From: Cyanidioschyzon merolae
Lineage: Eukaryota
DNA: 64,000 nt
NCBI GenBank assembly: GCA_000091205.1
Contig: AP006502.2
Reading direction: 5' to 3' (one strand)
The notes below the pieces were generated by a model. The model was given only the letters and a program-made list of their open reading frames with translations, did not search any database and was not told the origin of the DNA. Shown one piece after another: positions 1 through 64,000 of this stretch. Positions within the stretch are counted from its first letter, which is position 1, and each line of letters starts with the position of its first letter. The translations under genes were made by a program, and so were the position numbers.

Positions 1-1076
1 ACGCACCAGCTTGCTCGTGTGGTCTTGAAAATACCAGGATGCAGTTCCAAAATATGTCCGATGACGCGACCTGCCATCTTCCACCGAAATTGCAACGATA
101 GCGTTCCGGGGACTCCGCAATCGGTATAAAGCACAGGGACGTCGGTTTGGTTTCTCAGTCGATGGGAACTTCTTCGGACGAAACGATTGAAGCGTTTGGG
201 GGGTTTCGCGGAGCAGGCAGCCTATTCAATGTAGGATCGAATTGGAAGAGAACGAGAACATCAGCATCTGTTCGAGCTGCAGTAGATACATTTGGCGGCT
301 TCTGCTACGCTCGTAGAGAGGGCCCATGCAAGAGCACAAACCACTCTGTCGAACCATAGAAGACTTTTCGCCTGACGTCTAGCAGCGTCCTTCGATTCGA
401 TCGCGCGTCATTTCACCGTTTTCCTTGCGTTCGAGCTTTTTCGGATTCCTTTGGGGTTGAGCTGCATTTCATTCCTTCGTACGCTCCGTGTTTTAACCCA
501 TTCGAATGGGTTTTTCTATTGTGAAACGTAATGATTGCTCCACTGGGAGAATCGCGAAGCGTTCGGCATACGGTGACACACCAGAGACACATTTCATCTT
601 TTTTGTGCAAGTACTTCTTCCTCCAAGAATATCCTCATCTAAGGACACACAGACCTGTGTTCATTTTAGAAAACTTAAAGGATGAGCTGGGGCCTGCACT
701 TCAGAATGTCGTGATGGAGAGGCGGTAGCGGGGCGCATCGTCGATAGAATACCACGGTGAGCTGGGAGAGCACCAATTGACACACAGGATACGAGTTCGA
801 GGACTTGTCGCATTGGTGAGTACCGCCAGCGGCAAGAAACGCTTCGAGTTCGTGCACCAAGACTCTAACGCCGCCATCCATATCAGAAGGTATACAGTGC
901 TGAAGACGATACCAACAGAGCGGACGGAATGCAACCTTGAGGGGCAGCCTCCCAGGCTCGAAAAGTGCAATCAGAAGCTGAAACTGATAGCAGGGGGCCG
1001 GTCGAAGAAGGCTGAAAAGTGTCTCCACGTCGGTATTGCTTTACTGTATGGTCGCGGAATGTTCTCGCTCCTCTGA
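1..1076 (+). pseudogene. TnpB/Fanzor-like (IS605 OrfB-family RuvC fold) copy 1. 3' two-thirds only: 5' end lies outside the window and in-frame stops interrupt it (three same-frame ORF pieces 147-359, 531-728, 777-1076)
   Basis: All three pieces lie in frame 0. 'VFILENLKDELG' resembles the RuvC-II ivlEdLn motif. 'FEFVHQDSNAAIHIRR' resembles RuvC-III DxNAAxNI. Collinear protein similarity to copy 2 (42919-43695) includes the conserved C-terminal 'GGRSKK..LHVG'. TAG at 726-728 is in frame. Confidence 0.5.
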
Positions 1077-3343
1077 ACGAGTGAAGTCCACCGACTCGAG
1101 CAACCATAGTTCAGCTGCAGTGTCTTTCCATCCGAATCAACAATAGCCATTACATGCTTTTTCTGCGACTGTTGCCTTTTCCTCTCGCTTGTCTCCGTTA
1201 TCTAATACGTGCGTTCCTGTCCCTCCAGCGTTGTTTTCAGTAGTCGAAAAGTGTTCGTGACAGTGTTCAAGTTCCGATTTCGCCGCTTCGGGCCGTTTTC
1301 CATGCATTTCATCCACAGGGAGTAGTTGCAGACTACGCTTCGCTTGCCATTCGCATCTTGTTTGTTTACAGATTCGACGCGCCCTTCGCAGCGGTGACAC
1401 ATAGTAACGATCATGAATGGGCACATGTGCCCATCAGCTCCCCTTACGTGTGCCGTCCTGTGGCGCATGAAGGCTTGTTTTCGCGTCCGGCTCATGCCTG
1501 TGACGTGTAAAGAGGGGTCCCAGGAATACCCTCCGCCGTTTTTGCGCCCGCTCTAGTACCGAAGGACGACGGGCTTCACCTGCGCGATATCCTCGGAGTG
1601 CATAATCCCCGCCACACGAGCGAGCACACGCTACTCCACTCGATAGAGGATTTGTGGAACGCGATGTCGTTCATGATGATGAAAAAGGCACCGGAAGGAT
1701 AATCCATGCCGGAGACAACGAAAAAGTCAGATCCGTTGATGCGCCCTTCGCGCTACGCGGTAGCAAGCGTTCCACGCGAAGCGACCGATGGAATGACGAA
1801 GATGCGAGTCCCAGGCCCTTTTCCGCACAAACAGAAGAGACGATTGCCCCTGGGGGCATGTCTGGGACGGCGTATCTTGCGGGCACGGAATACGGGGCTC
1901 CGACGGCCACAAAGAGAAGCGGAGCACCCTGTCAAACGGAGCCCCGTGTTTGACGTCACAAGTTCAGTGAACTTTTAGCATGGGCGTGTCAACAGGTCAT
2001 CAAAGGACAAAGTCGATTGATTCTTGCTCGCCAATTCAGGGGCGCGATATGCTACGGCCTCGAGTTGCGTCCAAGCAGAACTATCGAATAGTTGAAGAAT
2101 GCGTGATTTGCGCGTACTCGACGTAAAGAAACGAAAGGTTTCGTTGCTTGTCCATATCCACTGAAGACTGGTATCGGTTGCTTCACGGACGCTTGTTCGT
2201 TGGCGTCACGAACCATCTCGATTCCACTTGCAGTAACGTATTCCAGCGGGAACGCGTCGAGGGGGCCTCTCCTATACGAGAATCGAGGATCCTAAAACTA
2301 AGTATGTATCCTAAAACCGCAACTGTTGCACTTCTAATGTCGATGTCGTACATCTGCAAGCAAGTTCCGGAACATCGAATGACAGGAACAAAGCGAGCAA
2401 TTCAGCATTCCATATCTATCTGACACCAGCATTGCGGACATATGCGCGGCGGCAGGCCGCCCCAGCGTCTCGTGGCCAATCTCTCATGCTTTGGGGTAAC
2501 TGCAAGGTTACCGCCATTTCGAAAAAACCTATGATCAAGGCGGACGCTGTTACCATCAAGCTACCGAGCGCCCCGGATTGCTCTCGATGGGTCCTCTGTT
2601 GAGAATCTGGACTTGGCGGCACCAGCACGATACTATCCAGCTTCTTTGGTGGCGTTCAGAAATGACGCTTCAGAGACCCAGCGCCCTTTCGATAACGGTA
2701 GCCTGCCAAAGCCCGCACGCCTCGGTTCGCGAAACCATACTGCGTCCGTTCAGGCATCGCCGGCGCTCATTCTATCAGTCTAGCTCGTGCGACAACGGCG
2801 AGATAACCTCTAATGAGGGCCGTTTCTCCACCGCCCGTAAAGCATCAGCGTGTCGTTGTATTCGTAGACGGCACGGCGGGCGATCGTGGTGCGCTCTCTG
2901 AGTGACGCTCCGCGATAGCAGCAGGGGCGACGCTGGTCAAGCTTAGGTCGCAATTTGACTTGCGTTTCGATGATCGCCTTGGTCGTTGTTCAGTGCCGAG
3001 TGAGTGCTATTTGTATGTGCGAAGTAGCGAATGTGCGCTATCCCGCAGATGCTCATGACCTAGATTGATAGAGGAATATGGCATGTGCGCGCAAGCGCAG
3101 CGCTACGGCATCTCGCTGGCGGCGGCAAAGACGACTCACTCGCTCATCGCATGCCCAGCATACACCCTACTAGATACGCTCCGGTTCCGTACACATTTTG
3201 ACCACAAATCTGCGCGGTGTCACGGCTCCGTTCACGGCCTTTGTATGCCACGTCGACTAACTGAAAGCACAGCGGATCCTAGGTCGGAACAATAGATCCT
3301 TCATCTGCGAGCCATTGCCGTATCGATCACGTCATCAGATCGC

Positions 3344-4468
3344 TCAGGTTCGTGGTGATGCATGCCCCGTAGAGGCCGCGCTTTTGCCTACCGTGCGAAG
3401 CAGTCGAGTGTTGCTGTCGACATCGGCGGGCATCTCGACGTCACTGGGCTCACTTTCAGATCCGCTAAGACGCGACCCTGACCACGGGACCGATGTCGTT
3501 CCCTTGCTCTGAGACTGACTCTCCGATACGGCTTCCCGTGTCCACCAGAAAGACGCGAGTCTTCTTCTCAACCACGGATACACGCCGAAACACCACTCAG
3601 GATCATGCAGACGTTTCCAGTGCTCGGTCTGCAATTTTGAGAGATGCGCTGCAACCCAGCCCAACTGTTTCGTGCCGTGCCTAATAATTTTTCGGGACGC
3701 CCAGTTTATGAGCGATGCTGGAATAAACTTGATACGCGGATCGAATACACCCACCAGACGGACCCGAGTGCGACCCCGGGATACCGGATGCAGCTCGAAA
3801 CACGCTCGCGCTTCGACGGTGACGGAGCGTTGGTCTGCCACACGCTCGCGCATCCGTTCCGCTGCACGCCATGCCGCACCGTCAGCGGGGCGCACAGAGC
3901 GAATCACAATGTAAACGGACTGGCTGGGTTCATCGAGCGCATCAATGCCTCGCCCTACCAGGTAGATGGTGCGGTCCGCGAAGGGCCACGGCGCATAGAA
4001 GCGTGCGTAAACCGCACGTTGCACCCGTCCACTCGGAACCAGAAGTTTTATATCCCTCACATACCAAAAAAGCTGCCCGAAGAGATCCGGTTCAGCCAGT
4101 ACACAACAGAGGTTCTCGAGCGGTGCACTCAACTCCGCTGTGACGTGGTACTTGTGTAGGACACTGCCGGGAATCCTACGATATCGTACTATCATTCGTT
4201 TTGTTTGCACTGCTATTGAATAGGCGGGATCGCTTTCGTCATTTAAATCTTGGAGAAAAAGCGATAAGTCATCGGTTTCCCGGAAAATCTCCTCAATGAG
4301 GGGTCCGAAGCTCGCAGCACGCGCCGCAGTGATACCCTGCTGCACTAGAACTCGACGCGCAGCAAAGAGCTGCTCCTCCTCGTACAGCGCTCTGGCATCG
4401 GCTATCGCTGGGTTATCCCAGGCATCAAAATATATGCTATCTTCCGGGCCCTCCTCGAGTCTTTGCAT
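3344..4468 (-). CDS. START/Bet v1-like lipid-binding domain protein
   Basis: 374-aa ORF with ATG start. Central region 'AVYARFYAPWPFADRTIYLVGRG...VIRSV' and 'VFDPRIKFIPASLINWASRKII' match the START-domain pattern (pWPlspRDfv ... DpkGxiPxwlvN). Confidence 0.5.
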   Translation of the reverse strand: MQRLEEGPEDSIYFDAWDNPAIADARALYEEEQLFAARRVLVQQGITAARAASFGPLIEEIFRETDDLSLFLQDLNDESDPAYSIAVQTKRMIVRYRRIPGSVLHKYHVTAELSAPLENLCCVLAEPDLFGQLFWYVRDIKLLVPSGRVQRAVYARFYAPWPFADRTIYLVGRGIDALDEPSQSVYIVIRSVRPADGAAWRAAERMRERVADQRSVTVEARACFELHPVSRGRTRVRLVGVFDPRIKFIPASLINWASRKIIRHGTKQLGWVAAHLSKLQTEHWKRLHDPEWCFGVYPWLRRRLASFWWTREAVSESQSQSKGTTSVPWSGSRLSGSESEPSDVEMPADVDSNTRLLRTVGKSAASTGHASPRT

Positions 4469-4639
4469 GGACGAAGCACGTTAGCAGAGCCATACGGGCG
4501 GTATTCGCCATACGCAAACCCAGACGCTCTGAGGCCCACGCGCCTGCTGCGCTTCGTCGGCAATCGCGTCGATGATTTTTTTTCCGATGACAAAACATGT
4601 ACATTAATTCATGGATTCCGGATTGTGAGAGGGATATTG

Positions 4640-5235
4640 GCTTTCGGGAAAGCGTCCATCATGCTGCTGCACCCTACCACCGAGTTCCGTCAACTGTTCT
4701 CAGATGTACTGGTCGTTTTCTATGTTCCTCTGTTCGCAGAGTATCTGCTTTGAGCACCTGCCTTGGCGCCGACACCGGTGGAGCAGATGTATCACGGAGA
4801 GAGAACGGCTTTGCGATGCCACGGAGGGCGTCGGCTCGAGACATGATTCATTCAACACGGGGTCGGAGTACATAATTATTCCGGGAGCCTGCCAGCTGCG
4901 CAGACAGAAGTACTGCCTGCGGCAGTGCGAAGCGATTGACTTGGAGTCCACTGCGACCAGGGCGACGCCCAAACGCAGCATATCGGCTCCTGGTCACTGA
5001 ATAAACTGCGTTTCGAACGAGCTTCTCAGATCCCTTCACGGCACTAGGCACTGGGAAGAGCATGGAGCACTGGTCTGACAGACTCGTCCGGCTCGCTGGA
5101 CCTCTCGCCTAGATGATAAACTTTCGACAATGCGGAAAGCTTTCCCGCATTTCAACGCTTACCCTAGACAGGGAACGGGATAGTTATCTCGTTGCTAGTT
5201 AGAGGCTCGTTTTTGTTCCTATAAATGAATACAGG
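4640..5235 (+). repeat. Degenerate ~0.5-kb dispersed repeat, copy A (partner at 40790-41265). Contains an intact 98-aa Cys/His-rich ORF at 4704-5000
   Basis: Collinear DNA similarity to 40921-41265 (clear), with weaker similarity out to 40790. Shared 21-mer gactcgtccggctcgctggac sits at about 5085 and 41106. A 123-nt in-frame indel separates the copies. Confidence 0.6.
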
Positions 5236-6594
5236 ATAAACTAGTACCGACTCACGGGCACCGCGCAACCTTTTTTGGCCAACCCTATGCTTTAGATTTC
5301 AGTTTATGCGCACATGCTTCGAGACTGAGAGGGTGCCCCGCGAAGTGCGATCGCTTTAGCTCCTCGGATCTCGTCTTCAGCACCGCACATCGACTTATAT
5401 TGGTAGCAACGTTGAAGTCTCGATTCAGGAACTCCATGCATTAACTGATGCGGGTTGAACTCATCCATACAGGGTTTGCTAGAATTTGTGCCTTCTATGC
5501 AATTTGGTGCTCTGTCAGCTCGCCGTACTCTTATTTAGCCGAGGCGCTCCGCTGTCTTCTCCCTATCTCGACATTATGAAGTGAACACCTCAGCCCGTAC
5601 CGTAGAATATTAAAATGAACGCACTCCTTCATGCCCTTAGGTAGCGACAGTCCCCGAGCGAGAAGGACTTGCGGAAAGAGAAAGCAGGGGAATGGTGATT
5701 TACCATGTTGTCCAATCAAGGCCGTCGCCAGACCTGCAATGAAAACGTCTTCAATGATTCAACGGAATGGTTGGCGCTGTAGTTTGAGCCTTCTCTACGA
5801 GCCAAACTGAGGCTGCCAGATGAATCCACTGTAGCTAGAATAGATGAAGATGTCGTCATTCTCTACGTGCTCGATCGTACATACAACGGGCACTCTGCTC
5901 CCCGAATACCCATATACACTCCGATCCTTTCATCCGAAGCAAGTCTCATCGACTGAGAGAAAACAAACCGACTTCTCCGTCTTCACATCGACTGCAACGT
6001 TCCAGGAACGCTGTCGTTGCGATTCCGGTGCTAGTTGGCCGTGTGTGCATTAGGACGCTTTGTTTGTGTCTGTACATTAGTGTTTTCGGGACCAAACGAA
6101 CGACCCGTTGTGAAACATTGACACCCATGTCGGCTACGATCGTCGCATTTGCTTTTTATTACGTGCTCTATAAATCGTGTTCAACCGCCGACCGCAAGCA
6201 CGCCTAGGGGGTGGCAGTTTCTGATGCAGAGCGCATCTGTTTTCTTTCTATGATCCTGAAGCACCTGCGTTCTATTGTATGACCGACTTGAATGAGGAAT
6301 GCAGTCCTCCTTGCACTGTTCAGTATAGAATATATATCCTATAGGCAATTCGTCTACAGTCTATGCTGGGAATGGTGCTATGATTTCAATCCCCTGCTGT
6401 AAACTGCAGCCGGAGCAGTGCAAAACTGAGTAGAAAGCATACAGGAAATCAGCGCGCTTGGCGCGAACACGAGCGTGCACATCCGTGGCATGCACCCGCG
6501 GATCAGCAGCCAAGGGCACGCAGGCGTCTGATGAGGTTTCCCCCATTTCCCGACGGGATACACCAGAGCGTCTTCCGCGCAAACAGGCCCCTAC

Positions 6595-6657
6595 GTGTGC
6601 TTTCTTGTGCGTGTGCTTTCTTGTGCGTGTACGTGCGTGTGCTTTCTTGTGTGTGCT
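6595..6657. repeat. TG-rich microsatellite, three tandem copies of a ~16-bp unit gtgtgctttcttgtgc
   Basis: Direct reading of 6595-6657. ORFs on both strands across it (e.g. 6361-6678) are low-complexity artefacts. Confidence 0.8.
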
Positions 6658-6699
6658 GCTCAGCCAGCGACCTTTCACACACGCAGTCTCGTTTACTGC

Positions 6700-7806
6700 A
6701 TGGTGGAACCGTGTGCCCCAACGCCTCTGGTACCTGAACCCGGGCTATCTGTGCCTACAAGTTCAGAGCAAGGTCCAGGAACTCCTGGAACGGAGCCGCC
6801 GCCGCTTGCAGCCGAGGATTCGAGTGACCTGTTGGAGCTTGAGCAGCTCGAGGCTACAGACCTGAACAGGTGGCAGGAGTTTGTCACCGATCCCAAGAGG
6901 AAAGCGTGTGTTCTGGCGGCGCGCTCGCTACGCACACTCAACAAGTCAAAGCTGCTGAGATACTACCTCAACGCAATCGTTCAGCGCTTCACGTGCGCGA
7001 ACTCGAAACCGAGCATTGTCGACGTACACTGGCTTATTCATTTGACCAATACCTTGGTGGAGAGATGTGCGAGTCAGCTTTACTCTGAGGAGCCTGAGAA
7101 CCAGGATCAGCATATGCTCAACGCAATGCGGCTGGCGATACGGACGGTCTCAGGGGCAGGCGCTGCGGTCATCCAGGCATGGATCCCAGCAATGCGCTCA
7201 GGAACGATGGCATGTTTGTTGGCTTTGGGCGCTGCCCCTGACCGCCTCGCTGGGGCTCTGCTGGATCGCGTTGTCCGCGAACCGTACCAGGAATCCGAAT
7301 ACGCTCTCGCTATTGGGGCTCTGGCGAGAAACGCCCCGCGGGCGTTGCTCTTGCACGAAGCTCTGGTGCAGCGTAACCCCGCGGCAATAGATGCGATTGT
7401 GTGCATGCGGGAGCGACTGGCTAGTGCTGGAAACAGTACCGCTACGATACAAGCGAATGCTACAGCAGAGACAGGATCTGACGAGCAGCTTTCGCATTGT
7501 ACATGGCTGGATGCGTTGACAAGGCTGGCGCGAAATGAGTTTGCCCTGTACGCTCTGGGTCTGGACACACGCATGACAGCAGAAGACGAAGAGCGCTTAC
7601 GTCTCGACACTGTTGAGCGCATCCGTGCAGCCTTTGATTCCCCTGATGTGTCGCTCCGAGCGAGTGCTGCTCTCGCGGCCGTGGAGGCGCTGCGCTCTGG
7701 CCAAGCACGTCATCCTTCGGAACTCTCGATTCCAACGTCTCTGAAACCGTTGCTGATCGAGATCATCCGACGGACGAAACGCAAGCGGGACGATGAGGTC
7801 TCCTGA
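6700..7806 (+). CDS. Hypothetical protein, possibly HEAT/ARM-like repeats
   Basis: 368-aa ORF from the first in-frame ATG. The track ORF starts at a GTG inside the TG microsatellite. Ala/Leu-rich helical repeats; no family recognised. Confidence 0.35.
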   Translation: MVEPCAPTPLVPEPGLSVPTSSEQGPGTPGTEPPPLAAEDSSDLLELEQLEATDLNRWQEFVTDPKRKACVLAARSLRTLNKSKLLRYYLNAIVQRFTCANSKPSIVDVHWLIHLTNTLVERCASQLYSEEPENQDQHMLNAMRLAIRTVSGAGAAVIQAWIPAMRSGTMACLLALGAAPDRLAGALLDRVVREPYQESEYALAIGALARNAPRALLLHEALVQRNPAAIDAIVCMRERLASAGNSTATIQANATAETGSDEQLSHCTWLDALTRLARNEFALYALGLDTRMTAEDEERLRLDTVERIRAAFDSPDVSLRASAALAAVEALRSGQARHPSELSIPTSLKPLLIEIIRRTKRKRDDEVS

Positions 7807-9155
7807 CGAACTCAATCTAAGGCGCAGCAACTGCCGCAGTTGTCGACAGGCGCTAGGCAAGAACCTGGAACCTGTCATGCATCCGATATCATGAGGGATT
7901 TTCCGCGACACTTCTTATGTCCTGCTATCCGATCCAGAGGTGTGCTGCTGTCCGACCGAAAAGGAGCCTATCGCTCTTCGTTTGGGTGGTCAGTTTGGAC
8001 GGATGCAGCGAGCAACGATGGTCCGTGATCGCGGCAGAGCTCGAGTTGTGCTCTGAGTCGTCGCTTCGGCGTGCTACCACCAGTTTCGCGGCCATTTCTG
8101 CCGAACAGAATACCTGTCGGCTCCGTTCGTGCTGCATGGCAACTTCGAATGTTATGCTTCGCTTGGATCATGCTCGGATACCTGCGTTCTGCTTTTTTGG
8201 TCACATGGGATTGAATCGACCCTACCGAACCCATTCGAGGGCGGATCGATGCCAGCGAAGCGCAGATCGATCGCCGGCGTGTGCTCGGCAGAGAGCAGCA
8301 CCGCTCTCGCGAAAAGTCTCACGCTATGTCGCTACGTTCGCATGCGGAATGCCGACGCCCTCATTTCGTGCACATATGGATGAAATATTGGCCTGGGGGA
8401 TCATGGAGAGCGGTACTGGCTCTGGGGGCCGCTTTTGCAAGCGTGCGCAGAAACCGCTGCGCCACCCATGGGTGTACAACAGTCGATAACCGAGACCATT
8501 CGACCTCGGGTGGAGTTTTCTGCTGATTCGGGCTAAGAGTCGAGAGCCGTTCTCGTGGACGAGCTGGTCGCCAAGAGCTATGTGTTCCGTCTGCGTTTGC
8601 GCATATTGTAGACGGCAGCGAGCTTGCTCCATGATGCTCGATTTCAAAGCCAGCTGTGCCGAACGGCTGACGCTTTAAAACCAGAGTGTACGATGGCTTC
8701 GCGCGCGTCATTGAAACTTAACGAAGTAGATGCTGATCTACGGCGGCGAACGCTGTCGCGCACAGCGGCGTTTTTATGGATCATGGAACAAAACAAGCAT
8801 ACTGCAGTCGCTGTCCAGCCAGGAATCGGTTTTCATCGCTCGCAAATTCCCGCACAAATCGACAGCGGTTGCATATCGACTGGTTCAATGTTAGCTGGCG
8901 GATTCGGCATCAGGCGAGCATCGTGCTGTCTCAAGAGGATACCATCCAATACCGAGCAGTAAACAGCGCTTTATGGCAACAAGTACATACGCTTAGTGGC
9001 AGATGTCGACAGCCTGTTTGACACCTCCCTGTCTGGATTACTTTCGCCCTCACGCACGCACCGTCAAGTACCGAGCAGCAAACAGCGCTTTGCGGCGACG
9101 AGAAAGTACCTCTAGAAACGGGCTCTAGCATGCGCGTCGTTGCCGCTCCGGCAAG

Positions 9156-10130
9156 TTACTCCTGCGACGCGGAAGCAGGTGCTGACGCATCCGCATCATC
9201 CGTGATGACGATATCATCCAACATGATATACTGTGGAGCAGGACGCACAATGTCCGCACCAGCATCCCAGAGCAACTGTGCACTTACGGAGGTCGCGACA
9301 GCAACACAGCGCATTCTGGCGCGTTTTGCGGCCAAAACACCAGCTGGTGCATCTTCAATGACGACACAGGATTCAGGTGGAACCCCAAGCCCCTCAGCCG
9401 CAGCAAGAAATATATCCGGTGCGGGCTTTTTGTTCGCAATTTCATCCGAACGAGTCACAAAGTCGAACATATCACGCTCGAATCCGATCGCCGACAAGTT
9501 TGCGTGGACTTTGATAGCGTCCGCTGACGACGCTAGTGCGGTTTTCAAACCCATCGTCTTGATCTGCTGAATGAACTCACGTACCCCTTCAAAGGGCTCC
9601 AACGCTGAAACGTATTCATTGACGTAGATGTTGAAGAAACCCTCCTTTGCCTTATTGACGTCAAAGTCTTTGACGCTGTAGCGGCGGGCAACGCCACTGA
9701 GGAAAGCTGCCTCGCCGGTACCCGCGAAATCCGCGAAATCCTTCTCTGTAGGCCATACCCCGTGGTATCTTCGAAAATATTCTACACCAGCGGCACGACT
9801 GAGCCTCTCCGAGTCGCACAAGACACCGTCCATATCGAAGATGACGGCCCGCAAGTCCCGGTTCGTGGCAGCGGTCAGGTAGCTCTCGAGGATCGCGCCA
9901 GCGACCGCCGAAAAATTCCCTTCAGTCCTTTTAGCCATACTTACAAGGCGTTTATAGATCTCGGGTGTGATGTCCACGCGAGAAAGCCGGGCACCGCTGT
10001 TGGCACGGAGAAGACCAAGCCGCGGCCAAGCGCGCGCTTCTGGCGCCGTTGTTACACACCGGTGTCGAAACAACTCGCGTCGATATACCGCAGGTGCAAA
10101 ACCACTGACAAAACTTAGCGTTCCCTCCAT
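9156..10130 (-). CDS. HAD-superfamily subfamily IA (beta-phosphoglucomutase-like) phosphatase with ~90-aa N-terminal extension
   Basis: HAD motif I 'VIFDMDGVLCDSE', motif III region 'KKPAPDIF', motif IV 'VVIEDAPAGVLAAKRA'. ATG start checked. Confidence 0.7.
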   Translation of the reverse strand: MEGTLSFVSGFAPAVYRRELFRHRCVTTAPEARAWPRLGLLRANSGARLSRVDITPEIYKRLVSMAKRTEGNFSAVAGAILESYLTAATNRDLRAVIFDMDGVLCDSERLSRAAGVEYFRRYHGVWPTEKDFADFAGTGEAAFLSGVARRYSVKDFDVNKAKEGFFNIYVNEYVSALEPFEGVREFIQQIKTMGLKTALASSADAIKVHANLSAIGFERDMFDFVTRSDEIANKKPAPDIFLAAAEGLGVPPESCVVIEDAPAGVLAAKRARMRCVAVATSVSAQLLWDAGADIVRPAPQYIMLDDIVITDDADASAPASASQE

Positions 10131-10210
10131 ATCACCTTAATCAGAAGGTGAATTAAGCTGAATTGAACTGCTCGCTGCGAATAGAGACCTGCTCCACACC
10201 CGGAAATCGA

Positions 10211-11377
10211 CTAACTGGCGTTCGAAGCGTCCAGTGCATCCTGCAGATCGCGCAGCAGATCGCCGACTGCTTCAATGCCGACACTCCAGCGCACGAGTCG
10301 CTCGTCGATCCCGAGTCGTTCGCGCTCTGCCGCAGGTACGCTCTGGTGCGTCATTAACGCAGGTACCTCGATCAGAGACTCGACACCTCCAAGCGATTCC
10401 GCCAGCGTACTCAAACGCATCCTAGACAGGCACTCCGCCGCGTTATCCATGGAAAAGGCAATCATGCCGCCAAAGGCACCCGGGCGTGCTGCGTTTCGTT
10501 TCGCAACCTCGTGCTGCGGATGGCTCGCCAAACCGGGATAGATCACCCGGTGGATGCGTTTCGGCTCCATTCGGGAACGCTGCTCGAGCCATTCGGCAAT
10601 CTTCATCGCATTGTCGCAGTGACGTTCCATGCGCACGGCAAGCGTCTTCAAGCCGCGATGCACCAGGTAGCAATCGAAGGCGCTCGGCACGGCCCCGAGC
10701 GCATTCTGGAGGTAGCGCAGGCGATCAGCGAGCGCACGATCGCGCAGCGCAACCGCCCCCATGATGACATCGGAGTGGCCGTTCAAGTACTTGCTCATGG
10801 AATGCATAACGATATGAGCGCCCAATTTGAGGGGCTGTTGGCAATACGGTGTCATAAAGGTGTTGTCTACAACCAGCAGCACACGAGGGGGCGTTTGTTT
10901 TGCAACCATCGCGATATCTGTGACTCGTAGAGTCGGATTCGTTGGGCTCTCCAGCCATACCATGCGCGTATTGGGATGCTCTGCGAGTGCTTTTGGATAA
11001 GCGTCGCCTTCAAAGTCGATAAAGGAGAACGTTACACCAAAGCGGGCCGCCACGTTGCGGAAGTAACGCTGAGTGCCTCCATAAACGTCGTCAATACAGA
11101 TGACGTGGTCACCACTGCTCAGCAGGTGTAAAAGCGTCGTCGTCGCTCCGAGTCCGCTGCTGAATACGAACGCGAATTCTGCCTCTTCCAGGGCCGCGAT
11201 GCAGCGCTCTAGGTTCTCCCGTGTCGGGTTGTTTGAACGTGCGTAGTCGTAGTGCGAGCGCGGAGTGCCCGGTGCAAGTTGCGCGAAAGTCGTCGATAGA
11301 GATATAGGAGGAATGACAGCCCCGGTGGCTTCGTCAGGCTCTTGTCCTACGTGTATAGCTTTCGTTCCAAGATCCAT
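10211..11377 (-). CDS. Cystathionine gamma-lyase (Cys/Met-metabolism PLP-dependent enzyme)
   Basis: PLP-lysine motif 'SMSKYLNGHSDVIMG'. N-terminus 'MDLGTKAIHVGQEPD...VIPPISLSTTF' matches the CGL/CTH family. The track ORF starts at a TTG; start moved to first ATG at 11375-11377. Confidence 0.8.
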   Translation of the reverse strand: MDLGTKAIHVGQEPDEATGAVIPPISLSTTFAQLAPGTPRSHYDYARSNNPTRENLERCIAALEEAEFAFVFSSGLGATTTLLHLLSSGDHVICIDDVYGGTQRYFRNVAARFGVTFSFIDFEGDAYPKALAEHPNTRMVWLESPTNPTLRVTDIAMVAKQTPPRVLLVVDNTFMTPYCQQPLKLGAHIVMHSMSKYLNGHSDVIMGAVALRDRALADRLRYLQNALGAVPSAFDCYLVHRGLKTLAVRMERHCDNAMKIAEWLEQRSRMEPKRIHRVIYPGLASHPQHEVAKRNAARPGAFGGMIAFSMDNAAECLSRMRLSTLAESLGGVESLIEVPALMTHQSVPAAERERLGIDERLVRWSVGIEAVGDLLRDLQDALDASNAS

Positions 11378-11592
11378 TGCAAAAGCGTATACGAAAATAC
11401 GAAACGCCGCTTCGATACGACGTGGCGCTAGCGTGACTTGCGTCTGGTCAGCGGGAGGCGTTGCGCGGTGGGCAGCTCGCTGGTGCCCCTCGTCCACTGC
11501 ATCACTGACGATGGTCTGCTCCTTGTACAAACTCTAGGTGATGTGTCTCTTCTCGAACGGATGAGGGCTTCTTAGCTGCTTGACATCTGAAA

Positions 11593-12822
11593 ATGGCCGG
11601 CGGAAGACCATGTTTGTTGTTTGGTGTCGCTTGTCCAGCTCTTTGCATCCCGTCGACACCTCCGGTGGTGGTCACGAACTGGAGAAGTCTCCGCTACGTC
11701 GCGCCGTACCTCTTTACGTACCGTGTCAACGTGAAAGAGCGCTGGCTCGGAACGACTCTGACCGATGTCTTCACGAAAGAGTTCTATGGAACGAGAGAGT
11801 TCTGGGCGAACCAAATGAAGCACGGGAGGCTCCTGGTCAACGGAGCGTCAATTGCGGCAGACTACGTGCTGCAGCCGGCTGACACAATCCTGAATACGGT
11901 ACACTTTCACGAGGCGCCGGTTTCAGCCACTGATGTACCACGAGTCATCGACGAGCAACCGGACTGGGTTGCGGTTTACAAACCTGCTGGCATACCCACA
12001 CACGTCAGTGGTCAATTCCGGTACCATTCCTTGACAGCATGGCTGAGCCGTCTCCTGAGCGAGCACCACCAACGCACAGCGCCGGCCCTGTACACCCTCT
12101 ACCGCCTCGATCGAGTGACATCCGGAGTCGTGGTATTTGCCAAGAACGTCGAGCTCGCGCGACGATGGCATCAGCATGCCTCGGGAGGCAACCGGTCTGT
12201 GCCACGCCATCGTAAGGTCTATCTGGCGCGCCTTCAGGGCCGCTTTCGCGAAGCACTTACCTGCAGAGTGCCGCTGCGCCTCGATCGAGGCGAACAAGGA
12301 TATGCTCGTTCGTTCCCCGATTTCCAATCAGGGAAGGCTTCCATCACACTGTTCAAGCCTCTGGGCTATGATACGCGAACGGACACGAGCCTCGTGGAGT
12401 GTGTACCTGTCACCGGACGTACACATCAGATCCGGGCGCACGCTGCGTTCCTCGGTCATCCGGTGGCGAACGATGCGCTCTATGGAGGCACGCTCGCTGC
12501 AGATGAATACACCACGGTCGTTGCCGATGCTATCGCCGGCATGTTGGGCACTGGGGAGTCGAGATCATCGGCAGAGCCGACGCTGATGCAGCTCTTTCCC
12601 GATTTGCAGGTCGCAGATCCACTCTGTCATCACTGTCCGTACGCTGCGCCTGTTCGGTGGCGCGAGGACCCGCTCTATCGGCAGCTGGGCATCTGGTTGC
12701 ACGCGCTCTCCTACCGCTATGATGATGATGATAACGCGCCGACAGCTCGCTTTAGTTGGCATGCCCAGACCGAGTGGCCATCTTGGGCTCAGAACTGCGC
12801 TTTAGAAACCGATCTCGCCTGA
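11593..12822 (+). CDS. RluA-family pseudouridine synthase
   Basis: Catalytic motif 'LYRLDRVTSGVVVFAK' and 'GRTHQIRAHAAFLGHPVANDALYGG'. ATG start. Confidence 0.75.
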   Translation: MAGGRPCLLFGVACPALCIPSTPPVVVTNWRSLRYVAPYLFTYRVNVKERWLGTTLTDVFTKEFYGTREFWANQMKHGRLLVNGASIAADYVLQPADTILNTVHFHEAPVSATDVPRVIDEQPDWVAVYKPAGIPTHVSGQFRYHSLTAWLSRLLSEHHQRTAPALYTLYRLDRVTSGVVVFAKNVELARRWHQHASGGNRSVPRHRKVYLARLQGRFREALTCRVPLRLDRGEQGYARSFPDFQSGKASITLFKPLGYDTRTDTSLVECVPVTGRTHQIRAHAAFLGHPVANDALYGGTLAADEYTTVVADAIAGMLGTGESRSSAEPTLMQLFPDLQVADPLCHHCPYAAPVRWREDPLYRQLGIWLHALSYRYDDDDNAPTARFSWHAQTEWPSWAQNCALETDLA

Positions 12823-13707
12823 ATCGACTATGTTCGTTGTGCGCACCTCGGGCAAGCATAGGTACGGCTCCTTACTGAGCGTATTCTGGGCATCAAGCGC
12901 GAGTGTCCCGCAACCGACCGCATCCAAAATATGGAAACGGGCGGAAAAACACGTGCGCGAAAGGCGCAGCAACTCGGCTCGATGAAGCGGCAAGCGTCCG
13001 TAGCGACCCATGCGCTTGACTTGTTGCACGAGGGCCTTTTGACCTTGGGTGAGGGCTCGAATCACCGAAGGTGGGCACGGAAGGGTGCGTAACCAACAGG
13101 AACCATCCGCTGCACGAATGTGGGTGTCGCGTTCGACCTGCTCACGAGTGGTTCCCCAGAGCGCTGCTTTGCGAGCTGGGTCCTCCAGCTCGGAGAGGCG
13201 CCTCGCGACTTGTTCCTCAATGAGGCGTTGATAGTCGGCCCGCCAGAGGATCGCGGGTCCACCCGGCACCGGTACCCAGCAAAGAATAAACTCAGCCTGA
13301 ACGTCACCGACGTCCGTGGGCTGCTGCGCAGCCTCCAAAAAGTCTGTCACACTGGAGTCATCGTGAACCAGCGCGAGTAGCTGCGAGCGCAGCACGAAAC
13401 CTAACAGGCGGCTATCGTTACGCAGCGCCCAGAACGCAGCCTCGGCGTCGCTCACTTCACGCACAAGCGTCCACAGGGTGTGGTCGACCTCATCGTCTGG
13501 AGTCTGAGAGTTGACGGACTCCGCAGTACCGGACGCGTCTTGCGATCGAAGCACTTTCGAGTGTCGTTTCAGTGACGTTGTTTCGACGACGTGCGTCCCG
13601 CGCGACGTACAGGCGGGTGCCGGCGCCCTGGAAAGCGAGTTTTCGTCGCTGGGATCCCTGTCCGCGCTGTTGACGAGCCTTCGACTCAATTGTCCACGTC
13701 GCTGCAT
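12802..13707 (-). CDS. Hypothetical protein
   Basis: Long ORF. Start set at first ATG, because the track start is TTG. Its 3' end overlaps the RluA 3' end by 21 nt in convergent orientation. Confidence 0.4.
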   Translation of the reverse strand: MQRRGQLSRRLVNSADRDPSDENSLSRAPAPACTSRGTHVVETTSLKRHSKVLRSQDASGTAESVNSQTPDDEVDHTLWTLVREVSDAEAAFWALRNDSRLLGFVLRSQLLALVHDDSSVTDFLEAAQQPTDVGDVQAEFILCWVPVPGGPAILWRADYQRLIEEQVARRLSELEDPARKAALWGTTREQVERDTHIRAADGSCWLRTLPCPPSVIRALTQGQKALVQQVKRMGRYGRLPLHRAELLRLSRTCFSARFHILDAVGCGTLALDAQNTLSKEPYLCLPEVRTTNIVDSGEIGF

Positions 13708-13773
13708 GTCTCTGTCTCCATAGCGGACGTGCTCGAACAGTACCGGAAGATGTCGTGACCGCAACGGAAATCT

Positions 13774-14616
13774 TTAAAGATTGTCACCCTCTTCGGCGGG
13801 TACGAGACGAACCTCCCGCACTGCGGCGCGTTCGAGCCTGAGAACCTTGCCCCCTTGACTGATGCGGACAGAAGTTTCATCTCGATCGACCAGGTTTCCC
13901 TGTACCATCATTCCGTATTTGGGGTGTTCTTCGGTAAACGTTACGATGACGGGAAACGAGCGAAACGCCTGGAATGCTCGGTCATGTTGCAAGACGTCGC
14001 CGACGCCAGGACTCGATACTTCCAAGCTTTGGATATCCATACCGTGCTCCCAGGAGTTGTCCGCGACAAGCGCTTTTGTCAAGGTTTCGCAATCACCTAT
14101 CGTGGCGTCCGTGCATAGAAACACTCGATATAACCGTCGATCAGGACTGAAGGACGCCGACTCGACGCGGATGGACTCGCCGAACAACCCTGCTGCAACC
14201 TGACGAATGTCGCTGAGCGCAAGCTCCTCAGCACGACACTGTTCGCTTGCTTGAAGTGCAGGAACTGTCTCTGATGGTATCGTAGCAGTACTGTCGGGAG
14301 CGATTTCGGTCTGAGTTGCGGGAGTGGAAGGAGGTTCATGGCGCGCTGCTGCAGGCTTATGCTCGGTTACGGGTTCGCGTTTCGTTGGCCTTTGCGTTCT
14401 ATTGTGAGCGCGTTTCGGTCCCATGACCACCACGGTGCCTCCATAAAGGCGGATCCAGCGCCATGTCGACCGTGCTACTGCAGGTGCTCGGCCCTCTCGG
14501 CAGCGATACGGTAACCGGCAAGCAACCGACTGGTGCCCTCTCGCGGCGTCTGCCGCCCACAAACGGGGCTGCACACACCAAGCAACCAGCGGCCCTGCGC
14601 TTCTACGCGAAAGCAT
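13774..14616 (-). CDS. RimP-like ribosome maturation factor (bacterial/organellar type) with N-terminal extension
   Basis: 'LEVSSPGVGDVL' matches the RimP signature LEVSSPGldRpL. Flanking 'LYRVFLCTDATIGDCETL' and the C-terminal Sm-like segment 'KYGMMVQGNLVDRDETSVRI..VRLVP' align collinearly with bacterial RimP. ATG start. Confidence 0.65.
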   Translation of the reverse strand: MLSRRSAGPLVAWCVQPRLWAADAARGHQSVACRLPYRCREGRAPAVARSTWRWIRLYGGTVVVMGPKRAHNRTQRPTKREPVTEHKPAAARHEPPSTPATQTEIAPDSTATIPSETVPALQASEQCRAEELALSDIRQVAAGLFGESIRVESASFSPDRRLYRVFLCTDATIGDCETLTKALVADNSWEHGMDIQSLEVSSPGVGDVLQHDRAFQAFRSFPVIVTFTEEHPKYGMMVQGNLVDRDETSVRISQGGKVLRLERAAVREVRLVPAEEGDNL

Positions 14617-15041
14617 GCGATTATTGCACGAGGAAAGCGGTTCTCACACCACAATTGCGCACCTCCAGCAGCTTTCCTGAGCCGGATTTACGCTCGAGGT
14701 ACCCCAGAAGCGTTCCAGGACGCCCGCGGGCGGATGAACTCAGTGCGTCTTCAGGCTTTGCCTCTGCGGCTTCCTAGTCCACACCCAACGGAAATCAGGC
14801 ACTCGAGATCTATTCCGTTTTCGAAACGCTCCCAAGTACCCCGTGAGAGACGGAAATACGTACACCTTACAACGCTGTCACTGGACGGCACGTCCGGGTA
14901 GAGGATTAGCGCTGCTGGTGTGCGGCTCGCATTCGTGACGACGCTTCGCTGCGTCAACAGCCGTCAGCAGAGGACTTGTGCACGTGCGTTGGCACTCAGT
15001 TCCGATTCTGTTGGCGGTCGGATGGGACCTTCAACTACGGC

Positions 15042-15449
15042 ATGCAACGGAGTCGGGTGCTGAGTTTGTACCGCACAATTTTAAGGACTGCGAAGAGGCG
15101 ATTTCAGGACCAACCGGAGACTGTTGATAGCGTTTGCGCGGAAGCGAGACAGCTTTTTCGGAGGAACGCCTCGTTGCGAGACCCCCAAGACATCGAACGA
15201 AAACTCTTCGAAGCCGAGTCGCGACTGGAACTTGCGCTGCACTATGGCATACCGTTTCCACGGGCTTACCATCTGAGTCCGGGGGCGACGCCACGCTCAC
15301 CGCGGCGTGTCGCATACCCCCTCTACATGGACTCGTACGTTGAAACACTCCAACCGACGTCGCAGCGTCGCAACACACCACCTATTGACAGACCACCTAT
15401 ATACCACGGTGAGGACCAGGCAAGTCTCCATACGGGGAGGAAGGCTTGA
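15042..15449 (+). CDS. LYR-motif (Complex1_LYR family) protein
   Basis: 'RVLSLYRTILRTAKRRF' L-Y-R/K motif immediately after the first ATG. Confidence 0.5.
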   Translation: MQRSRVLSLYRTILRTAKRRFQDQPETVDSVCAEARQLFRRNASLRDPQDIERKLFEAESRLELALHYGIPFPRAYHLSPGATPRSPRRVAYPLYMDSYVETLQPTSQRRNTPPIDRPPIYHGEDQASLHTGRKA

Positions 15450-16444
15450 CGCAGCGTTGCGCGTGTTGACGTCGACACGAGCAGCGCTGCAGTCGGTATG
15501 CGCGTTACAGAACACTTTCGAAGACAAAGCGTCTTATCAAAGGTGCCTGCTGTGATCCTCGACGAACGCCGCGACACGCTGCTGTAGAGCAGACACGCAG
15601 TGCCAGCAGCGTTGCAAGTGGTGTGGGTTGTATGCAAGCGCACGCTTCTCGAAAATGAGGACGCTTTCAAGGGCGCTTTTTCGCGGGGATGACGACGCGA
15701 ACGAGCACCGCCTTCGGAGCAACGGACGTGTTGTTGGGTACGCTTGAACGGATTGAATCATTTGGGTAGAATATGTAATTTCGAGTGGATACGGTTGGAG
15801 GCAAATGCGTCCACTGACATCTGGACGGAGACGCACGCGATGTCTACTCGGTGCTGTAAACTGTACAGGAACGCTTGGTACAACGACGCTCTGCATGGAT
15901 CCACGTTATTCCAGAGAAATCCGCGCCTTGTCCTGCGTTGCACGGGGAGCCTCCGCTTGTGTGCATCCGGCGCACTCGCCTCATCGGCGAGCGCGCGCGT
16001 AGAGTCAATGGATAGTGACTCTGAGCTCGGGCGCTAGAACATGGTTGCTTCGATTGTGACGTGGGGTTTCGTAGCTTTTCCTGCTTCTCGAACGCGTTGC
16101 ACAGGAACCAGAGCATTCCAGAGGAATATACGGCAACTCGCAGGTTTTCCCGTTGCGCGGGCGAAGCGCAACTGACAAGCATCCACACGTGCATCAACAC
16201 GGCTTTGCGGTTGGTACAGAGTGAAATCGGTTGTAGAAGATGTGCTGTTTACGCTGCCGTAATGGACACTGCTCAAACGTCCGAGCAAACCTGGCCAGAC
16301 GCATCCACTATGCACCAAAAATTCCTAGCCGGTGGAAACGCCTGTGTGATTCCTGCGGCCTGCAGTGGTCCAGAATGACTCGTTGGTACGCGATGCAGGT
16401 ACCAACGTCTGTACCGTTCACGTTCGACAGCGCTCCGAGAAGGC

Positions 16445-16819
16445 TCAGAGGGCACCATCGTCGAAGGCAGGCCATTCAAGCCGCTCCCTGCGCCGGAGTG
16501 CCGCGTGATCTTCCGCTACCGCCTGTTCCATGCGCCGGATTTCCTCCTCTGTGACGCGGCGGAGTTTTCTCAGAAACTCTAACTCTCTCTGCTCGGAATC
16601 GACCGCTCCAAAAAGCACCACATTTTCACCGCGGAACACTTGCAGTCCTCGTGGAATATCTGCGAACGCCTCATCATTGACGACCACCCGCTCAGTGGCA
16701 TCTTCAAGAGTCAAGTTTCCGTACTGATCAAACGACCGCAAATATCCGAGAAAAAAACGACCGTCGCGGAGGTATACAAGCACCCTCTTATCGAGGTCGT
16801 CGACCAGCGCGTCGCTCAT
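16445..16819 (-). CDS. LSM1: Sm-like protein LSm1
   Basis: 'LDKRVLVYLRDGRFFLGYLRSFDQYGNLTLEDATERV...DIPRGLQVFRGENVVLFG' is near-collinear with eukaryotic LSm1. ATG start. Confidence 0.75.
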   Translation of the reverse strand: MSDALVDDLDKRVLVYLRDGRFFLGYLRSFDQYGNLTLEDATERVVVNDEAFADIPRGLQVFRGENVVLFGAVDSEQRELEFLRKLRRVTEEEIRRMEQAVAEDHAALRRRERLEWPAFDDGAL

Positions 16820-17188
16820 GGTGCCACCACCAGCGCGTGCCCTATGGACGCTGGGTCACTGAACGCGTACCGTATACTACCGAAGCACTGTTCCTATAGG
16901 TAAGCGTCCAGTCACCCCTGATGAACACACAGCTCTCCTCAAGCTTGGAACGAACAGCGGGTTCTGCCCTGTCCTCGCGGCGCTTTCGTTCTAGTAGCAG
17001 CCCTTGAAGCCTCCAAGGGCACACCTCTGTATTCCGATGCTGCTCTACTGCACCTTCTCCCCTGGACGCCCTATCGCGCAGCACAGGCGGCAAGTGCAAG
17101 TCTAGAAGTCTATAAGTGTTTGCGTGAATGAGCGTGTGAGTGGGTGTCTGAGGATCCACTGCACAGGTAAAGGCGCGCTGCTAGGCGC

Positions 17189-18523
17189 ATGGCTGCGTCG
17201 GATTGTCAGATGGGCGACGGATTATACCCGGCGAGCTGGAGTACAGGCCCGAAACTTCCATACACAAACACGCAGCTTATGCGAGGCGGATATAACTCGG
17301 TTCAGCCGAGTTTTGTCGCAAGTGAGACACTTGGATTGCGTCCTGTGCTGCGAGGGGCGTTTCGAACCGCGCCTCGTAAACCACGGAGTGCAGCGTCACC
17401 GGTCTATCAACTCGCTGCGGCTGCCGGTGGTGGCCAGCGTCGTCAGGAGCGCCCGTCACCAAGCTCGTACGGCAAAGGTGCAGGAGCCTCTTCCAAGAAA
17501 GGTAAGGACGAGAAGAAAACAGTGCAACAGTTCACCAGGGGCCAGGGATTTGCGAAAACCGCAAGTACCAAGTCGACTCGGACGTTGCTGCGCCCTGGGG
17601 TGCAGTCGCCGCCACGAACAGTGCCGTCGCACATTCCGCGACCCAAGTACGCTGCCGGAGATATTCCGGCTCGCTCACAGCGCCTGTTACCCCGAATGCC
17701 GTGGGATATTGAAGTCAAAACCCCCGAGCAGATTGAACGTATGCGAAAGGCGGGCCGCATCGCGCGTGAGGTGCTCGATGCCGCGTGCAAAGCCGTGCAC
17801 GTAGGAATGACCACCGACGAGATTGATGCCATTGTTCACGAGGAGACCATTCGGCGCAATGCATACCCATCGCCTCTTCATTACAATGGCTTTCCCAAGT
17901 CGTGTTGTACGTCGATTAATGAGGTCATCTGTCACGGTATCCCGGATTCGACTCGGCTGCGCGACGGAGACATCATCAATATCGATGTCACTTGCTATGT
18001 GGAGGGTGTTCACGGCGACTGCTCCGAGATGGTGCTCGTGGGAAACGTGGACAAACGCGGCCGCGAACTTGTTAGAGTTACTTTTGAATGCCTGGAAAAG
18101 GCGATAAGCATCTGTAGCCCGGGTGCTGAGTACAGTATGATCGGCGCTGTCATTGAAGATCACGCGACGCAGCATGGATTCGGGGTTGCGCGGGACTTTT
18201 TCGGCCACGGTATTGGCGAGGAGTTCCACGACAATCCGAACATTTTGCATTTTCGCAATCGGGAGCCGTACGGTCGGATGAAAGTCGGACACACGTTCAC
18301 GATTGAGCCGATGTTGCATGAGACGATGAACACGCGATATCGCGTCTGGTCTGATGGATGGACGGCAGTCACGGAAGATGGTGGTCGCTCGGCTCAGTAC
18401 GAGCACACCCTGTTGATTGTGGAAGACGGGGTGGAAATCTTGACGAGGAAAACCTCTGACTCGTTTCCGTACTTTTGGGAAACGGAGGCCGCGGCCGACG
18501 CGCCCCGCGAGAGCGACAGCTGA
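17189..18523 (+). CDS. Methionine aminopeptidase type 1 with ~190-aa N-terminal extension and no N-terminal zinc finger (organellar MAP1D-like)
   Basis: 'CHGIPDSTRLRDGDIINIDVTCYVEGVHGDCSEM', 'HGIGEEFHDNPNILHF', 'FTIEPM' are metal-ligand regions of MetAP1. ATG start. Confidence 0.8.
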   Translation: MAASDCQMGDGLYPASWSTGPKLPYTNTQLMRGGYNSVQPSFVASETLGLRPVLRGAFRTAPRKPRSAASPVYQLAAAAGGGQRRQERPSPSSYGKGAGASSKKGKDEKKTVQQFTRGQGFAKTASTKSTRTLLRPGVQSPPRTVPSHIPRPKYAAGDIPARSQRLLPRMPWDIEVKTPEQIERMRKAGRIAREVLDAACKAVHVGMTTDEIDAIVHEETIRRNAYPSPLHYNGFPKSCCTSINEVICHGIPDSTRLRDGDIINIDVTCYVEGVHGDCSEMVLVGNVDKRGRELVRVTFECLEKAISICSPGAEYSMIGAVIEDHATQHGFGVARDFFGHGIGEEFHDNPNILHFRNREPYGRMKVGHTFTIEPMLHETMNTRYRVWSDGWTAVTEDGGRSAQYEHTLLIVEDGVEILTRKTSDSFPYFWETEAAADAPRESDS

Positions 18524-19753
18524 CCTAAGACGATTGGTACGGAAGCTGGACGAATCGAGTCTCTCCTATGCATAAAGTACCCGAAAGGCGCTGGATTTGG
18601 TGACAGGAGAGCGCGGTACGAGGCCAGCGCATGCATCTATGTAGTGGCAGTCTGTATCGAGCTGACTCGTTTCTGCGGTACGCGGGGGTCCAGCAGCACG
18701 CCAAACACGGTGAACCCGCCGATTGCGGCTGCTGGGACGCTTGAAGCCCTTTGCGCTACGTCCGGAACATGCTCGCGAGGTGTGCATGCTATTTTAAAAC
18801 AGGTAGGGTGTGTGAGAAGCAGGTGGCCTTGAAAAGATCTACTTGCGAGCAGGTGCTTTGGGGCACACGGAACGCAGCGACGCGCTCGAATACGAGCTGA
18901 GTTCTGGAGCATGCAACAGCTGCCGTTTCCGAAAGTGTCGATGGACGCAGCCCAGAAGCTCTGAATTCGTATGCACGAAACGGGAAGCGATACTGTTTCC
19001 AGAATAGGCTGTGATCGCAGAAAGCGCAACGTGAGTATTTTCTATGTATCCCGCTGGCAGGCTGTCGAGTTTCTCGTGTACCATTGCCAGTTTTCCCAGT
19101 GTTAGCCTTGTATGTCCTACCATGGCTGCGCAAGCAGCTTTGTCGAAAGGTTGTGTCAAAACTAAACGTTCATTTCATCGACTGCAGCATTCGAATGGCT
19201 GCTGTTGAACAGCTTCCAGTGCGATGAGGGTCCGGGACTCGCGCGATGCGCCCACACACCGGGAAACCCACTGCAAAGCACTCTGGTAAGCGCGAACGTC
19301 GCATGGCGCTTTGCGTAACCGAAAGGCGTGCGCATTGCATCCATATCATATCTATGGACGACACTCTAGAAGCGCAGTTTCCGACAAGTGCCAGTCTCGG
19401 TGCCGGTGAGGCGCAAGGCATCTGCAGCGTGGTTGAACCGACCATGCCCAAACTTGTCCAATACTAACAACACAGAGAAGACGATCACGAGCGGTTTCAA
19501 TGTGTCGCTTGCGCGGCTTGTCGTCGAAAAGCTGCAGACGGGACAAGTTGCAGCGGCTTGTACTCGCTTCTGGGGCTTTCTGGAAACGTGTTCGCAAGCG
19601 GAACTTGGGGCTGGGCTGTGCTCACTCACAGTACCGAGCTGTAGCCGTCAAGTTTTCCTTCCTAGTTACGTCGGCTTCAGCTTCGAAAATTCTGCGTTGG
19701 TAAGGTGCAGCGGCTGCCGGTCGCTTTTGGCAGCGCCCTTCAACCTGCGTAAC

Positions 19754-20419
19754 ATGCCAGGAGCAGTCGGTACGCACGGGTCGCGTTTTACGGCCGGCAG
19801 AGTGAAACGCCTCCTCCAGACGAACGATGAAGTCGGACACATGGCAGCGAGCGTGCCAGTTCTTGTAGGCCACGCCACTGAGCACTTTTTGCGGGACCTG
19901 AGCTTGCAGGCTCTCGCCTATGCGAAGGAATCAGGAGCAACTACGATAACATCAAGTTTGCTACGATACACGGTGGAGAAAGAGCCTCGATTCCAGTTTC
20001 TCCGCCCACTGTTTGCGAAAGTACCTCCACTGACTGAAAAGGAGCTGCAGGAAATGAGCCGGAATCGCGACAGCCGCTCACGTGTAAAGCACAGCGAAAG
20101 GAGGCCTCGAGCGAAACGGAAGACAACGGCCGGCACTGGCACTGGGAAAAGAGGCGGCGCTGCGCCTCGTCGAACAAAGCCCGCGGGCGCGACGACAGCA
20201 GACGCAAGCCATGAAACCGGAGAAGACACACCCGAAACTGGTTCAGCTTTGGCGACCGAAGCACCTGCGCCAGAAGTTGCTCTCCAGGTGGCCGCAGAAG
20301 AAGAGTCCCGGATGCCACTGGCCAGCTCGTCGTCGGGGGCTGGTGCGACGACTGCGGATGCCTCTGCAAAGGCCGGAGCCTGGCACATACTGGAAGAAGA
20401 TTATGATGTAGAGGAATGA
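19754..20419 (+). CDS. Histone-fold protein of the CBF/NF-Y family, NC2-alpha/DRAP1-like (or Dpb3-like), with Lys/Arg- and acidic-rich tail
   Basis: 'GRVKRLLQTNDEVGHMAASVPVLVGHATEHFLRDLSLQALAYAKESGATTITSSLLRYTVEKEPRFQFLRPLF' aligns with the DRAP1 histone fold. Start set at internal ATG 19754 where similarity begins. Confidence 0.65.
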   Translation: MPGAVGTHGSRFTAGRVKRLLQTNDEVGHMAASVPVLVGHATEHFLRDLSLQALAYAKESGATTITSSLLRYTVEKEPRFQFLRPLFAKVPPLTEKELQEMSRNRDSRSRVKHSERRPRAKRKTTAGTGTGKRGGAAPRRTKPAGATTADASHETGEDTPETGSALATEAPAPEVALQVAAEEESRMPLASSSSGAGATTADASAKAGAWHILEEDYDVEE

Positions 20420-21416
20420 TCAGAGGGTATAGCCGGTTTCGTTTTGCACTTGTGGGGAAGGCATGAGCGTACGTTTGCAGTGTTTTCAGCACGGATGGTG
20501 CTCGACGTGCCACAACGAGCGCGCCTGCGCGTTGCGTTGGGCTGCTTGTGCATCCCTTGTCTCGATTGGTGATGAGCGCTTAGATATAGCTACGCCTTTC
20601 AGAACCGTTTTGAACGGGTGCCATTCAAGTCAAGCGAAACAGGAGGACCCTTGATGTCTTCGAGGTGTCGGCAGCTGAGACGCGACATTTCGGCGAAAGC
20701 GCCTTCCATGTTCTTGACCCTCCTGCCTCGCGGGGCGGCACATTTCGTCTGCATAACTGCTGCTCATACTGGAGGCAGTCGTGTCGCTAGCAGCGCCCAA
20801 TATGCCCACATGCTTTCTGAAGGTGTGACATGTCCCAAAAACATCACTGCACGCTTGAATGAGCTGCTTTACAGCTCTCTAGTGTTCGTAAACGTTTCCT
20901 CCCAAACAGAGACGCCTAGTCGATGTCGAGAGTCCACCTGTATCCGTGTTCGATGAACATGAAAACTGAAATGCAAGCTCTGTTCCTGTTTTGCAATTAT
21001 TATCGAACGTTCTCGTTCATAGACAGCATCGAGACGACAAGTGCTGCAATACGGAATAACGGATTCACGCGTCGTTCCAGGATTTTCGGTCGTCTGTTTG
21101 ACTTGACTCCTTCGCCGCTTCGCCGCTGGATATCGTAACGTCACCGGATTTAAAACGATTCGCGACGCCTTCGAATGCGGTTTTATAAAATAACCAATAC
21201 GATTGTCAAATTCGTACGTGGAATCAACCAGTCCGCTCCTTTCGTTACGCGCAGCACGCGTGACTTCAGCGTGCCTCAAGTCTTCGTTTTTCCTATTTCA
21301 AGGCAATTCGTGGGCCCAGCAATGTGTATCTCTGGAATGGGGAGACAAGAAACGTGATTTCAAATCTTGACGACTTGTTCGCAAGCTCGCACCAAATCTT
21401 CGTTGAGCTTGTCATG

Positions 21417-21983
21417 TCAAAGAATAAATATATTCCGATCGAGAGACAAACTACTGCTCTCTATACATCCATCGATGGGACGGCATTCGACAGCATCAAA
21501 TACACCTCTCCGGGGATGCGCTTCCTGCGTCTCTCGTCTCTTCGGTTTGGATGGGAAAGGCTTTTGGACTCGGAATTCAGTCAGTCCAGCGATCGTTTCA
21601 CACGGAGTCGTTGTCACCGTTTTGCACGAGGAGAGCGTAGACAAATGCAAGTTTCTCATCTTATTTTCCAGGCAAATTTTCTCTTTCTGTATTTCTCTCA
21701 TCATGGACAACATTATTTTCCACGAATCATTTTTTGAATGCAATAGCGTACGCTTCCGTGTGCAGCGGACAGAGGACTCGCCCAGTATATCGTCCATGAG
21801 ATGTCTGGAATCATACGGTACAGGATCGGGCCCGAAAACGGAGAAAGACATCGAGAAGAGCCCTCTCTGCCCAGCATGGATGTGCCCCGAGCGATGAAGC
21901 ATGCGTTCACGCGCCACAGGGCTTGGCTTAGAAGTGTATATTTGACGGACGTATGCGCACACTTGAACAGAGCCGAAAGTCAC
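21417..21983 (-). CDS. ORFan paralog family member A. Lacks ATG at the family start position (track start is GTG), so possibly a pseudogene or with an upstream exon
   Basis: Protein-level collinearity with 29814-30455 and 49972-50547: hydrophobic N-terminus, 'RCTRKRTLLHSKNDSW', 'KPKRRE'. Many synonymous differences at DNA level. Confidence 0.45.
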   Translation of the reverse strand: MTFGSVQVCAYVRQIYTSKPSPVARERMLHRSGHIHAGQRGLFSMSFSVFGPDPVPYDSRHLMDDILGESSVRCTRKRTLLHSKNDSWKIMLSMMREIQKEKICLENKMRNLHLSTLSSCKTVTTTPCETIAGLTEFRVQKPFPSKPKRRETQEAHPRRGVFDAVECRPIDGCIESSSLSLDRNIFIL

Positions 21984-22542
21984 CGCTGCGAGGCGCGTAC
22001 CGATACTGGGTACAAAGACTATGATGATAGCGAGCCAAGCGTAGATGGCAACTCCCGTCTGTGCTTGGTAGGTGTCGCAAACAGCCAGACGCTGCCAAAT
22101 CGGGAATTCAATGCTGCCATCGCTACACGTCTACTGCTGCCATCGTAGCTCGGCGGAAGGGAGAGACCCCGCGTATTTAAAGCGTGGAATAAGACAGTGG
22201 AAATGAAAGCAATCGTGGAAGAAGTCGGCAAAGGCTGGTGTTGCTGATACAGGAAAAGACCCAGAGTTCAGAGCATACGGTGGAGCTAGGGGACCTGTCC
22301 CATTTTCATCTGACATGGTGTGTCTATCGGTGCGCGTGCACATTCCGCTCTAACGAAGCCGTGCATTCGTCTGGTAAAATAGGTCGGGCGTAATCCGTCA
22401 GACTTACGTCCCGTCTATAAGAGAGCAACGTTTCACTCTCGCGACTGTAATGAAGTGTTAAGAGTGGCTTTCGGCTGTCTCCGGGGCTTCTGGAGGTTTT
22501 ATTTCCGGACTCGTTGCAGCGTTTTTTCCCCTGGCCGCTTTC

Positions 22543-23193
22543 ATGACTTTGGAGCCGAACGCCAATAAACGTCAGCGAGCACAAGAGCAGGTTCGGAGAG
22601 CCAGGCTTCGCGATTTTCTTGAGTCTCTAGAACGCGACAACTGGGAGGACACCAGTAGTGACGATGGCTATGACAGTGAGCTGCAGGAGGGAGAACTTGT
22701 CGCAGAGACGTCGCTATCGTTTCCAACCGCTGCGTTACCTGTCAATGCTTTAACAGGAACAACGCACAGAGTTCCGGACTCACAGCAGGTACGTCAGCGA
22801 CGTAAACGGAGAGATTCGCGCGCTGAAATCGATTCGGAGAGAGCGAGTAACTCCGGAGGCGCTGTGGCTGATCAACGGACTATGGAGTCAACGCCGACCA
22901 GCGACCTCGATTCACAGTTAGGAAACGGGCCGAGACGCCCGCCTTGGAAGCTATCTCATTTGGTGCGTCTCAACTATCGGTATGCATGGTTAGCACAACG
23001 CGGATCGCTGGAAGGGTGGCTCTACTTCACCAGTGCACCGGCGACGGCAAGCGCTAGGCCAGCACGACACCTGTGTGATGTGTGCGGCTTCGGGGCGTGT
23101 TACACATGCCCTCGATGCGGCGGCTTTACGTGCAGTCTAGCATGCACGAGGACGCACAGAGAGACCCGGTGTTTACGTACATGGCAAACATGA
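22543..23193 (+). CDS. zf-HIT zinc-finger protein
   Basis: C-terminal 'CDVCGFGACYTCPRCGGFTCSLACTRTHRE' fits the HIT finger Cx2Cx(n)CPxCx4CSx2Cx3H. ATG start. Confidence 0.6.
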   Translation: MTLEPNANKRQRAQEQVRRARLRDFLESLERDNWEDTSSDDGYDSELQEGELVAETSLSFPTAALPVNALTGTTHRVPDSQQVRQRRKRRDSRAEIDSERASNSGGAVADQRTMESTPTSDLDSQLGNGPRRPPWKLSHLVRLNYRYAWLAQRGSLEGWLYFTSAPATASARPARHLCDVCGFGACYTCPRCGGFTCSLACTRTHRETRCLRTWQT

Positions 23194-26100
23194 CACGTGC
23201 ATCTGATGTCGCAGCTCCGAAGCGGACCGCATGACCGCTGCGGAACGAAGTCTCGAAGCAGCGTTCTTCGTGGATCATGTTCGGCGGGCAAGCGGATTGC
23301 CCAACATGAATCCTGTCCACAATCAATATAAATAACAGGTTCGGAAAGATGACATGCTCCAGGTATCATCCCAAGTAACCGGCTTTGTAGCCCGTTAGTG
23401 CAGTGTGCTCGCGGATGATTGTGCGCTGGCGTATGGAATGCTGGAACACCATGATCGTCCACTCTTCCGCCGAGAAAGGCGTTATCGCTGTAAATATACG
23501 GAGCTCTGGCTTTGCTGGATTGCTGAAATATACCACACCAGTGCTTTAACCCAGGGAAGCATGAAATTCCATAACTGACATTGTCTGGATGTTTCATCGA
23601 AAGTCTGCAGCGTTTCAGCAAAATGCCCGCACAGAGTGCTCGACAACTTGCTCGACAGAAAGCCGCCAGACGCTCCGAAATTAGTCCTCATTTGCTGGAT
23701 GTTGATCCAGGCTTTCGGGTCTCGGCGACGAACGCTTTTAAGCGCGCATTGCTCCACGTGGAATCGCACAAGAGCAAGCCGCTCACTGTCCATGGCCTCG
23801 CCTGATGACGTTCGTTCAGCATACAATACTTAATCTCATGCGACTGCATCTGTTGCACGCTCTTGCTCTCTCCCTGTTTCAGCGTGCAGTGATGCGCGCA
23901 ATGCATGAATGTCATCCCGAATGCATCGATAGGAATCGTGTAACATCTATTCCTGCACTCGTCGAGCACGCTCTTCCGCGTAGCCGGACTGCAGAGCATG
24001 CGCGTTACGGCTTGTGTACAGCAATAGACTACCATCAAAGGACGCTACTTGCGGGCCCTTTCCTTCTCCAACCCATTGAACATGTTTGCGAACACCAGCA
24101 TCCTGCCTCTGTCCAACCGAAACCGGCGGCAGCGCCAGGGCAGTCTCAGGTACCGCCGATGACCGTCTGCGTAAGCCATTTGGACGCTCATGTAGTATCT
24201 GCTTGAATCTTATGACTGGGCGCTTTCTGCTCAATGCAGTACTCAAAGCGTCAAAACGGGTCAAATTGCCGCCATTCCGCTTGATAGTATGCCTCGCTGC
24301 GTACGTCACGCCAGGCTCTCGATCATACGGATCCCTGGGAAATTTGAGCAGCAGAACCTGCTTTCCGTCCGTGTCTCTGGCTCCATCCCTTTGATAACGA
24401 GGTACAGCGACGGCCATGACGTTCGTAGACCAGGGATCCGAAGCCATCACGAAGTCTGTCTCATCATCTGTGGTGAACGGATGACAGTGGGTCTTTTTGC
24501 ACGAACTGGGCGAAGGATTTCACAAAGTGCATGTAGATCGATATTCCGCCGATCTCCACCGTCCATGCAAACCGCTTTCGATTCCTTCGAAGTACATGAG
24601 AAACCTTGAACGAGCGCCGCCAATGCGCTTCGCGAGGTGTTTCAAACGCTTCATTCTTGCGTGCAGAGACCAGCCGTTTTTCGATGAGAAGGCTACCTAG
24701 TACACTCGAGAAATGTCTGCGGTAAATCATGGACAAAGACAGAACACAGCTGGACCACATCAAATACTAGCTTGACGAGGCGACGGCACTCGCATCCGCG
24801 GACGACATCTGCTATGTCCTGGAGGGTTCTGTTGTGGATAGCGCCGTAGCGCATGCTCCAAAACAGACAGGGATCAGTTTTCAAGCATCCTTTGGATTCC
24901 AATTCCGCCATTCCGAGACCTGTACCAATACAATCAGCCCTGACGAGCAGAGGCGACGGTTGCGCTTGATGCTCAAGCTCGTCAACCCCACGAGCTCAGC
25001 ATTCGCATGCATTGACTCCTCAGGAATCCCCACGATCAGCACCCACTTTTCTGAGCCAGAACGATGAGGGTATCGGTGGGAAAACGTCCACTGGGTTCAT
25101 CTCACCAAGCGCTCGAGACTGACCGGCATGCACTTTCTGAGTTTGGTTCAATACCTTTTTGGCATATGTGCTGTGGATCCCCCGATCGCCCAGATGGCAC
25201 TGCGACGCATCAGGGTATTCTTGCACACGTCTGTGCAAATGCCGGATGCCACGATGCGGCCGTACTGCATCTTCTGTACCGAATATCAGTTCTTTTGTCG
25301 CATCGGGTTATGATCGAAAAGCTCTAGAGGAAAGTAGACAGCTGGCAGCCGTGCGTACGGAACTCCTTAGGCAGCTGGTTGACGAGGTGTATCAACTGGA
25401 AGGAAGCTTGGCGAAAATCCATCGTATTAGAAGCTACTCGATCTTGAACGGCGTCCTGCAACTTACAGTTTCATGGATGCGAATGACTCGCCTACTGGGC
25501 CAAGAACGTAGAAATGGCTTTTGAAAACAGAGACGACGCTTTCAGCTGGACTGGACCCGGCAGAATCGGCTGGCACAATGAGCAGATCAGCGAGAATCTC
25601 AGTTGCTTATTTCCTGACCGCTATTGATTGATGCAAAGCGATGTTGTCTAAGTACGGGATAGAGCAATATGAGAAGAAGAAGCCACGAAGAGAGCGGTGA
25701 CACGACGCATAAGGGGTTTTGAGCGATCCTCTCTGATTGTAGGACTGGAGGCGACCATGCGATAGCGTCGTCGCTGGGGCTAATGTTCTCGGCCTTGTCA
25801 CTACTCTCGTCTGTACGGATGGTGGTTCGCCCCTTTTCCAGTACCCATATACAGGTCTAATGCTTCACTCGAATAAATTCACGTCGAGTGCGATGTGCAC
25901 CAGCCCCCTTCTGATGTAAGCGTTCGCTCTTCCGTAGGGAATCGATATGGTGTTTTTCGACGCGCTACGGGTTCACATATAAACGTGCTTTTCTTGTCCA
26001 TCCGTGTCTTTTCGTCGCTGTTCAAATCAGCGATGCGAGAACTTCACATCCCGAACTGGAATTTATTCGTATTTCGTAGAGAACGCATGGGATGAAATGG

Positions 26101-26760
26101 ATTCACGAGGAGATGGTAGTGTGAATGGAGTACGACAAACTTTGCTTTGGGCGCAAGACGTTCAAAAAAAGGACCTTAAAAGGGCGAATCATCCATCTTC
26201 GGACCGAACAATGACTGGCTTTTGGAGGCTAGTACGTTTTTTCGCAAGCTAGCGGCAACAACAGCAAACAGGTATTCCGCCACGGTTCTCGCATATCCAG
26301 GATGCATTCCAGTAGTCGAAACCGTGCGAGAAAAACAAACAAAAACAAAAAGGGCAACTGACACCAGCATCCGAATTGTCTCTGCTCTGGATGTAACGAA
26401 ACAATCGGTGATAGCGAACTGTTCTGGGTATCTGGATTCAGAGACGTGCATTCCGCCCTGAAAAGCAGAGCGACGCTCGTCGGAGAACTTTGCACTGAGG
26501 AGTTGTCCTTCGAAGGCACGTTGGAGTGACGCGCTCACCAGTCAAGGCATTTAAGGGTCAGATCGGAAACTCCAACACTATTCAAGCGTCTGGGCGCCCG
26601 ATGGCCAAGCAGAGGCTTCCACCACTAGCCATTCGTGCAAGAAGGCCCTCGTTTTCGAGTTCAGTCCAGAGCATCCCGAGCCGGGCGACGACGCCGTAGG
26701 AAAATCTCGCGCTGAGCAAGCAATGTAGCGTTGCTGCGCATTCGTGACAGTAAAGGTGTC

Positions 26761-26850
26761 CCCACACCCAAATGCAGACTCGAACACACACACACATACA
26801 CGCGCGCACGCACGCGCATATACATGTATAGGCACGCACGCGCATGTTTC
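26761..26850. repeat. CA/CG-rich alternating purine-pyrimidine tract
   Basis: Direct reading: acacacacacacatacacgcgcgcacgcacgcgcatatacatgtataggcacgcacgcgcatg. Confidence 0.8.
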
Positions 26851-26943
26851 CCGAAGAAGCGAAGGAGTCACACTCCTTTCGCGAGCGCTGGTGCCTTTCG
26901 CCTGAAACTTGAAACCGCATACCCGGGGCACCACCGCAGCTTT

Positions 26944-28839
26944 CTAGGGGCTGCCAGAGGAAGTGTCCATCCGGACGGCCTGTGTGTCAGTGGTCTCTGA
27001 ATCCGACAATTCACCTCTGTTCGAGCGCTCCGAGCCGCCGTCTTCATCGTTATCATCGCCAAAAATCTGTTGAAAGAGACGCGCGTAGCGTTCTCCCTCC
27101 GCTCCAAGTACTTCCTTCAACTGCGCCGTGCTCTCCAAGAAGTCCTGCACGTTGAAACCCAGTTGTGTGCAGAGCGTACGCAAGGCGCGCTTATCCTCGC
27201 GCGTGATGTTTCCCTCTTTCACCATTTTCTCAATATCGTAGAGGATGCGCATCATACCAACCTCCGAACGTATACGTTCCGCGATCTCTGGGGTAAGCAA
27301 ACCCTCCAGCAATTTCATCAGATCCTGGAGATAGGTCTCGTCTACAGAGGCATTGGGATTCGAAAAGGTTGCTGATACCGCCATTTGAAACACAAATCGA
27401 GCCGCTTCGTCCTTGATGCTAGTCGCAGAGGCTTCGTCAATGCGTAGGATACGTTCTAAAATAGCGAGCGAGCTCATGGTTTTCTCCAGGCGGCTCAGAT
27501 CGACTGGACCTGCCTCTCGTTCATCGGTGGGCTGTTCTTGCATCAAGGCCCGTATGACATACCGCCGATAGAGATCCTGGACGTCTTGGCGATTGCGTTG
27601 ACGTCCAGCGTAACGGAGTCGCTGCGCAAACGGCATCGACTTCGATGTCCAAGTAGGAGATGCCGCTTCCGCTTCTGCCGGGGGCAATGCTGTCGCAAGC
27701 ATGTCGCAGCGATAAACGACTTGCAAAAGCTTCTGCATGCCAAAATCCGATGCAGCGAATGTCTGCGACTGTCTGCGCATCTCTTCAATGGCATTCGATA
27801 TAATCCGTGTGATGGAGCCATTCGAGACCGCCAACAATCTGTCCTGTGTCCACTGTTCGTCCTGGAGCGCCTTCCGGAGCGATTCAGTCAAGTCCACCTC
27901 GGATGACTCCGACTCTGTGGCATCCTCGGAGAGAAAGCGATGGATGCGATACTCGAGCGAGTCTGATGGAAACGTGCTGCCGTCGAGCATAACCACATCA
28001 GGTTTTGTGGATAGGTCAACACGTAGACGCCCTGCGAGATCGGCCCTGTCGTGAATGCGCTTCGCAACGGCACTAGGGTCTGCAGTCGATGGTCTATTCT
28101 GTTCTACGGTATCTGAACTCAGTTCAAAACTAGAATCCGTGTCTTCGAGTTCGACATCATCGGGGTCTGGTCCGCCACCGAGGTCCTGAAGCGTCGTTTT
28201 GAGAAATTCCTCGAATTCTGCGGCACGTCGCCGCTGCCGGTGCCGCAAGTACCATGCCACGCCGCCACCGGTTCCACCAATCAGTAACGCGCCCGGAACA
28301 ACTACACGTGTAGTACGATGTACTAATGCTTGTCGCTGCTTCCGACGGGCCAAAGACTCTTGGTATGCTCGTTCTGAAGGTAAAACCAAACGCCTTCGCC
28401 CGGTTTGCTCTCGACTTTTCTCTCTCGTGCCACTTCGAGCAAGCGTCTGCCTGTCTCCGGAACGAGCGTGCACGGTTTGTGCGAGCGCTTGCACGCTCGG
28501 TGCACTGCTGATGGACCAGCACGCAGTGAGGACGACAAGCAGCGCGACGCGTTTCCACTGCGCCTGACGGGCTTCCAGTGCTGCTGGTTCCTTCTGGTCT
28601 GGAACAATCCACTCATTGTTGCCGTTCTTAGGGTACTCGTTACAGTCAGCAGCAGAAGAGGTCCCGCTGTGACGCTCGTAACCGCCTGACCCCGTAACAG
28701 CCACGAGAGCGACCGCCTGCGCTGGTGGGTGTGCCGCTCGCCGCATCCACCGTGACCTCCAGCAACATTTTCGTGAAAAATGTGTGAAGCATGCGTTGCG
28801 TCTGAAAGAAGAAGAAGCCGACACGAAGTAAAGCAACAT
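26944..28839 (-). CDS. Hypothetical membrane protein, two hydrophobic helices near N-terminus
   Basis: 631-aa ORF with ATG start. Hydrophobic segments 'VALLVVLTACWSISSAP' and 'VVVPGALLIGGTGGGVAWYL'. No family recognised. Confidence 0.45.
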   Translation of the reverse strand: MLLYFVSASSSFRRNACFTHFSRKCCWRSRWMRRAAHPPAQAVALVAVTGSGGYERHSGTSSAADCNEYPKNGNNEWIVPDQKEPAALEARQAQWKRVALLVVLTACWSISSAPSVQALAQTVHARSGDRQTLARSGTREKSREQTGRRRLVLPSERAYQESLARRKQRQALVHRTTRVVVPGALLIGGTGGGVAWYLRHRQRRRAAEFEEFLKTTLQDLGGGPDPDDVELEDTDSSFELSSDTVEQNRPSTADPSAVAKRIHDRADLAGRLRVDLSTKPDVVMLDGSTFPSDSLEYRIHRFLSEDATESESSEVDLTESLRKALQDEQWTQDRLLAVSNGSITRIISNAIEEMRRQSQTFAASDFGMQKLLQVVYRCDMLATALPPAEAEAASPTWTSKSMPFAQRLRYAGRQRNRQDVQDLYRRYVIRALMQEQPTDEREAGPVDLSRLEKTMSSLAILERILRIDEASATSIKDEAARFVFQMAVSATFSNPNASVDETYLQDLMKLLEGLLTPEIAERIRSEVGMMRILYDIEKMVKEGNITREDKRALRTLCTQLGFNVQDFLESTAQLKEVLGAEGERYARLFQQIFGDDNDEDGGSERSNRGELSDSETTDTQAVRMDTSSGSP

Positions 28840-29813
28840 ACTTTACGTTTGTGGCGGAAGTTTCCCTGATCACGGCCCTTTTCGGGATGCAGGACGTCGC
28901 AGGTGTCGCGCAAGTTCGAACGTCGATTCGCGCACGAGTTGAACCGCCACGGGCGCCGGGTTACGGGCAGCCGACCTCCGCCTGCGTCAAGCCGGCGCCC
29001 GCAAGTCCATGGCGCAATCGTTCTCTTCTAGATTGCCGCACGGGGGGGGTCGTTGAACAGATTAGGCCTGAGCACTGAGGGCATACGCTAGACTAGATTG
29101 GGAGATGCCGAAAATCTGCGCAGGGAGTGGTGATCGGGCCCAGGATATCCAGCAGCGCCAGTGCGTTCGAGGGAGTGCATCGCTAGCGGAGCTATGCAGC
29201 GGCTTCGATGCTATTCGCTTTCGATCGTATGCACCCCGCAAGACGCGGAGAATTCGTCAGAGACACGTTCAGCGTGCGCGCCGCTGGTGAGCCGCTTCAG
29301 AGGCGGGTCCACGAGCGCACTACCTGTGTCTACTGGCTTGGGCTGTACCACAGGTCAGATAAAAGCGCAACATTGAACTGCTCAATCTGCTCCTGGCTGT
29401 CGAATTTTCCCGAAATTTTCTAAAAGCACACCCTCCACATTCCAAGTGCAGCAAGGTCTTACGGGTTCATGTATAGTTCCAGCATGCTCTGTCGTCATTT
29501 CAAAGGAACTCCTTCGCTGCTTGCCGCTGGAGTCCGTTTCCTCGCCGAAATCAAGATGATTTGGAACGTCCCTGAACAAGGGTATGTAACATCAGCGATA
29601 TCATCACAAGTTCACACGTTGAAGCTTCGACTCCTCTTTCCGTACTTCCAGCATGCCCATATCACGCATTCTTCATGCGTTTGCTCTTTCTGTTTTAAGG
29701 TAACTTGCGTGCGCAGCAATGCGCGAGGCTTGCTTGATGCGGCGAAAAGCTCGACGGCATTCGTTGACGACTTGTTCACGAGCTCTTGCCTAGGGTTCGC
29801 TGAACTTTTCAAC

Positions 29814-30455
29814 TCAAATAATCGGTTTCGTTCCAGAGTCAAATCCTCCCTGCTTTCTGTCCAGAGATGAAAGCGGATTCGACAGCAGCGGCATGGTACC
29901 TCTCACGTGATATGCTCCTGGTAGCTCCCGTCTCTTCAGTTTGCATGGAATGAGATCTTTGACTCCGACTTGAGTCATAGCAGTGATCGCTTTCTGTGAA
30001 GCATCCGTCATCGCGTTGTACGAAGAAAATCTAGAAGAATCGAAATTTCTCGACTTGTTCTGCAGTTGGGATTTCCCTCCGGATGCTCGGTTCATCGCGG
30101 GCAACATTGCGTTCCACGAATCCCTGATTGAATGGAACAGCGTGCGCTCGCGCGTGCACCAGATAGAGTACTCGTCGAGGGAATCCTCCAGAAGAAACCC
30201 GTGATCATGTAGAGCGGCATCGTGTGCGGAAACGGAGGAGAGCATCGAAAAGAGCCTTCTGTTCTCATGAAGGTCATGTACTGAGCTTTGCAGCGAGCAT
30301 TCATGCGCCACAGGCGAGTGTTCAGAGCTGGAGGTGGTGTCGCGGGCATATGAGAACACCTGACCACAGCCATGTGCCACCGTTGTGAGGCGCGTACCGA
30401 GGCTGTACACAAACAATATGAAACTGGAGAGCGACGCTTCGATCGCAGCTCCCAT
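29814..30455 (-). CDS. ORFan paralog family member B, the only copy with an ATG at the family start. Hydrophobic N-terminus (possible signal peptide or anchor)
   Basis: 'MGAAIEASLSSFILFVYSLGTRL..GQVF', 'DEYSIWCTRERTLFHSIRDSWNAMLPAM', 'KLKRRE'. ATG verified at 30453-30455. Confidence 0.5.
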   Translation of the reverse strand: MGAAIEASLSSFILFVYSLGTRLTTVAHGCGQVFSYARDTTSSSEHSPVAHECSLQSSVHDLHENRRLFSMLSSVSAHDAALHDHGFLLEDSLDEYSIWCTRERTLFHSIRDSWNAMLPAMNRASGGKSQLQNKSRNFDSSRFSSYNAMTDASQKAITAMTQVGVKDLIPCKLKRRELPGAYHVRGTMPLLSNPLSSLDRKQGGFDSGTKPII

Positions 30456-31506
30456 CTCTGAATGAAATGCGCCAACAAGTACCTGACGCTGCGAAATCGG
30501 GACATGAATGCCGCTATCAACATCGCTCGAATGCCGGCAACGGAACTATAGGTCCTGGGGAGACCGGCGTATTTCAAACTGGAGATAAGACACGGAAAAG
30601 TAACCAGTCTCAGAAGAAGCTCCCACGGTCTAATGTTGATTACAATTGTAAGAGTCCTAAACTTTACAGTGCAAGCGCGAGATAGCTGAGTGAACCCCTT
30701 TATTTTAGTCTGACATGCGTCTAGAGCCCGCACCAGAAATCGCTGTCCATACTCAGCGATTCAGTTCGGCAGCGGGTAAGCATCGCGAGTGTATCGAGGC
30801 GGTAAGTATTCTGTTTATCGAAAGGGCATGTACTTTGAACACTTGCTGTCTCGAATACAGTACGTCAGCATCATAGACAGCTTTCTCGTCTGCACCGTGC
30901 CGGCAACGTTTCCGAGCATCCCATTCAGATAGCACGGATCACCATATGAGCGGATGTCTTAGCACGACGTATAGCATCGGTTCATACACTATTATCGATT
31001 AGTACGAGAAACCATGCCACAGCGTCGCCGATTTTCCCGCCAGCGATGCTGCACGCACGGCGGAATGCGCACTGGTCGCATCCGATCTGGCTTCGAGAGT
31101 TTTTCAGCAGGTGCGATCAGCAGCAGCAACAGCAGCAGCCGATACTGTGCCCAGAGGCCTTTGACAGCTATTACAGACCCTTCTCTTGCGCTCGGGAAGG
31201 ATCGAGAACTTAATTCCGGAGATCAAGAGAAACGCTGGCGTCCATGGTCGCCCATTCGCCCGGAGCGGTGACAGCTAGCTGTCCCTCGAGATCGAGTAAG
31301 AGGCAGCATTCCTCAGCGAGGTGCTTGCTCGACCAGCATATCCGGGCATTGGACTTCAGTTCCCAGCGGATTCAAAGTCTTGTGCACTGCATGTCATTCT
31401 CCCGCACAGAGCCGAATTGGCGCGGCGTCAAGGCACCGGATTATGTCCTACGCATGCCCTGAAGCATGTATACGTGGACACGGCGCTGAAAAGAGCACCA
31501 AAGTAC

Positions 31507-32298
31507 TCAGTTGCCGCCCGACACGCTCGAGGGCATCCATCTCCAGGGCGCTTGCACCGAGCCGTCCAAGCGATGCAACCCAGTTGCAGAGCTGAACCAG
31601 GCCCAAAGCCATCCTCGTCCAAATGGCAGGAACGTTAATAGATACCATGCCAGCGCGCTGAGCTGAATCAGCACGAAGCACAGCGCGAGCAGCGCCAGAT
31701 GTCGCAAGCTCGTAACCAGTGCTAGTACGAGTGCTATCCCATACATAGCTGCAGCGGTCGCTCTTTCTGTAACGCTCAGTGCGCGTAGCTGAACCTGAAG
31801 AGGAACCACAAGCCACGTCGAGGTGATGAGCAGAACTTGTCCGAGACTGAATGCAAACGCAAACTTCTGAGGTCGCAGAATCAGCATCGGTAGCATCCCA
31901 ACCGAAAGAAACGAAACCACCACGCCGGTTCCAAATAGCATAGCGAAAAGTAGCAATCTCTGGCTCCGCGAACACTGACAAAGTTCCCTGAAGCCCCAGG
32001 CATCGTACTCCGTGGGTGCTGGCCCACTACTGTCAACAGTCGCTTCAACATCATAAGCGTGGCTGCCGTTTCCCTGGAACAGATCTCGAACCGAGGCCCA
32101 ACTGAAGTTTGGAACCGTGAGCGAGCTTTGAAGAGCGTACCACGGCGGCTCGCTAATTTCTGAGCTCGGCTCGCTGAAGGAGATAGAGCCCATCATACCC
32201 CGGGTGCACTGCCCCTGCTGGAGCAAGTGTCGGAAGAGGTCGCGCTTCGAAAAAAGAACGGCTGTTCTGGTGCGAATCGCTGGCAGCATGTCCAACAT
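31507..32298 (-). CDS. SFT2-domain (Got1/Sft2-like) vesicle transport protein with ~100-aa N-terminal extension
   Basis: Four hydrophobic helices. 'PQKFAFAFSLGQVLLITSTWLVVP...RATAAAMYGIALVLALV...ALAWYLLTFLPFG' matches the SFT2 domain pattern. ATG start. Confidence 0.6.
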   Translation of the reverse strand: MLDMLPAIRTRTAVLFSKRDLFRHLLQQGQCTRGMMGSISFSEPSSEISEPPWYALQSSLTVPNFSWASVRDLFQGNGSHAYDVEATVDSSGPAPTEYDAWGFRELCQCSRSQRLLLFAMLFGTGVVVSFLSVGMLPMLILRPQKFAFAFSLGQVLLITSTWLVVPLQVQLRALSVTERATAAAMYGIALVLALVTSLRHLALLALCFVLIQLSALAWYLLTFLPFGRGWLWAWFSSATGLHRLDGSVQAPWRWMPSSVSGGN

Positions 32299-33944
32299 GT
32301 ACCAAAATGGACCGCTTCCATTCTAGTTGTAGCGCTGGTGCACCCTTGTTGCACCACAGATACTGTTTGTGAAGCATTGAGAAATATTCCAGTGGAAATA
32401 TTTGACGCATTTGCGTAACTTGGCACTAGAATCACTTTGTAAATGTTTGTATTTTGGCAAACTGTCTTTCGGAGTATTGCGATTGATCACCTGATGTCGC
32501 TGCCGCCAGCATATCGGAAGCGCTCGGCCCGGGCTGGTAAAGCGCTGTCTTGAGCCGTCCATTGCTTCCAGGCGGTACTAGGAAGTGCTCTGTCTTGATG
32601 AACGGTCATCGAGCAGACGTCTACTTAGAGAGCCTGGTCGGTTTACCCCGCAGGCTCTGCTCATGGAATCGAGTTAAAGGTCTCTTCGACGCCTGATGCC
32701 GTCTCGCTCTTTGGAGGGCAAAGAGCGACAACGCAGTGGACGCGGTGTACGTTGTTTTTCCCTAGCCGAGACCCCCACTCGCTATCTCCAGGCTTGTAGC
32801 AGTGGCTTGAATCCACCGGGTCTACCACAGTTTTCACATACACGGCGCCCCGCGGTACGACATTACTGCCGCATACCCTCCTGAGTGAGGCGTGTGTAGA
32901 AGTATAGCGCGAGTGGATCCAGAGATCGCTGTTTCCACATATCTGGACCCCGGGAATCACGATAAAACGCTTTCGCACCGGAGTAGTGGTGCGCTTGCGT
33001 CCGTGAAGAGACGCACCAGGGTGCCGAACCCACACCACATGCCGCGGGATAGACGATTCTCACTAATCTTTACAAATGGAACACTCAGGATTTCTCATAA
33101 CTTGAAAACGGATGAGCGTGCACCAAGCATCTTCACTAATCCGAATCAAGGACTGCAGGCCTGCATTGCTGCACTCAGTCACGTGTTAAAGGGATTCCTT
33201 CTGGACGGCTTCCTGGGCACTGGGCACGCGACATTCTTCGGAAATACGCTTTTGAATCTCTACATCGTTGGAAATGTCTTGGACGAGAAGCATATCGTGC
33301 GTATCATCGGGGGCAAGGCGAGGCAAGAGACGCTCCTGCAAAAGAGGCGCGTTCGAGGCGAATTCACCAGCGGACACATAGCTGTGGTGCCGGCTGCTTG
33401 CCCATAGAAATCCCTCGGGCTGATCAGATGGCGGACGATGCCAGCATGCGCTGCCGCTGAGCGCCCGCCCCCCGCTACATACGATGGATCTGTAACGCTA
33501 CGCGTCGTCATGCTGCATGACATGTTTATCCTGCTGTTGCGAACCTAAATTCCGTGAATGCTACTCGTGCAGTAGTACTTTTCAAAACCATTGGCTGTTT
33601 CAGGCTATCTAACCACCACCTTGTGACCAGGATATTCGTGTCACGCTCTTTTCACAACCAGATTCAATCCAATTTTGCTGTGGTGCGCTATGGGCATGTG
33701 TCCGGTTCCTTTCACCAGCGATCCATATCGTGGCACAGTGTCCCAGATGTTGTGCTGCTCGCTTGGATTGCACTGTGTTGAACCTTACACCGAAGCTCAC
33801 CAGTGTGCAATACCGAGCGAGCAGCTCGTTCGGCAATATGCGCGCAGCGCACACTGTTCCTTTCCGTTCTTTCCGAACCCTGACTCCGTTGTGCATACTT
33901 CTTCTTCATTCAGTGCCAGGAATACTGAACTCCTCCAGAGCGCC

Positions 33945-34262
33945 TTATTCCAGCGTGTTTCGTAGACACGTACTTGCTGCCGACAACTCCGAGCTACACA
34001 CTGAGCTGTAATCCAGAAGATTGTCGATCACGCACTTGGCGGCGCTTACCACTTCGCCTCCACACCGCTTGACTGCGTCAACAACACTCAAAGTAACGTT
34101 CACAGGTATTCCGGCGGCAAGCTCTAGACAGTCAGGCAACACAGTCGTCAGATCTGTGTTGCACTGCGATAGGGTTGGCATGGCAGCCTCAGTGTGCCAC
34201 GCCAGGAGACTCAAACCGAGTATCGTTAAAAAAAGCAGAACATACGGATGAGCGGAACGCAT
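33945..34262 (-). CDS. Small secreted cysteine-containing protein (about 105 aa from internal ATG)
   Basis: N-terminal 'MRSAHPYVLLFLTILGLSLLAWHTEA' looks like a signal peptide. Mature part has 6 Cys. Track start at 34358 is GTG. Confidence 0.4.
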   Translation of the reverse strand: MRSAHPYVLLFLTILGLSLLAWHTEAAMPTLSQCNTDLTTVLPDCLELAAGIPVNVTLSVVDAVKRCGGEVVSAAKCVIDNLLDYSSVCSSELSAASTCLRNTLE

Positions 34263-36951
34263 GAGTTTCGTATGGCGGTACCAAGTGACTGCTACCTTAA
34301 AAGCAAAATATAGTTGTCTCGGAGATATAGACGTGTCTCGATCCCGAGCACAGAGCACAGCGGCTCCATCACGATCGCGTTTTGTGGACCTCGTTGATGC
34401 AAAATCGACACAACGAGCTGCACAGCGTATCGAGTGCTGGCTGAAACACGTCCGTGTCGCGACGGTCTTGGCGGCCGCGATGTACTGTCCGTCAAGGGCA
34501 GACAGGTCGCAAATTGTTCGACGCTACGTGATTGATGTACGGAATCGGGTGCTGCGGCGTTCGTGATATCCATCGATACGCAGGTATGTGACGACCGCTA
34601 TCCCTTAAATCTGGAAATAACCCATAAACCCAAAACCATTATTTTCGTCGGGAATAAGTGTGCGATCCATGCGATAAGTGTTGCTCTCCGGTGGTGTCTC
34701 TTTGTCAGGTGATGCGCACGGAAGCGAGGCCCTTGCACCGCGAAGTCGTCGTACGTTTGGCGAGAAGTCGAAGGTAAGCACCAAGGTTTCGGTGGTAATG
34801 TTTCGAGGATATTCGATGTTCTCGAAGATTTTTTTCGAAGTTTGCGTATGTGCCGTCTACGCTCCGGGATGCGTGCTTCATTCTGTAGGAGAAATCATGT
34901 TTGCACGTGAAGGCTGGGCTGCTCCAGATCACCTCGTATTTCCATGGACCGCTCGAGGCTACAGATGCAGTTGCGAGCGATACGTTCTTTTCCCTAGTCC
35001 TAGTGGGGTAAAATCAATCGCGGTACCGACGCAGAAAAGAGTCGGTCTCTCATGCACGCGCGACGTGTGATGGATAACTGCGACAGAGCGCTGCATATGC
35101 TGAGCTGCTCGTTAACTGACGCTTGCTGTTGGGAACAGTTTCATGGTGGCATGAGTTCCGTTCCTCAAGGAAGAGTTTGATGTGCTGTATCATGGTCAAG
35201 ACCCGAGAAATTCGTACGTGTTGATCCAGAGCTTTATGCCAGCTCCATGGAATTCACGTCTCCGAGTATGCGATGATTGAGCTCCCGAGCCGATGGGAAA
35301 CGAGGCTGAACGACTCGAGCATGCGGGTTGATCCGGCTTAAAAGCGCACACTTAAAATTGGGCGCACGGCAAAGGACAATACCATACACGCCGTCAGCAG
35401 CGCTATTCAAGCAAGAGAAATCCAACTGCTCTGTGACACAGCCGTCTGGCCCCGGAGCTATTTACGCCGGCAAGCGGATACCACACAGATGCGCTGGCGG
35501 CACTGTCCGATGCATCCATGAGGATATGAGTACTCCAAACGAAAGCATGGACGTTGGAACGGGAGCCTTGCAACCAGAACAAGAAACGAGAGCCCGGTTT
35601 GGTCGCTGCAGTTGTTTGCAGTTGAAGAAAGGTCTGCAGTGAGGCGGCGGACTTTAGAAGCACAGGGATCTGTAAAATACTTGACCAGTCAATGTACGTT
35701 GTAGCGTCCGGCAAACGCGATACGCGAAGCCCGCCAGGAAAAAGGATAACACTGCAGATACACCGTACTGCGATATCGTATCCATCACAGCGAATCCGAG
35801 AGTCCAATCAGGCAGGGTCCCGTTTCCGCGGGAAACGCCGCGCAAGATATCAAGAACGCCGTGCAGACGACGTGATCAGGGCAGATACGTACACCGAAGC
35901 GTGGCTGCCAGCCATGCGCTCTTGGAGGCATCAGCAGTGTGCTCAAGTAGTCGTGACGCATGTCTTGGCTTCGAAATAAGTTCTGGGATTATCAAGTTGC
36001 GTGGATATGTATCCATTGAAATCTTGAAGTGAAATGCGGCATTCCGTTAGGGTACACAACGCCAAAATAAGCGTTCAAAGCGCACGCGGGTGTCCTGAGA
36101 GGCACGGTAGATGGCCCCGCCGTCGTGTCCTCGCACCACTGCAGCAGACGAGGCCGCTTTATTGGGAACACGGTGCCTAGCGTGATCCAGGCTGTTTTAT
36201 GCAAGAGAACATACCTGGTCAACCTGCCTCTGATTCGCTTCAGGAAACCGTCAGACTTGGCAGCATCAGGCTAGTGCGCGCGCCACGTGACTGCTGGTGT
36301 GGTAACCAGCAGCGCTAGTCTCTGCTCCGTTTCCAATTTTATACAGTGCGAACTTCTGCCTTCCTGGATGCGGATCAGCAGCTGTTTCCTTCCACATGAA
36401 ACTTAAGCGGCCAGATCAGAAAAGCATTTCATCGGTTATCAGCACCTTTATACGGAGTTTAGGGGTTCCCGTCTATGCTACCGTCGAAAAAATCATCATT
36501 TGCTGCACCGCCACGTTTTTTCAAAGTGCCCCCAAAACAAAGCTCCGACTAGCGCAGCTCCGTTTCACTCGCGTGCATCGCTGGACACGTCCGCTACGTG
36601 AGGCACCACGCAAACCTTGCTGCACCTCAGCATAGCGGAACAAAAGCTTTGACTTCAAACTCGACTGGTGCGCGCAGAAACAGTACGGACATTATGCCTT
36701 CGTCGACGATGTGCGCAGGCCAGCAACTAGACCAATACGCGTGCGCCCCAAACGGATCCAGCTGCGAAATGTATAATACTATATATTCACGAATATAAAT
36801 GTACTTTTCTTGACACATCCGCGGCGAGCACGGCGCGTGGCGTCGCGCACCGACTCCTCATCGTTTGTCCTAACGCTGGTAGACGAGTCTACAGTTCCGG
36901 GTATACGCGCTTTGCGAGCGTATTCCACGAGTGAGTCGCGTAGCGCCAAAG

Positions 36952-37353
36952 ATGGGTCGCGTTCGTACCAAGACGGTTAAAAAGTCAGCGCGCGTTATCA
37001 TCGAGAAGTATTACTCGAGGCTATCCGCGAATGATTTTCACACAAACAAGCGCGTGTGCGACGAGGTCGCCATCCTGCCCTCGAAAAGGATGCGGAACAA
37101 GGTAGCTGGCTTCATCACCCATTTGATGAAAAGAATCCAACGGGGTCCAGTGCGAGGAATCTCACTCAAGCTTCAAGAAGAGGAGCGAGAGCGGCGCATG
37201 GACTTTGTGCCCGACGTGAGCGCCGTGAACACGGAAACCATTGAGGTCGACCCGGACACGAAAGCAATGCTTCGGTCCATTGGGCTTGGCTCTATGTCTG
37301 GTGTTGTCGTGATCCAGCCAGGCGAGCGGCGCCCGTACCATACTAGGAAGTGA
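36952..37353 (+). CDS. RPS17: 40S ribosomal protein S17 (eS17)
   Basis: '[39 protein letters not shown]' is the canonical eS17 N-terminus. ATG at 36952. Confidence 0.85.
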
Positions 37354-38060
37354 TGTGCCCATAGATAGTACTGGCGCGCCAACCAAACCAACCAGCACTT
37401 CATCGGGACAGCGAGCGGTACCAGGCGAGTGCGTCAGTATGTGACGCACCAGGCACTAGATGCACCCCGCTTGGTTGCACGCGGACGTTATTCGCCACGG
37501 TAAGTAGAGTTTGGGTTGGTATGCGTGCATGGCACAGTGTTTTGCATATTTGGTCCAGCGTGCACTTTCGTTGTGTGCCCATGGCGATCTCTCAGCTAGC
37601 GACCGAGTTCGTCATAAATACTCTTGATGCGCATCAACCGCTTTCCATTCCCCTGCACCAATCATCCGAACTCGCCTTGCAGTCAGCGATCAACACCAAG
37701 CTCTTCAGGATTGGTGCGCGCTGCTCCAGAAACATTCGCGTACAGGCATGCTGAAATATTATGAGTCCGTCGTTTCACCCCAATTTCTCATGCATGACTT
37801 TATCAGAATTTGATGCTCATTATAAACGAGGCCGGGAATATCGTAACTTTTTGTCTCTCCTCGAGACTTTTGATATGTGAGGCTGGAGAGCCTTTTTCGC
37901 TCTGGGACATGTTTTTCATTTTCTGTCACGCGACGAAAAAGTGTAGGTCGTTGACTCCTCTCATTCTGGCCTACAGCAGCGCCAGAATAACGCAGCACCC
38001 GTCTTCGTTGTCGTCACAATTCTATGTGGTGCCTCGACATGGCCAGCCTGCCCTGCCCCC

Positions 38061-38222
38061 GCATCTGACACGCTTGCAGTGCAGCACTTTGTGGACCCGA
38101 GCAAGATACGACCTCCGTTCTTTTACTTTCGTGGCTTCCCCTGCATCTGACACACTTGCAGTGCAGCACTTTGTGGACCCGAGCAAGATACGACCTCCTT
38201 TCTTTTACTTTCGTCGCTTCAT
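38061..38222. repeat. Tandem duplication, 2 x ~82 bp (about 95% identical)
   Basis: Direct reading: gcatctgacac(g/a)cttgcagtgcagcactttgtggacccgagcaagatacgacctcc(g/t)ttcttttactttcgt(g/c)gcttc repeated. Confidence 0.75.
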
Positions 38223-39076
38223 TGGCGATGACCCCGTCGTCATTCCATTCAAGTTCTTGAGGCGAATTCCGCAACACGAGCACGTCCACGACATCCGGGA
38301 TTCAGTGATGCCCACCACATCCACATCTAGAATTTCCCTCAACTTCTGTTTGATCGCTCTCCATGCACCGAGCGTACGACGGGATATCGGACGCTTAACT
38401 CCCTCACCCTAGTTTCCGAACTCACTCCATGACCGTCTTTTTGCCACTTGGCACAAGAAGGAGGTGCAGACCCCCTGGATTGCTTTCGGTTCGAAGAAAA
38501 CGTAAATAAAGGTCCTATCCAGGAACGGAAGCGCGTTTGTGGCCTCGTCTGACGTCCAATCTTTGAAAATCTCGTACATACGTGCTCTCAGTGTCTATAA
38601 AAACGGAAAGAAACAAGCATGTGAACTGGGTCAATATTCGCAAGATAGAATCTTAAGCATGTGGAAGTTCGCAAGCGCGTTCGCTACGCCTTGCAGCAAG
38701 TTGGCCTGGAAGACTCAACAAGCGAGACGACGGATTGCATTCTTTCTCGATTACGATCTCGTATGAAGGAGTTCTGCTACAATTTGAGAATGTGAACTTT
38801 TCCTTGGGTTACTTGTGCCCGTTTGTCGTCGTTTGTCTCCCCGGTGGAGTCGGGCGGCACATTTCTTCTGTATACCAGAGGATGTGTTGCACGTGTCCCG
38901 ACGGAATCGTTTTTTCCAGATGAAACGCACCTCCAAACGCTAATCTGGTCGAGAGACCCCAAGATTCCAGATAAGTTTTTCGTTGTTGTAGAGGACGTTT
39001 TCCAGTTTTCAATGCGTGGTATTTGATGCGTCTTGCGTCGACGCGTTTGCGTACATCACGCCGATGGAGTGCATGT

Positions 39077-40470
39077 CTATAGACCGACGTGCAGACGTCT
39101 CCCCGTCTTTTTGGACCAGCCACCTACTACTGGTTTCAACTCCTTCCCGTACAGTTCGACCCTGAGGGGTTGCCCCATAAAGCTGGATCGCGTCAGTCCC
39201 AGGGGTCTTCTTTGCAGCACCGCATATCAACTGACATTGATGGCGGCTTTGAAGTCTCGGTTCACAAATTCCATGCGTTTCTTGCTGGCGCCGCTGCTTG
39301 TACTCACCAGTGTAAATCATCCTCGAAGTCGTGGCGTCAGTGCTACACCAGTATCGTCGTCGCCGTCCCGTCGGGCAAACACCATTACTGGACTATCCCC
39401 CTACTTCGTCTTCGCCACTTGCTCTTTTCCGCTCGATGGTCGGCGAAAAGGGGAATTTTTCGTTTCCTTTCCGGGAGCCGGCGATGATGGCCCTTCAGGA
39501 TCCCCGACTTTCATATCCATACCTTTTCCTTGGGGTTTATCTCTTCAAATGAACGCACTTCGAACGCGTCTGCTATAAACCGCGAATAAGCATTTGGTGA
39601 CGCACATCTGGATGTGAATCACAATCGAGATGAAATCCATAGCATTGAACTCCTGTGCCATCGGAGCACCGCGAATGTCTGGCACGCGAGGCGCCCAGGG
39701 GACTGAGGTCCGTCCGCCCTACACCAGGGTTGCTGACCCGAACGCTGCGTACCGGAACCGCGAAGGAGCTTGCCAACTCCTTAGTCAATAGTTTGGTTGG
39801 GTTGTATTGGCGTACGCCATATTCGCCTGACTGCGTTGCAAGGTAGCGTAACTGCTTTTGAAACGGAGCTAGCCCTGGTCCATGGTTCGAACGTTGCGGG
39901 CGTGATGCGCGGCCCCATGCCCCGGAGGTTTGCCATTGAGGGCTTCAAGTTCTCGCTCAATTTGATCGTACCGTTTTGCGCTGTTGTGTTCTTTGGTTCC
40001 AGCGATCACTCCTGGCTCGAGCAAGCTGTCGAGCGGTGGCGCTACGTCCAGTATCCCGTCAACGAAGAGTCAACGCTGACCTCCGCTGAAATCACAAGAA
40101 GGGTGTTTAAACAGCCGAAAACCGGGGCAGCTGAGGACCATCGAAAGTGAGCGAGTCTCGCGAAAGGGCGCCGCCCTTGCGCCTTCCGGAAGACACCCGT
40201 CTGGTCACTCCCGATGAGGTTCTGCAATGTTGCTGACGATCTCAACAGCAGGATGCGTGGATGGAAGCGTGGGCTTGCATGCTCGTCGATACCTGAAATC
40301 GAAGAATACCCAGGCCTGCGCAGATAACAGCATCGGTTCAGAAGCCAAAGTCGCAGTCTCCAAAAGCAGATAAGAAATGACCTCGGAACGGCCGGCTGTC
40401 AGACACAGGCACCAGCCACCGCATATCGAAGAAGCTCGCTGGCCTCTATTAGACATCGTCATCTTACCCG
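39077..40470 (-). pseudogene. TnpB/Fanzor-like copy 3, degenerate (at least two in-frame stops, frame changes). 5' extent uncertain
   Basis: Minus-strand translation gives 'TLVSTSSGASKKRMEFVNRDFKAAINVS*' (RuvC-III-like), then 'QPLRVELYGKELKPVVGGWSKKTGRRLHVGL*' collinear with copy 2's C-terminus. Upstream piece 'ARLAHFRWSSAAPVFGCLNTL' parallels copy 2 'ARLRKNFYCGKQRAFANFFNQL'. Confidence 0.5.
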
Positions 40471-40789
40471 AACGCTCACATCATTCCTTGTGAAAAAGCC
40501 ATGGACAACGTAACGCCGAGATCGAGGCCTCTGTGCTGCATAATGCTTGCAACGAGCACGTTGGTAATGTCTGGTGTCAGCGATTTCTCCCAAGCGCCAC
40601 AAGAGATAAACGATTGTATCTCAAGAGCTCACATATAGGGAACGGCTTGCCTCGTTCAGCGCTCGCTTCGAAATATTTTTAGCCCTGTCTGCGAGGCGAC
40701 AACGCGTATCGTAATGCAGATTTTTCTCTTCGACAGAACCTTGGCACAACCTAGCTATCCCCGATCGCAGCGCCTGTTCGCAGCGCACA

Positions 40790-41265
40790 GGGAAGCATCA
40801 ATCGTTCCACCTGCTTCCAAATTCCACAAGCCGTGCTTTCCCCCGAAGGAACCAGTAATTTTTACGCCATATCGTGCGCCGAGTGCATGCTGTGAACACC
40901 AGCCGTAGCGCCTAAACCGCTGGAGCAGGTGCATCACGGAGACGGAACTGCTCAGGCGCACCACTGAATGCGGTGCAACCAGGGCCACCAGCAGACGCTG
41001 CCTAAGCATCATTAGTCCCGGAATAAACCGCTTTGAAGACGAGTAGAGCAGGTCTCGCAACAGCACCTGCCACTGGGGGGATGGGTATGAAGCACGAGCC
41101 TGGGAGACTCGTCCGGCTCGCTGGACATTCCCTCGAGAATGTAAAGTTTCAGCAATACGGAAACCTTTCCCCTTTTTGACGTTTATCGTAAATGGGGAAC
41201 GAAATTGTTATATCGTTGCAATTAAGTCGTGAGTCTCTGTTCTTTTTCCTATAGTGCGATCGATA
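40790..41265 (+). repeat. Degenerate ~0.5-kb dispersed repeat, copy B (partner at 4640-5235). Lies about 250 bp upstream of the first candidate 5' exon of Fanzor-like copy 2
   Basis: Collinear DNA similarity with copy A. Reading frame equivalent to A's 98-aa ORF is broken by a TAG (40906-40908, W to stop) and a 123-nt deletion. Confidence 0.6.
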
Positions 41266-42166
41266 GGCGCACCTGGGATATCTGGCAGTCTCGAGACACG
41301 ACGCTCACGTCACCGTTGAAGGGGAACGCGATCCTGATCGTTATTATGTTGCTCTAATGTACGAGTAGTAGTTACTTTATAATCGTACCAAATTATAGTT
41401 TTTCAGGTCTATTGTGTTTCAGCCCTCAGGTTAGTATACTCAAGTGTTTTTTCGCGGTTTATGACAGAAGCGTTCAAAAAGCGTTCTTGTTCAAGAAACT
41501 AGAAAAGCAAAGTTATGGAAGAGGAAATGGAGGAGCATGAGGGCACAGCGTCGCCGGCTGCCAGAAAAAAACGGAAAGCATGGCGGAGCAAAGAGGAACA
41601 GGAAAAGACGAAGACGCGGAGGCCGGAGGCCCTACGTCGAAGGCAGCGATAAAGACGACAGTACGACGAGACGGCGGTAAAAGCCTGTCTTCTTACGCAT
41701 ATCAAGGATCCGTACAGGAGAAACCTGCGAGATGCCATCAGAAACCGAGTCGATTCGTACTCCAGGAGTGTTCGTAACGCCTCTTCAGGACTAATGCATT
41801 TGGTGAAGGAGATGTATCGCGACGTGGTGGATTCGAAACCTTCGAGATTACGGAGGAATTTTTCAACATGACCTTTATTCGCCACCTGATGGTTGGCAGA
41901 GGGGAAGCGTCGAAGAAAATGAGCGAGTGGAAGCCCTCCACAAAAAATTACGCCAAATGCCGCGTCGACGCTACTCTATACAAGGTTGATGCGGATATTT
42001 ACACCTACGGTGCGATGAAGAACCATTTGACCATGAACCTCAAACGCTTCATGATACGCGCCGTGTTTGCGCTCTACCCGGGCCTGTCTCGTAGAGGAAT
42101 ATGGACCATCGCCAATTGCATCACAAACGATAGTAAGAATGAACGGGGATCGAATTCGTCGACAAG

Positions 42167-43695
42167 ATGACATCACACGGGAGAAAGAATAAAGATTCCT
42201 TCATCCGCGCGGCTATTCAAGAGCACCGTTCGGTCTTGGGGCTTGTCAACCCAGCAGAAAAGGTATCAGATATGAAAAAAAGATGGAGAAAGATGTTATC
42301 TCCTCATGCTGCGCTATTTCGTGTTTTTGACCGACGCCTCGAACGCAAAACAGAGATGGAGGTAGGTGCGGGACACAAAAGCAGAGTTGGAGCAACGGAA
42401 GGCTACCCTTCAGGCGAAGCGCTTCAACGTCTTTCGGTTATGCAACATCAAGTCGCACTTTGTGAATATCGACTGCAGAGTCGTTCATGGCATCATGAAG
42501 GATATCTGAACGGTGCTCGGTGTAAGCAGGGAGGAGTTCACCGGGGAAAACCGGGAGACGTACTGGAAGCATATCTTCGGCTTCAAACGTGTCAAAACGA
42601 GCAAGCAAAAGTATGCATAGGCATCAGCGAAAGCGATGGAGTAGCCACATGTGTACACTATCAGCGCCTTAGGGTGAATCGTCCTGTTCCGTCTTCAGTA
42701 TCGCCAGTGGCGAAGCATGAGGGAAACAAGAAGGCGGGTCCTACGACGCAGGAGGTGCGGGAGCATGACTTTGTGGTAGGCGCGAACCCCGGAAACACGA
42801 ATATCATGACCATCACAGTACCCAAGCTTGCGGAAGATGGTATTGAAGGCAACCTATGTCAAAAAGACACGCGTTTGTAAGGTTCTAAAGATAGAGACAT
42901 TACTGAGAATCGGGAATAATGAATGCAAGAAAGAAAATTGAGACATGGAATGCACGAGTGAGAGAGCACCTGGAAGCTATGAGCGAGGTGACGAGCCGAG
43001 GAACGGACTTTGGAGCTTTTCGGGAGTTTATGGATGTTCGTGTTGCCCATTGGGATGCACTGTGGGAGGAGTATACCAAGCCCCGGTGGGCTCGTCTGCG
43101 AAAGAATTTCTATTGTGGGAAGCAGCGGGCGTTCGCGAATTTTTTCAATCAGTTGAGTGCCCCGAAGGGGGACGAGAGTCAGAGGCTCGTAGTAGCGTAC
43201 AGAGCAGGGCGCTGGAAGATTCAAAAAGGGTGTACGCCAGCTCCAACGACGAGGGTGTACAAGGAGTGCGCACGTCGTTTCGTTACAATACCGATAGATG
43301 AGTTTCGAACATCGTATACACACCATGAGCTGGGTTGTACACTTCAGAGAGTGGAGATGCAAAAGTGCCAGAGGAGCCCTGAGGATATAGCAAAGTACGG
43401 AGCGCTGACGGAAGAGCAAATGGAAAGGAAGGCGAAAGTTCGAGGGCTACTCGCATCAGTGAATACAACGAACGGGAAGAAACGGATGGAATTCGTGAAC
43501 CGAGACTTTCATACCCCTATCAATATCAGGAGATGTGCAGTGCTGGAGAAAAGACCTCCAGAGTTGACGAGAGCCAACTTTGTTCGACAACCTCTCGAAG
43601 TCGATTTATATGAGAAGAAGTTGGAAGCAGTAGTAGGTGGCCGGTCGAGAAAAACGGGGAGGCGTCTGCACGTCAATTGGCGACTTTTTGTCTAG
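42167..43695 (+). CDS. TnpB/Fanzor-like (IS605 OrfB-family RuvC fold) copy 2. Two exons (42167-42876, 42930-43695) joined across a 53-nt intron. Possible further 5' exons (Lys/Arg-rich NLS-like ORF at 41515-41652; ORF 41868-42170) not resolved
   Basis: 'FVVGANPGNTNIMTIT' fits RuvC-I vGiDlGixNlaT with D to N. 'ARLRKNFYCGKQRAFANFFNQL' is the conserved inter-motif region. 'PIDEFRTSYTHHELGC' is the TS motif with zinc-finger Cys replaced. 'GKKRMEFVNRDFHTPINIRR' is RuvC-III-like with D retained. Splice joins ...KDTRL|KKIETW... in frame. Confidence 0.55.
42877..42929 (+). other. Putative 53-nt spliceosomal intron (GTAAGG...AG) inside Fanzor-like copy 2
   Basis: The stop TAA at 42878-80 lies inside a consensus donor GTAAGG at 42877-82. 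AG at 42928-29 restores the downstream frame (phase 2). The joined protein is collinear with TnpB architecture. Confidence 0.45.
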
Positions 43696-43771
43696 GGCGG
43701 GTTTCTCGCCACTACTGTACACCGCGGGTATCAACGTTTTTCTTCTGAAAGGCGTTTGTTTTCAGGAGTGG

Positions 43772-45799
43772 ATGTCTTCCAGCAACACTGGGGTTCGTGT
43801 GCCCGCAGCCGCAAGTGACGTAGAAAGCACGGACACCGGCTATGAGCAGGATGAGGAGCAACTACCGAACCAGCAAGATAGTGAAGCAACGGATCCGGAA
43901 GTTCAGTTTGATGGCGGTACCGATTGGCTGAACTCTTCAGAGGCGGAACCAGTGGAGCTGTCGCGAGCGTATTCTGCTCCAGAGCCGCTGGATGAAGGGC
44001 CCAAACCGAACTTACTGGATATTTCATCTGCGTGGGGTCAAGACTTTGTAGAGCGAGCTGATTCCGAGCTCGAGAGCTACGCCGAGGAGCACCCAGGCCC
44101 TGAAGAACACGGAGCGTCGCAGCAAGAGAGACAACGTTCCAGGTCGTATCTGAGAGCGCTACGAGCGAAGATGGACCGTACCTGGCGTGCAGACTGGACA
44201 CATCGCCTGGGACGCACACTTGACGGCACGGTGGACAGAGCCCGGCCCTACTGGCGCCACCTACGAAGCTCGAGCGGCCTTCGACGTCGGGTGCTTTCTC
44301 GTTCGCCGTCGATGCTCCTTCAGAACCTGAACCACAGCCGCAAAATCATCGCTCGCAAGTCCGTGGAAGCAGCTTCTGAAGCTGCCGAGTTTATATCGTC
44401 ACCAACGCTACTATTCCGACCTGCCAAGATGGCGTTCGCTATTGCGTTCCCTCTGCTCATACCGCTGTTAATCACCCCGTGGCGGATTCTGTTGATCCTC
44501 TTCGTTTTTTACGCCGTCTGGTATCTTGTGGTCGCCGCGATTTTCGCAACAGAGGTGATGATGCGCCCGCCCTGGTACCGAGTTGGACTAGGTGGGCAAC
44601 TGCCGATGGTGGAGATCCCTCCGTACTGGCGCGGCGTTTGCCACAATCCGAAGCAGGATCTCCAGTTGGACTACGTTTCGGTTTCGTTTGAGTCTTTGCA
44701 TCCGCCTCGGCGGACACTGCGCGGCTGGTATATCCCCGCGGAAAGCACTGGAATGACTTTCGAGTCTGGGTCCGAACAGTCAGCCCCTGAAACGGGTGCA
44801 GCAAAACCCAGCGAGGCGAGCAGCGCAGACGCACCGAATCCACATGCAACAACACCGTCTGGTGAGCACGCGACGACGAGTCGCAGCCGAGGCACAACTT
44901 CGACGGGTCGGACCTGTGTAGTCTGTGTGCACGGGGCAGGTCGAGATCGCCGAAACTTCCTGCGCCACGCTGGCGCACTCCACCGCCACGGTTATGATGT
45001 GTTGCTGTTCGACCTCAGCGAGCATGGTCTCAGTGACGGGTCTGGTCGAGGAACCACTTTTGGTGCTCGAGAAAAATATGATGTGCTGGCGGCTATAGCG
45101 TATGCCTACAATGCCCTGCAAGCGGAGCGAATCGTTCTTCTGGGGACTTCAGCGGGAGCCTCTTCCTGCCTGCTCGCAGCAGCTGAATGGATCCGTTTGC
45201 ATCGATTCCTGAAACTGCAAATCGTCGGGCAGCGGCACGAATCATCGCAAGCGCTTAGTGAACAGCATTCTCTTGATTTCCCGGTACAGTGCATCATTGC
45301 AGAGAACCCGCTGGCCCGACCTGACGAACTCTTTATCTTCCATCTGGAGCGCCTCTCGCTCAACTACCTGCCAAAAGATTCGTATCATCTTGCGCGGAAG
45401 ACACTCTTCTGGTTTGCAAGCAGAGTGCTGCTGTTTCGTCTCGCATGGGTAGACCGCGAACCGAGCGCCGTACCAGGGTCTCATTTGCGCCGGCTCTGGG
45501 TAGTGATCAGCACCCTCAGTCGAGTGCTCGGAGGACGGACGCGCTGCGGCGCAGTCGACGTCATGACCGACATTCATTGTCCGTTGTTCGTTTTGCACGG
45601 CACCGGTGATGAAATCGTGCCCGTCGACCATGGCATGCGCATCTTCGCAGCGGCTAACGAGCCCCGTCAGCTGTGGCTCGCTCCGGACGCGGCACACTGT
45701 GCCCTGTTCGATCAGTATCCAACTGAGTGGGAAAATCGGGTTGTGGATTTTATCGAAAAGAGCCTGAGCGAAGAGTCGAATGCGAAATCAAGATCCTGA
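43772..45799 (+). CDS. Alpha/beta-hydrolase fold protein with long N-terminal region containing hydrophobic helices
   Basis: 'CVVCVHGAGRDRRNF...HGYDVLLFDLSEHGLSDG' is oxyanion-hole/HG-like. 'LLGTSAGASSCLLAAAE' is a nucleophile-elbow-like GxSxG variant. 'LHGTGDEIVPVDHG' is the Asp/His region. Start placed at first ATG, because the track start is GTG. Confidence 0.6.
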   Translation: MSSSNTGVRVPAAASDVESTDTGYEQDEEQLPNQQDSEATDPEVQFDGGTDWLNSSEAEPVELSRAYSAPEPLDEGPKPNLLDISSAWGQDFVERADSELESYAEEHPGPEEHGASQQERQRSRSYLRALRAKMDRTWRADWTHRLGRTLDGTVDRARPYWRHLRSSSGLRRRVLSRSPSMLLQNLNHSRKIIARKSVEAASEAAEFISSPTLLFRPAKMAFAIAFPLLIPLLITPWRILLILFVFYAVWYLVVAAIFATEVMMRPPWYRVGLGGQLPMVEIPPYWRGVCHNPKQDLQLDYVSVSFESLHPPRRTLRGWYIPAESTGMTFESGSEQSAPETGAAKPSEASSADAPNPHATTPSGEHATTSRSRGTTSTGRTCVVCVHGAGRDRRNFLRHAGALHRHGYDVLLFDLSEHGLSDGSGRGTTFGAREKYDVLAAIAYAYNALQAERIVLLGTSAGASSCLLAAAEWIRLHRFLKLQIVGQRHESSQALSEQHSLDFPVQCIIAENPLARPDELFIFHLERLSLNYLPKDSYHLARKTLFWFASRVLLFRLAWVDREPSAVPGSHLRRLWVVISTLSRVLGGRTRCGAVDVMTDIHCPLFVLHGTGDEIVPVDHGMRIFAAANEPRQLWLAPDAAHCALFDQYPTEWENRVVDFIEKSLSEESNAKSRS

Positions 45800-47539
45800 T
45801 TCGGCCCTATGCAGTGCAATTGCTTGACAAATGCGAACGCTTCAGCTGAGCGAAGGACGCTTGCACCCGGCAGATACGCAAGGGCCGCACCACAGACCCC
45901 GGCAAGCGCCTCGTGCCGCAGGCCCGTGCTGCGACACCGACGAGGTACTGGGAATCTTTCGAAAAGGCTCGTGCGTGACGAGCTATGCGACGCTGTACCG
46001 TTCTGAACAGAGGGCAGCACGAATCCAGGGATATTGGCGGGAATGCCGCGTTTTGTGCACGTGCAAGCCGTCATGCTTGCGTGCACTCGCACAGAGACAA
46101 CACCATTGATCATCGACGTTGTCGTCGGTGGTCGCTTCCGGTCACATCAATAGAATCCACTCGAATTTCAATACGCTTGAATGCTTCGTGGTCCGGAATC
46201 GCTCCGACATTGTCGCCGAGAACCTCGTACACCAGGAATCAGAGCCGAAGCTTGTCAGTCGACTCACGAAGCAACGAATTAGTTTCCCGCTTGGCGATGA
46301 TCGTGGACAATATTCCAGAGTGCAGCGCGTTGCTGGGGCAGCTCTTAACAAACAAAGCACATCCAGCAAAGCTACTTGAGCGGATGCAGCACAATTCTCG
46401 GGTCCGATGCAGCGCCCGGAGCATGCACCACCGTCCACGGGCAGGCACCTGTTAACACTATCGCCCAGAGCCTGCATGCACTTCACAGGCGCTTTGCCGG
46501 TTTCCACGAGTCGAAGCTCATGCAATGCCAGGCATCAGGAGTACGTGGTGGCGACAACAGCTGCCTTGCGTCCCATTCGCCAGGGTCGTATCAGGGGCTG
46601 TGGCCGACGCTTCGTTCCAGCGCCTGGGCTCGTGTGCCATCTGCTGCCACAGCTGAGCTGTCGTGCGTGTGCTCAGAGTCACTGGGCACGATGCTTAGAT
46701 GTAGACAACGATACATTTGGTTCCGCACATCCACACAGTCGCACTGCGTTTCCCAAAGCGGATGACGCACATCCATGCCACTGGTCGCAGTCTGCGCACG
46801 AACAGAACAATCAGTAGTTATGGTGCCGGTGCCAGCGTCCGCAACCTGATGTCTATCACACGTACGGCTTGTTGTAGGCAGTGCAGGCATGTTGCCACAT
46901 GAGGATTCGTACCCGTTTCTTGGATGGGCAGAAAGCGAGCGTGAACGGGGCATCCCCGAATGCACGTCTGGGATCAACGACCGGGAAATCGTCCAGCATT
47001 CCGCGCACTATCTACCTCGAACTTCCACTACCCGTACTTGCCCTCGAAGATACTGGTCATTTCGTATGTTTCATCGTTCGTCGAGTCTACCTTGAGCGTC
47101 CGTCATAGCGTCAATGCGAACGCAGCTCGGAAACCGACCGGTTTTGCTTGCATCCGCGGGAGAGCGCACTATCGTCGCCAACGGTGTGCGAAGTTGCCTC
47201 GCGACTATTTCACTACCGCGGACAAGCACTTCATTCGACACGAAAGTGTAGACATTCTGTGGATCATGGCGACTGCTGCGGGTCGCTTCATGCGGTCGCA
47301 TGTGCTACTAGCTCCGTTTGGCGCACCGGAGCTCCAGGGCATCGGGTGTGAGAATCTGTGCAAGTTCGCATAAAGAGTTGGAACGTATTGCCACAGCGTG
47401 CTGTAGAATTTGCGACTACAGCGGTTCCGGCTTCGTGAGGCATTCCAGAAGCTGCTCGTGCCGCACGAACGCGATGTCAGCGTTATCGCTTCTAGCGCAG
47501 AGCACCTGCGACTACCACGCACGGAACCGAACTCCAGGT

Positions 47540-48046
47540 TCAGTAGAAACAACAGTTACAGTCAAAGGGACACGGACCGTTCAGACCTTCCGGTTGATCC
47601 GTGGCCAGCTCCTCCAGGCTAAAGACTCGATAGCCTTCCTCGGTTCGCGCTGATCGCGTTCGTGAAACTGGCGATGCTGCGTCCACACGCGAGTGTCTCC
47701 TGGGCAGCTGCTTCGTATCCTGCTTCGTCAGCGTTCTTTGGACTCCGATACGACCATCTTTCTTGGGAGTGTTGCCGAAGCGACGGAGGCTCCGTTCCGG
47801 CTTTCGATTGCCTTGGCTGCTTCGCGAACGTTGAGCAGCCGCGTTTCGCGTCAACTTTTTTGATGACTCGCGAGCGCGTTCGAACAATTCATCGAGCTGT
47901 TGTTGATCCTCTTGTGGTGGCCTGGAAACTGCAGGAGCTAGCCCCTGCTTCATCACAGCAAGCTTGGTGCGGGATCCGAACGTAGAAGCGCCCCAAACGA
48001 AAACAACGATACAGCAGTGACGGCGACTACAACCGTTGTACGGCAA
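47540..48046 (-). CDS. Hypothetical basic protein with C-terminal Cys cluster (GPCPFDCNCCFY)
   Basis: ORF only. Lys/Arg-rich middle. No family recognised and start uncertain. Confidence 0.3.
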   Translation of the reverse strand: MPYNGCSRRHCCIVVFVWGASTFGSRTKLAVMKQGLAPAVSRPPQEDQQQLDELFERARESSKKLTRNAAAQRSRSSQGNRKPERSLRRFGNTPKKDGRIGVQRTLTKQDTKQLPRRHSRVDAASPVSRTRSARTEEGYRVFSLEELATDQPEGLNGPCPFDCNCCFY

Positions 48047-48547
48047 GGCGCCAGGCTTAGCGTAGCGCGTTGCAAGCCGACGACAGCATTGTACGACGTT
48101 ACGACAAGCTGATCATCAATGCCCACAAGGAACACGTTGCTCTGGACTCTATTGTATTGGAATTAGGCTCGTGCTGGATATCGCGTATGAAAAGCGCGGG
48201 TTCAGGGGAGCTTCGATGCGCAGCAGTTTCCGTCTTTGCTGTACAGATCCCCTGGAGAAAAAACTTGTTCAACGCTGGTACATGCGACCTCCTTTTGCTA
48301 ACGCGGCGTTCTGCTTTACCCATTCTTACAGTTCAGCATGTTCCTGTACCAGAGTTCCAGCTTGCAATCGACCGCGCAACGTGGGTCGGCTGCTTCATCC
48401 CAATAACGATGCAGAACACGCGGTACTTGCGAATGCTGCAACGCGCTAACCCTCACGTTCCTGTCATAGATGCGTATGCGCTGCTGGTGGCACCGCAGTA
48501 CGGCGTCTCGTCCAGGTCATGAAGTGAATGTGCAGAAGAAATGGCGC

Positions 48548-49390
48548 TCATACTTTCTCGTACACGAGCAGGAACTTGTCACCCTGAACACGCGATACAC
48601 GACGGCCCTCGTCGGTCCAGTCCCGCACCGCAGCGGCATAGGGATCGTTCTTGAAGAACTGAATGGAGGCTTCGTCCGAGTCCTCTATCGGCTTCGATTC
48701 CGGAACCCGGTTTGGGTTATATCGGCTTTTGCCGTGACGCTCGATTAAGCGGCATTTACGCACGAAAAGTGCACTCTCTTCGAAGCGATCATGCATCCAT
48801 TCATAGAGCGCTTCTACGTCAGTAGAGGTATAGATGCGGCCGCCTCTTCGAAGCAAGTACGCATAGAGCGGCAACAAGGTCCTGGAGATGATTCGTTGGC
48901 GGTGCTTTTTCCGTTTAAAGTGTGGATCAGGATACGCAAAAATAAGCGCGTCCAAACTTGCACGTTCGATGTAGTTCCAAAGATATCGCTGTGCGTTTGT
49001 ATGCAGAAACGCAACGCGTCGATACGCTCCACAAGTGGAACGAAGCTCGAGCAGCTTCTGGTGTGCCTGTTGCCATACCGCAGTGCGAATCTCGAGGCCG
49101 AGCACGCAACAGTCCGGGGCAACACGCGTCGCTAGGTATAGTAACAGTCCTCCGTATCCGCTTCCGATGTCAACAACACGAACCTTGGGACTCGCTACTC
49201 CCGGAAAGACGCCAGTCCAGGTTACAAGTTTCGGACTCAGCGGAACTGCAAAGCCGCCAATAGCTAGCGGGTTTCGATGCGCTCGCGCCACGTACCCTGA
49301 ACGCTTGCTCGTCACGAAACGAATCTCAGCTTCGTCTCCAGAGCTTTGAACCACGTCTACCTGGCTGTGCTCGAGACCTGTTTCGGACAT
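48548..49390 (-). CDS. tRNA (guanine-N7)-methyltransferase (TrmB/Trm8 family)
   Basis: 'VVDIGSGYGGLLLYLA' is the SAM-binding region. 'FAYPDPHFKRKKHRQRIISRTLLPLYAYLLRRGGRIYTSTDV' is the TrmB signature. Start moved to first ATG at 49388-49390, because the track start is TTG. Confidence 0.75.
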   Translation of the reverse strand: MSETGLEHSQVDVVQSSGDEAEIRFVTSKRSGYVARAHRNPLAIGGFAVPLSPKLVTWTGVFPGVASPKVRVVDIGSGYGGLLLYLATRVAPDCCVLGLEIRTAVWQQAHQKLLELRSTCGAYRRVAFLHTNAQRYLWNYIERASLDALIFAYPDPHFKRKKHRQRIISRTLLPLYAYLLRRGGRIYTSTDVEALYEWMHDRFEESALFVRKCRLIERHGKSRYNPNRVPESKPIEDSDEASIQFFKNDPYAAAVRDWTDEGRRVSRVQGDKFLLVYEKV

Positions 49391-49971
49391 GGCGCAAGTG
49401 CACAGCGCACTGCGTCGCCGCTGGTGACAAACGCACCAGCTGGGTGTATGTCCAGGAGACGTTGCCAGCGTCTCAACTGGTGGTTTCGAGTGTGGTATGC
49501 GATCAGCGAAAACGAACAAACGTTACACTCGGATGCGCAACGCGTTCCGAGAAGCCGAAAGAGACCTCAGTCGCTCCGGATACGATTCTGGATAAAGAAA
49601 ATCTCAGAGCACGATTGCTCAGGAGAATACGGAAATGTCGGAATAAGAAATGGAACCGGTTCTCCAACATAGCATGACACACGCTTATTATTGGGTCGCT
49701 TTCCGTTGTTTTCAACGCAACGCTTTACAGGATGATTGCATGTACGCTTCGTTTTGCGACCTCTTATACCCTGTTTCAAATACACTGGAGTCTCCTTTGT
49801 CTCCAGCGCCGATGTCAGCAGGCGAGGCATGTTGAAGGCTGCGTTATCGCCCCCATTTGCGAGCACTGAGCTCTTGGCAACGGGGTTCATACACAGACGG
49901 TAGTTACGATCGACGCCTCGATTAGCATTTTCATCTCGTTTGTACACAGCCGCAATACGCTATTCGCAACG

Positions 49972-50547
49972 GTGACACTCAACTGCGGTCAGGTGTTCCG
50001 CGATGCGTCCACCATGCATACTCCTACGAGAGTCGCCCTAGTGCGCGTGAATGCTTGCCTCAACGCTCGGTGCATGCCCTTGACTGTACGAGGAGGCTGC
50101 TCTCGATGGCTTTTTTCCATTGGCGGGCTGTGTGCCGTACCCTACAATCAGGGGCTACTTTCAGGCGATACCCTCGACGAGTACTGTGTCCGCTGCACGC
50201 GCAAACGCATGCTGCTCTATTCGATAGGGGATTGGTGGTGGAACGCGATGGTGTCCATGATGAGACAAATACCAGATGGAAAATTCTAGGTTGGTGATCA
50301 AGTCGTGAAACTTTGATCCGTGTAGGCTCTTTTCATGCAAAGCGATGACGCAAATTGCTCTGGAGGCGGTCGTTGCAATGAATCAATTCCGAGTCCGAGT
50401 CTTTTTTCCATGGAAATGAAAGAGACGAGAGCCCCCGGGGAGCATGCCCCATTAAGAATATATAATGGTGGTGGAGAATCCTTTTTTATGGATGCACACA
50501 CAGAGAGAAAGATTCGTCGTTCCTACGAAACAGATAACTTGACTTGA
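49972..50547 (+). pseudogene. ORFan paralog family member C, disrupted. N-terminal piece 49972-50289 and C-terminal piece 50335-50547 are in different frames with about 40 aa missing; no ATG at family start
   Basis: 'GQVF', 'DEYCVRCTRKRMLLYSIGDWWWNAMVSMM', C-terminal 'KIRRSYETDNL' parallel members A and B. The conserved 3'-UTR element is present at 50571-50592. Confidence 0.4.
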
Positions 50548-51962
50548 CGAGTTCAACGATCTTGAGGCACGAGCTTGTGAACAAGCCCTCAAGGGACGAC
50601 ATCTAGTTTTTGTCCTCGTTAATCTAGTGGCGCAAGTGCTGCGTCAAGGGCCTGTTTTGAAATAGACGCATTGAAAAATTGAAGGACGCGTGACCTGAGC
50701 ATCCTACACGTACGTTTATATGAAAAGCGGAGTCTTGTACTTGCGGGTAATGTGACGATATCGCTTATTTTGCGAGTCCTGGTGCAAGGGCGTCGCTTAT
50801 GATCTTGACTCCCGTCCTATGACGAATTCCATCGGCACGGTGTCGAAAAAGTCGCACCGAAAATACAACCAAGAATCTCAAAACTCCCTATGAATCGATA
50901 AACCCTATTCTCTATCGTCTGAATGCCCAAGCTATACATCTAAGAAAAAGGTTTGGAAAACATCGAAAACCGGAATTAGAGCAAGCAGTTCCGTGCTCTG
51001 TTTTCATCTAAAAGGAATGTAGACGCTAAAGGTAAACATCATAACGCGTGTACCCAATTTTTGACGCAACACATTCCTGTTGTTGCATCCGAGCCCACTT
51101 GTCGTTTACTGTCGCCAAATGGAACAGATGCTGAACGCTTCAAACGCTCGCGAGAAACCATACCCCCGGTCGTGGGCTATCACAGATGCGGCTACGACCC
51201 GATTTCAACATATGCCCAAAAACGTACTGCTTCCAAAAGACTGTCCAACTGGATGAGGTTTCGAAAGGTTTTGTGGCATCTCGAAGAACTCGAAGAGTCG
51301 CGCACGTGCCAACTACTTTTTGTTCTCCACTGTAGTCGCTAGTGCGACTCCACCAGATATTCTTGTTGCATGCATGCATGCATGCGAGATTAGTCCAAAG
51401 TTCAAGCGCGCGTTGCGCTTTTCACGATGCCAATACGATAGCACAGAGATCGCATCCAAAGACAGATTCATATCAAAGGGTTGGAGAATTCTTCATATAC
51501 CGTTTCATAAACGTTCGTCACACATGCAAACTAACAAAGCGCAAAAACTCGACATGATACGATTTTTTACAAAGTACAACACTTGGATCCAGTCGCACTT
51601 CTCGCTACCAAGCACAAATTGCGATCGGATATATCTTTTCAAGAACTGCATTTTATGGGCGCATCATGTCCAGATCGTCTACGGGTTCGAGTCGCCTCGA
51701 AATGCCACCAGCGCTGACCACTATGCGGTACAGCTCATGAGGCTCAGGTCGCGGGGTGCGCTACATATGCAGCCATTCCCTGAATGGATGGTTCGAGGTA
51801 CGAATCCGGATGTTCCCGTTCGTACAAAGGTAGCCCTGGCAGCGTTCAGGGTGTGTCTCCTAGGAGCCTGCTGCCACATTGGGCGACTTAATCACTGCCT
51901 AACTCGCATGGGTAGTTGCACCGACGATCTTGTCGAAAAGCATCAGCGTCATTCCATGCAAC

Positions 51963-53504
51963 CTAATCATCCATGGTTGGTGAAAACGGAAGCGGCTCGA
52001 TCATCACCTCATCGTGCGCGGTTGCACCAGACAGGGTGTTCATATTTTCGAGGAACGCTCGGCGCATATCATTGACCTTTTCGTGCTCATCCGCAATCAC
52101 ATGTTCGTACTGAAGCATCGAGGGACTCGTCACCGAGCTTTCACTCCAACAATCCGGAGCGATGCCCGCAGAGCGCAAAAAGGTCTGGCGCTCGCGGTCC
52201 GCGCGGGCACGCTCTAAACGAACCACACTGATCGTATCCGCTAACAACTGCGAGGGACTCTGCTCTCCGTGGATCGCCGCCTGGAGTACAAGGTCACGTA
52301 CTGCCACGTATTCGGCTTCAAGAACGAGGAGCCGCCATTCTAACGCGTCGTACACGAGTAGCTGAGCAGCTCGCATGCTCCATCGCACACCACCCAGAAG
52401 ATCACGTATTTCAAGCTCCGTTCGTCGCGGAAATTCCTCCAGGGAGAACACAGCAGTGTACGCTGCGACTGCTAGGACCTGCTCCCACTGCTGAGCCCTT
52501 GGCTCATTGCAGGCCCGCATTGGTTTGCCCGTCGACACATCTATCGGCCGAAATAGAGGTCGTTCAAAGTCGCTGGGTGCAAGCCCAAAAGTCATCGACG
52601 GTTCGTGAGCCTTAGAGGCGATCTCGCTGCGCCTCTCGCGGAGCACTTCCTGTTCAGTCGATCCGGCGTTCTCCGCGGCACCGCGGAGCGGGTGTTTCGC
52701 ATTTAAAGCGATGTAGCGAACGAGATAGATGAGCATGAGGAGCAGCTCGTCAGCATTCAAGGCCAAATAGTCGGAAACGAGTTCCAGCCATTTGCTTACC
52801 GTGGCAAGAGGATGATCGGTAAACGGAGTCACCAGCGTCGAGATCAGATACTGAAGAAAGGCTCGTGTTTCCCGGTTCGATTGAACCAACGCGATTCCTC
52901 GTTCGATCGGGTTCACATACATTGTGTCGGTTCTTGACTTGAGAAGTTCTAATATACCCGGCGGGCAGAATTCTTCAAGTGCTGATGACCAACGATCCTG
53001 TTCCGACACGACTCTCCCGAGCGACGCAGAGGCACCAGTCAGCAAGTTAAGCAGCTCCGCAATGGGCAGGTCGTTTCGGGCCCGTGGCGGCATGCCACGA
53101 GGCACACTTCGCTCTGGAGTGAACCAGCGCGGCCTTCCATATCGTGCAAACTCGCTTACAAGTGCAACAACTTCCGGATTGTGGAGAAGCTCCTGTTCCG
53201 AAGAGCGTACCGCTAAACCAGCGGCAGGCTCGCTGCCCGCAGCTTCGCGACGCTTCGCCTTGCGTTCGGCTTGCTTTGGCAACGCCGTCTCTGAGTACTC
53301 CACTGGAGCGCGCGATACGACTCGTTCTGAACGACGTCGACTGGTACGAGGCTGTTCCCCAAAGCCCGAAAGACTCGCTTCGTTTTGCACTAGAGGGAGC
53401 GCTTGCCCTTCAGCTGTTACCGGCAAGTCTGGTACAACATGGTCCACGTTATGACCTGCGCTTTGTCCAGACCCCAGAATGTCGGCTCCACGCTCCAAGT
53501 TCAT
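51963..53504 (-). CDS. Hypothetical protein (about 513 aa)
   Basis: Long ORF. Start at first ATG, because the track start is GTG. No family recognised. Confidence 0.4.
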   Translation of the reverse strand: MNLERGADILGSGQSAGHNVDHVVPDLPVTAEGQALPLVQNEASLSGFGEQPRTSRRRSERVVSRAPVEYSETALPKQAERKAKRREAAGSEPAAGLAVRSSEQELLHNPEVVALVSEFARYGRPRWFTPERSVPRGMPPRARNDLPIAELLNLLTGASASLGRVVSEQDRWSSALEEFCPPGILELLKSRTDTMYVNPIERGIALVQSNRETRAFLQYLISTLVTPFTDHPLATVSKWLELVSDYLALNADELLLMLIYLVRYIALNAKHPLRGAAENAGSTEQEVLRERRSEIASKAHEPSMTFGLAPSDFERPLFRPIDVSTGKPMRACNEPRAQQWEQVLAVAAYTAVFSLEEFPRRTELEIRDLLGGVRWSMRAAQLLVYDALEWRLLVLEAEYVAVRDLVLQAAIHGEQSPSQLLADTISVVRLERARADRERQTFLRSAGIAPDCWSESSVTSPSMLQYEHVIADEHEKVNDMRRAFLENMNTLSGATAHDEVMIEPLPFSPTMDD

Positions 53505-53743
53505 AGCGAAGGGATGCACTTACTGCTCCATGAAATGCGCTGCTGGAGGATTCTCAGAATAGCATCCGCTAATGCCGTGGGCGAATACGGATGTAGACGA
53601 GCAGGCAGCTGCTGGGCGCACCGCTGGTGTTCGGTGTCGAACTCGGTGCGGGTGGCGTTTCATGCTGGACCGCTGGAAGCGACGAGCGTAGCCTCGGTAC
53701 CCAGTGAATAGCAGCTTCAACCAAGTTTCTATTGTCGTATAAG

Positions 53744-54314
53744 AAAATAATGGAACAGTGAACTGCTCGTTCTGGTCCTGTATTTCCATTTGTTTCCGAT
53801 CTTGTTCTTGATAAACAGTTCAACAACCGTACAAGTGCAGTCAGGGCTTTCAGAATCATAGGTCGTTTGAGGCTGGTCGGTTGTCTGTTCAGAGAGGCGC
53901 TTTCAACGCACTGACGCTGGGATTCCCTATACCACCGGTATCAGGATGACTCGCGCCACTGCTGAACAGGGGTTCGTAAGAAACCGGACACCATGATCGA
54001 AATCGAACGTGCAAGCCGCCAATCTTTTAATCTTCTTACGTGTGGCGTGCTTGGCTCACGCATGCTTCTAACTATCGATGTCTCCGTTTCGAAGCAACTC
54101 GTGAGCGCAACGAGCCACGTCAGTGACTGGACGACGAAAAAACTCGGCATCATTCTCTGACGACTCGATTGCAAGCTCACGCCGAAAGTTCACGGAAAGT
54201 TTCACGTCGAAGGATCGACTTCGCTCGGAGCAGAAATCCTCCTCGCTTTGTGGCCATCGATGAAACGGCATTCGACGGCACTAGCATCTCGATGCCTCTC
54301 AGGGGGTATGCTCC
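53744..54314 (+). repeat. ~570-bp dispersed direct repeat, copy A (about 97% identical to 62463-63024)
   Basis: Base-by-base comparison shows only a few single-nucleotide differences and one 1-nt indel. ORFs inside (53941-54180, 54068-54271, 54169-54396) are duplicated in copy B and likely spurious. Confidence 0.85.
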
Positions 54315-57300
54315 CAAAAGTTTTTTACCAAAAGGAATGTATCGTAAAGACAAAAGTCAGAGTGTTCGCGAAAGAGCCTTATGCTGTGTCTGCTAGATAG
54401 CAGAAATTGGCCTCACATGTGTTGGTCAGTCGTTGTCGGGTCAGCAGCAGCATGATCCCCGCTAATTTCAGTCCTTATTCTGAACATTGATCACTCAAAA
54501 CAGCATGTATCAAACGTGTTCCACGCGACCGTCTCCTTGTCAATCACTTCCATTGCATACGTTCGCCAGGAAATGCAGTCAGACAAGCCACCAGGTGTGA
54601 GAATTTCATATCCTAATTCTCTACGGTGATCAAGGGACACGGGTTGGCAGCGAATGCAGCACTGATACCGCAGAACATCCCGTGTTGAAAAACCCACCAA
54701 CTTTTTTTCGAACTACGACGCGAACTATTATTATGAAAGGACCATGTGTTCCTCTCACTCGATTACATGTCATTTGGACGAGCTGCTAGACCTCGATACG
54801 GCCAGTTAAATCAAGGCAAACCCATGTTTGTCAAGAAGAGACAAGCGAGCATTCGGACAACACCAGCCCTGGCAGTGTTCGAATCATGCGGTCGCCTGCA
54901 AATCGCCAAACGAACAGGGTCGTTCAGCACCTCTTCCTTCTTCGGAACATGCTTCGTGGCTTCTGCTTCCGCAATCTTCTGCCCTGGTCGTAGACAAGGT
55001 CGCTTTGCATCACCATAAAGCGGCAAAGGAGTATCCTGATAGGATAGGCTTTGAGCTGCTCTTCGTGCGACGCCATGCTCTCTGGTTCAGTCCCATTCAA
55101 GGCATGCGTATTGATGGCATACGCCTCTTCTGGTCTCGCGGATCACTAAACGGGGCCTATGCATCCGTGACACCGAAATATGCAATATAAAATATAGGAC
55201 TGCGAAGTTGCTTACTCATGCAAGTCTCGTCGAACTCCGTTCGCTTTGATGCACCTCGTCAAGCAACGATGAACAGCCGTTCCAGAGGCCCGACTGCCAG
55301 CGGCCCCATTCCTCAGAATACTTTCCATCAGACGCCCGTGCGACTACACATCTGATGCTCGGGACAGGAGATGCAAGCGGTCTGGTCATTGGATCAGCAC
55401 TTTGAACACGCACTTCCCAGAAAACCCTGACGCCTCGCTGCGACACCACGGCGATCGATAGACCCACAGCGCAGGTGCTCTGGAATCTCATGCCAACCTC
55501 GAGCCGAAAATCAAATGTTAATGAAAGACGAGCGCTTCGCATGGAGCGCCATGTGGGCGTCAGATCCTCGTCTTACTTGCCCAAACAAGTGGAGACAACT
55601 CGGAGCGGCGCCTCTGGTGTGGATCGAGGCAAATGACCAGTTGGTGTGAAAGAAATAAAAGTGGCAGCGACCTTGGGCGAGAGATGTCGCAACGAGAGTG
55701 CGCGTCGCTTCAGATCGTCTACGCCCGTGTGCTGCTCTCTGCTTCGCAATGATGGATGCCGTATTCCGAGAATAGATGAAATCTGGTGCCTGCTTTGCTT
55801 GCATTTTCCGCTACGGTATTTTCGTGGACCGAACCCGCCAGAAAGAAAGCAGATCCAAGCTCTCTATGCCTACGTCCTCGCTTTCTGAGGCAGTTGTTCA
55901 AAATGATCCCCTCTTTGCCAGACCGGGGCCCATTCGATTCCCGTCGACACTTGTTCCCTGTAATGTACACCCTGCTCCTTGGGGTGCTTCCGGTCTACAC
56001 AACCAAGTATGACGCGATCGAATCAATCCACATAGAGCATCGGCGCAGCTGGTTCAAAGTCTCTGGTTTACAGGGAGGAAATCGGAACCAGTCTACAACG
56101 ACGACAGAAACCGATGTCATTTCCATCTGCATGCATTTTGTTGTGAAACCTAGGCCTAACTCGACCAACGATACCCATTTTTTAACCGCTCAAGCCCGAT
56201 ACAGGGAAAAGCTTCGATAGATACGCGTGGATCCTGAGTTTCGGAACATCACACCCGCTACCGAGCGCTTCATAATCCAGGAAGTAGCCTAGGACACGGA
56301 CGGAAAGCAGATCAAGTTGTTCGACTTTTCCAAAACTCGATATTTCCCGAGTTGCCGCTCGACTGTAACGCGCGGAGGCGTACCAACAGGTGAACTGGCG
56401 GCGTCAGAGCCCAGCTCAACGCCCTGAGCACCGTTTCGAGCGGACACGGATGTTGTACGATTCATTCATACTGTACGTGGGCGTCCAAATGGCTCATGTC
56501 GATGACTTATGGCAGAAGGATATGCACTTGCGCTGGTGTCGGGAACGATCCCGGCTGTACGGAGGCAGCTAGCGTGTATCCACCGACTTTTCAATGCGTT
56601 GGAAACGCGTATGACCGATATGGCGCGTCGTTCGGTGGTGGCATCTTGCGCTGGACCTGTCGCAGAGCACAACGTCTGCAATCGTGCTCCTTCGACCAAC
56701 GTGTGCAACAAGCGTGCGGGCCGATTCTGCACGACTTTTATCGATGCGTCTAGAATGACATGACACACATCACGAACTTTTGTGCGCGAAGACGCTTTTA
56801 GAAATGAAGAGCGTGAAATAGCGCCGGATGCATGAGACGATGTATAGGGCAGGCTGGCCGAACCTCAGATGGCGAGGCACTCGTATATGAGAGGCTCGGT
56901 ATGGTGGGGCTTCACAGGCAACAACGCTTGCCAGTAGGTTCTCAACGGAAACTCTAATGCTTCGGTGAACATCTGGAAATATCTCGTGCTTTCGAAGAGA
57001 TTCGGGCGGGTTCGTATCTAGCGAACGTTCCAGGTAAGCATATAATGCGAGCGCGGGCACGATGCTGAGACGCTGAAGACGTGCGATGACAAAATTTATC
57101 CAGCCAGGAGACAGGGACAGAGAACACTGGATTCTTGCCTGGTGCGACGCACTCTAGCGGCACGTCTCAGCAATCCAGAACGGCTCTAACGCCGCGTATA
57201 TACAACGGGAAATGTTGTCCTTGGCAATTGGTGTGAATGATTACGGCGTTTCGTTATTCAGCATTACCAAATATATCCTATCTGATTCCAAATACATGTC

Positions 57301-57351
57301 ATCATCGGAGCGATCGTGAAAGTGGATGCGTTTCCGCATTTTACCGTATGG

Positions 57352-58248
57352 CTAGAACTGCGTAGGGTACGTCGGTGCTTCGCCAGGCAGCGCAGACTCG
57401 AACGCACCAGCAGACGCTTCCCAGCTCGAAACAGCGGCTTCATGCGGGACTGCTGCGGCGCTCCACTCCGTTGGGCCAACAGCGTATGCACCCATCGTCA
57501 TCATCTCGCCAAAGTTTCCCCCAGAGAACATATCAGCTGGACCGGGAACCGTAGATGCTGCTGCTGCCGCCGCCGCAATCGCTGCTGCCTCCGCCTCTCG
57601 TGCTGCCGCGGCCGCTTCTTCCTCCTTCTTCACTTCTTCAATATCTCGGTAGAAGAAGAGGTCCACCATAACATCCCAGTCGCCAGTTGCGGGAATTTCA
57701 CCGCGCAGGCGCAACACCTGCCGACAAAGCAGGTACCACATCAGTGCGATGCTCGCCCTGGACTTGTTATTGCACGGAATCGCGACGTCGATCAGCTGTA
57801 AAGGCGAGTCTGTATCACAAAACGCAATCGTGGGGATATTCGCATAGGCCGCTTCCCGCACAGGCTGTGCGTCTACGCGTGGATCAGTGACGATCAACAA
57901 ACGCGGTTCAGTGAAACGCCGCTCCATCTGGTTCGTAAGCTGACCCGGCGTCCAGCGGCCTGCGCAAGCTGTCGCACCTGTATACTGCGCGAACTTGAGC
58001 ACCGCTCGCTGCCCATACGGCCTCGCCGACACGGCCACCACGTCTGCCGGCGTGTCCACTGCTGCAACTATTCGTGCTGCAAGTTGCAGTTTCTCCCAGG
58101 TTTTCGAGAGGTCAAAAATATGCACACCGTCCGCTCTCCGCTTAAATACATATGGAGACACGAGACAGTCACAGTTTTTCGTACCAAGGTGCGTGTTGCA
58201 CGCGAGCATTTTCGCAATGTCGTCTTGACGCGAGGCTAGCGTCGCCAT
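57352..58248 (-). CDS. RPSA: 40S ribosomal protein SA (uS2)
   Basis: '[18 protein letters not shown]...[26 protein letters not shown]...[24 protein letters not shown]...[12 protein letters not shown]' is collinear with RPSA. Start at ATG 58246-58248, because the track start is GTG. Confidence 0.85.
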
Positions 58249-58622
58249 TTTGCGTGTTCCTCGCAGCGGCCGCCCCGACGTTCCAGTCACCGCAGAAACC
58301 GAAGATGTCCTAGAGAAGAGACGTGTGGTGCTGCGCTGATCAGCGCTAGAGTAAGCACCTTTTTACCGATTTATCCTCTGTTGGCAAGTGAGCACGCTTT
58401 AGAGGATGCTGTCCAGTGCACGTACGCACCCGCGTCTACACCCAGCGACTTGGGAAACGCTGCCCCGATGAGCCTGGCTCATGTGGCTGGTCAAGAGCGG
58501 CCGCGCTCAGGGACGCCCGCCGCGACGCAGAAAAACTGTATAAAAAGGACATAACATGTCACGTGACCCACGAGTTTTGCCTTCTGAGGCACGGCAGGCG
58601 TGTCCGTTTCGCTTTGAGCTGT

Positions 58623-59717
58623 ATGCGTCAGAGGTACCGGGTGGCAGTGCGAAACGCTCGATTCTTGCACCTACTTGTCCTGTTTGGGGTGTTTGTTGTG
58701 TCGTTAGCGATTTTATATGCGTCTTCTTTGACGCAGTTAGACGCTGGGAAGCAGGATACACGTTCTGCTGTAGCAGAAGCAGCGCGTGCCCAGCAGCGAC
58801 TTGTTCGACTGTACCGCAAAGCACTTTCGTTGGACGATCCCACGCACTGTACGTTCATCATAGGTGTGGGCCTGCAGCCGAGAGGACAAGACTTGCGCGG
58901 TCTTTTCCAGCATTTTGGTGCCGGCCGCTGGTTTCGGAAACCTCGCGTGTACTATTATGGCGGGCTCAGCGCGGATGCGCTTCGACTTGCCCACGGAGCG
59001 CGTCGTCGTGCTTCCCGGAGCGATATCCTATTTTCTCGTCCGGAGCGTGATGGCGCTATCGACGGCGTGATAGGCTGTGCTGTATCGCACCTGCTTGCTG
59101 TACGCAGCGCTCTGCAGCGCGGCTGCAAAACAGCGTTGTTTTTGGAAGATGACACATCTCTGGGCCTTGTGCGCTACTGGGACAAGCCCGTGGCGGCCGC
59201 TATTCACGATTATGCCTCTGATGAGTATCCGGTGCTACAAATGGAGCTCAAACTCCGTTCCTTTCTGGAACGGGGCGATTCGGGAGCGCTCGGTCTCGAG
59301 CACCTTCCCGTTCGATGCGGTTGGCGCCACACTGTGCCGCACCGCTTCAAAGTAACGTATGGAACGGGTGCCTACGGCATGTTGCGTACTGGCATGGAGC
59401 GGACGCTACAGCGTTTCACTGCCAATGAGGCGTTCGCAGGACGTGCTCGTGCCTCCCATCTGGGACCGGTTGATGTGTCCAAGGTCATTGCGGCAGGCGG
59501 TCACGCCGACGTTTACGTGATTTTGAACGCGACAACGACGAAAGTGCTCTGGCCTCCGTACTTTCACGAAGCGTTCGACTCAAAAAGTATCGTTCGACCC
59601 CGAGAGGGACGCGGAAACTCCCACCAGCCCCAGCACATCGCCTCTGCTAGATACGCAATCAAGGCGAATATGCGCTGGGCGGAGGCTTGTCGAGAGTACG
59701 TCCTCGAAAATGAATAG
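58623..59717 (+). CDS. Glycosyltransferase family 25-like protein, type II membrane topology
   Basis: 'GVIGCAVSHLLAVRSALQRGCKTALFLEDDTSL' matches the GT25 core GxxGCxxSHxxxwxxxxxxxxxxxLVFEDD. N-terminal signal anchor 'FLHLLVLFGVFVVSLAILY' follows the first ATG at 58623. Confidence 0.55.
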   Translation: MRQRYRVAVRNARFLHLLVLFGVFVVSLAILYASSLTQLDAGKQDTRSAVAEAARAQQRLVRLYRKALSLDDPTHCTFIIGVGLQPRGQDLRGLFQHFGAGRWFRKPRVYYYGGLSADALRLAHGARRRASRSDILFSRPERDGAIDGVIGCAVSHLLAVRSALQRGCKTALFLEDDTSLGLVRYWDKPVAAAIHDYASDEYPVLQMELKLRSFLERGDSGALGLEHLPVRCGWRHTVPHRFKVTYGTGAYGMLRTGMERTLQRFTANEAFAGRARASHLGPVDVSKVIAAGGHADVYVILNATTTKVLWPPYFHEAFDSKSIVRPREGRGNSHQPQHIASARYAIKANMRWAEACREYVLENE

Positions 59718-60343
59718 TGTATTTTTGTACAACAATCAAGCTGGTGACTCGAAAAACAAAACTAGACAAGACGGTGAACGGTGCCGCCCGATGATGTCGA
59801 CGACCGAACGCGGGCACTGCACCCGTCCCGAAGCTCGCGACGCCAGCTCTTGCGCATAGGAAGAAGCGTGCGAAACATTCATGTATCTGGGTGACGAGAT
59901 CACGTTGGAAGAGCAGCTCATGATTCGCAAAACATCGCCTGCTCGAGTTCGAACAGGATACTGCGCGCGGTTTCCGATGCACAGCGCTTTTGGGACCGGA
60001 GCCGAACGTACAACTGCATCATCAGATAGCTCTGGGAACCGTGGTGAACGGATCGCTTTCTACGTTTAGAGGCGCTGCCAATAGCACAGCATAAAACCAA
60101 AATCGGCTGAGGACACTCGACCTGCGCATGCCACGCATCTAGCAGGGTTGTTCACTGGCTCGCATCGAGCGCACTAAAGGCTTCTCGTGCGATACGTGCT
60201 TCGAGCAAGCCTCGAGCACGCTTTTCGACTCTCGTTCCGGTGAGATTTCCACCAGCGTGGGTGCTTGCATAGAAGCATCCCTCTACATGATATCCACAGC
60301 GGACACGCACATCTAGAAAACAGAGACATTGGCTCAGTGTTTT

Positions 60344-61588
60344 CTAGGAGAGCTCTTCCATAATTGCATCCATTTTTTCGATGACTGCAGCTGTGAACTG
60401 TTTCGTGGTCGCCTTGCCGCCCATGTCAGGAGTGCGTATATCCGTCTCCTGGTACACTGACATCACCGCGTCCTGAATAAAATCGGCGAAATCAAACATT
60501 TTCAGGTAACGCAACATCATGACGCCAGCGAGGATCGTTGCGGTCGGGTTCGCGATTCCCCGCCCCGAGATGCCCTTGCCAGCGTGTCGCACGCCCTGCT
60601 CGAACATGGCACCACTAGGGCCGATATTTGCGCCGGGAAACAGCCCCGTGCCGCCACCTAGACTTGTCGCTACGCTACCAACGATGTTTCCGTAAAGGTT
60701 CGGCAACAGTACAACGTCGAATTGCTCGGGGTTGCTCACCATTCGCATACAGGTCGCATCAACAATCATGCTTTCAAACTCGATAAAAGGATACTTGGAA
60801 GCAACATGTCGTGCGCATTCCAAAAAGAGACCATCCGCCGACTTGAGAATATTTGCCTTGTGAACACAAGTCACTTTCTTACGGTTATTTCGCATCGCAT
60901 AACGAAACGCGTACTCCGCAATGCGCAACGAGTGCTCCTCGGTCACAATCTTGAGCGACTCCACCACACCGTCGACGGCCGAGTGCTCGAGACCGCTGTA
61001 CTCCCCTTCCGTATTCTCTCGAACTAGAACAATGTCGATATCGTCGTATTTGGCCTTGACGCCCGGCATCGGGAACACGTGAACCACGTTCGCGAAGAGA
61101 TCGAATCCCCGCCTCAGGAGGATATTGATCGATGTGCCCTTGAAACCATAAGGTGTGTGAAAGGGTCCTTTCATCACTAGTCGATTTCGATTTACTGCAT
61201 CAATCACGGATGCTGGCAAGCCCTTCTCTGGCTCGGGAATATGATAGGTCTCGAACTCGACGGGTACATGTGCGGCCTCGAAAACCGCTACCAAAGCCTC
61301 CATGCACTCGGGCCCGATACCCTCGCCCGGCAGCATCGTTATCAGTTTCGTGTCGCCGACAGCAGTTGCCGCTGGATACACGTTATAGACATCGCCGTCG
61401 ATCGACGTTGGCGAGATAATCGGCGAGCCCTGCCGAAGCGCCGGTGACACAAAGCGACGTACGTCGGTGATATCGTGGCCCTGCGCTGAGCCACTCACAA
61501 ATCTACGCAAAAACTGCCCTCGACACAAAGTGTCCAGCGTGCACTTTCGAAAACACGTCGCAGCTTGACGAAGAAGTGTGTGCACCAT
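60344..61588 (-). CDS. NAD-dependent isocitrate dehydrogenase subunit (IDH3-like; isocitrate/isopropylmalate dehydrogenase family) with N-terminal presequence
   Basis: 'KLITMLPGEGIGPE' substrate-binding loop and 'NLYGNIVGSVATSLGGGTGLFPGANIG' family signature. ATG start. Confidence 0.7.
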   Translation of the reverse strand: MVHTLLRQAATCFRKCTLDTLCRGQFLRRFVSGSAQGHDITDVRRFVSPALRQGSPIISPTSIDGDVYNVYPAATAVGDTKLITMLPGEGIGPECMEALVAVFEAAHVPVEFETYHIPEPEKGLPASVIDAVNRNRLVMKGPFHTPYGFKGTSINILLRRGFDLFANVVHVFPMPGVKAKYDDIDIVLVRENTEGEYSGLEHSAVDGVVESLKIVTEEHSLRIAEYAFRYAMRNNRKKVTCVHKANILKSADGLFLECARHVASKYPFIEFESMIVDATCMRMVSNPEQFDVVLLPNLYGNIVGSVATSLGGGTGLFPGANIGPSGAMFEQGVRHAGKGISGRGIANPTATILAGVMMLRYLKMFDFADFIQDAVMSVYQETDIRTPDMGGKATTKQFTAAVIEKMDAIMEELS

Positions 61589-62462
61589 TGCCCTTGGGTA
61601 CAGGAAAAAGACCCGATCGCAACTGACCCGTGGTACGCTTTGTCGCGCTCGCCGGGGTTCGACGCTCGCACCAGCTTCGACTCAGCACGGACGCAGAACT
61701 CGTAGAGTCTCTCCCGAGACTGTTTTGACGGTGCTCTGAATTAGCGGATCAGGGTTCGTTGGCTTCGATTAGGGGAAAATCTGCCACTTGATCCCGTTCT
61801 AGAAAAGCGAACGCGAACGCGCTACCACCGTTGTGCACCAATAGGCACGGGGTGGCGTTCGAGCATGCCGTCCCGGGCGTTGCAACGTTCGCCGATAATG
61901 TGTCAAACTTTGTTGGCGCTTTTTCTTACCAGGAAAGTCAACGAAAAATGGATACCCAGGGTGGTTTTTAAAAGTAGGGCCAAATCAGTGAGCTATTTGC
62001 GATAGCTGACCCTTGTGCTGGAAGTCTGGAAGAACACTTGCAGTTAGAGGCCGGGTCGTCTTCGAACAACTGTGAGAAATATGCATCGTTAAGCGACACG
62101 CTACAGAGAACGCTGGGAACCGCGTCAGTGTGCACCTGTACCTCTTTACTGTACAAGGCCTCAGCAACGTTGATGCAAGCCCTGATGAAGAGCTTGCTCG
62201 CTTTCGTCTACGCGTTTCACGGTCGTTCGAATGTTCGGAAATGGTCTGTGCGTTCACCCCGGACGCGGATTCCGTTGTAACCGTGATATGTTCTGGAAAG
62301 AAGGGACGCGACGAACTGGTGGCGGGCGCGTCTTCTTTTCTCTTTGCTATGATAAACGGAAACTGGAGCAACGAAAACCCAGGCGATCCGTTTCCAGCTT
62401 GTACTCGTTCTCTTCAGTACATTAGTGTTCGCCTGCACTGCATCTAGGTTTACAAAAAACGA

Positions 62463-63024
62463 AACAGTGAACTGCTCGTTCCGGTCCTGTATTTCCATTT
62501 GTTTCCGATCTTGTTCTTGATAAACAGCCTCAACAACCGTACAAGTGCAGTCAGGGCTTTCAGATTCATAGGTCGTTTGAGGTTGGTCGGTTGTCTGTTC
62601 AGAGAGGCGCTTTCAACGCACTGACGCTGGGATTCCCTATACCACCGGTATCAGGATGACTCGCGCCACTGCTGAACAGGGGTTCGTAAGAAACCGGACA
62701 CCATGATCGAAATCGAACGTGCAAGCCGCCAATCTTTTAATCTTCTTACGTGTGGCGTGCTTGGCTCACGCATGCTTCTAACTATCGATGTCTCCGTTTC
62801 GAAGCAACTCGTGAGCGCAACGAGCCACGCCAGTGACTGGACGACGAAAAAACTCGGCATCATTCTCTGACGACTCGGTTGCAAGCTCACGCCGAAAGTT
62901 CACGGAAAGTTTCACGTCGAAGAATCGACTTCGCCCGGAGCAGAAATCCTCCTCGCTTTGTGGCCATCGATGAAACGGCATTCGACGGCACTAGCATCTC
63001 GATGCCTCTCAGGGGGTATGCTCC
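62463..63024 (+). repeat. ~570-bp dispersed direct repeat, copy B
   Basis: See copy A. Same orientation, 8.1 kb downstream. Confidence 0.85.
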
Positions 63025-64000
63025 AAGAGGCTCCCCGTCTCTTCTATTTGCATGGAAATGGATTTTGGACTCGGACATGAGTCACCTACGTAATCCATTC
63101 CAATGCAGAGTGCGTCTCCGCTCTACATACACGTAGCGTAGACGGACCGAAATCTCTCGACGTTCTCTCGGGCCTGGATTTTGCCTCCAGTACCTGTATC
63201 ATCATGGAGAACGTCGTGTTCCCACGATTCTCTACCGAATCTATAAAGCATGTGCGTGCTCTTCGATCTGATATACTGCTCGCCTGAAAGGATGTCCCAG
63301 ATGAAGCGCGTGATCTTCACGTTCGGCACCGGGAGCTGCTACGGAGGTAGAACATTCAGGCAAGCCTTCTGGAGCCGTCGAGGACACGTGCCGAGCATTG
63401 AAGCAAACGCTCACGCAGCACACGTCAGCGCTAAGAGGAACTGGTTTGGCAGGCACGTATCGAACACCTGACCACAGCCAAATGTCACCACTGCAAAGAA
63501 GGGCACATCGAGCCTGCGTCCAAAGAAAATGAACAAGTAGATGCCGTGCATCGATCCCGACTAACTTCTATCCATGAAATGCGATGACCACATCGTAAAC
63601 AGGAAACTCGGGCTATGAGCACTGCAATCCCAATCCCTGGACTGTTGACATCGTATCTGAAGCGAAAGGAGCGACCTGCCGACTGAACGCCGAACTTCAG
63701 AGAAACGGGAAAAGATCGCAATCGCGGGACGATTCCGCAACAACAGGCGCTCGTGACAAATAGAAGAGACCCAAACTTTCATGCAAATATCCTTGTTAGA
63801 CGACACGTTCCATTTTACGCTGACACAGGTGTAGCATCATACATCGGAACCCTACACGGACACGGTCAGAGTGCATACGCATCCAGGCGTGTGTCGCCAC
63901 CGTGCCTAATGGTATCGTGATTTTACAGGGCATTGAGAAACCCGTCGACATCATTTGCCGCTGCCGCTTCCTCAAGGCGTGCTACGTTCGCCTTGGGACG

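Follow-up and report, generated by a model that had tools for sequence, protein, structure and literature searches.

Decayed Fanzor1 insertions in a Cyanidioschyzon merolae chromosome

The window, by which we mean the whole 64-kb stretch of DNA that was analysed, is best explained as a piece of a C. merolae 10D chromosome with at least six decayed insertions of Fanzor1 transposable elements (probability roughly 0.93). Fanzor1-derived copies A–F, at least six where the earlier note had counted three, were located by tblastn, nhmmer and a family profile (A2), and their resemblance to one another and to a large family far exceeds chance. On sequence grounds, copies A, B, D and E are assigned to the published CMe-1A family as members or close kin, and copies C and F are classed as older, diverged relatives. 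All of the window copies, at least six, are pseudogenes. Each of A–F is a fragment or is disrupted by stops, frameshifts or both, and no intact expressible Fanzor1 ORF was found among them. The proposal that mobility was followed by decay is supported. These copies are molecular fossils without nuclease function, and the ancestral protein is beyond the reach of any of them.

The Fanzor1 finding is real, but it is already known, because CMe-1A was described from the C. merolae genome in 2013 (Bao & Jurka 2013, Mobile DNA 4:12, PMC3627910) and the family has been catalogued since. The rarity or novelty implied earlier falls away, since family and genome are those of CMe-1A and its protein CMe-1 (PMC3627910). 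The diverged Fanzor1-like copies C and F are absent from the table of that paper, which is also the one that named Fanzors.

Inventory of the window copies

The Fanzor1-derived copies and related 5′-module fragments are as follows.

678..1035 (+): copy A (copy 1 of the earlier note), old 3′ fragment; nhmmer E=4.3e-41
4585..5221 (+): TE-N2_CMe copy; nhmmer E=5.3e-127
5245..5603 (-): copy B, old 3′ fragment with several stops; consensus 2732-3093
5396-5425 (-): RuvC-III 'NRDFNVATNI' of copy B
~23698-25503 (-): copy C, near full-length diverged Fanzor1-like pseudogene; tblastn, nhmmer E=6.5e-18
23910-23936 (-): 'IPIDAFGMT' of copy C
24421-24441 (-): RuvC-I remnant 'SDPWSTN' of copy C
39082..39643 (-): copy D (formerly copy 3), internally deleted CMe-1A derivative, ~560 bp
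40733..43754 (+): copy E (formerly copy 2), near full-length CMe-1A pseudogene; blastn, nhmmer
46946..47148 (+): fragment of the TE-N2_CMe / CMe-1A 5′ region, consensus 24-230; nhmmer E=5.6e-20
~55177-57029 (+): copy F, near full-length diverged Fanzor1-like pseudogene with many stops; tblastn, nhmmer E=1.5e-18
56944-56973 (+): RuvC-III remnant 'NGNSNASVNI' of copy F

Copy A corresponds to CMe-1A consensus 2733-3093 (aa 612-729). It has one in-frame stop, contains RuvC-III 'HQDSNAAIHI', and is 68.5% identical to the consensus by blastn (51-53% at the amino-acid level by tblastn). Homology of this locus to the family consensus is confined to 678-1035, and the rest of the extent first given to it was dropped. 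Window positions 73-368 show homology to copy B only, which has additional sequence in common with copy A, reaching 6039. The TE-N2_CMe copy at 4585..5221 is 80.7% identical to CMe-1A 1-633 (blastn).

In copy D, a segment at 39397-39643 (consensus 785-1017) is joined to one at 39082-39334 (consensus 2844-3093), and in-frame stops are present. This locus stood as a ~560 bp fragment; its former extension through 39644-40470 did not, as nhmmer found no family match there. Among the near full-length diverged copies, C has ~30% amino-acid identity to CMe-1, with a profile A2 match spanning positions 34-567, and F has ~22-36% identity over aligned segments, with a match spanning positions 47-591.

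The motifs quoted in the earlier note were all present where it had reported them: ILENL at 663-677 (+), DSNAAIHI at 861-884 (+), GANPG at 42779-42793 (+), NRDFHTPINIRR at 43498-43533 (+) and NRDFKAAINV, the RuvC-III of copy D, at 39233-39262 (-). The reading of ILENL as RuvC-II was mistaken. This motif lies just beyond the homologous block of copy A, nor does it line up with the catalytic Glu motif; in the family, 'VVAYGAGRW' occupies the canonical RuvC-II position and 'VDEFRTS' carries the catalytic Glu.

The CMe-1A family

CMe-1A is a Fanzor1 family of the C. merolae genome with a 3169-bp consensus, ~150 genomic copies at ~80% identity to that consensus, no terminal inverted repeats (TIRs) and no reported transposase; CMe-1 is a 734-aa, single-exon protein, and the 635-bp TE-N2_CMe is the same as bp 1-635 of the consensus (PMC3627910). 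We derived an independent consensus from 46 metagenome copies, which yielded one uninterrupted 734-aa ORF encoding a protein 91.3% identical to published CMe-1 over the full 734 aa. The CMe-1A ORF occupies the element, the consensus has no second ORF, and neither a companion TnpA (Y1 or serine recombinase) nor IS200/IS605-type ends were found in the consensus element. Nothing essential differs between the window family and CMe-1A/CMe-1: genome and family are the same, and the two agree in copy age, in having one exon and no TIRs, and in the TE-N2_CMe 5′ module.

Most metagenome relatives start near consensus position 655, where there is a GCGCTC-GGT-GAGCGC hairpin, and TE-N2 occurs upstream of the relatives in either orientation. 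This arrangement suggests that bp 1-635 of the published consensus may represent a distinct element that often lies next to the rest.

Relationship to Fanzor1, TnpB and Cas12 proteins

Scanning the window ORFs, close homologues and the consensus with Pfam and NCBIfam gave no significant match, the best being Cas12f1-like_TNB against the CMe-1-like consensus at E=0.66 (10.6 bits; cut-off 26.3), and phmmer of the consensus against the PDB gave no match. The Fanzor1 link therefore depends on profile or structure. Profile searching found 1329 relatives among 1.84 billion proteins, and the family profile and alignment (A2) comprise 59 sequences, 10 of which match Pfam Cas12f1-like_TNB. This profile matched the PDB Fanzor1 chains 9cf0 (E=1.8e-18), 8gkh (E=2.1e-11) and 9cer (E=2.3e-5), with the RuvC-I, Glu and RuvC-III motifs collinear.

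For structural comparison we used a metagenome homologue, P0002, which is 85% identical to CMe-1 and equivalent to aa 306-734. The AF2 model of P0002 had a pLDDT of 81.7 and a pTM of 0.77. Its best Foldseek match was SpuFz1 (E=9.9e-13, TM 0.61), followed by PpFz, GtFz and Cas12 proteins, and the top seven matches were all Fanzor1 structures (E=1e-12 to 1e-8, TM 0.48-0.61). This close homologue is thus predicted to have a TnpB/Cas12-type fold, with a RuvC core and inserted helical and TNB parts, and profile and model together identify the window family as Fanzor1, that is, eukaryotic TnpB homologues. The earlier claim of TnpB/Fanzor-type RuvC-nuclease homologues with collinear motifs holds, as both family profile and P0002 model match Fanzor1. 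It had been said to fail if no HMM or structural match appeared or if the motifs were not collinear; these checks returned solved Fanzor1 structures first and Cas12 next.

Compared with SpuFz1 (8GKH/9CEU-9CEZ), PpFz1 (9CF0) and GtFz1 (9CER), the family is homologous in the modelled C-terminal 60% (aa 306-734), where the RuvC-I Asp, the Glu of D-E-[FY]-x-T-S and the RuvC-III Asp are collinear. However, identity is only 12-20% over the structural alignments, and the four TNB zinc-finger cysteines are gone in the CMe-1 clade. RuvC fold and catalytic motif order are also alike in prokaryotic TnpB (IS200/IS605 or IS607 OrfB, e.g. ISDra2) and Cas12, with Cas12o, Cas12b, CasPhi, Cas12i and Cas12f as weaker structural matches of the P0002 model. 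In contrast to prokaryotic TnpB, the CMe-1 family falls below the Pfam/NCBIfam TnpB thresholds, has a rearranged RuvC-II Glu, is much larger with a putative NLS-like N-terminus, and resides in a eukaryotic nucleus with no adjoining TnpA.

TnpB is the prokaryotic homologue and has RuvC-III 'NRDxNAAxNI' in common with the family, as would be expected if the window copies were bacterial TnpB acquired by contamination or recent horizontal transfer. We give this reading practically no credence. Bacterial contamination had been dismissed from the outset because the copies sit between ordinary eukaryotic genes, and this was confirmed: seven ORFs of the window match C. merolae 10D nuclear proteins (BAM83335-BAM83356) exactly, and the MetAP1 encoded in the window is of eukaryotic type. 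Of the stretches related to the window copies that we located in metagenome contigs (343), hundreds are accompanied by Cyanidioschyzon-like neighbour genes. Moreover, the top sequence and structure matches are eukaryotic Fanzor1 and not TnpB, and the protein has 734 aa with an NLS-like N-terminus. Gene context and Fanzor1 best matches effectively refute a bacterial source.

Catalytic residues, zinc finger and N-terminus

The family consensus motifs are GADPG, VVAYGAGRW, VDEFRTS and NRDFNAAINI, the second with Gly where the canonical RuvC-II Glu would stand. Across the 59 relatives, residues D126 and E298 (P0002 numbering) do not vary, and D367 is almost invariant. A rearranged RuvC-II and acquisition of an NLS have been described for Fanzors (PMC10530073). 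The aligned residues indicate that the consensus has a D...E...D triad with a Fanzor-type rearranged RuvC-II glutamate, and that this triad is broken in the window copies: RuvC-I is missing in copies A, B and D, its Asp is changed to Asn in copy E, and copies C and F are decayed.

The TNB zinc finger (CxxC...CxxC) was sought between the Glu motif and RuvC-III, and no CxxC pairs were found in the CMe-1 consensus. This region reads DEFRTSYTHHELGCTLQRVEMEKCQRS...VRGLLALVSTT, with the stretches 'TSYTHHELGC' and 'RGLLALVSTT', and the wider clade retains just 'GLLWC' of it (59-sequence alignment). A basic 'KKRK'/'KKQK' stretch within the first 45 residues is a putative NLS by motif reading.

Copy E is neither spliced nor intact

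Copy E is the largest copy, and its features are as follows (all on the + strand).

41515..43695 (+): 734-aa Fanzor1 ORF remnant; codon-aware alignment to the CMe-1A ORF
41566..41577 (+): KKRK, putative basic NLS-like motif in the N-terminal region, consensus PAAGKKRKTVPSPEE; motif reading
42779..42793 (+): RuvC-I remnant GANPG (family consensus GADPG); alignment to consensus
42874..42918 (+): supposed intron, homologous coding sequence, consensus LLRFSRARYYRESGI; alignment to consensus
42919..43695 (+): C-terminal open ORF, 258 aa, consensus aa 476-734
43189-43215 (+): inert canonical RuvC-II position VVAYRAGRW
43294-43314 (+): catalytic Glu motif IDEFRTS
43498-43527 (+): RuvC-III NRDFHTPINI
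43696..43754 (+): 3′ untranslated end with an imperfect hairpin (consensus GCCGCCA..TGGCGGC) and terminal TTTTTCTTTTGAAAGGCG

Segments 40733-40972 and 40973-43754 of copy E correspond to CMe-1A consensus 6-245 and 366-3169, with 84.0% DNA identity over 2810 columns (blastn) and an nhmmer score of 2093.8 bits; homology to other copies ends at ~43754-43765. The ORF remnant is 85.9% identical to the consensus ORF at the DNA level. Codon-aware alignment revealed two deletions (18 nt and 3 nt), 9 single-base frameshifts and five in-frame stops (41650, 42507, 42886, 42892 and 42904), and the tblastn pieces are spread over three frames. The RuvC-I catalytic Asp codon (42785-42787) reads Asn. With these lesions, copy E is not the intact-looking copy that had been proposed.

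Two long ORFs lie on one strand of copy E with a 38-nt spacing, 42167-42880 (237 aa) and 42919-43695 (258 aa), and had been taken as exons of an intact, spliced Fanzor gene with a short intron between them. We consider this scarcely credible. The family has no introns, CMe-1 and the independent consensus each being one open ORF. The gap is homologous coding sequence, matching the family consensus RLLRFSRARYYRESGIM codon for codon and interrupted by a 1-nt deletion (42874) and by three stops (TAA 42886, TAG 42892, TGA 42904). In its middle part (~42366-42611), the 237-aa ORF does not keep the reading frame of the family, and upstream of the gap there are 8 further frameshifts and 2 further stops, in addition to the Asn in place of the RuvC-I Asp. 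Alignment of gap and lesions to the family consensus refutes a spliced or intact copy E.

Copy E is a pseudogene, and a separate question is whether its 258-aa ORF has been kept by selection, either as a domesticated truncated protein or as a 3′ third retained for an RNA function. This ORF is 85% identical to CMe-1, and its 258 relatives in the database reach E=3.7e-169. It has no stops or frameshifts in 258 codons, compared with 14 disabling lesions in the 476 upstream codons; the last ~770 nt are a little closer to the consensus (DNA identity 0.88-0.90 vs 0.82-0.85); and it is 98% conserved in an orthologous metagenome locus. However, comparison with the orthologue L004 gave 5 non-synonymous and 3 synonymous changes, and a divergence of 1.03%, equal to the 1.0% of the dead upstream part and fitting neutrality, both from a tiny sample. 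There is therefore no sign of purifying selection on the 258-aa ORF, and it cannot be a nuclease because it lacks RuvC-I. The exact ORF sequence was not found in the protein collection searched, which includes the C. merolae 10D proteins of the window's other genes. Retention by selection is very improbable.

The ancestral element and its 3′ end

The ancestral element was ~2.5-3.2 kb long, lacked terminal inverted repeats and carried a single gene, free of introns, for a 734-aa protein whose N-terminus was basic and NLS-like. Its RuvC domain had the rearranged catalytic site of Fanzors: the two Asp residues lay in 'GADPG' and 'NRDFNAAINI' and the Glu in 'VDEFRTS', with an inert Gly at the canonical RuvC-II position, 'VVAYGAGRW'. 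Judging from homologous Fanzor1 proteins that have been characterised, an RNA-guided DNA endonuclease is the most likely form of the active ancestor. RNA guidance of Fanzors and a 3′ fRNA have been described (PMC10530073), and by the same analogy we infer that the guide RNA would have been transcribed from the 3′ end of the ORF together with the last ~60 nt of the element, continuing into flanking DNA.

RNAalifold predicted 0 pairs of conserved RNA secondary structure at the 3′ end (66 distinct ends aligned), and hand-specified helices there showed no compensatory changes. Most of the 66 ends have a common ~60-nt 3′ UTR with possible hairpins in the alignment, and the untranslated end of copy E, 43696-43754, may form part of a guide-RNA (fRNA) scaffold.

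A separate DDE_3 and TnpB-like repeat

The window also holds a four-copy repeat, distinct from the CMe-1A family and absent from the Bao & Jurka 2013 table, in which remnants of a DDE_3-like transposase are coupled to a TnpB/Fanzor-like C-terminus. Its units are ~0.9 kb and decayed, with weak matches to DDE_3 (E=0.0089), TNB (E=0.034) and the family profile (E=5.7e-6). The order of parts is that of the Mariner/Tc1-associated Fanzor1 PUl-1 of Pythium ultimum (PMC3627910), compared with which the window copies are short, decayed and weakly matched.

Fanzor-derived copies in the window

The earlier note described three diverged TnpB/Fanzor-like copies, and every motif that it quoted was found at its position. 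Instead of three, we identified six Fanzor-derived copies (A to F) in searches with relative proteins, the published DNA consensus and the family profile. Several match CMe-1A, a published Fanzor1 transposon family, and DNA comparison also located TE-N2_CMe, a 635-bp element.

Fanzor-derived copies and TE-N2_CMe sequences in the window
Copy A: 678-1035, +, Fanzor-derived, matches the 3' part of CMe-1A
Copy B: 5245-5603, -, Fanzor-derived, matches the 3' part of CMe-1A
Copy C: about 23698-25503, -, Fanzor1-like, diverged
Copy D: 39082-39334 plus 39397-39643, -, Fanzor-derived, matches the 3' part of CMe-1A
Copy E: 40733-43754, +, Fanzor-derived, CMe-1A
Copy F: about 55177-57029, +, Fanzor1-like, diverged
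TE-N2_CMe copy: 4585-5221, + (match to CMe-1A 1-633 spans 4585-5218), from DNA comparison with the CMe-1A consensus
TE-N2_CMe fragment: 46946-47148, +, from DNA comparison

The feature is real and its family assignment correct, while its anatomy needs correction. Family homology in the copy placed at 1-1076 is confined to 678-1035 (copy A), and the minus-strand copy near 39 kb is a ~560-bp internally deleted derivative (copy D), with 39644-40470 unrelated to the family. Two tandem units of ~82 bp (38053-38220, 94% identity) lie just upstream of copy D. Copies A and B cover one CMe-1A interval (2732/2733-3093) and share extra sequence, 73-368 (+) on the A side and 5743-6039 (-) on the B side, that is 72.8% identical; thus, they form one distinct, old subfamily and were not truncated at random. 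From their sequence, both appear to have lost the 'DEFRTS' catalytic-Glu segment. All copies are pseudogenes, and none in the window is functional.

Rediscovery of the CMe-1A family

The open C-terminal ORF of copy E (258 aa, 42919-43695, +) has 258 relatives in a 5.8-billion-protein collection, with 58-98% identity among the 120 listed. Among the matches listed all are metagenome gene calls, and none has a confirmed Pfam family; PF26935.1, a precomputed label on a few relatives, was not reproduced by our own Pfam scan. In longer relatives the undamaged family sequence reads '...DNDFVVGADPGNTNIITIAAPK...RLLRFSRARYYRESGIMNARKKIETWN...RLVVAYGAGRW...RFVTIPVDEFRTSYTHHELGC...VRGLLALVSTTNDGKKRMEFVNRDFNAAINIRRC...'. 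When 40500-44500 was compared with the loci from five retrievals and with 80 metagenome matches, repeat homology around copy E began near 41013 or 41267 and ended near 43754-43765. We built a MAFFT consensus from the window copy and 46 full-length copies; it holds a single uninterrupted ORF of ~759 codons, indicating that the family is intron-less. Removal of one optional acidic 25-aa repeat unit yields a protein of 734 aa. These units ('..ATQEVEDNDFVVDAAKDEE.KKEA..') occur in variable number just before the RuvC-I motif, with one in copy E (site 42709-42785) and three to five in some metagenome copies.

Fanzor1 and Fanzor2 were defined by Bao & Jurka in 2013, and the sole Fanzor1 family tabulated for C. 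merolae is CMe-1A, a 3169-bp consensus whose roughly 150 copies each show about 80% identity to it (PMC3627910). CMe-1A has no TIRs, its TSDs were listed as undetermined, its 734-aa protein is encoded by one exon, and its first 635 bp are another element, TE-N2_CMe (PMC3627910). Aligned with the published consensus DNA, copy E is 84.0% identical over CMe-1A positions 366-3169 and matches positions 62-240 more weakly (6-245 by nhmmer). Additionally, the protein of our independent consensus shares 91.3% identity with the published protein, CMe-1, across all 734 residues. These DNA and protein matches make the finding a rediscovery of CMe-1A in the genome that it came from. Family, host, copy number and Fanzor1 assignment were already published in 2013, and Fanzor1 proteins have been established as RNA-guided nucleases since 2023, so the result carries little weight as a discovery. 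Its useful outcome is a corrected annotation of the window: pseudogenes throughout, no splicing and at least six copies instead of three.

Homology to Fanzor1 nucleases

Direct Pfam and NCBIfam scans gave no significant match for the window ORFs, their close homologues or the consensus, and phmmer found nothing in the PDB for the consensus protein. These negative scans reflect divergence, not lack of homology. A profile of 30 family members retrieved 1329 relatives from 1.84 billion representatives, many of them 600-740 aa long. Across 59 of these (alignment A2), two catalytic residues, the RuvC-I Asp and the 'DEFRT' Glu, never vary, and the 'NRD' Asp is nearly invariant; 10 of the 59 match Pfam Cas12f1-like_TNB. 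The A2 profile matched the solved Fanzor1 proteins of Parasitella (PpFz, 9cf0; E=1.8e-18), Spizellomyces (SpuFz, 8gkh; E=2.1e-11) and Guillardia (GtFz, 9cer; E=2.3e-5), with the three catalytic motifs collinear.

AlphaFold gave a pLDDT of 37 on a shallow family alignment (30 sequences, 57-82% identity to the first), and that model was not used. With A2 as the alignment, P0002, a metagenome homologue 85% identical to CMe-1 aa 306-734, was modelled at pLDDT 81.7 and pTM 0.77. In a Foldseek search of the PDB with this model, the top seven matches were Fanzor1 chains (E=1e-12 to 1e-8, TM up to 0.61), followed by Cas12o, Cas12b, CasPhi, Cas12i and Cas12f. The proposed TnpB/Fanzor homology stands, since the profile matches are significant with motifs in order and the structure search converges on Fanzor1.

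One motif assignment did not hold. In Fanzors the canonical RuvC-II position holds an inert residue, and an alternative Glu is used instead (PMC10530073); in CMe-1 these two residues are, respectively, the Gly of 'VVAYGAGRW' and the Glu of 'VDEFRTS'. The 'ILENL' of copy A, previously read as RuvC-II, lies just outside the homologous block, and the catalytic Glu belongs to 'VDEFRTS'.

Copy E is unspliced and decayed

Copy E had been regarded as spliced and intact-looking. The 38-nt gap between its 237-aa and 258-aa ORFs is homologous coding sequence that aligns to consensus 'LLRFSRARYYRESGI', and an intron at 42881-42918 is ruled out by TAA (42886), TAG (42892) and TGA (42904) together with a 1-nt deletion at 42874. 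Against the CMe-1A ORF, the remnant is 85.9% identical in DNA and carries 9 single-base frameshifts, 18-nt and 3-nt deletions and 5 in-frame stops. Additionally, the RuvC-I Asp has become Asn (GANPG, codon 42785-42787).

The 3' end of copy E is open for 258 codons, compared with 14 lesions in the 476 codons upstream, and domestication had been raised as an outcome. Between the 258-aa ORF and the orthologous metagenome locus L004, 5 differences are non-synonymous and 3 are synonymous, and the ORF's divergence of 1.0% equals that of the dead upstream part; domestication is thus unsupported. The protein collection containing the NCBI proteins of the C. merolae 10D genome lacks the exact 258-aa sequence. 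A comparison of lesion density along 44 copies was dropped as uninterpretable, because the loci had been ascertained via the last 425 aa of the protein and artefactual stops arose in the alignment.

Possible further Fanzor-like lineages

Copies C and F are near full-length pseudogenes with ~30% protein identity to CMe-1, and probably represent older, untabulated families. A separate repeat occurs in four copies that are ~65% identical to one another.

Copies of the four-copy repeat
21367-22224, +
29712-30619, +
49886-50643, -
62848-63583, +

Its consensus translation contains DDE_3-like motifs ('IDETAFD..RGYAP.G' and 'CLIMDNIVFH'; Pfam DDE_3 E=0.0089). After these comes a C-terminus that resembles TnpB/Fanzor, keeps CxxC..CxxC intact and includes 'NRDMNAAITI'; the matches are E=5.7e-6 for the family profile and E=0.034 for Pfam Cas12f1-like_TNB. 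The repeat looks like an internally deleted Mariner/IS630-type element with a different Fanzor. Both the C/F type and the four-copy repeat are absent from the 2013 C. merolae table, which has a single family (PMC3627910). C. merolae may hold at least two more Fanzor lineages, the C/F type and a DDE_3-associated type with intact CxxC...CxxC; these extra diverged families, previously untabulated, are a small lead.

Element ends and the TE-N2 module

Better-defined element ends are a second small lead. Most metagenome copies start at a GCGCTC-GGT-GAGCGC hairpin (window ~41267, consensus ~655), with TE-N2 just upstream in either orientation. The 5' module of 635 bp in the published consensus may thus be a separate, often adjacent element. 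A T-rich run ('..TTTTTC|CGATGAC'; 'GCG..TTTTTC|CGATGAC') precedes the junctions at consensus position 1 and might be a target or TAM motif beside the 5' end of TE-N2/CMe-1A copies. The 3' flank past 'GAAAGGCG' often starts TTTGT or TTCGG, bases that may be part of the element or a preferred target. In either orientation, TE-N2_CMe copies directly adjoin Fanzor elements, at the 5' hairpin or at the 3' end, as at 4585-5221 (+) beside copy B and in metagenome loci L031, L034 and L048. Their placement and the T-rich junctions suggest either that target preference is shared or that the first 635 bp of CMe-1A are a separate element.

Predicted activity of the ancestor

By homology with characterised Fanzors, namely SpuFz1 (8gkh, a complex with omega RNA and target DNA) and the enzymes in PMC10530073, the active ancestor would have cut dsDNA as an RNA-guided, TAM-dependent endonuclease. 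The 3' end of the ORF and the right end of the element would together encode its guide RNA, and it is by this analogy that we infer a Fanzor guide RNA (fRNA) for the CMe-1 family. Most of 66 distinct 3' ends share a 3' UTR of roughly 60 nt in which hairpins might form: AGAC..GTCT, located at the stop codon, GCCGCCA..TGGCGGC, and a small one at the terminus. At these 3' ends RNAalifold predicted 0 consensus base pairs, an exhaustive helix scan returned only G-U-rich candidates, and the hand-picked hairpins showed no compensatory substitutions.

In contrast to SpuFz1, the CMe-1 clade lacks the four zinc-finger cysteines of the TNB, the domain between the Glu motif and RuvC-III. Given the open 734-aa consensus, the CMe-1 lineage may encode an active, or recently active, RNA-guided nuclease without a four-cysteine TNB, and a cysteine-less TNB domain in a Fanzor1 clade from this thermoacidophilic red alga is a further small lead. 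To the joint reading, in which CMe-1 is RNA-guided without a Cys4 TNB, at least two further Fanzor lineages are present and the target or TAM is T-rich, we give roughly one chance in four.

Genomic context

The locus was taken to be eukaryotic and not bacterial contamination, and this is borne out by exact protein matches and ordinary neighbour genes. Seven window ORFs are letter-for-letter identical to C. merolae 10D nuclear proteins within BAM83335-BAM83356 (CYME_CMT398C among the locus tags), on a record that is presumably chromosome 20, going by the CMx naming convention. The neighbours include a CbbY-like HAD phosphatase, a Cys/Met-metabolism PLP enzyme, a pseudouridine synthase, a eukaryotic-type MetAP1 and an NAD-IDH subunit. 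The window has a GC content of 48-59% and long, widely spaced, intron-less ORFs. Rfam at gathering thresholds and an ARAGORN tRNA scan detected zero RNA genes across the 64 kb. Lastly, a 571-bp direct duplication (53745-54314 and 62454-63024, 97.9% identity) is far younger than the transposon copies of the window.

Follow-up and report, generated by a model that had tools for sequence, protein, structure and literature searches.

[quoted passage not shown] In this protein, CMe-1, the TNB insertion between RuvC-II and RuvC-III lost all four zinc-binding cysteines before the family was amplified, and His, Leu, Leu and Ser now stand in their place. Taken jointly, the assignment to CMe-1A and Fanzor1, an ancestral and clade-wide loss of the finger, selection on the Cys-less segment and retention of the fold are considered likely. 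A neighbouring hydrolase falls in the 90% cluster of C. merolae XP_005539386.1, in line with an origin of the window in this alga or a very close relative.

CMe-1A and CMe-1 of C. merolae were reported by Bao & Jurka (2013, Mobile DNA 4:12, Additional files 2 and 3), and the deposited sequence already displays the Cys-less TNB. In that work the element was left unclassified, its ORF was given as one exon and its copies as about 80% identical to the consensus, in agreement with the copies found here. Its authors described all Fanzor and TnpB proteins as having a “strictly conserved” C4 finger, without mention of the CMe-1 exception, and their alignment places the lone C625 of CMe-1 in a finger column; Yoon et al. 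(2023) attributed the finger to “many” members. Bao & Jurka also called some copies intact, whereas here none of 50 distinct copies had an intact ORF, and relatives and older relics were found to adjoin DDE_3 transposases. No description of a zinc-less TNB domain was found in the literature searched.

The full-length copy in the window, copy 2 of a preliminary description, comprises the following features:

40728..43754 (+): CMe-1A, full-length dead copy (blastn against the CMe-1A consensus, global alignment)
41514..43695 (+): decayed CMe-1 Fanzor1 reading frame (ORFs, global alignment, tblastn with the CMe-1 protein)
42779..42802 (+): RuvC-I motif GANPGNTN
43294..43314 (+): RuvC-II motif IDEFRTS, catalytic Glu in the rearranged Fanzor-type position, then T-S (aligned to PpFz1 IDEFRTSS)
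43303..43503 (+): TNB-equivalent insertion, RuvC-II to RuvC-III, without zinc ligands
43492..43527 (+): RuvC-III motif FVNRDFHTPINI (family consensus FVNRDFNAAINI)
43733..43756 (+): 3'-end hairpin of CMe-1A, 10 bp, AACGUUUUUC UUCU GAAAGGCGUU, then a U-rich tract

By blastn this copy was 84% identical over 2810 bp to the published 3169-bp consensus, family membership being defined by about 80% nucleotide similarity along that length. Positions 40974-43754 correspond to consensus positions 367-3169 (84%) and 40790-40967 to 62-240; stretches of the non-coding 5' region are deleted. Global alignment revealed nine frameshifting indels and five premature stops in the CMe-1 frame, the ATG start has become TAT and is lost, and the final 258 codons (42919-43695) remain open. 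An inactivating RuvC-I change, D431N, is also present, since the family consensus reads GADPGNTN. No CxxC pair occurs from the RuvC-II Glu codon (43300-43302) to the RuvC-III Asp codon (43504-43506), where the text is THHELGC…VRGLLASVNTT (THHELGC at 43318-43338 and EMQKCQ at 43354-43371, both +); the same Cys-less text is found in the published CMe-1 consensus, the two being identical between RuvC-II and RuvC-III. An Rfam search of the element for an omega RNA gave no match, and the conserved 3'-terminal hairpin was the only structure seen; a second subfamily has a hairpin at the same place with a different sequence.

The preliminary description had counted three copies, but at least seven such relics were recognized, among them a full-length CMe-1A, three 3' fragments and two relics that are older and have diverged. 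The remaining elements are:

73..1046 (+): old internally deleted element (copy 1 of the preliminary description)
4585..5218 (+): TE-N2_CMe-like element, equivalent to CMe-1A consensus 1-633 at 81% identity (as described by Bao & Jurka)
5261..6039 (-): second copy of the internally deleted element at 73..1046
23742..25933 (-): older diverged element, DDE_3 transposase relic (25933-25472), then Fanzor1 relic (25295-23742)
39083..39596 (-): internally deleted CMe-1A copy, consensus 833-969 joined to 2851-3092
54473..57000 (+): second old element, DDE_3 transposase relic (54473-55184), then Fanzor1 relic (55177-57000)
29712..30619 (+): repeat family G, one of four copies, DDE_3 transposase relic, then TnpB/Fanzor C-terminus
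21367-22224 (+), 49886-50643 (-), 62848-63583 (+): other copies of repeat family G

In copy 1 a DDE_3 transposase relic (104-641) runs directly into a CMe-1-like Fanzor of which the final ~120 codons are present (684-1046), with EYHGELGEHQL at 747-779, VRGLVALVSTA at 795-827 and FVHQDSNAAIHI at 849-884. The strings quoted earlier (IDEFRTS, THHELGC, EMQKCQ, EYHGELGEHQL) do lie where they had been placed, and the TS motif read in copy 2 as EFRTS is genuine; the “IEY” taken for its counterpart in copy 1 is not, as this stretch, SSIEYHGELGEHQL, aligns with family EDIAKYGPLTEEQM about 25 residues downstream of the TS motif, the true RuvC-II region lying upstream, degraded, within ILENLKDELGPALQNV. 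The element at 5261..6039 (transposase relic 5989-5689, Fanzor C-terminus 5710-5261) is homologous to 73-1034 in both parts (73% and 65% identity), and all that the copy at 39083..39596 retains of this region is RuvC-III and the latter half of the TNB segment (MEFVNRDFKAAINV). The Fanzor1 relic at 25295-23742 (~31% amino acid identity to CMe-1) reads IDAFGMTFMHCAHHCTLK…SGLLLCDSTW in its TNB, with H, H, C and none at the ligand positions; that at 55177-57000 (~22% identity) has THHELLC at 56765-56785 and RGSVWWG in place of the clade motif RGLLWC. Family G, which is separate from CMe-1A, keeps the canonical CxxC…CxxC (for example at 30375-30524; consensus EHLTTAKCHRCEA…RLCMKCVDKSLTLPNRDMNAAINI) and matched PF07282 (E=1.5e-4) and DDE_3 (E=3e-8) in Pfam. 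The earlier statement that the three copies lack the paired cysteines holds with these corrections, the CMe-1 consensus and 48 distinct copies lacking them too.

The CMe-1A copies in the window no longer work, each having stops or frameshifts or being fragmentary; all are pseudogenes, and it is the family consensus alone that reveals the loss as ancestral. The CMe-1 consensus protein has 734 aa and eight Cys in all, without a C-x(2-4)-C motif anywhere. Residues H610, L613, L655 and S660 are equivalent to the four ligands; over 48 distinct copies from hot-spring metagenomes the first three codons encode H in 42/48, L in 44/48 and L in 41/48, the fourth S/N/P, and none of them Cys in any copy. 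The C4 zinc finger of Fanzor1 (CxxC…CxxC, PF07282) is therefore lacking in CMe-1, PF07282 giving only E=0.51 at residues 669-679. This ligand pattern, together with the same Cys-less consensus text, bears out the proposal that the loss predates the divergence of the copies.

CMe-1 carries the Fanzor catalytic set. RuvC-I has the D-P-G used as a Fanzor criterion by Yoon et al. (2023), in GADPGNTN (D431 in 40/48 copies, P432 in 47/48). RuvC-II shows the rearranged Glu with [TS][TS] in VDEFRTS (E603 kept in 40/48), defined as a Glu six residues ahead of the first finger ligand, H610 occupying the C1 position at E+7, and RuvC-III (R-D…N-A-A-x-N-I) reads NRDFNAAINI, with D672 kept in 46/48. A prokaryotic-type TnpB (IS200/IS605, IS607), which would have D-hydrophobic-G in RuvC-I and a canonical, non-rearranged RuvC-II Glu, was ruled out by the DPG and the rearranged Glu as Fanzor signatures; TnpB 8h1j was only a distant fold match (Foldseek E=6e-4).

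Searched against the PDB, clade profile A2 matched the Parasitella Fanzor1 PpFz1 (9cf0) with E=3e-20, the ligand positions aligning residue by residue. Neither single sequences nor the narrow CMe profile matched an experimentally characterised Fanzor1, and SpuFz1 was not detected by the sequence profile. The AlphaFold model of residues 306-734, without the REC/N-terminal part, had pLDDT 86.4 and pTM 0.82, with 88-96 for the TNB segment, a confidence that derives from the alignment in a method that models no metals. Foldseek retrieved SpuFz1 (E=3e-13, TM 0.64), PpFz1 (E=2e-12) and GtFz1 (E=5e-9), followed by Cas12 proteins and TnpB, so the earlier recognition of Fanzor/TnpB-type genes was well founded. 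Over the entries for PpFz1 (PDB 9CF0-9CF3) and SpuFz1 (PDB 8GKH, 9CEU-9CEZ), E-values ranged from 1e-10 to 3e-13 and TM from 0.60 to 0.64, at a sequence identity of only 12-20%. The model shares the overall fold of the solved Fanzor1 structures (WED, RuvC, TNB); the DPG, E-x-R-T-S and RD motifs are in common, and the TNB insertion is alike in position and two-hairpin layout. Where PpFz1 has the finger FCPKC…RCKNMSC and SpuFz1 a CCCC zinc site, CMe-1 has H..L…L….S. The two-hairpin architecture is predicted, at high confidence, to persist in the Cys-less TNB, and the structure prediction proposed earlier for the stretch from the TS motif to RuvC-III returned a complete domain matching solved Fanzor1 structures.

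The C4 finger was absent from 80 of the 81 closest 50%-identity clusters, which are nearest relatives and a biased sample of Fanzor1, because the ranking profile had been derived from Cys-less sequences; the clade gave about 1,400 clusters at E<1e-3. Cysteines at the four ligand positions numbered 0 in 18 clusters, 1 in 57, 2 in 5 and 4 in 1, and the clade-typical pattern is H, D, W-C, none. The Trp of RGLLWC is near-invariant (78/81), and CMe-1 has Ala-Leu in place of Trp-Cys, with which the role of its TNB could have changed. With His, Asp and Cys left as potential ligands, typical members might still be able to bind zinc. CMe-1 marks the last stage of a finger decay that proceeds in steps through a large Fanzor1 clade, in which one member (P0266) keeps C4, one (P0193) has H/D/C/C and most have H/D/C/none. 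The distinct sub-lineage with a degenerate finger suggested beforehand hence has its place within Fanzor1; of the “degenerate or His-based” insertion, the first term holds, while a His-based site is a possibility, with His at position 1 but Leu at positions 2 and 3.

Two explanations would deprive the missing cysteines of biological meaning. A finger on an overlooked exon or frame, named beforehand as the finding that would overturn the claim, could be suspected in a eukaryotic host and with the window copy split into two ORFs; however, the ORF break lies upstream, near codon 461, and consists of a 1-bp deletion and stop codons, and the ORF is single-exon according to Bao & Jurka (2013). No exon is missing, because the RuvC-II to RuvC-III segment is one continuous open frame, colinear with PpFz1 and 90 relatives, and folds as a complete, confidently predicted domain; its other five frames have no paired CxxC, only a single CIRC in one antisense frame. 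The chance of such an artefact is negligible. Neutral decay of dead copies, which would make the absence uninformative on the functional protein, agrees with every window copy being a pseudogene and with the lack of intact ORFs among the 50 distinct copies. Decay would nevertheless scatter copy by copy, whereas the consensus and 41-44 of 48 independent copies agree on the same non-Cys residues, and intact relatives of 600-740 aa are likewise without the finger. In the ORF, singleton variants had N/S 3.85 (3.59 expected from random changes) and variants common to at least six copies 0.98 (Fisher p=1.5e-35 vs singletons). In the TNB segment N:S was 101:20 for singletons and 10:37 for variants in at least six copies (p=5e-14), the synonymous bias of the shared variants being present in transitions and in transversions, each alone; the codon-position contrast peaks at CMe-1A consensus positions 2701-2800. 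Of six ORF segments compared, the Cys-less one thus experienced the strongest purifying selection while the family spread, and its shared variants, overwhelmingly synonymous, leave neutral decay very improbable.

Purifying selection means that the protein mattered, not that DNA was cut. In solved Fanzor1 complexes the TNB holds omega RNA stem-loop 1 and forms, with the RuvC lid, a cleft feeding DNA to the active site (PMC11423790). The Cys-less TNB may still have performed both tasks, its fold being held not by a structural zinc but by a small hydrophobic core to which Leu contributes where two of the Cys used to be. On that retained role and zinc-free core rests the reading we favour, with roughly an even chance of being right, that ancestral CMe-1 was a zinc-free, still-active RNA-guided DNA endonuclease. 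The broader proposal, that a large Fanzor1 clade gave up the structural zinc in its TNB yet stayed a working RNA-guided nuclease, with CMe-1 as the extreme case without a usable ligand, is made tentatively. If true, the “conserved CCCC finger” would be inessential to the TnpB/Fanzor mechanism, and pipelines requiring CxxC…CxxC, such as the regular expressions of Yoon et al. (2023), would have missed a whole branch of eukaryotic nucleases.

Precedents exist for work after cysteine loss. The Nuc domain of Cas12a is a RuvC-II to RuvC-III insertion of a TnpB-family protein, and zinc-less “C-minus” zinc-ribbon ribosomal proteins retain a working ribbon; the former is far larger and remodelled, the latter are unrelated, and neither is a Fanzor.

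Two further explanations accept the loss as real. A non-canonical metal site could replace the C4 (H610, H611, C615 and C625 in CMe-1; His 1, Asp 2 and Cys 3 in typical members), as suggested by the commonest residues at positions 1 to 3, His (29/81), Asp (43/81) and Cys (60/81), by P0193 with H, D, C, C, and by the AlphaFold model, in which H610 and C615 lie on either side of the first hairpin's six-residue turn. C615 is common to the nearest relatives P0147 and P0156 and to the old relic (23877-23906), and each of the four residues is present in 42-47 of the 48 copies. That conservation, however, is no higher than in neighbouring non-ligand residues, H611 and C625 are not conserved in P0146, the nearest intact relative, and CMe-1 has one metal-capable residue at the four canonical positions, two being Leu, so that a replacement site is rather unlikely. 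Less probable still is selection for a non-cutting role, such as RNA binding or transposition control, in which the remodelled TNB would mark a changed function. The departure from RGLLWC and the lack of an own transposase in CMe-1A point that way, and GtFz1 demonstrates that Fanzor active sites can be non-canonical; but the consensus has the catalytic D431, E603 and D672, which 40, 40 and 46 of the 48 copies retain, and the RuvC-I to RuvC-II segment is also strongly constrained (N/S 35:79 for shared variants).

With regard to mobility, the three intact full-length clade members examined (L083, L084 and L085) adjoin Tc1/mariner-type transposase genes, a DDE_3/HTH_Tnp_Tc3_2 gene lying immediately upstream on the same strand, and in the old relics 54473-57000 and 25933-23742 a DDE_3 relic adjoins the Fanzor relic. 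This linkage resembles that of the mariner/Tc1-borne Fanzor1 elements PGv-1 and PUl-1 (Bao & Jurka 2013), although PUl-1 retains the canonical finger (TSITCSCCHQ…) that CMe-1 lacks. Unlike both, CMe-1A has no transposase remnant, its consensus showing neither transposase similarity nor the composite DDE_3 and Fanzor1 arrangement, and no terminal inverted repeats were reported for it.

The full-length relic at 40728-43754 (+) in the window (copy 2, ORF 41514-43695) was aligned with the published consensus of the transposable element CMe-1A and was 84% identical to it. CMe-1A was described from C. merolae as an unclassified, Fanzor1-encoding element without terminal inverted repeats, with about 150 copies, each about 80% identical to a consensus of about 3 kb; the supplements of that study contain the 3169-bp consensus and the 734-aa protein, CMe-1 (Bao & Jurka 2013, PMC3627910). 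The published protein reads VDEFRTSYTHHELGCTLQRVEMEKCQRSPEDIEKYGALTEEQMERRAKVRGLLALVSTTSDGKKRMEFVNRDFNAAINI, the same cysteine-less text as that of the window. Both CMe-1A and the sequence of its protein have been publicly available since 2013, so the window adds no new gene. The 64-kb window has a G+C content of about 53% and a eukaryote-like composition, the gene adjoining copy 2 is an alpha/beta hydrolase sharing a 90%-identity cluster with C. merolae 10D XP_005539386.1, and syntenic contigs near-identical to the window are present in hot-spring metagenomes. All 258 close relatives of the open C-terminal ORF 42919-43692 obtained by protein search were metagenomic, and a Pfam domain is on record in only three of them. 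No match was obtained for the CMe-1A element against phage records (blastn) or for Rfam over 40500-44200.

A TnpB/Fanzor domain was not found by Pfam in the window ORFs or in the family members, and searches of PDB sequences with a narrow CMe profile or with one single relative returned nothing. When 1.84 billion representative proteins were searched exhaustively by profile, 1,417 matched at E<1e-3, many of them intact and 600-740 aa long. The comparison with known Fanzor1 proteins proposed in the preliminary description was carried out with a profile of 40 sequences of the clade, the only PDB sequence query that reached the Fanzor1 of Parasitella parasitica (PpFz1, 9cf0; E=3e-20), with RuvC-II, RuvC-III and the intervening zinc-finger insertion (TNB) aligned residue by residue. 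The Cas12f1-like TNB domain PF07282 was touched by 18 of the 40 profile members, and the full CMe-1 consensus matched it only at E=0.51, at the RuvC-III edge. Both Fanzor signatures of Yoon et al. 2023, the RuvC-I DPG and a rearranged Glu placed six residues ahead of the first ligand of the finger, were found in CMe-1. AlphaFold with a shallow alignment of 26 CMe sequences gave an unusable model (pLDDT 36.6); with 91 sequences, pLDDT was 86.4 and pTM 0.82. The Foldseek neighbours of this model were the solved Fanzor1 structures SpuFz1 (E=3e-13, TM 0.64), PpFz1 (2e-12) and GtFz1 (5e-9), followed by Cas12 proteins and ISDra2 TnpB.

In the profile alignment, PpFz1 reads EFRTSSFCPKCES…GLLRCKNMSC at the finger and the clade member P0266 reads EFRTTRICCDCNS…GLRWCCSTEC. 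Counted from the catalytic Glu, the ligand positions are E+7, E+10, the residue after 'GLL[WR]' and the residue five further on. CMe-1 has H610, L613, L655 and S660 at these positions, and its consensus has eight cysteines in total and not one C-x(2-4)-C motif. Among 48 distinct copies from metagenomes (<96% mutual identity), the ligand codons were H in 42, L in 44, L in 41 and S, N or P at the fourth, with Cys in none. The absence of the finger from the copies, as first described, is thus real. The quoted strings were located at 43294-43314 (IDEFRTS), 43318-43338 (THHELGC) and 43354-43371 (EMQKCQ) in copy 2, and at 747-779 (EYHGELGEHQL) in copy 1 (73-1046, +). The reading of 'IEY' in copy 1 as the TS motif was mistaken; SSIEYHGELGEHQL aligns with EDIAKYGPLTEEQM of the family, downstream of the first half of the TNB.

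The preliminary description had also proposed a sub-lineage with a degenerate finger. This was borne out in the 81 nearest non-CMe clusters (50%-identity representatives), 80 of which lack the canonical finger; since the profile that ranked them was itself made from Cys-less sequences, these clusters represent the neighbourhood of CMe-1, not the whole of Fanzor1. Of the four ligand positions, none was Cys in 18 clusters, one in 57, two in 5 and all four in 1.

Table. Commonest residues at the zinc-ligand positions in the 81 nearest non-CMe clusters (number of clusters).
Ligand 1 (E+7): H 29, Y 13, C 8, F 8
Ligand 2 (E+10): D 43, T 27
Residue preceding ligand 3: W 78
Ligand 3: C 60
Ligand 4: C 2

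The relative P0193 has H, D, C and C, and one clade thus holds a graded series, from C4 (all four Cys) through H/D/C/C and H/D/C/none to H/L/L/none; if the clade is active, this series would be a natural experiment in which a hydrophobic core takes the place of a zinc ribbon.

The window contains more pieces than the three copies first counted. The following were found by profile search of the six-frame translation and tblastn:
682-1046 (+), 3' Fanzor fragment
5710-5261 (-), 3' Fanzor fragment
39596-39083 (-), 3' Fanzor fragment
25295-23742 (-), older, far more diverged Fanzor1 relic
55177-57000 (+), older, far more diverged Fanzor1 relic

The relic at 23742-25295 has H, H, C and none at the ligand positions, and that at 55177-57000 reads THHELLC and 'RGSVWWG'. 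The patterns of these two old relics indicate that in C. merolae the first ligand pair was lost long ago and that the loss of the third Cys and its Trp is confined to the CMe-1A branch. Transposon relics are unusually dense in 1-64000, where Fanzor or DDE_3 elements have left at least 13 pieces. The segments 54000-54314 and 62710-63024 (315 bp) are 98.7% identical, other repeat pairs of the window being far less similar, which suggests a recent duplication or gene conversion.

The structure prediction suggested for the region between the TS motif and RuvC-III yielded a confident domain (pLDDT 88-96 across the TNB segment). In the model, numbered after P0003 (residue 1 = CMe-1 residue 306), strand 288-293 ends in VDE and leads to a small hairpin whose six-residue turn, HHELGC, lies between T300 and T307; the chain continues with strand 309-312, short helices 320-326 and 331-338, and a long hairpin (339-349 / 355-361) that runs into the RuvC-III helix. 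The predicted layout is that of a two-knuckle zinc ribbon in which Leu occupies two positions formerly held by Cys.

An exon missed in the gene model, the alternative raised in the preliminary description, would account for an absent finger. It is ruled out by the single open frame of the segment, its colinearity with relatives and the complete predicted domain. No paired CxxC was present in the other five frames of the segment, the sole match being a single 'CIRC' in one antisense frame, and the CMe-1 ORF was reported as one exon (Bao & Jurka 2013, PMC3627910). Neutral decay was also considered as the source of the Cys loss. The full-length copy of the window is dead: its start codon is lost, it carries nine frameshifting indels and five premature stops, and its RuvC-I reads GANPG, versus GADPG in the consensus. 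An intact 734-codon ORF was found in none of 50 distinct copies (L003-L082 and the window copy), so the present-day copies are relics, the least damaged (L015 and L082) being frameshift-free with one or two stops; Bao & Jurka 2013 reported that intact copies exist.

Neutral decay was nevertheless rejected, because the same residues occur across copies and the shared variants are biased towards synonymous changes. Variants of a single copy were taken as post-insertion, and those in at least six distinct copies as inherited from active sources. The N:S ratio was 3.85 for singletons, near the 3.59 expected for random changes in the CMe-1A sequence, and 0.98 for variants common to at least six copies (Fisher p=1.5e-35 versus singletons). 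The TNB segment (codons 604-671) gave the strongest contrast of the ORF: singletons had an N:S of 101:20 and shared variants one of 10:37 (p=5e-14), or about 0.08 of the neutral ratio, and the difference persisted in transitions and transversions taken separately. The widest gap between codon positions also lay in the TNB region (third-position divergence 0.186, first and second 0.051). The test is conservative, since orthologous copies from diverged strains passing the 96% clustering could only put neutral changes into the shared class. As the shared variants of the TNB are mostly synonymous, the zinc-less segment was, judging from these codon patterns, kept by selection during the spread of the family.

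Precedents for such a loss of cysteines are the Nuc domain of Cas12a and the cysteine-less forms of zinc-ribbon ribosomal proteins; no published statement of a finger-less Cas12a was found in the reviews searched. From the intact catalytic triad of the CMe-1 consensus, the constraint on RuvC and TNB and the predicted retention of the fold, we infer that ancestral CMe-1 was a putative RNA-guided DNA endonuclease, whose TNB domain would have been stabilised without the C4 zinc site, either metal-free or with a metal held by other residues. Three structures of Fanzor1 complexes assign two roles to the TNB domain: with RuvC it binds stem-loop 1 of the omega RNA, and with the RuvC lid it makes a small cleft through which DNA is led to the active site (PMC11423790).

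The C4 finger has been described as 'strictly conserved' (Bao & Jurka 2013, PMC3627910), the paper on the Fanzor2 structure names a ZnF domain, and Yoon et al. 2023 refer to 'many' members with the finger; the regular expressions with which they mined TnpBs demand CxxC…CxxC. In the alignment of Bao & Jurka 2013 the lone C625 was set in the finger column, and the clade motif 'RGLLW' is absent from their supplements, so CMe-1 is the sole member of their set with this region. No statement on the absence of the finger in CMe-1 or in any Fanzor1 clade was found in the Fanzor literature searched. Finger-less CMe-1 is a genuine variant, so far passed over without comment, of an already known kind of protein. 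A founding member of Fanzor1 and the clade around it lack the finger, which the papers searched present as conserved and near-defining. If the clade is active, the grip of the TNB on the guide RNA and DNA loading would be zinc-independent, which would be useful for the engineering of small editors, and searches with CxxC…CxxC or the Pfam TNB model would under-count eukaryotic Fanzors.

A DDE_3/HTH_Tnp_Tc3_2 (Tc1/mariner-type) transposase gene lies directly upstream of three intact relatives, P0191 (from an NCBI assembly), P0146 (from a brine metagenome) and P0296, at the loci:
L083:77-3168, transposase and intact relative
L084:541-3706, transposase and intact relative
L085:361-3515, transposase and intact relative

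One member of the wider clade is present in NCBI assembly GCA_013573275.1. In the window, each of the two old Fanzor relics is directly preceded by a relic of this transposase (54473-57000, +; 25933-23742, -), and such relics also precede copy 1 and the inverted copy at 5261-6039 (-). The latter two are inverted homologous copies of one internally deleted element, in which the transposase part and no more than the final ~130 codons of Fanzor are retained. A separate four-copy family shares this layout, and the same end of the Fanzor ORF survives in the 3' fragment at 39083-39327. The recurrent survival of this end might reflect a cis-acting part located there, e.g. a guide-RNA gene. No transposase remnant was found in CMe-1A itself. 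The transposases beside intact relatives and old relics suggest that CMe-1A descended from a Tc1/mariner-type composite element and has since lost its transposase, and the DDE_3 link suggests a classification for an element published as unclassified.

The copies of the separate four-copy family have about 66% mutual identity:
29712-30619 (+), family copy
21367-22224 (+), family copy
49886-50643 (-), family copy
62848-63583 (+), family copy

In the consensus of this family, a DDE_3 transposase relic precedes a Fanzor/TnpB C-terminus that reads EHLTTAKCHRCEA…RLCMKCVDK…NRDMNAAINI and has kept a canonical finger, CxxC…CxxC. By these motifs, finger-bearing and finger-less lineages coexist in one genome.

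At its 3' terminus (43733-43756; L003-L082), CMe-1A has a hairpin of 10-12 bp and then TTTG/TTGT. The hairpin sequence differs between two subfamilies (…CGTTTTTCTTTTGAAAGGCG and …CGTTCGACTTTCGAACGGCG), and each folds at the same place; only the second variant beat shuffled controls (z=-3.1; -0.8 and -1.0 for the other variant and the window copy). Similarity between copies runs about 12 nt past the end of the published consensus, which may therefore be slightly short at its 3' end. Consensus positions 1-700 diverge by about 30% from the majority in L003-L082, versus 10-13% in the ORF, and only about one third of these copies have the TE-N2_CMe-like start 'CGATGACAAAACGTTTAC…'; apparently, the published consensus represents only a subset of copies in its 5' part. 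Shortly before the RuvC-I DPG, some copies (proteins P0004, P0008, P0028, P0052, P0069 and P0109; alignment A1, columns ~115-250) contain an acidic module of ~22-25 aa ('…KDEDEKEADPATQEVEDNDFVVD…') repeated one to five times in tandem, the number of units differing from copy to copy.

Follow-up and report, generated by a model that had tools for sequence, protein, structure and literature searches.

What kind of sequence is the degenerate repeat of about half a kilobase that occurs, in one orientation, at two distant places in a 64,000-nt stretch of Cyanidioschyzon merolae 10D chromosome 20 (the whole of this stretch is referred to below as the window), and what does its second copy have to do with the Fanzor-like gene that it abuts? 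A sequence-only reading had placed the two copies at 4640-5235 (copy A) and 40790-41265 (copy B), with ~70-75% identity, and had suggested that copy B is the 5' module of the element carrying the Fanzor gene, be it its left end, its promoter or an N-terminal exon, and that copy A is a solo remnant. The source was established by exact matches of four proteins of the window to C. merolae 10D entries (BAM83335, BAM83347, BAM83356 and BAM83339) on a 1,621,617-bp record.

The existence of two same-orientation copies with this level of identity was borne out, far above chance. Self-BLAST of the window aligns 5053-5223 with 41078-41253 at 72.3% identity across 177 nt (E 1e-18). With MAFFT and with a global alignment the similarity reaches about 4585-5231 / 40725-41266; the global alignment has 365 matches and 121 mismatches, or 75% over aligned bases, and the local alignment score is 126, as compared with 20.4 +/- 2.3 and a maximum of 29 in 200 shuffles. 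The identical 21-mer noted at about 5085/41106 belongs to the longest exact run between the two copies, which has 22 nt (AGACTCGTCCGGCTCGCTGGAC, 5080-5101 / 41105-41126). The proposed extents had to be revised, in that both copies start ~55 bp further to the left.

The repeat pair and the CMe-1A consensus

A Fanzor1 element of C. merolae, CMe-1A, was described by Bao & Jurka (2013, PMC3627910) as a 3169-bp consensus representing ~150 copies that are ~80% identical to it and have no terminal inverted repeats (TIRs). The same paper (Fig. 8D) reports TE-N2_CMe, a separate repeat of ~70 copies that over its whole length shares 95% identity with the 5' 635 bp of CMe-1A. We took the CMe-1A consensus from Additional file 2 of that paper (Mob DNA 4:12) and aligned it to the window by blastn and nhmmer (Table 1); assignments to TE-N2_CMe rest on its published 95% identity to CMe-1A 1-635, which serves here as proxy for the Repbase sequence.

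Table 1. Module copies, Fanzor1 sequences and short elements, with their positions on the CMe-1A consensus (positions are those of the window unless a metagenomic locus is named)
Feature	Position	Strand	Consensus position or content	Support and remarks
Copy A	4585-5221	+	1-636	very probably a complete solo TE-N2_CMe-type unit
Copy B, left part	40733-40972	+	6-245	nhmmer E 3e-22
Copy B, right part	40973-~41248	+	366-~636	runs on into Fanzor1 core
Rest of CMe-1A copy after the module	41249-43754	+	~270-bp spacer, Fanzor1 pseudogene, ~59-nt 3' tail	
Third, partial module copy	46946-47148	+	24-230	nhmmer E 6e-20
Fanzor1 3'-end fragment	678-1035	+	2733-3093	nhmmer E 4e-41
Fanzor1 3'-end fragment	5245-5603	-	2732-3093	nhmmer E 3e-40; tblastn aa 577-724
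Fanzor-like "copy 3" of the sequence-only reading	39082-39643	-	internally deleted CMe-1A fragment without module	nhmmer E 1e-23 and 6e-40; blastn
Short-element family	4-1049	+		
Short-element family	5229-6110	-		
Short-element family	L037 5649-6317			
Short-element family	L051 1275-2265			

The CMe-1A consensus begins with CGATGACAAAAC..., coinciding with the left edge of copies A and B, and continues from the module into the Fanzor1 ORF. Copy A, which is 637 bp long, is aligned to consensus 1-633 by blastn (80.7%, E 2e-167) and to 1-636 by nhmmer (E 5e-127), with 82.5% identity in a global alignment, and its similarity to all other copies ceases at both edges. In copy B, where the module is ~76-80% identical to the consensus and the left part is also matched by a five-copy profile (40725-40972), consensus 246-365 is absent and position 245 is directly joined to 366. 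This deletion had been described as one of 123 nt that keeps the frame; ~120 nt are missing, and the net length difference over the ORF span is 121 nt, so that the frame is not kept. Taken together, copy B and the gene that follows it, previously called Fanzor-like copy 2, correspond at 84% and from end to end (40733-43754) to consensus 6-245 plus 366-3169; blastn by itself covers 62-240 and 367-3169. The window also contains a third, partial copy of the module (E 9e-25 with the five-copy profile), which is kept in the orthologous contigs L001 and L002. Breakpoints recur near module consensus ~240-250: two independent partial copies (46946-47148, and L051 4809-5038) end there, and an internal deletion common to copy B and the metagenomic locus L007 (consensus ~241-366) begins near the same point.

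Judged by these alignments, copy A is very probably a complete unit of the TE-N2_CMe type, and copy B the left end of a decayed full-length CMe-1A. The consensus alignment therefore supports the proposal that a Fanzor-carrying element has the module as its 5' or left-end part, whereas the description of copy A as a solo remnant holds only in its first half: the copy is solo, but instead of being what is left of a deleted full element it would be a complete, discrete 635-bp unit, given that TE-N2_CMe has been amplified alone and that four further solo copies end near ~636. Copy A comes from the same organism as TE-N2_CMe, has about the same length (637 vs 635 bp), is 81-82% identical to CMe-1A 1-635 and has the same traits, being without TIRs, old (~80% to the consensus), dispersed and solo; nothing substantive differs. 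In the CMe-1A consensus the module makes up the first 635 bp and a 734-aa single-exon Fanzor1 ORF begins 270 bp past it, whereas the copy at 40733-43754 is without 246-365 and has its ORF in at least four frames. The arrangement of module and Fanzor gene is already known, having been published in 2013 and deposited in Repbase. Neither Fanzor nor TE-N2 is mentioned in an article of 2024 that deals with C. merolae dispersed repeats (PMC11050394). The significance of the present observation is thus slight, as it finds again, in two decayed copies, the published relationship between TE-N2_CMe and the 5' 635 bp of CMe-1A.

Dispersed copies, their edges and the coding question

A metagenome scan with a 20-mer of the A/B pair retrieved 18 loci. 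Among these there are orthologues of copy A (L015 and L016), orthologues of copy B (L001, L010 and L017) and three further paralogues (L006/011/013/014, L005/018 and L007), whereas L003, L004, L008, L009, L012, L019 and L020 were discarded as chance 20-mer matches, being GC-rich and bacterial-looking, with similarity over only 20-35 nt. A search with the frame-1 peptide of the consensus returned only six ORFs, all lying within other copies of the repeat, and the contigs that carry them added six independent loci (L036, L049/50, L037, L046/47, the L038 group and L051-53), one of which, L051-53, holds a partial module (consensus 23-249). Contrary to the possibility, raised with the sequence-only reading, that module copies elsewhere never associate with Fanzor-like ORFs, the module is joined to Fanzor1 in five (copy B, L018/L005, L007, L036 and L049/50) of ten independent loci, drawn from the window and from metagenomic Cyanidioschyzon contigs, and stands solo in five (copy A, the L011 group, L037, L046/47 and the L038 group). 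In L007 and L018 it is continuous with the Fanzor gene as in copy B (2.4 kb contiguous, 74%); in the L011 group no Fanzor sequence was found within the locus.

All ten independent loci have the same left edge (..CGATGACAAAAC..) between unrelated flanks, and the solo copies (copy A and four others), whose flanks are likewise unrelated, start at consensus 1-6 and end at 633-640, with one ending at 665. Each of the ten copies is 76-82% identical to the consensus and only 61-72% to the others, except for the pair D/E (84%), and divergence is near-uniform along the module. This pattern is star-like, as would be expected of an old burst followed by neutral decay, and the ~70-75% identity between copies A and B is what it predicts for two decayed copies of one family. 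In all likelihood, copies A and B are old, independently inserted and now inert relics.

The same dispersed copies refute a reading of the pair as a host segmental duplication, or as a common host regulatory region, in place of a mobile repeat. Such a reading could draw on the position of copy A, since a divergent host gene (3344-4468), which encodes a START-domain protein, has its start codon ~115 bp from where the copy begins; yet no paralogue of that gene is found beside other copies, the flanks of the ten loci are wholly unrelated although the two edges are the same, and the published copy numbers (~70 plus ~150, PMC3627910) also argue against it. We give it practically no credence.

No TIRs were found at the ends of 4585-5221 or of 40733-43754, and no target-site duplication, in the form of matching flanking duplications, in the five solo copies, on which grounds a MITE was rejected. 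A Helitron was rejected as well, the ends reading (T-run)CGATGAC... and ...CTCTGTTCTTT, with no TC/CTRR ends and no A/T flanks. A T-rich run (TTTTT or TTTCT) lies directly 5' of the consensus start CGATGAC in nine of the ten copies, and was seen at window 4574-4584 and in L018, L037, L038, L046 and L049; the run reflects a preference for certain targets, or else it includes a few terminal bases of the element that have been overlooked. A 24-nt block (GGAGACTCGTCCGGCTCGCTGGAC) that appeared invariant across five paralogues was considered as a functional motif and dismissed, since the loci had been fetched with that very 20-mer; copies found by the other route have 1-4 mismatches in it, and the published consensus has one.

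With regard to coding content, the 98-aa Cys/His-rich ORF reported at 4704-5000 is indeed present in copy A, and the reported change of W to TAG is real, copy B having TAG at copy A's TGG. It could be argued from this that the module is, or derives from, the gene of a small Cys/His-rich protein, intact in copy A but disrupted in copy B, and the published consensus does hold a 118-codon open stretch in one frame, the peptide of which matches six ORFs; these, however, all come from other copies of the same repeat. TAG stands at copy A's Trp codon in the consensus and in copies B, C, D and L046, that is, in four of the nine other copies, and stops occur in the frame of copy A's ORF in eight of those nine, the stop-free exception (E) having the deletion of ~120 nt and an out-of-frame length. 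When codon positions were counted and copy A's ORF was projected onto ten other sequences, substitutions proved to be even over codon positions and no ORF was shared across copies; neither a Pfam match nor a homologue outside the repeat family was found. We therefore regard a protein-coding origin as extremely improbable; in view of the TAG of the consensus and of the other copies, the stops and the lack of codon periodicity, the module is not an N-terminal exon either. Because the consensus carries TAG where copy A has TGG, the ORF of copy A is a secondary accident, and we take the module to be non-coding. We also considered whether its right end holds an intron (GGTAAG ... YAG) and rejected this: the donor in copy A is GA, the module-less relatives are without the AG, and the published ORF, which has a single exon, does not begin until 270 bp later.

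Three other repeats were observed in the window. A direct repeat of 571 bp (53745-54314 / 62454-63024) is 97.9% identical and far younger than the other repeats of the window, and 38053-38220 consists of two tandem copies of a ~82-bp unit (94% identical). Another old dispersed family, unrelated to CMe-1A and ~65-68% identical between copies, occurs at 21367-22224, 29712-30619, 49886-50643 (inverted) and 62848-63583; in L011 a copy (7301-7597) lies ~190 bp beyond the right edge of the solo module, and in L007 a copy (543-1203) interrupts the Fanzor gene.

Fanzor1 sequences in the window

The gene that follows copy B has its ATG at 41515 and its stop at 43693-43695. A tblastn search with a consensus-derived query of 734 aa covers residues 10-734 of the CMe-1 protein (85% over aa 461-734), but between 41542 and 43692 the reading frame shifts through 1, 3, 2 and 1, and residue 46 is followed by a stop; this is a pseudogene, not a spliced gene. 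The CMe-1 consensus protein, of 734 aa, is encoded by a single exon and starts with MEKEVEDPGGPVSPAAGKKRK..., and the NLS-like ORF at 41515-41652, which had been taken as a possible first exon of copy 2, corresponds instead to residues 1-46 of this protein, frameshifted in copy 2. RuvC-like D/E/D catalytic motifs (GADPGNTN, IPIDEFRTS and VNRDFHTPINI) can be read in the ORFs 42167-42880 and 42919-43695, the consensus having NRDFNAAINI. The Fanzor-like protein had no match in Pfam, in NCBIfam or, by single sequence as well as by profile, among PDB sequences, an AlphaFold2 model of the protein P0002 built on a shallow 20-sequence alignment was of poor quality (pLDDT 38), and a protein search with the Fanzor-like ORF returned 258 relatives, all metagenomic. 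Membership of copy 2 in Fanzor1 rests on the alignment published in 2013 (PMC3627910) and on the motifs.

Several further Fanzor1 fragments are present (Table 1). A tblastn search with a long relative of the Fanzor-like gene, later refined with the family consensus, placed one near-full copy at 41515-43695 (+), C-terminal fragments at 678-1035 (+), 5603-5245 (-) and 39334-39082 (-), and two distant copies, which are described below. The one on the minus strand next to copy A ends 24 bp from its right edge, so copy A is not isolated from Fanzor sequence, and the locus formerly called copy 3 consists of two parts (39643-39397, consensus 785-1017, and 39334-39082, consensus 2844-3093). The fragments at 678-1035, 5245-5603 and 39082-39334 all stop at consensus 3093, leaving 17 nt to the stop codon and 76 nt to the end of the CMe-1A consensus; their common stop suggests that there is another 3' boundary that recurs, or that they form a subfamily of their own. 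We also observed a family of short elements of ~0.9-1 kb, in which ~600 bp unrelated to CMe-1A precede the terminal ~360 bp of the Fanzor1 gene; the fragments at 678-1035 and 5245-5603 belong to it. The two in the window, aligned by self-BLAST (73-368/6039-5743 and 607-1014/5672-5266) and homologous over 4-1049 / 6110-5229, flank the START-domain gene and copy A in a tail-to-tail arrangement, the 3' end of 5229-6110 facing copy A, and the family may be non-autonomous, keeping the Fanzor 3' (putative guide-RNA) region. In addition, two much more divergent Fanzor1-like pseudogenes at 23698-25478 (-) and 55346-57029 (+), with ~30% amino acid identity to CMe-1 and nhmmer E values of ~1e-18, point to the presence of another and older lineage of Fanzor1 in C. 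merolae, for which one family only is given by Bao & Jurka (PMC3627910).

The neighbourhood of copy A also bears on whether the module could be a structured RNA. In TnpB and Fanzor systems the omega RNA is encoded just past the 3' end of the nuclease gene. Copy A, when read on the minus strand, occupies such a place, following closely on the Fanzor1 3' end in the 5603-5245 fragment, so that it might be read as the omega RNA of this neighbour, and the module includes a palindrome (5129-5151, AATGCGGAAAGCTTTCCCGCATT) which in copies D and E reads GGCAACATTTGCC, a possible compensatory pair change; this palindrome is too little for calling a conserved hairpin. Nevertheless, the homology of the Fanzor fragment stops at 5245, short of the module, and in CMe-1A the module is found at the 5' end on the coding strand, which is the wrong end for an omega RNA. 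Rfam gave no match even at E 10, the folding energy is no better than that of shuffled sequences (z -0.12 and -0.79 for the two strands), the nearly uniform divergence along the module counts against a structured RNA, and the 24-nt "invariant" block is an artefact of how the loci were found. A structured RNA is, in consequence, a very improbable reading of the module, and the left end of CMe-1A remains the preferred one.

Heads, cores and the mobility of the unit

In Fanzor loci fetched via two other proteins, homology to copy 2 starts just after the module, at 41267-41272, equivalent to consensus ~661-671. In related metagenomic Cyanidioschyzon contigs, the module-less cores L021 (784-1030), L034 (2508-2760) and L035 (1-45) have a different 5' head of ~250 bp, with the breakpoint at consensus ~647-671. 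Since there are cores with another head as well as solo modules, module and Fanzor1 core are separable units, and the three module-less cores also make clear that the Fanzor element can do without the module. Among the metagenomic loci collected, no solo copy of the alternative head, "Y", was found. At L038 2529-5805 (and in L039-L045) a module-less Fanzor1 core (731-3148, -) and a solo module (4-665, +) are arranged head to head, ~150 bp apart.

A mechanism can be proposed in which the 635-bp unit would carry cis-acting left-terminal sequences recognised by a putative trans-acting transposition machinery. The unit could then transpose by itself or, if the event extends to the 3' end of the neighbouring Fanzor1 core, take that core along, and the module, 270 bp upstream of the Fanzor1 ATG, may supply upstream promoter sequence. 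TE-N2_CMe has only its 5' end in common with CMe-1A, whereas a non-autonomous derivative as a rule retains both ends of the element it comes from; this counts against the explanation preferred here.

It is conceivable, on the other hand, that TE-N2_CMe and the Fanzor1 core are elements in their own right and that the module is not the left end proper of the Fanzor element. It would then be a landing pad or a neighbour, Fanzor-type elements preferring its 3' edge for insertion, or a one-ended read-through move that began in TE-N2 would have captured an adjacent core on a single occasion, giving the CMe-1A composite, which was then amplified. The separability of the two parts fits this reading, solo modules having their 3' end at ~636 and module-less cores having another head, and the 3' edge of the module is met by Fanzor-derived sequence in three configurations: at the CMe-1A junction; at copy A, where 24 bp separate this edge from an inverted short element; and in L037, where a forward-oriented member of the short-element family lies at a distance of 58 bp. 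In Mucor, moreover, Fanzor1 subfamilies have a common 3' end and different 5' regions (PMC3627910, Fig. 8A). Against it, the same junction of module and core occurs in five unrelated loci and in ~150 published copies, so that the composite moves as one unit whatever its origin; the cases of adjacency are few and lie in TE-rich DNA, where chance clustering is possible; and the alternative head "Y", not found solo, also counts against two elements. On balance we hold two separate elements to be unlikely. Somewhat bolder, and in our estimation rather improbable, is the idea that TE-N2_CMe is more than a non-autonomous relative of CMe-1A, namely the mobile head of a TIR-less, one-ended (read-through or copy-out) mechanism, with CMe-1A arising by run-on into the core, or that Fanzor elements home to the 3' edge of TE-N2. 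If true, a mobile head or homing would explain the sharing of the 5' end only, the alternative heads and the three configurations at the 3' edge of the module.

What the locus offers beyond the known relationship between TE-N2_CMe and CMe-1A is an entry to the question of how Fanzor1 elements move with neither TIRs nor a transposase, and to that of why a 635-bp unit with only the 5' end in common is amplified alone. The metagenomic relatives, in which alternative heads stand on a Fanzor1 core, are a small addition and not a discovery.

CMe-1A resembles IS200/IS605-type TnpB elements and characterised Fanzor loci in that there are no TIRs and no obvious target-site duplications and that a TnpB-like RuvC nuclease is the sole ORF. 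It differs from them in being without TnpA or any other transposase, and in that the module stands at the 5' end and has no omega-RNA-like properties. The closest parallel to the variable heads is MCi-2 of Mucor circinelloides (PMC3627910, Fig. 8A), in which one 3' end is combined with different 5' regions, much as the cores related to that of C. merolae vary in their head; unlike in MCi-2, one of the alternative heads in C. merolae is also an independently amplified repeat.

What the first reader, a model, noticed from the sequence alone, without database searches (positions are those of the whole stretch)
39077..43695. 3'-terminal ~70 nt of the Fanzor-like ORF is nearly identical between copies 2 and 3 although the rest is about 70% identical: candidate overlapping guide-RNA (omegaRNA) scaffold
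Collinear gap-free DNA alignment of about 165 nt before the stop codons. Identity rises to about 90% over 'cagtagtaggtggc(c/t)ggtc...aaaa(g)acgggga(g/a)(g/a)cgtctgcacgtc' (copy 2 about 43630-43685; copy 3 revcomp of about 39080-39140). In IS200/605 and Fanzor systems the omegaRNA scaffold overlaps the 3' end of the nuclease gene, so extra constraint there is expected. The protein C-terminus (GGRSKK..LHVG) is also conserved, which could equally explain it. Downstream of the stops the three copies share no obvious sequence.
Basis: inference. Interest (0 to 1): 0.6.

Follow-up and report, generated by a model that had tools for sequence, protein, structure and literature searches.

The report
Dead Fanzor transposon copies; structured tail
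The two similar stretches are the ends of two decayed copies of a red-alga transposon described in 2013 (CMe-1A, which carries a Fanzor nuclease gene); their extra similarity comes from a conserved protein tail, and the better guide-RNA candidate is a folded 66-base non-coding tail just after the stop codon.

Summary
It is not significant once the choice of window is allowed for (permutation p=0.29).

Both copies are dead relics of the known Fanzor1 transposon CMe-1A of Cyanidioschyzon merolae (Bao & Jurka 2013). Copy 2 (40788-43762) is frameshifted and has RuvC-I D->N. Copy 3 is an internally deleted fragment with stop codons.

Across 51 independent copies from metagenomes, synonymous sites in this segment are no more conserved than in the rest of the ORF. 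The last 100 nt of the ORF fold no better than other ORF windows. The conserved motif VVGGRSKKTGRRLHV explains the identity.

New here: conservation continues about 66 nt past the stop (43696-43762) and then collapses at the transposon's right end. This tail holds a small hairpin, a conserved linker (ACTACTGTACAC) and a long terminal hairpin rich in G.U pairs and favoured on the sense strand. In position, size and layout it resembles the 75-nt SpuFz1 omegaRNA scaffold. It is a plausible, unproven omegaRNA candidate. Covariation is not significant.

The parts
40788..43762 (+). Copy 2: a near full-length CMe-1A-like Fanzor1 element. It is a pseudogene.
   Evidence: blastn to the family consensus: 72-255, 382-2160 and 2221-3245 of 3248. 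The N-terminal two thirds are broken by frameshifts and stops.
42919..43695 (+). Residual open 258-aa C-terminal ORF of copy 2. It holds RuvC-II (E at 43300-43302) and RuvC-III (D at 43504-43506). The stop TAG is at 43693-43695.
   Evidence: It is 98% identical to P0001. It matches the C-terminus of the published CMe-1 protein.
42785..42787 (+). The RuvC-I catalytic Asp codon is mutated to Asn (GANPG in place of the family's GADPG).
   Evidence: and the consensus.
43629..43674 (+). The segment of raised identity in copy 2. It encodes AVVGGRSRKTGRRLHV.
   Evidence: 41/46 identical to copy 3. The differences are 3 non-synonymous and 3 synonymous.
39086..39131 (-). The counterpart of that segment in copy 3. 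It encodes PVVGGWSKKTGRRLHV.
39083..39327 (-). Copy 3, 3' piece (consensus 2921-3162), with in-frame stops. Its tail (about 39082-39040) is of another subfamily and resembles L082.
39456..39635 (-). Copy 3, 5' piece (consensus 764-941). It is joined to the 3' piece by a deletion of about 2 kb.
682..1034 (+). Copy 1: a decayed 3' fragment with an in-frame stop.
43677..43695 (+). Position of the small hairpin that spans the stop codon in the family (GGAGAC-loop-GTCTAG). It is weakened in copy 2 (GGCGAC).
   Evidence: Family alignment: 81% of cells paired and one compensatory A-U to G-C case.
43696..43710 (+). Tail hairpin 1: GGCG-GGTTTCT-CGCC.
   Evidence: Stem identity is 0.94-1.0 and loop identity 0.45-0.67 in 51 copies. 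82-93% of cells are paired.
43711..43722 (+). Conserved unpaired linker ACTACTGTACAC.
   Evidence: Identity 0.84-1.0. The core (stem plus linker) averages 0.935 against 0.813 at four-fold sites, p=0.0014. 10/12 positions are kept in the most divergent subfamily, L081.
43726..43763 (+). Long terminal hairpin that ends at the transposon's right end.
   Evidence: MFE -11.2 kcal/mol in copy 2. Family mean is -16.7 on the sense strand and -11.6 on the antisense strand (p=1.7e-7), with z=-2.3. In the 15 variant-2 copies, 89% of hairpin cells (90% counting the small hairpin) are paired. The nhmmer tail hit is 43696-43762, E=2e-16.
43764..43780 (+). First bases of host flank. If the tail is an omegaRNA, this is where the guide would lie. 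This is inference only.
   Evidence: Family conservation falls to background after about +62 to +68. The host hydrolase ATG is at 43772.

Best explanation
The region holds two dead, divergently oriented relics of the Fanzor1-carrying transposon CMe-1A of Cyanidioschyzon merolae, or of a very close relative.

The locally higher identity at the end of the ORF is a modest fluctuation. It sits on a protein motif under purifying selection in the active source lineages: the basic C-terminal peptide VVGGRSKKTGRRLHV, which may be a nucleic-acid contact or a nuclear-localisation element. It is not a signal of an RNA gene inside the ORF.

The element does carry a conserved non-coding module, but it lies downstream of the stop. 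It is a tail of about 66 nt made of a 4-6 bp hairpin, a conserved linker of 8-12 nt, and a hairpin of about 40 nt whose base coincides with the right end of the transposon.

By analogy with SpuFz1, I infer the following. In active copies the tail is transcribed with the gene and cut out as the scaffold of an omegaRNA. The next ~15 nt of flanking host DNA then serve as the guide for the Fanzor nuclease.

What is shown:
- the family identity of the copies;
- the decay of the window copies;
- the absence of extra synonymous constraint in the ORF end;
- the extent of the tail, its predicted fold and its strand bias.

What is inferred: transcription, processing, protein binding and guiding.

In this window nothing can be functional. 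Copy 2 has lost its reading frame and its RuvC-I Asp. Copies 1 and 3 lack this tail.
For: Family identity:
- The consensus protein rebuilt from 26 loci ends ...VVGGRSKKTGRRLHVSWRRFV, and where I compared the two by eye it runs in parallel with the published 734-aa CMe-1 protein.
- The published 3169-bp CMe-1A consensus ends with the same tail.
- BLASTP against the Fanzor1 PUl-1 aligns RuvC-II and RuvC-III collinearly, E=5e-6.

Decay of the window copies.

Protein rather than RNA constraint in the ORF end:
- Codon periodicity across the ORF is 0.91/0.94/0.83 for positions 1/2/3.
- There is no excess at third or four-fold positions in the segment.
- The segment is not an outlier between subfamilies.
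- Fold z for the last 100 nt of the ORF is -0.52.

The tail:
- Conservation runs to about +62/+68 and then falls to 0.3-0.4 in 51-53 independent loci.
- 84 of 85 tail hits sit directly behind an ORF end.
- Fold z is -2.05 for 0..+66 against -0.22 for the flank.
- The sense strand is more stable than the antisense strand.
- Two sequence variants of the terminal hairpin both fold.
- The tail core is more conserved than four-fold sites.

Precedent:
- The distal part of its stem 2 is dispensable.
- The GtFz1 omegaRNA overlaps 17 codons (PMC10432273).
Against: - There is no expression data.
- Covariation is not above the shuffle controls: 0.132 against 0.124, 0.108 against 0.091 with 33/500 shuffles as high, and 0.163 against 0.176. 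The preserved pairing rests largely on one-sided transitions through G.U, and on a G/T-rich 3' arm that can pair promiscuously.
- As a whole, the tail (mean identity 0.78) is not more conserved than four-fold sites (0.81). Only a core chosen after the fact is.
- The loop of hairpin 1 varies, whereas the corresponding loop in fungal Fanzor1 omegaRNAs is conserved.
- Other subfamilies (L082 and copy 3) have a different tail.
- No Rfam family matches.
- The exact right end is uncertain by about 7 nt: +61 from the L012/L035 break against +66/+68 from conservation.
- In the last 60 nt of the ORF the three codon positions are almost equally conserved (0.87/0.89/0.86). A short RNA overlap is therefore not excluded.
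Confidence: 0.6

Rival explanations
1. One reading: the omegaRNA scaffold extends well into the ORF, covering the last ~70 nt, and this double duty raises nucleotide identity there.
For: - The ISDra2 TnpB and GtFz1 omegaRNAs overlap the ORF.
- Codon periodicity flattens in the last 60 nt.
- CAGTAGT in the ORF (about -66) is complementary to ACTACTG in the tail linker.
- One 5'-truncated fragment keeps just the last 35 nt of the ORF plus the tail (L053:1120-1222).
- The post-stop tail of 66 nt is shorter than the 75-nt SpuFz1 scaffold.
Against: - Synonymous-site tests are negative at two levels.
- Window rank between subfamilies is 10-24 of 62.
- Fold z is -0.52.
- RNAalifold finds only a 6-pair wobble helix with no compensatory change.
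- The long-range ORF-tail helix is broken in L081 and shows no compensation in the copies that vary.
- A 71-nt Parasitella omegaRNA, guide included, shows that 66 nt can suffice.
Confidence: 0.13
2. The tail is a DNA-level or mRNA-level signal of the transposon and not a guide RNA. It could be a right-end hairpin recognised in trans by a transposase or recombinase, as in the IS200/IS605 subterminal hairpins or the Helitron 3' hairpin. It could also be a 3'-UTR or 3'-end-formation element.
For: - The element has no long TIRs or known TSDs, and no transposase of its own (PMC3627910).
- The left end (GACAAAACGTTT) resembles both arms of the right-end hairpin (GACAACGTTT / CGTTTGTTGTC).
- The hairpin sits exactly at the terminus.
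- Covariation typical of a structured RNA is not demonstrated.
Against: - 5 of 16 pairs in the variant-2 hairpin are most often G.U, and sense folding is 5 kcal/mol better than antisense. This argues against a double-stranded or cruciform signal.
- It does not exclude a top-strand ssDNA hairpin.
- In SpuFz1 the omegaRNA spans the terminal repeat, so the two functions are not exclusive.
- The termini do not fit Helitron (no CTRR end).
Confidence: 0.2
3. Nothing functional: the extra ORF-end identity and the tail are just sequence inherited from a common ancestor element that decays neutrally.
For: - The copies are old (about 80% identity to the consensus) and mostly dead.
- Mean identity of the tail is at or below four-fold sites.
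- The scan-corrected p for the copy 2/3 observation is 0.29.
Against: - Conservation within the tail is strongly uneven: stems and linker 0.94-1.0, loops 0.45-0.67.
- The core exceeds four-fold sites, p=0.0014.
- Fold z is -2 only in the tail.
- There is a strand bias.
- Codon periodicity shows that much of the divergence arose under selection in active lineages.
Confidence: 0.07

Closest known systems
CMe-1A / CMe-1 Fanzor1 element of Cyanidioschyzon merolae (Bao & Jurka 2013, Mob DNA 4:12, PMC3627910)
   Same: Same family. The consensus protein and the 3' DNA end, including the tail, match the published consensus. The copy number and age pattern also match: about 150 copies, about 80% identical to the consensus, about 3.2 kb, no TIRs.
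   Different: - The published consensus stops at +59 after the stop codon. Here conservation and pairing run about 3-9 nt further.
- A conserved T-rich motif lies 5' of the published left end.
- That paper predates the discovery of omegaRNAs and does not analyse the tail.
- The window copies are decayed members, and copy 3 is from a divergent subfamily.
SpuFz1 omegaRNA (Spizellomyces punctatus Fanzor1; Saito et al. 2023, PMC10432273)
   Same: [quoted passage not shown]
- It is about 75 nt, made of a short stem-loop, a short conserved linker and a long stem 2 whose distal part is variable or dispensable.
- Its guide is the flanking DNA just beyond the conserved end.
   Different: - I saw no convincing sequence similarity in a by-eye comparison with the SpuFz1 omegaRNA.
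- The CMe tail is shorter (66 nt).
- The loop of its first hairpin is variable.
- The element has no 30-nt inverted repeats.
- No abundant 'ghost' loci were found: 1 solo tail among 85.
- Expression, binding and cleavage are untested.
GtFz1 and ISDra2 TnpB omegaRNAs, which overlap the 3' end of the nuclease ORF
   Same: The GtFz1 omegaRNA overlaps 17 codons.
   Different: Here no excess synonymous constraint or structure is seen in the last 70-100 nt of the ORF. At most, a hairpin of about 17 nt spanning the stop would overlap.
Subterminal hairpins of IS200/IS605 ends and the 3' hairpin of Helitrons
   Same: A strand-specific hairpin at the very end of an element that lacks TIRs and TSDs. The left end shares a short motif with the hairpin arms.
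   Different: No HUH or other transposase is encoded. The termini do not match Helitron (TC...CTRR). No target motif has been established.

Membership tests
CMe-1A transposon family (C. merolae) | Encodes the CMe-1 Fanzor1 protein. | tested here: met
   The family consensus rebuilt here matches the published CMe-1 wherever I compared them by eye (no alignment was computed), including the same C-terminus ...GGRSKKTGRRLHVSWRRFV. The copy-2 ORF is 75-98% identical to 258 metagenomic relatives.
CMe-1A transposon family (C. merolae) | The DNA termini match the published consensus. | tested here: met
   The 3' end ...TAGGGCGCGTTTGCCGCCACTACTGTACACCGCTGGCGGCAGCGTTTTTCTTTTGAAAGGCG equals the tail found in 51 copies. 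The 5' start CGATGACAAAACGTTTAC was found in 23 loci.
CMe-1A transposon family (C. merolae) | Many old copies (about 80% identical to the consensus) with no TIRs. | tested here: met
   265 relatives were found in one scan and 53 non-redundant 3' ends were kept. Identity to the consensus is 0.83-0.94 by codon position. Only a 9-11-nt resemblance exists between the ends.
Fanzor1 / TnpB-like RuvC nucleases | Collinear RuvC-I (D), RuvC-II (E) and RuvC-III (D, RDxNAAxN) motifs. | tested here: met
   The family consensus has GADPG ... IPVDEFRTS ... NRDFNAAINI. In window copy 2 RuvC-I is GANPG, so this copy fails.
Fanzor1 / TnpB-like RuvC nucleases | Sequence homology to accepted members. | tested here: met
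   BLASTP against PUl-1 Fanzor1 gives E=5e-6 over 182 aa spanning RuvC-II and RuvC-III. CMe-1 is in the founding Fanzor1 alignment. Pfam gives only a sub-threshold Cas12f1-like_TNB hit (E=0.73), and sequence and profile searches of the PDB find nothing.
Fanzor1 / TnpB-like RuvC nucleases | TnpB/Cas12-like fold. | tested here: inconclusive
   The AlphaFold2 model built from the shallow family alignment has mean pLDDT 34. No fold search was run because it would be meaningless.
Fanzor1 / TnpB-like RuvC nucleases | A CxxC...CxxC zinc finger between RuvC-II and RuvC-III. | tested here: not met
   PUl-1 has TCSCC...RCTNSKC. CMe-1 has THHELGC...EKC only. The finger is degenerate in this family. This lowers confidence in nuclease activity but not in homology.
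omegaRNA (OMEGA / Fanzor guide RNA) | Conserved non-coding sequence at the 3' end of the nuclease gene that reaches the right end of the transposon. | tested here: met
   About 66 nt are conserved after the stop, with a sharp loss of conservation beyond.
omegaRNA (OMEGA / Fanzor guide RNA) | A conserved secondary structure on the sense strand. | tested here: inconclusive
   Thermodynamics and strand bias are positive (z=-2.05; -16.7 against -11.6 kcal/mol). 74-90% of cells are paired against 40-55% when partners are slid. Covariation is not above the shuffles.
omegaRNA (OMEGA / Fanzor guide RNA) | Where the RNA overlaps the ORF, extra constraint on synonymous sites. | tested here: not met
omegaRNA (OMEGA / Fanzor guide RNA) | A discrete transcript whose 3' end extends 14-20 nt into variable flank (the guide). 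| not testable with these tools
   No expression data are available here.
omegaRNA (OMEGA / Fanzor guide RNA) | A target-adjacent motif next to the left end, matching the nuclease's TAM. | tested here: inconclusive
   A T-rich GATTTTNTTTC motif directly precedes the published left end in 17 or more loci. It cannot be decided whether it belongs to the element or to the target.
omegaRNA (OMEGA / Fanzor guide RNA) | The RNA binds the nuclease and directs DNA cleavage. | not testable with these tools
   This needs biochemistry.

The most novel reading that the evidence does not exclude
The 66-nt right-end tail of CMe-1A (hairpin, ACUACUGUACAC linker, G.U-rich terminal hairpin) is a genuine omegaRNA scaffold, one of the shortest for a Fanzor1. 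It would belong to an intron-poor red alga, and its partner nuclease has lost the canonical zinc-finger cysteines.

RNA-guided homing would then explain why an element with no transposase kept coding capacity across about 150 old copies. Bao & Jurka raised that puzzle in 2013.
Probability: 0.4. Interest if true: 0.5.

Novelty: new member of a known kind. Interest (0 to 1): 0.3.

Why it matters
As submitted, the finding is ordinary. It consists of two decayed copies of a transposon described in 2013, and a local identity peak that a conserved peptide explains.

The useful by-product is a concrete, testable omegaRNA candidate for a Fanzor1 family, with coordinates and a proposed architecture. 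As far as the library searches here show, no RNA has been described for this family.

If confirmed, it would add a compact Fanzor1 scaffold from a red alga. C. merolae is an extremophile, which I state from my own knowledge and did not test here. It would also bear on how a transposase-less Fanzor element persists.

The work also shows that a pairwise identity peak between two relics is weak evidence. The family-wide comparison both removed the original signal and revealed the real conserved non-coding part.

Tried and rejected
- Rfam, whole window at gathering thresholds and 43300-43900 at E<=5: nothing relevant.
- RNAalifold on 45 copies (-130..+70): only a 6-pair wobble helix inside the ORF, with no compensatory change. 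Indels in the tail defeat the alignment.
- De novo search for conserved helices by column pairing: dozens of chance 4-6-bp helices among conserved columns, so not informative.
- A long-range helix between CAGTAGT (ORF) and ACTACTG (tail): not kept in L081 and no compensation. Rejected.
- Covariation counts on hand-specified structures for all copies and for the two hairpin variants separately: not above the shuffles.
- Pfam on the window ORFs and on the consensus, and PDB sequence and profile searches: no significant hit.
- AlphaFold2 on the family alignment: pLDDT 34, unusable, so fold searches were not spent.
- Near-identical copy pairs to fix both termini: only one informative pair, L012/L035, which breaks after GGCGTT.
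- Helitron-type termini (CTRR): absent.
- 'Ghost' solo-tail loci as in S. punctatus: 1 of 85.
- Fully intact copies in the fetched loci: none clearly intact. The longest, L012 at 747 aa, has a shifted N-terminus and a lost stop.
- Cyanidioschyzon in the supplements of Saito et al. 2023: no mention in the text held.

Full report
**What is in the window**

The window looks like a compact, intron-poor eukaryotic genome. It has an RPS17e gene at 36931-37353 and an alpha/beta-hydrolase gene starting near 43772.

tblastn with the ORF at 42919-43695 finds relics of one gene family at these places:
- 684-1046 (+)
- 5593-5261 (-)
- 24462-23727 (-)
- 39331-39083 (-)
- 42167-43692 (+)
- 56456-57000 (+)

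**Family identity**

The 258-aa ORF has 258 relatives at E<=0.001 in public metagenome proteins; the 120 listed are 58-98% identical, most of them 75-85%. One scan of metagenome contigs returned 265 encoding places, of which 80 were fetched (L001-L080).

A consensus built from 26 of these loci encodes a continuous protein of about 734 aa. It has these motifs:
- GADPGNTN (RuvC-I)
- IPVDEFRTS (RuvC-II)
- NRDFNAAINI (RuvC-III)
- the C-terminus VVGGRSKKTGRRLHVSWRRFV

This is the CMe-1 Fanzor1 protein of Cyanidioschyzon merolae, given in the supplement of Bao & Jurka 2013 (PMC3627910). Their CMe-1A element is 3169 bp, has about 150 copies each about 80% identical to the consensus, has no TIRs, and has undetermined TSDs. 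Its published DNA consensus has the same 3' end that I find.

Pairwise BLASTP of the consensus against another founding Fanzor1, PUl-1 (translated from the supplement), gives E=5e-6. RuvC-II and RuvC-III align collinearly.

Pfam and PDB sequence searches are blind to the family. An AlphaFold model from the shallow alignment was unusable, with pLDDT 34.

**State of the window copies**

Against the consensus:
- Copy 2 covers 40788-43762, nearly full length. Its N-terminal two thirds are broken by several frameshifts and stops, and RuvC-I reads GANPG. Only the last 258 codons stay open.
- Copy 3 is two pieces, 39635-39456 and 39327-39083, joined across a deletion of about 2 kb. It has in-frame stops.
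- Copy 1 is a 350-nt fragment with a stop.

None of them can be functional today.

**Checking the observation**

The gap-free block 43477-43674 against 39283-39086 is 152/198 identical. The last 46 nt are 41/46 (89%) and the first 152 are 111/152 (73%). So the peak is real, but it is 46 nt long rather than about 70.

Fisher's p is 0.028 for that split chosen after the fact. A permutation test that searches for the best 46-nt window gives p=0.29.

Of the six differences in the segment, three are synonymous. Identical codons among identical amino acids are 10/13 in the segment and 20/30 upstream. The higher nucleotide identity therefore follows the higher amino-acid identity (13/15 against 30/50). 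It does not reflect quieter synonymous sites.

**Family-wide test of the interpretation**

In 51 non-redundant copies, identity to the consensus is 0.91, 0.94 and 0.83 at codon positions 1, 2 and 3. Much of the divergence therefore accumulated under protein selection.

- Four-fold sites are 0.80-0.82 along the ORF and 0.84-0.85 in the last 150 nt (p=0.23-0.55).
- Third positions in the flagged 17 codons average 0.851 against 0.832 elsewhere (p=0.36).
- Between subfamilies (consensus against L082 and L081), the terminal 48-nt window scores 0.81-0.85 against an ORF mean of 0.70-0.76. It ranks 10th-24th of 62 windows. It is one conserved block among several.
- The last 100 nt of the ORF have mean fold z = -0.52, within the spread of other ORF windows, which run from +0.56 to -1.24.
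- The peptide GGRSKKxGRRLHV recurs in divergent subfamily proteins P0042, P0075 and P0016.

**What lies downstream**

Contrary to the impression from the three window copies, the main subfamily shares sequence after the stop. Column identity stays at 0.66-0.85 for about 60 nt and falls to 0.3-0.4 by about +66. Anchored on the GGCG of the 3' arm, the next two bases are TT in about 90% of copies. The following five are G/T-rich with almost no A, and then information is lost.

An nhmmer profile of the tail finds 85 copies in the held sequence, 84 of them directly behind an ORF end. In the window the only hit is 43696-43762.

The tail has three parts, plus a weak element at the stop codon:
- **Hairpin 1**, GGCG-loop-CGCC. 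Stem identity is 0.94-1.0 and loop identity 0.45-0.67.
- **Linker**, ACTACTGTACAC, with identity 0.84-1.0. It is kept at 10/12 positions even in the most divergent subfamily, L081.
- **A terminal hairpin of about 40 nt.** It exists in two sequence variants, each extended by an outer stem rich in G.U:
  - CGTTCGA-CTT-TCGAACG
  - AACGTTTTTC-TTTT-GAAAGGCGTT
- **A weak 4-5-bp hairpin**, AGAC-loop-GTCT, spans the stop codon.

The tail folds with mean z=-2.05, against -0.22 for the next 100 nt of flank. The terminal hairpin averages -16.7 kcal/mol on the sense strand and -11.6 on the antisense strand (p=1.7e-7).

The core, meaning the stem of hairpin 1 plus the linker, is more conserved than four-fold sites: 0.935 against 0.813, p=0.0014. 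That core was chosen after seeing the data.

**Limits of the structural evidence**

On fixed-register structures, 74-90% of cells pair, against 40-55% when the partners are slid. Covariation scores do not exceed the shuffle controls.

Most changes are one-sided transitions through G.U. The two hairpin variants pair in different registers. The G/T-rich 3' arm can pair with many C/A/G-rich partners.

The structure is therefore supported by thermodynamics and by position, not by statistics of compensatory change. The tail as a whole (0.78) is not more conserved than four-fold sites.

**Comparison with known systems**

For the Fanzor1 of Spizellomyces punctatus, Saito et al. 2023 showed the following (PMC10432273):
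- It has a 75-nt scaffold of two stems and a 6-nt linker, followed by a 14-15-nt guide taken from the flank.
- The distal part of stem 2 is dispensable.

For GtFz1 the omegaRNA overlaps 17 codons. The Parasitella omegaRNA is only 71 nt in all.

The CMe-1A tail has the same position, a similar size and the same order of parts. Its variable region corresponds to the dispensable one. I saw no convincing sequence similarity when I compared it by eye with the SpuFz1 omegaRNA, and the loop of hairpin 1 is not conserved here.

I rate 'the tail is the omegaRNA scaffold' at about 0.5. I rate 'the ORF-internal identity peak is protein-driven or chance' at about 0.8.

**Rival readings**

- **A DNA-level end signal remains possible.** The element has no transposase and no long TIRs or TSDs. 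The left end (CGATGACAAAACGTTTAC) resembles both arms of the right-end hairpin. This is not exclusive of an omegaRNA, because in SpuFz1 the RNA spans the terminal repeat.
- **A longer overlap with the ORF cannot be fully excluded.** Periodicity flattens in the last 60 nt, and one truncated fragment begins at -35.

**Verdict**

The finding as written is a small identity peak between two dead copies of an already described transposon, and protein conservation explains it. The worthwhile result is the relocation of the guide-RNA hypothesis to a defined 66-nt tail (43696-43762 in copy 2) that can be tested directly with small-RNA data.

Noticed in passing
window about 30300-30550 (+): Relic of a second, different TnpB/Fanzor-like gene. 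The translation reads ...TTAMCHRCEAR...KCANKYLTLRNRDMNAAINIARMPATEL*, with a CxxC and a canonical RuvC-III motif, interrupted by stops. It is unrelated in sequence to CMe-1.
   Followed up: partly
window 53745-54300 and 62454-63010 (+): A 557-nt direct duplication at 97.8% identity, 8.7 kb apart. It surfaced through a chance 13/16 match to the tail motif (CGCCACTGCTGAACAG in both).
   Followed up: partly
window 24462-23727 (-), 56456-57000 (+), 5593-5261 (-): Three more, strongly decayed CMe-1-like gene relics, 30-39% aa identity with stops and frameshifts. With the second TnpB-like relic near 30400, the 64-kb window holds at least seven such relics.
   Followed up: partly
window 4577-5125 (+) and 46984-47147 (+): Pieces matching only the 5' ~550 nt of the CMe-1A consensus. 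They probably belong to the 635-bp element TE-N2_CMe, which Bao & Jurka say equals the 5' end of CMe-1A. Family conservation dips at about the junction. CMe-1A may therefore be a composite.
   Followed up: partly
window 43763-43774; ORF call 43637-45799: The first in-frame ATG of the host alpha/beta-hydrolase gene (43772) lies about 10 nt after the transposon's right end. The 5' UTR and promoter of that gene must therefore lie inside the dead element. The GTG start at 43637 listed by the ORF tool is read-through of the transposon tail. The same out-of-frame peptide (GGVCTSVGDFLSRAGFSPLL) ends proteins P0010 and P0020.
   Followed up: partly
L005, L018, L026, L050, L062, L064, L067, L082 and others; window 4566-4584: A conserved T-rich motif, GATTTTNTTTC, lies directly 5' of the published left end (CGATGAC...) in most loci. 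Either the element is about 11 nt longer than the Repbase consensus, or this is a T-rich target (TAM-like) preference.
   Followed up: partly
L012:2127-3108 against L035:1-982 (and L036): Two copies are 99.2% identical over their last 982 nt and break exactly after ...GAACGGCGTT (+61). They are only 92% identical further upstream. This suggests recent gene conversion or transposition, and gives a sharp right-end estimate about 5-7 nt short of the end of conservation.
   Followed up: partly
proteins P0004, P0008, P0052, P0069; L012:906-3149: Copies differ in the number (1-4) of a tandem acidic repeat of about 19 aa (DNDFVVDVTKDEDEKEADPATQEV), located just before the RuvC-I motif.
   Followed up: no
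family consensus residues about 600-625 (window 43306-43380 in copy 2): CMe-1 lacks the CxxC...CxxC zinc-finger cysteines present at the same place in the Fanzor1 PUl-1.
   Followed up: partly
L053:1120-1222: The only 'solo' tail found: the last ~35 nt of the ORF plus the complete tail, with unrelated sequence upstream.
   Followed up: partly
L024, L023, L025, L077-L079: Several contigs carry two CMe-1A copies in the same orientation, 3.7-3.9 kb apart (stop to stop), so they are nearly head to tail.
   Followed up: no
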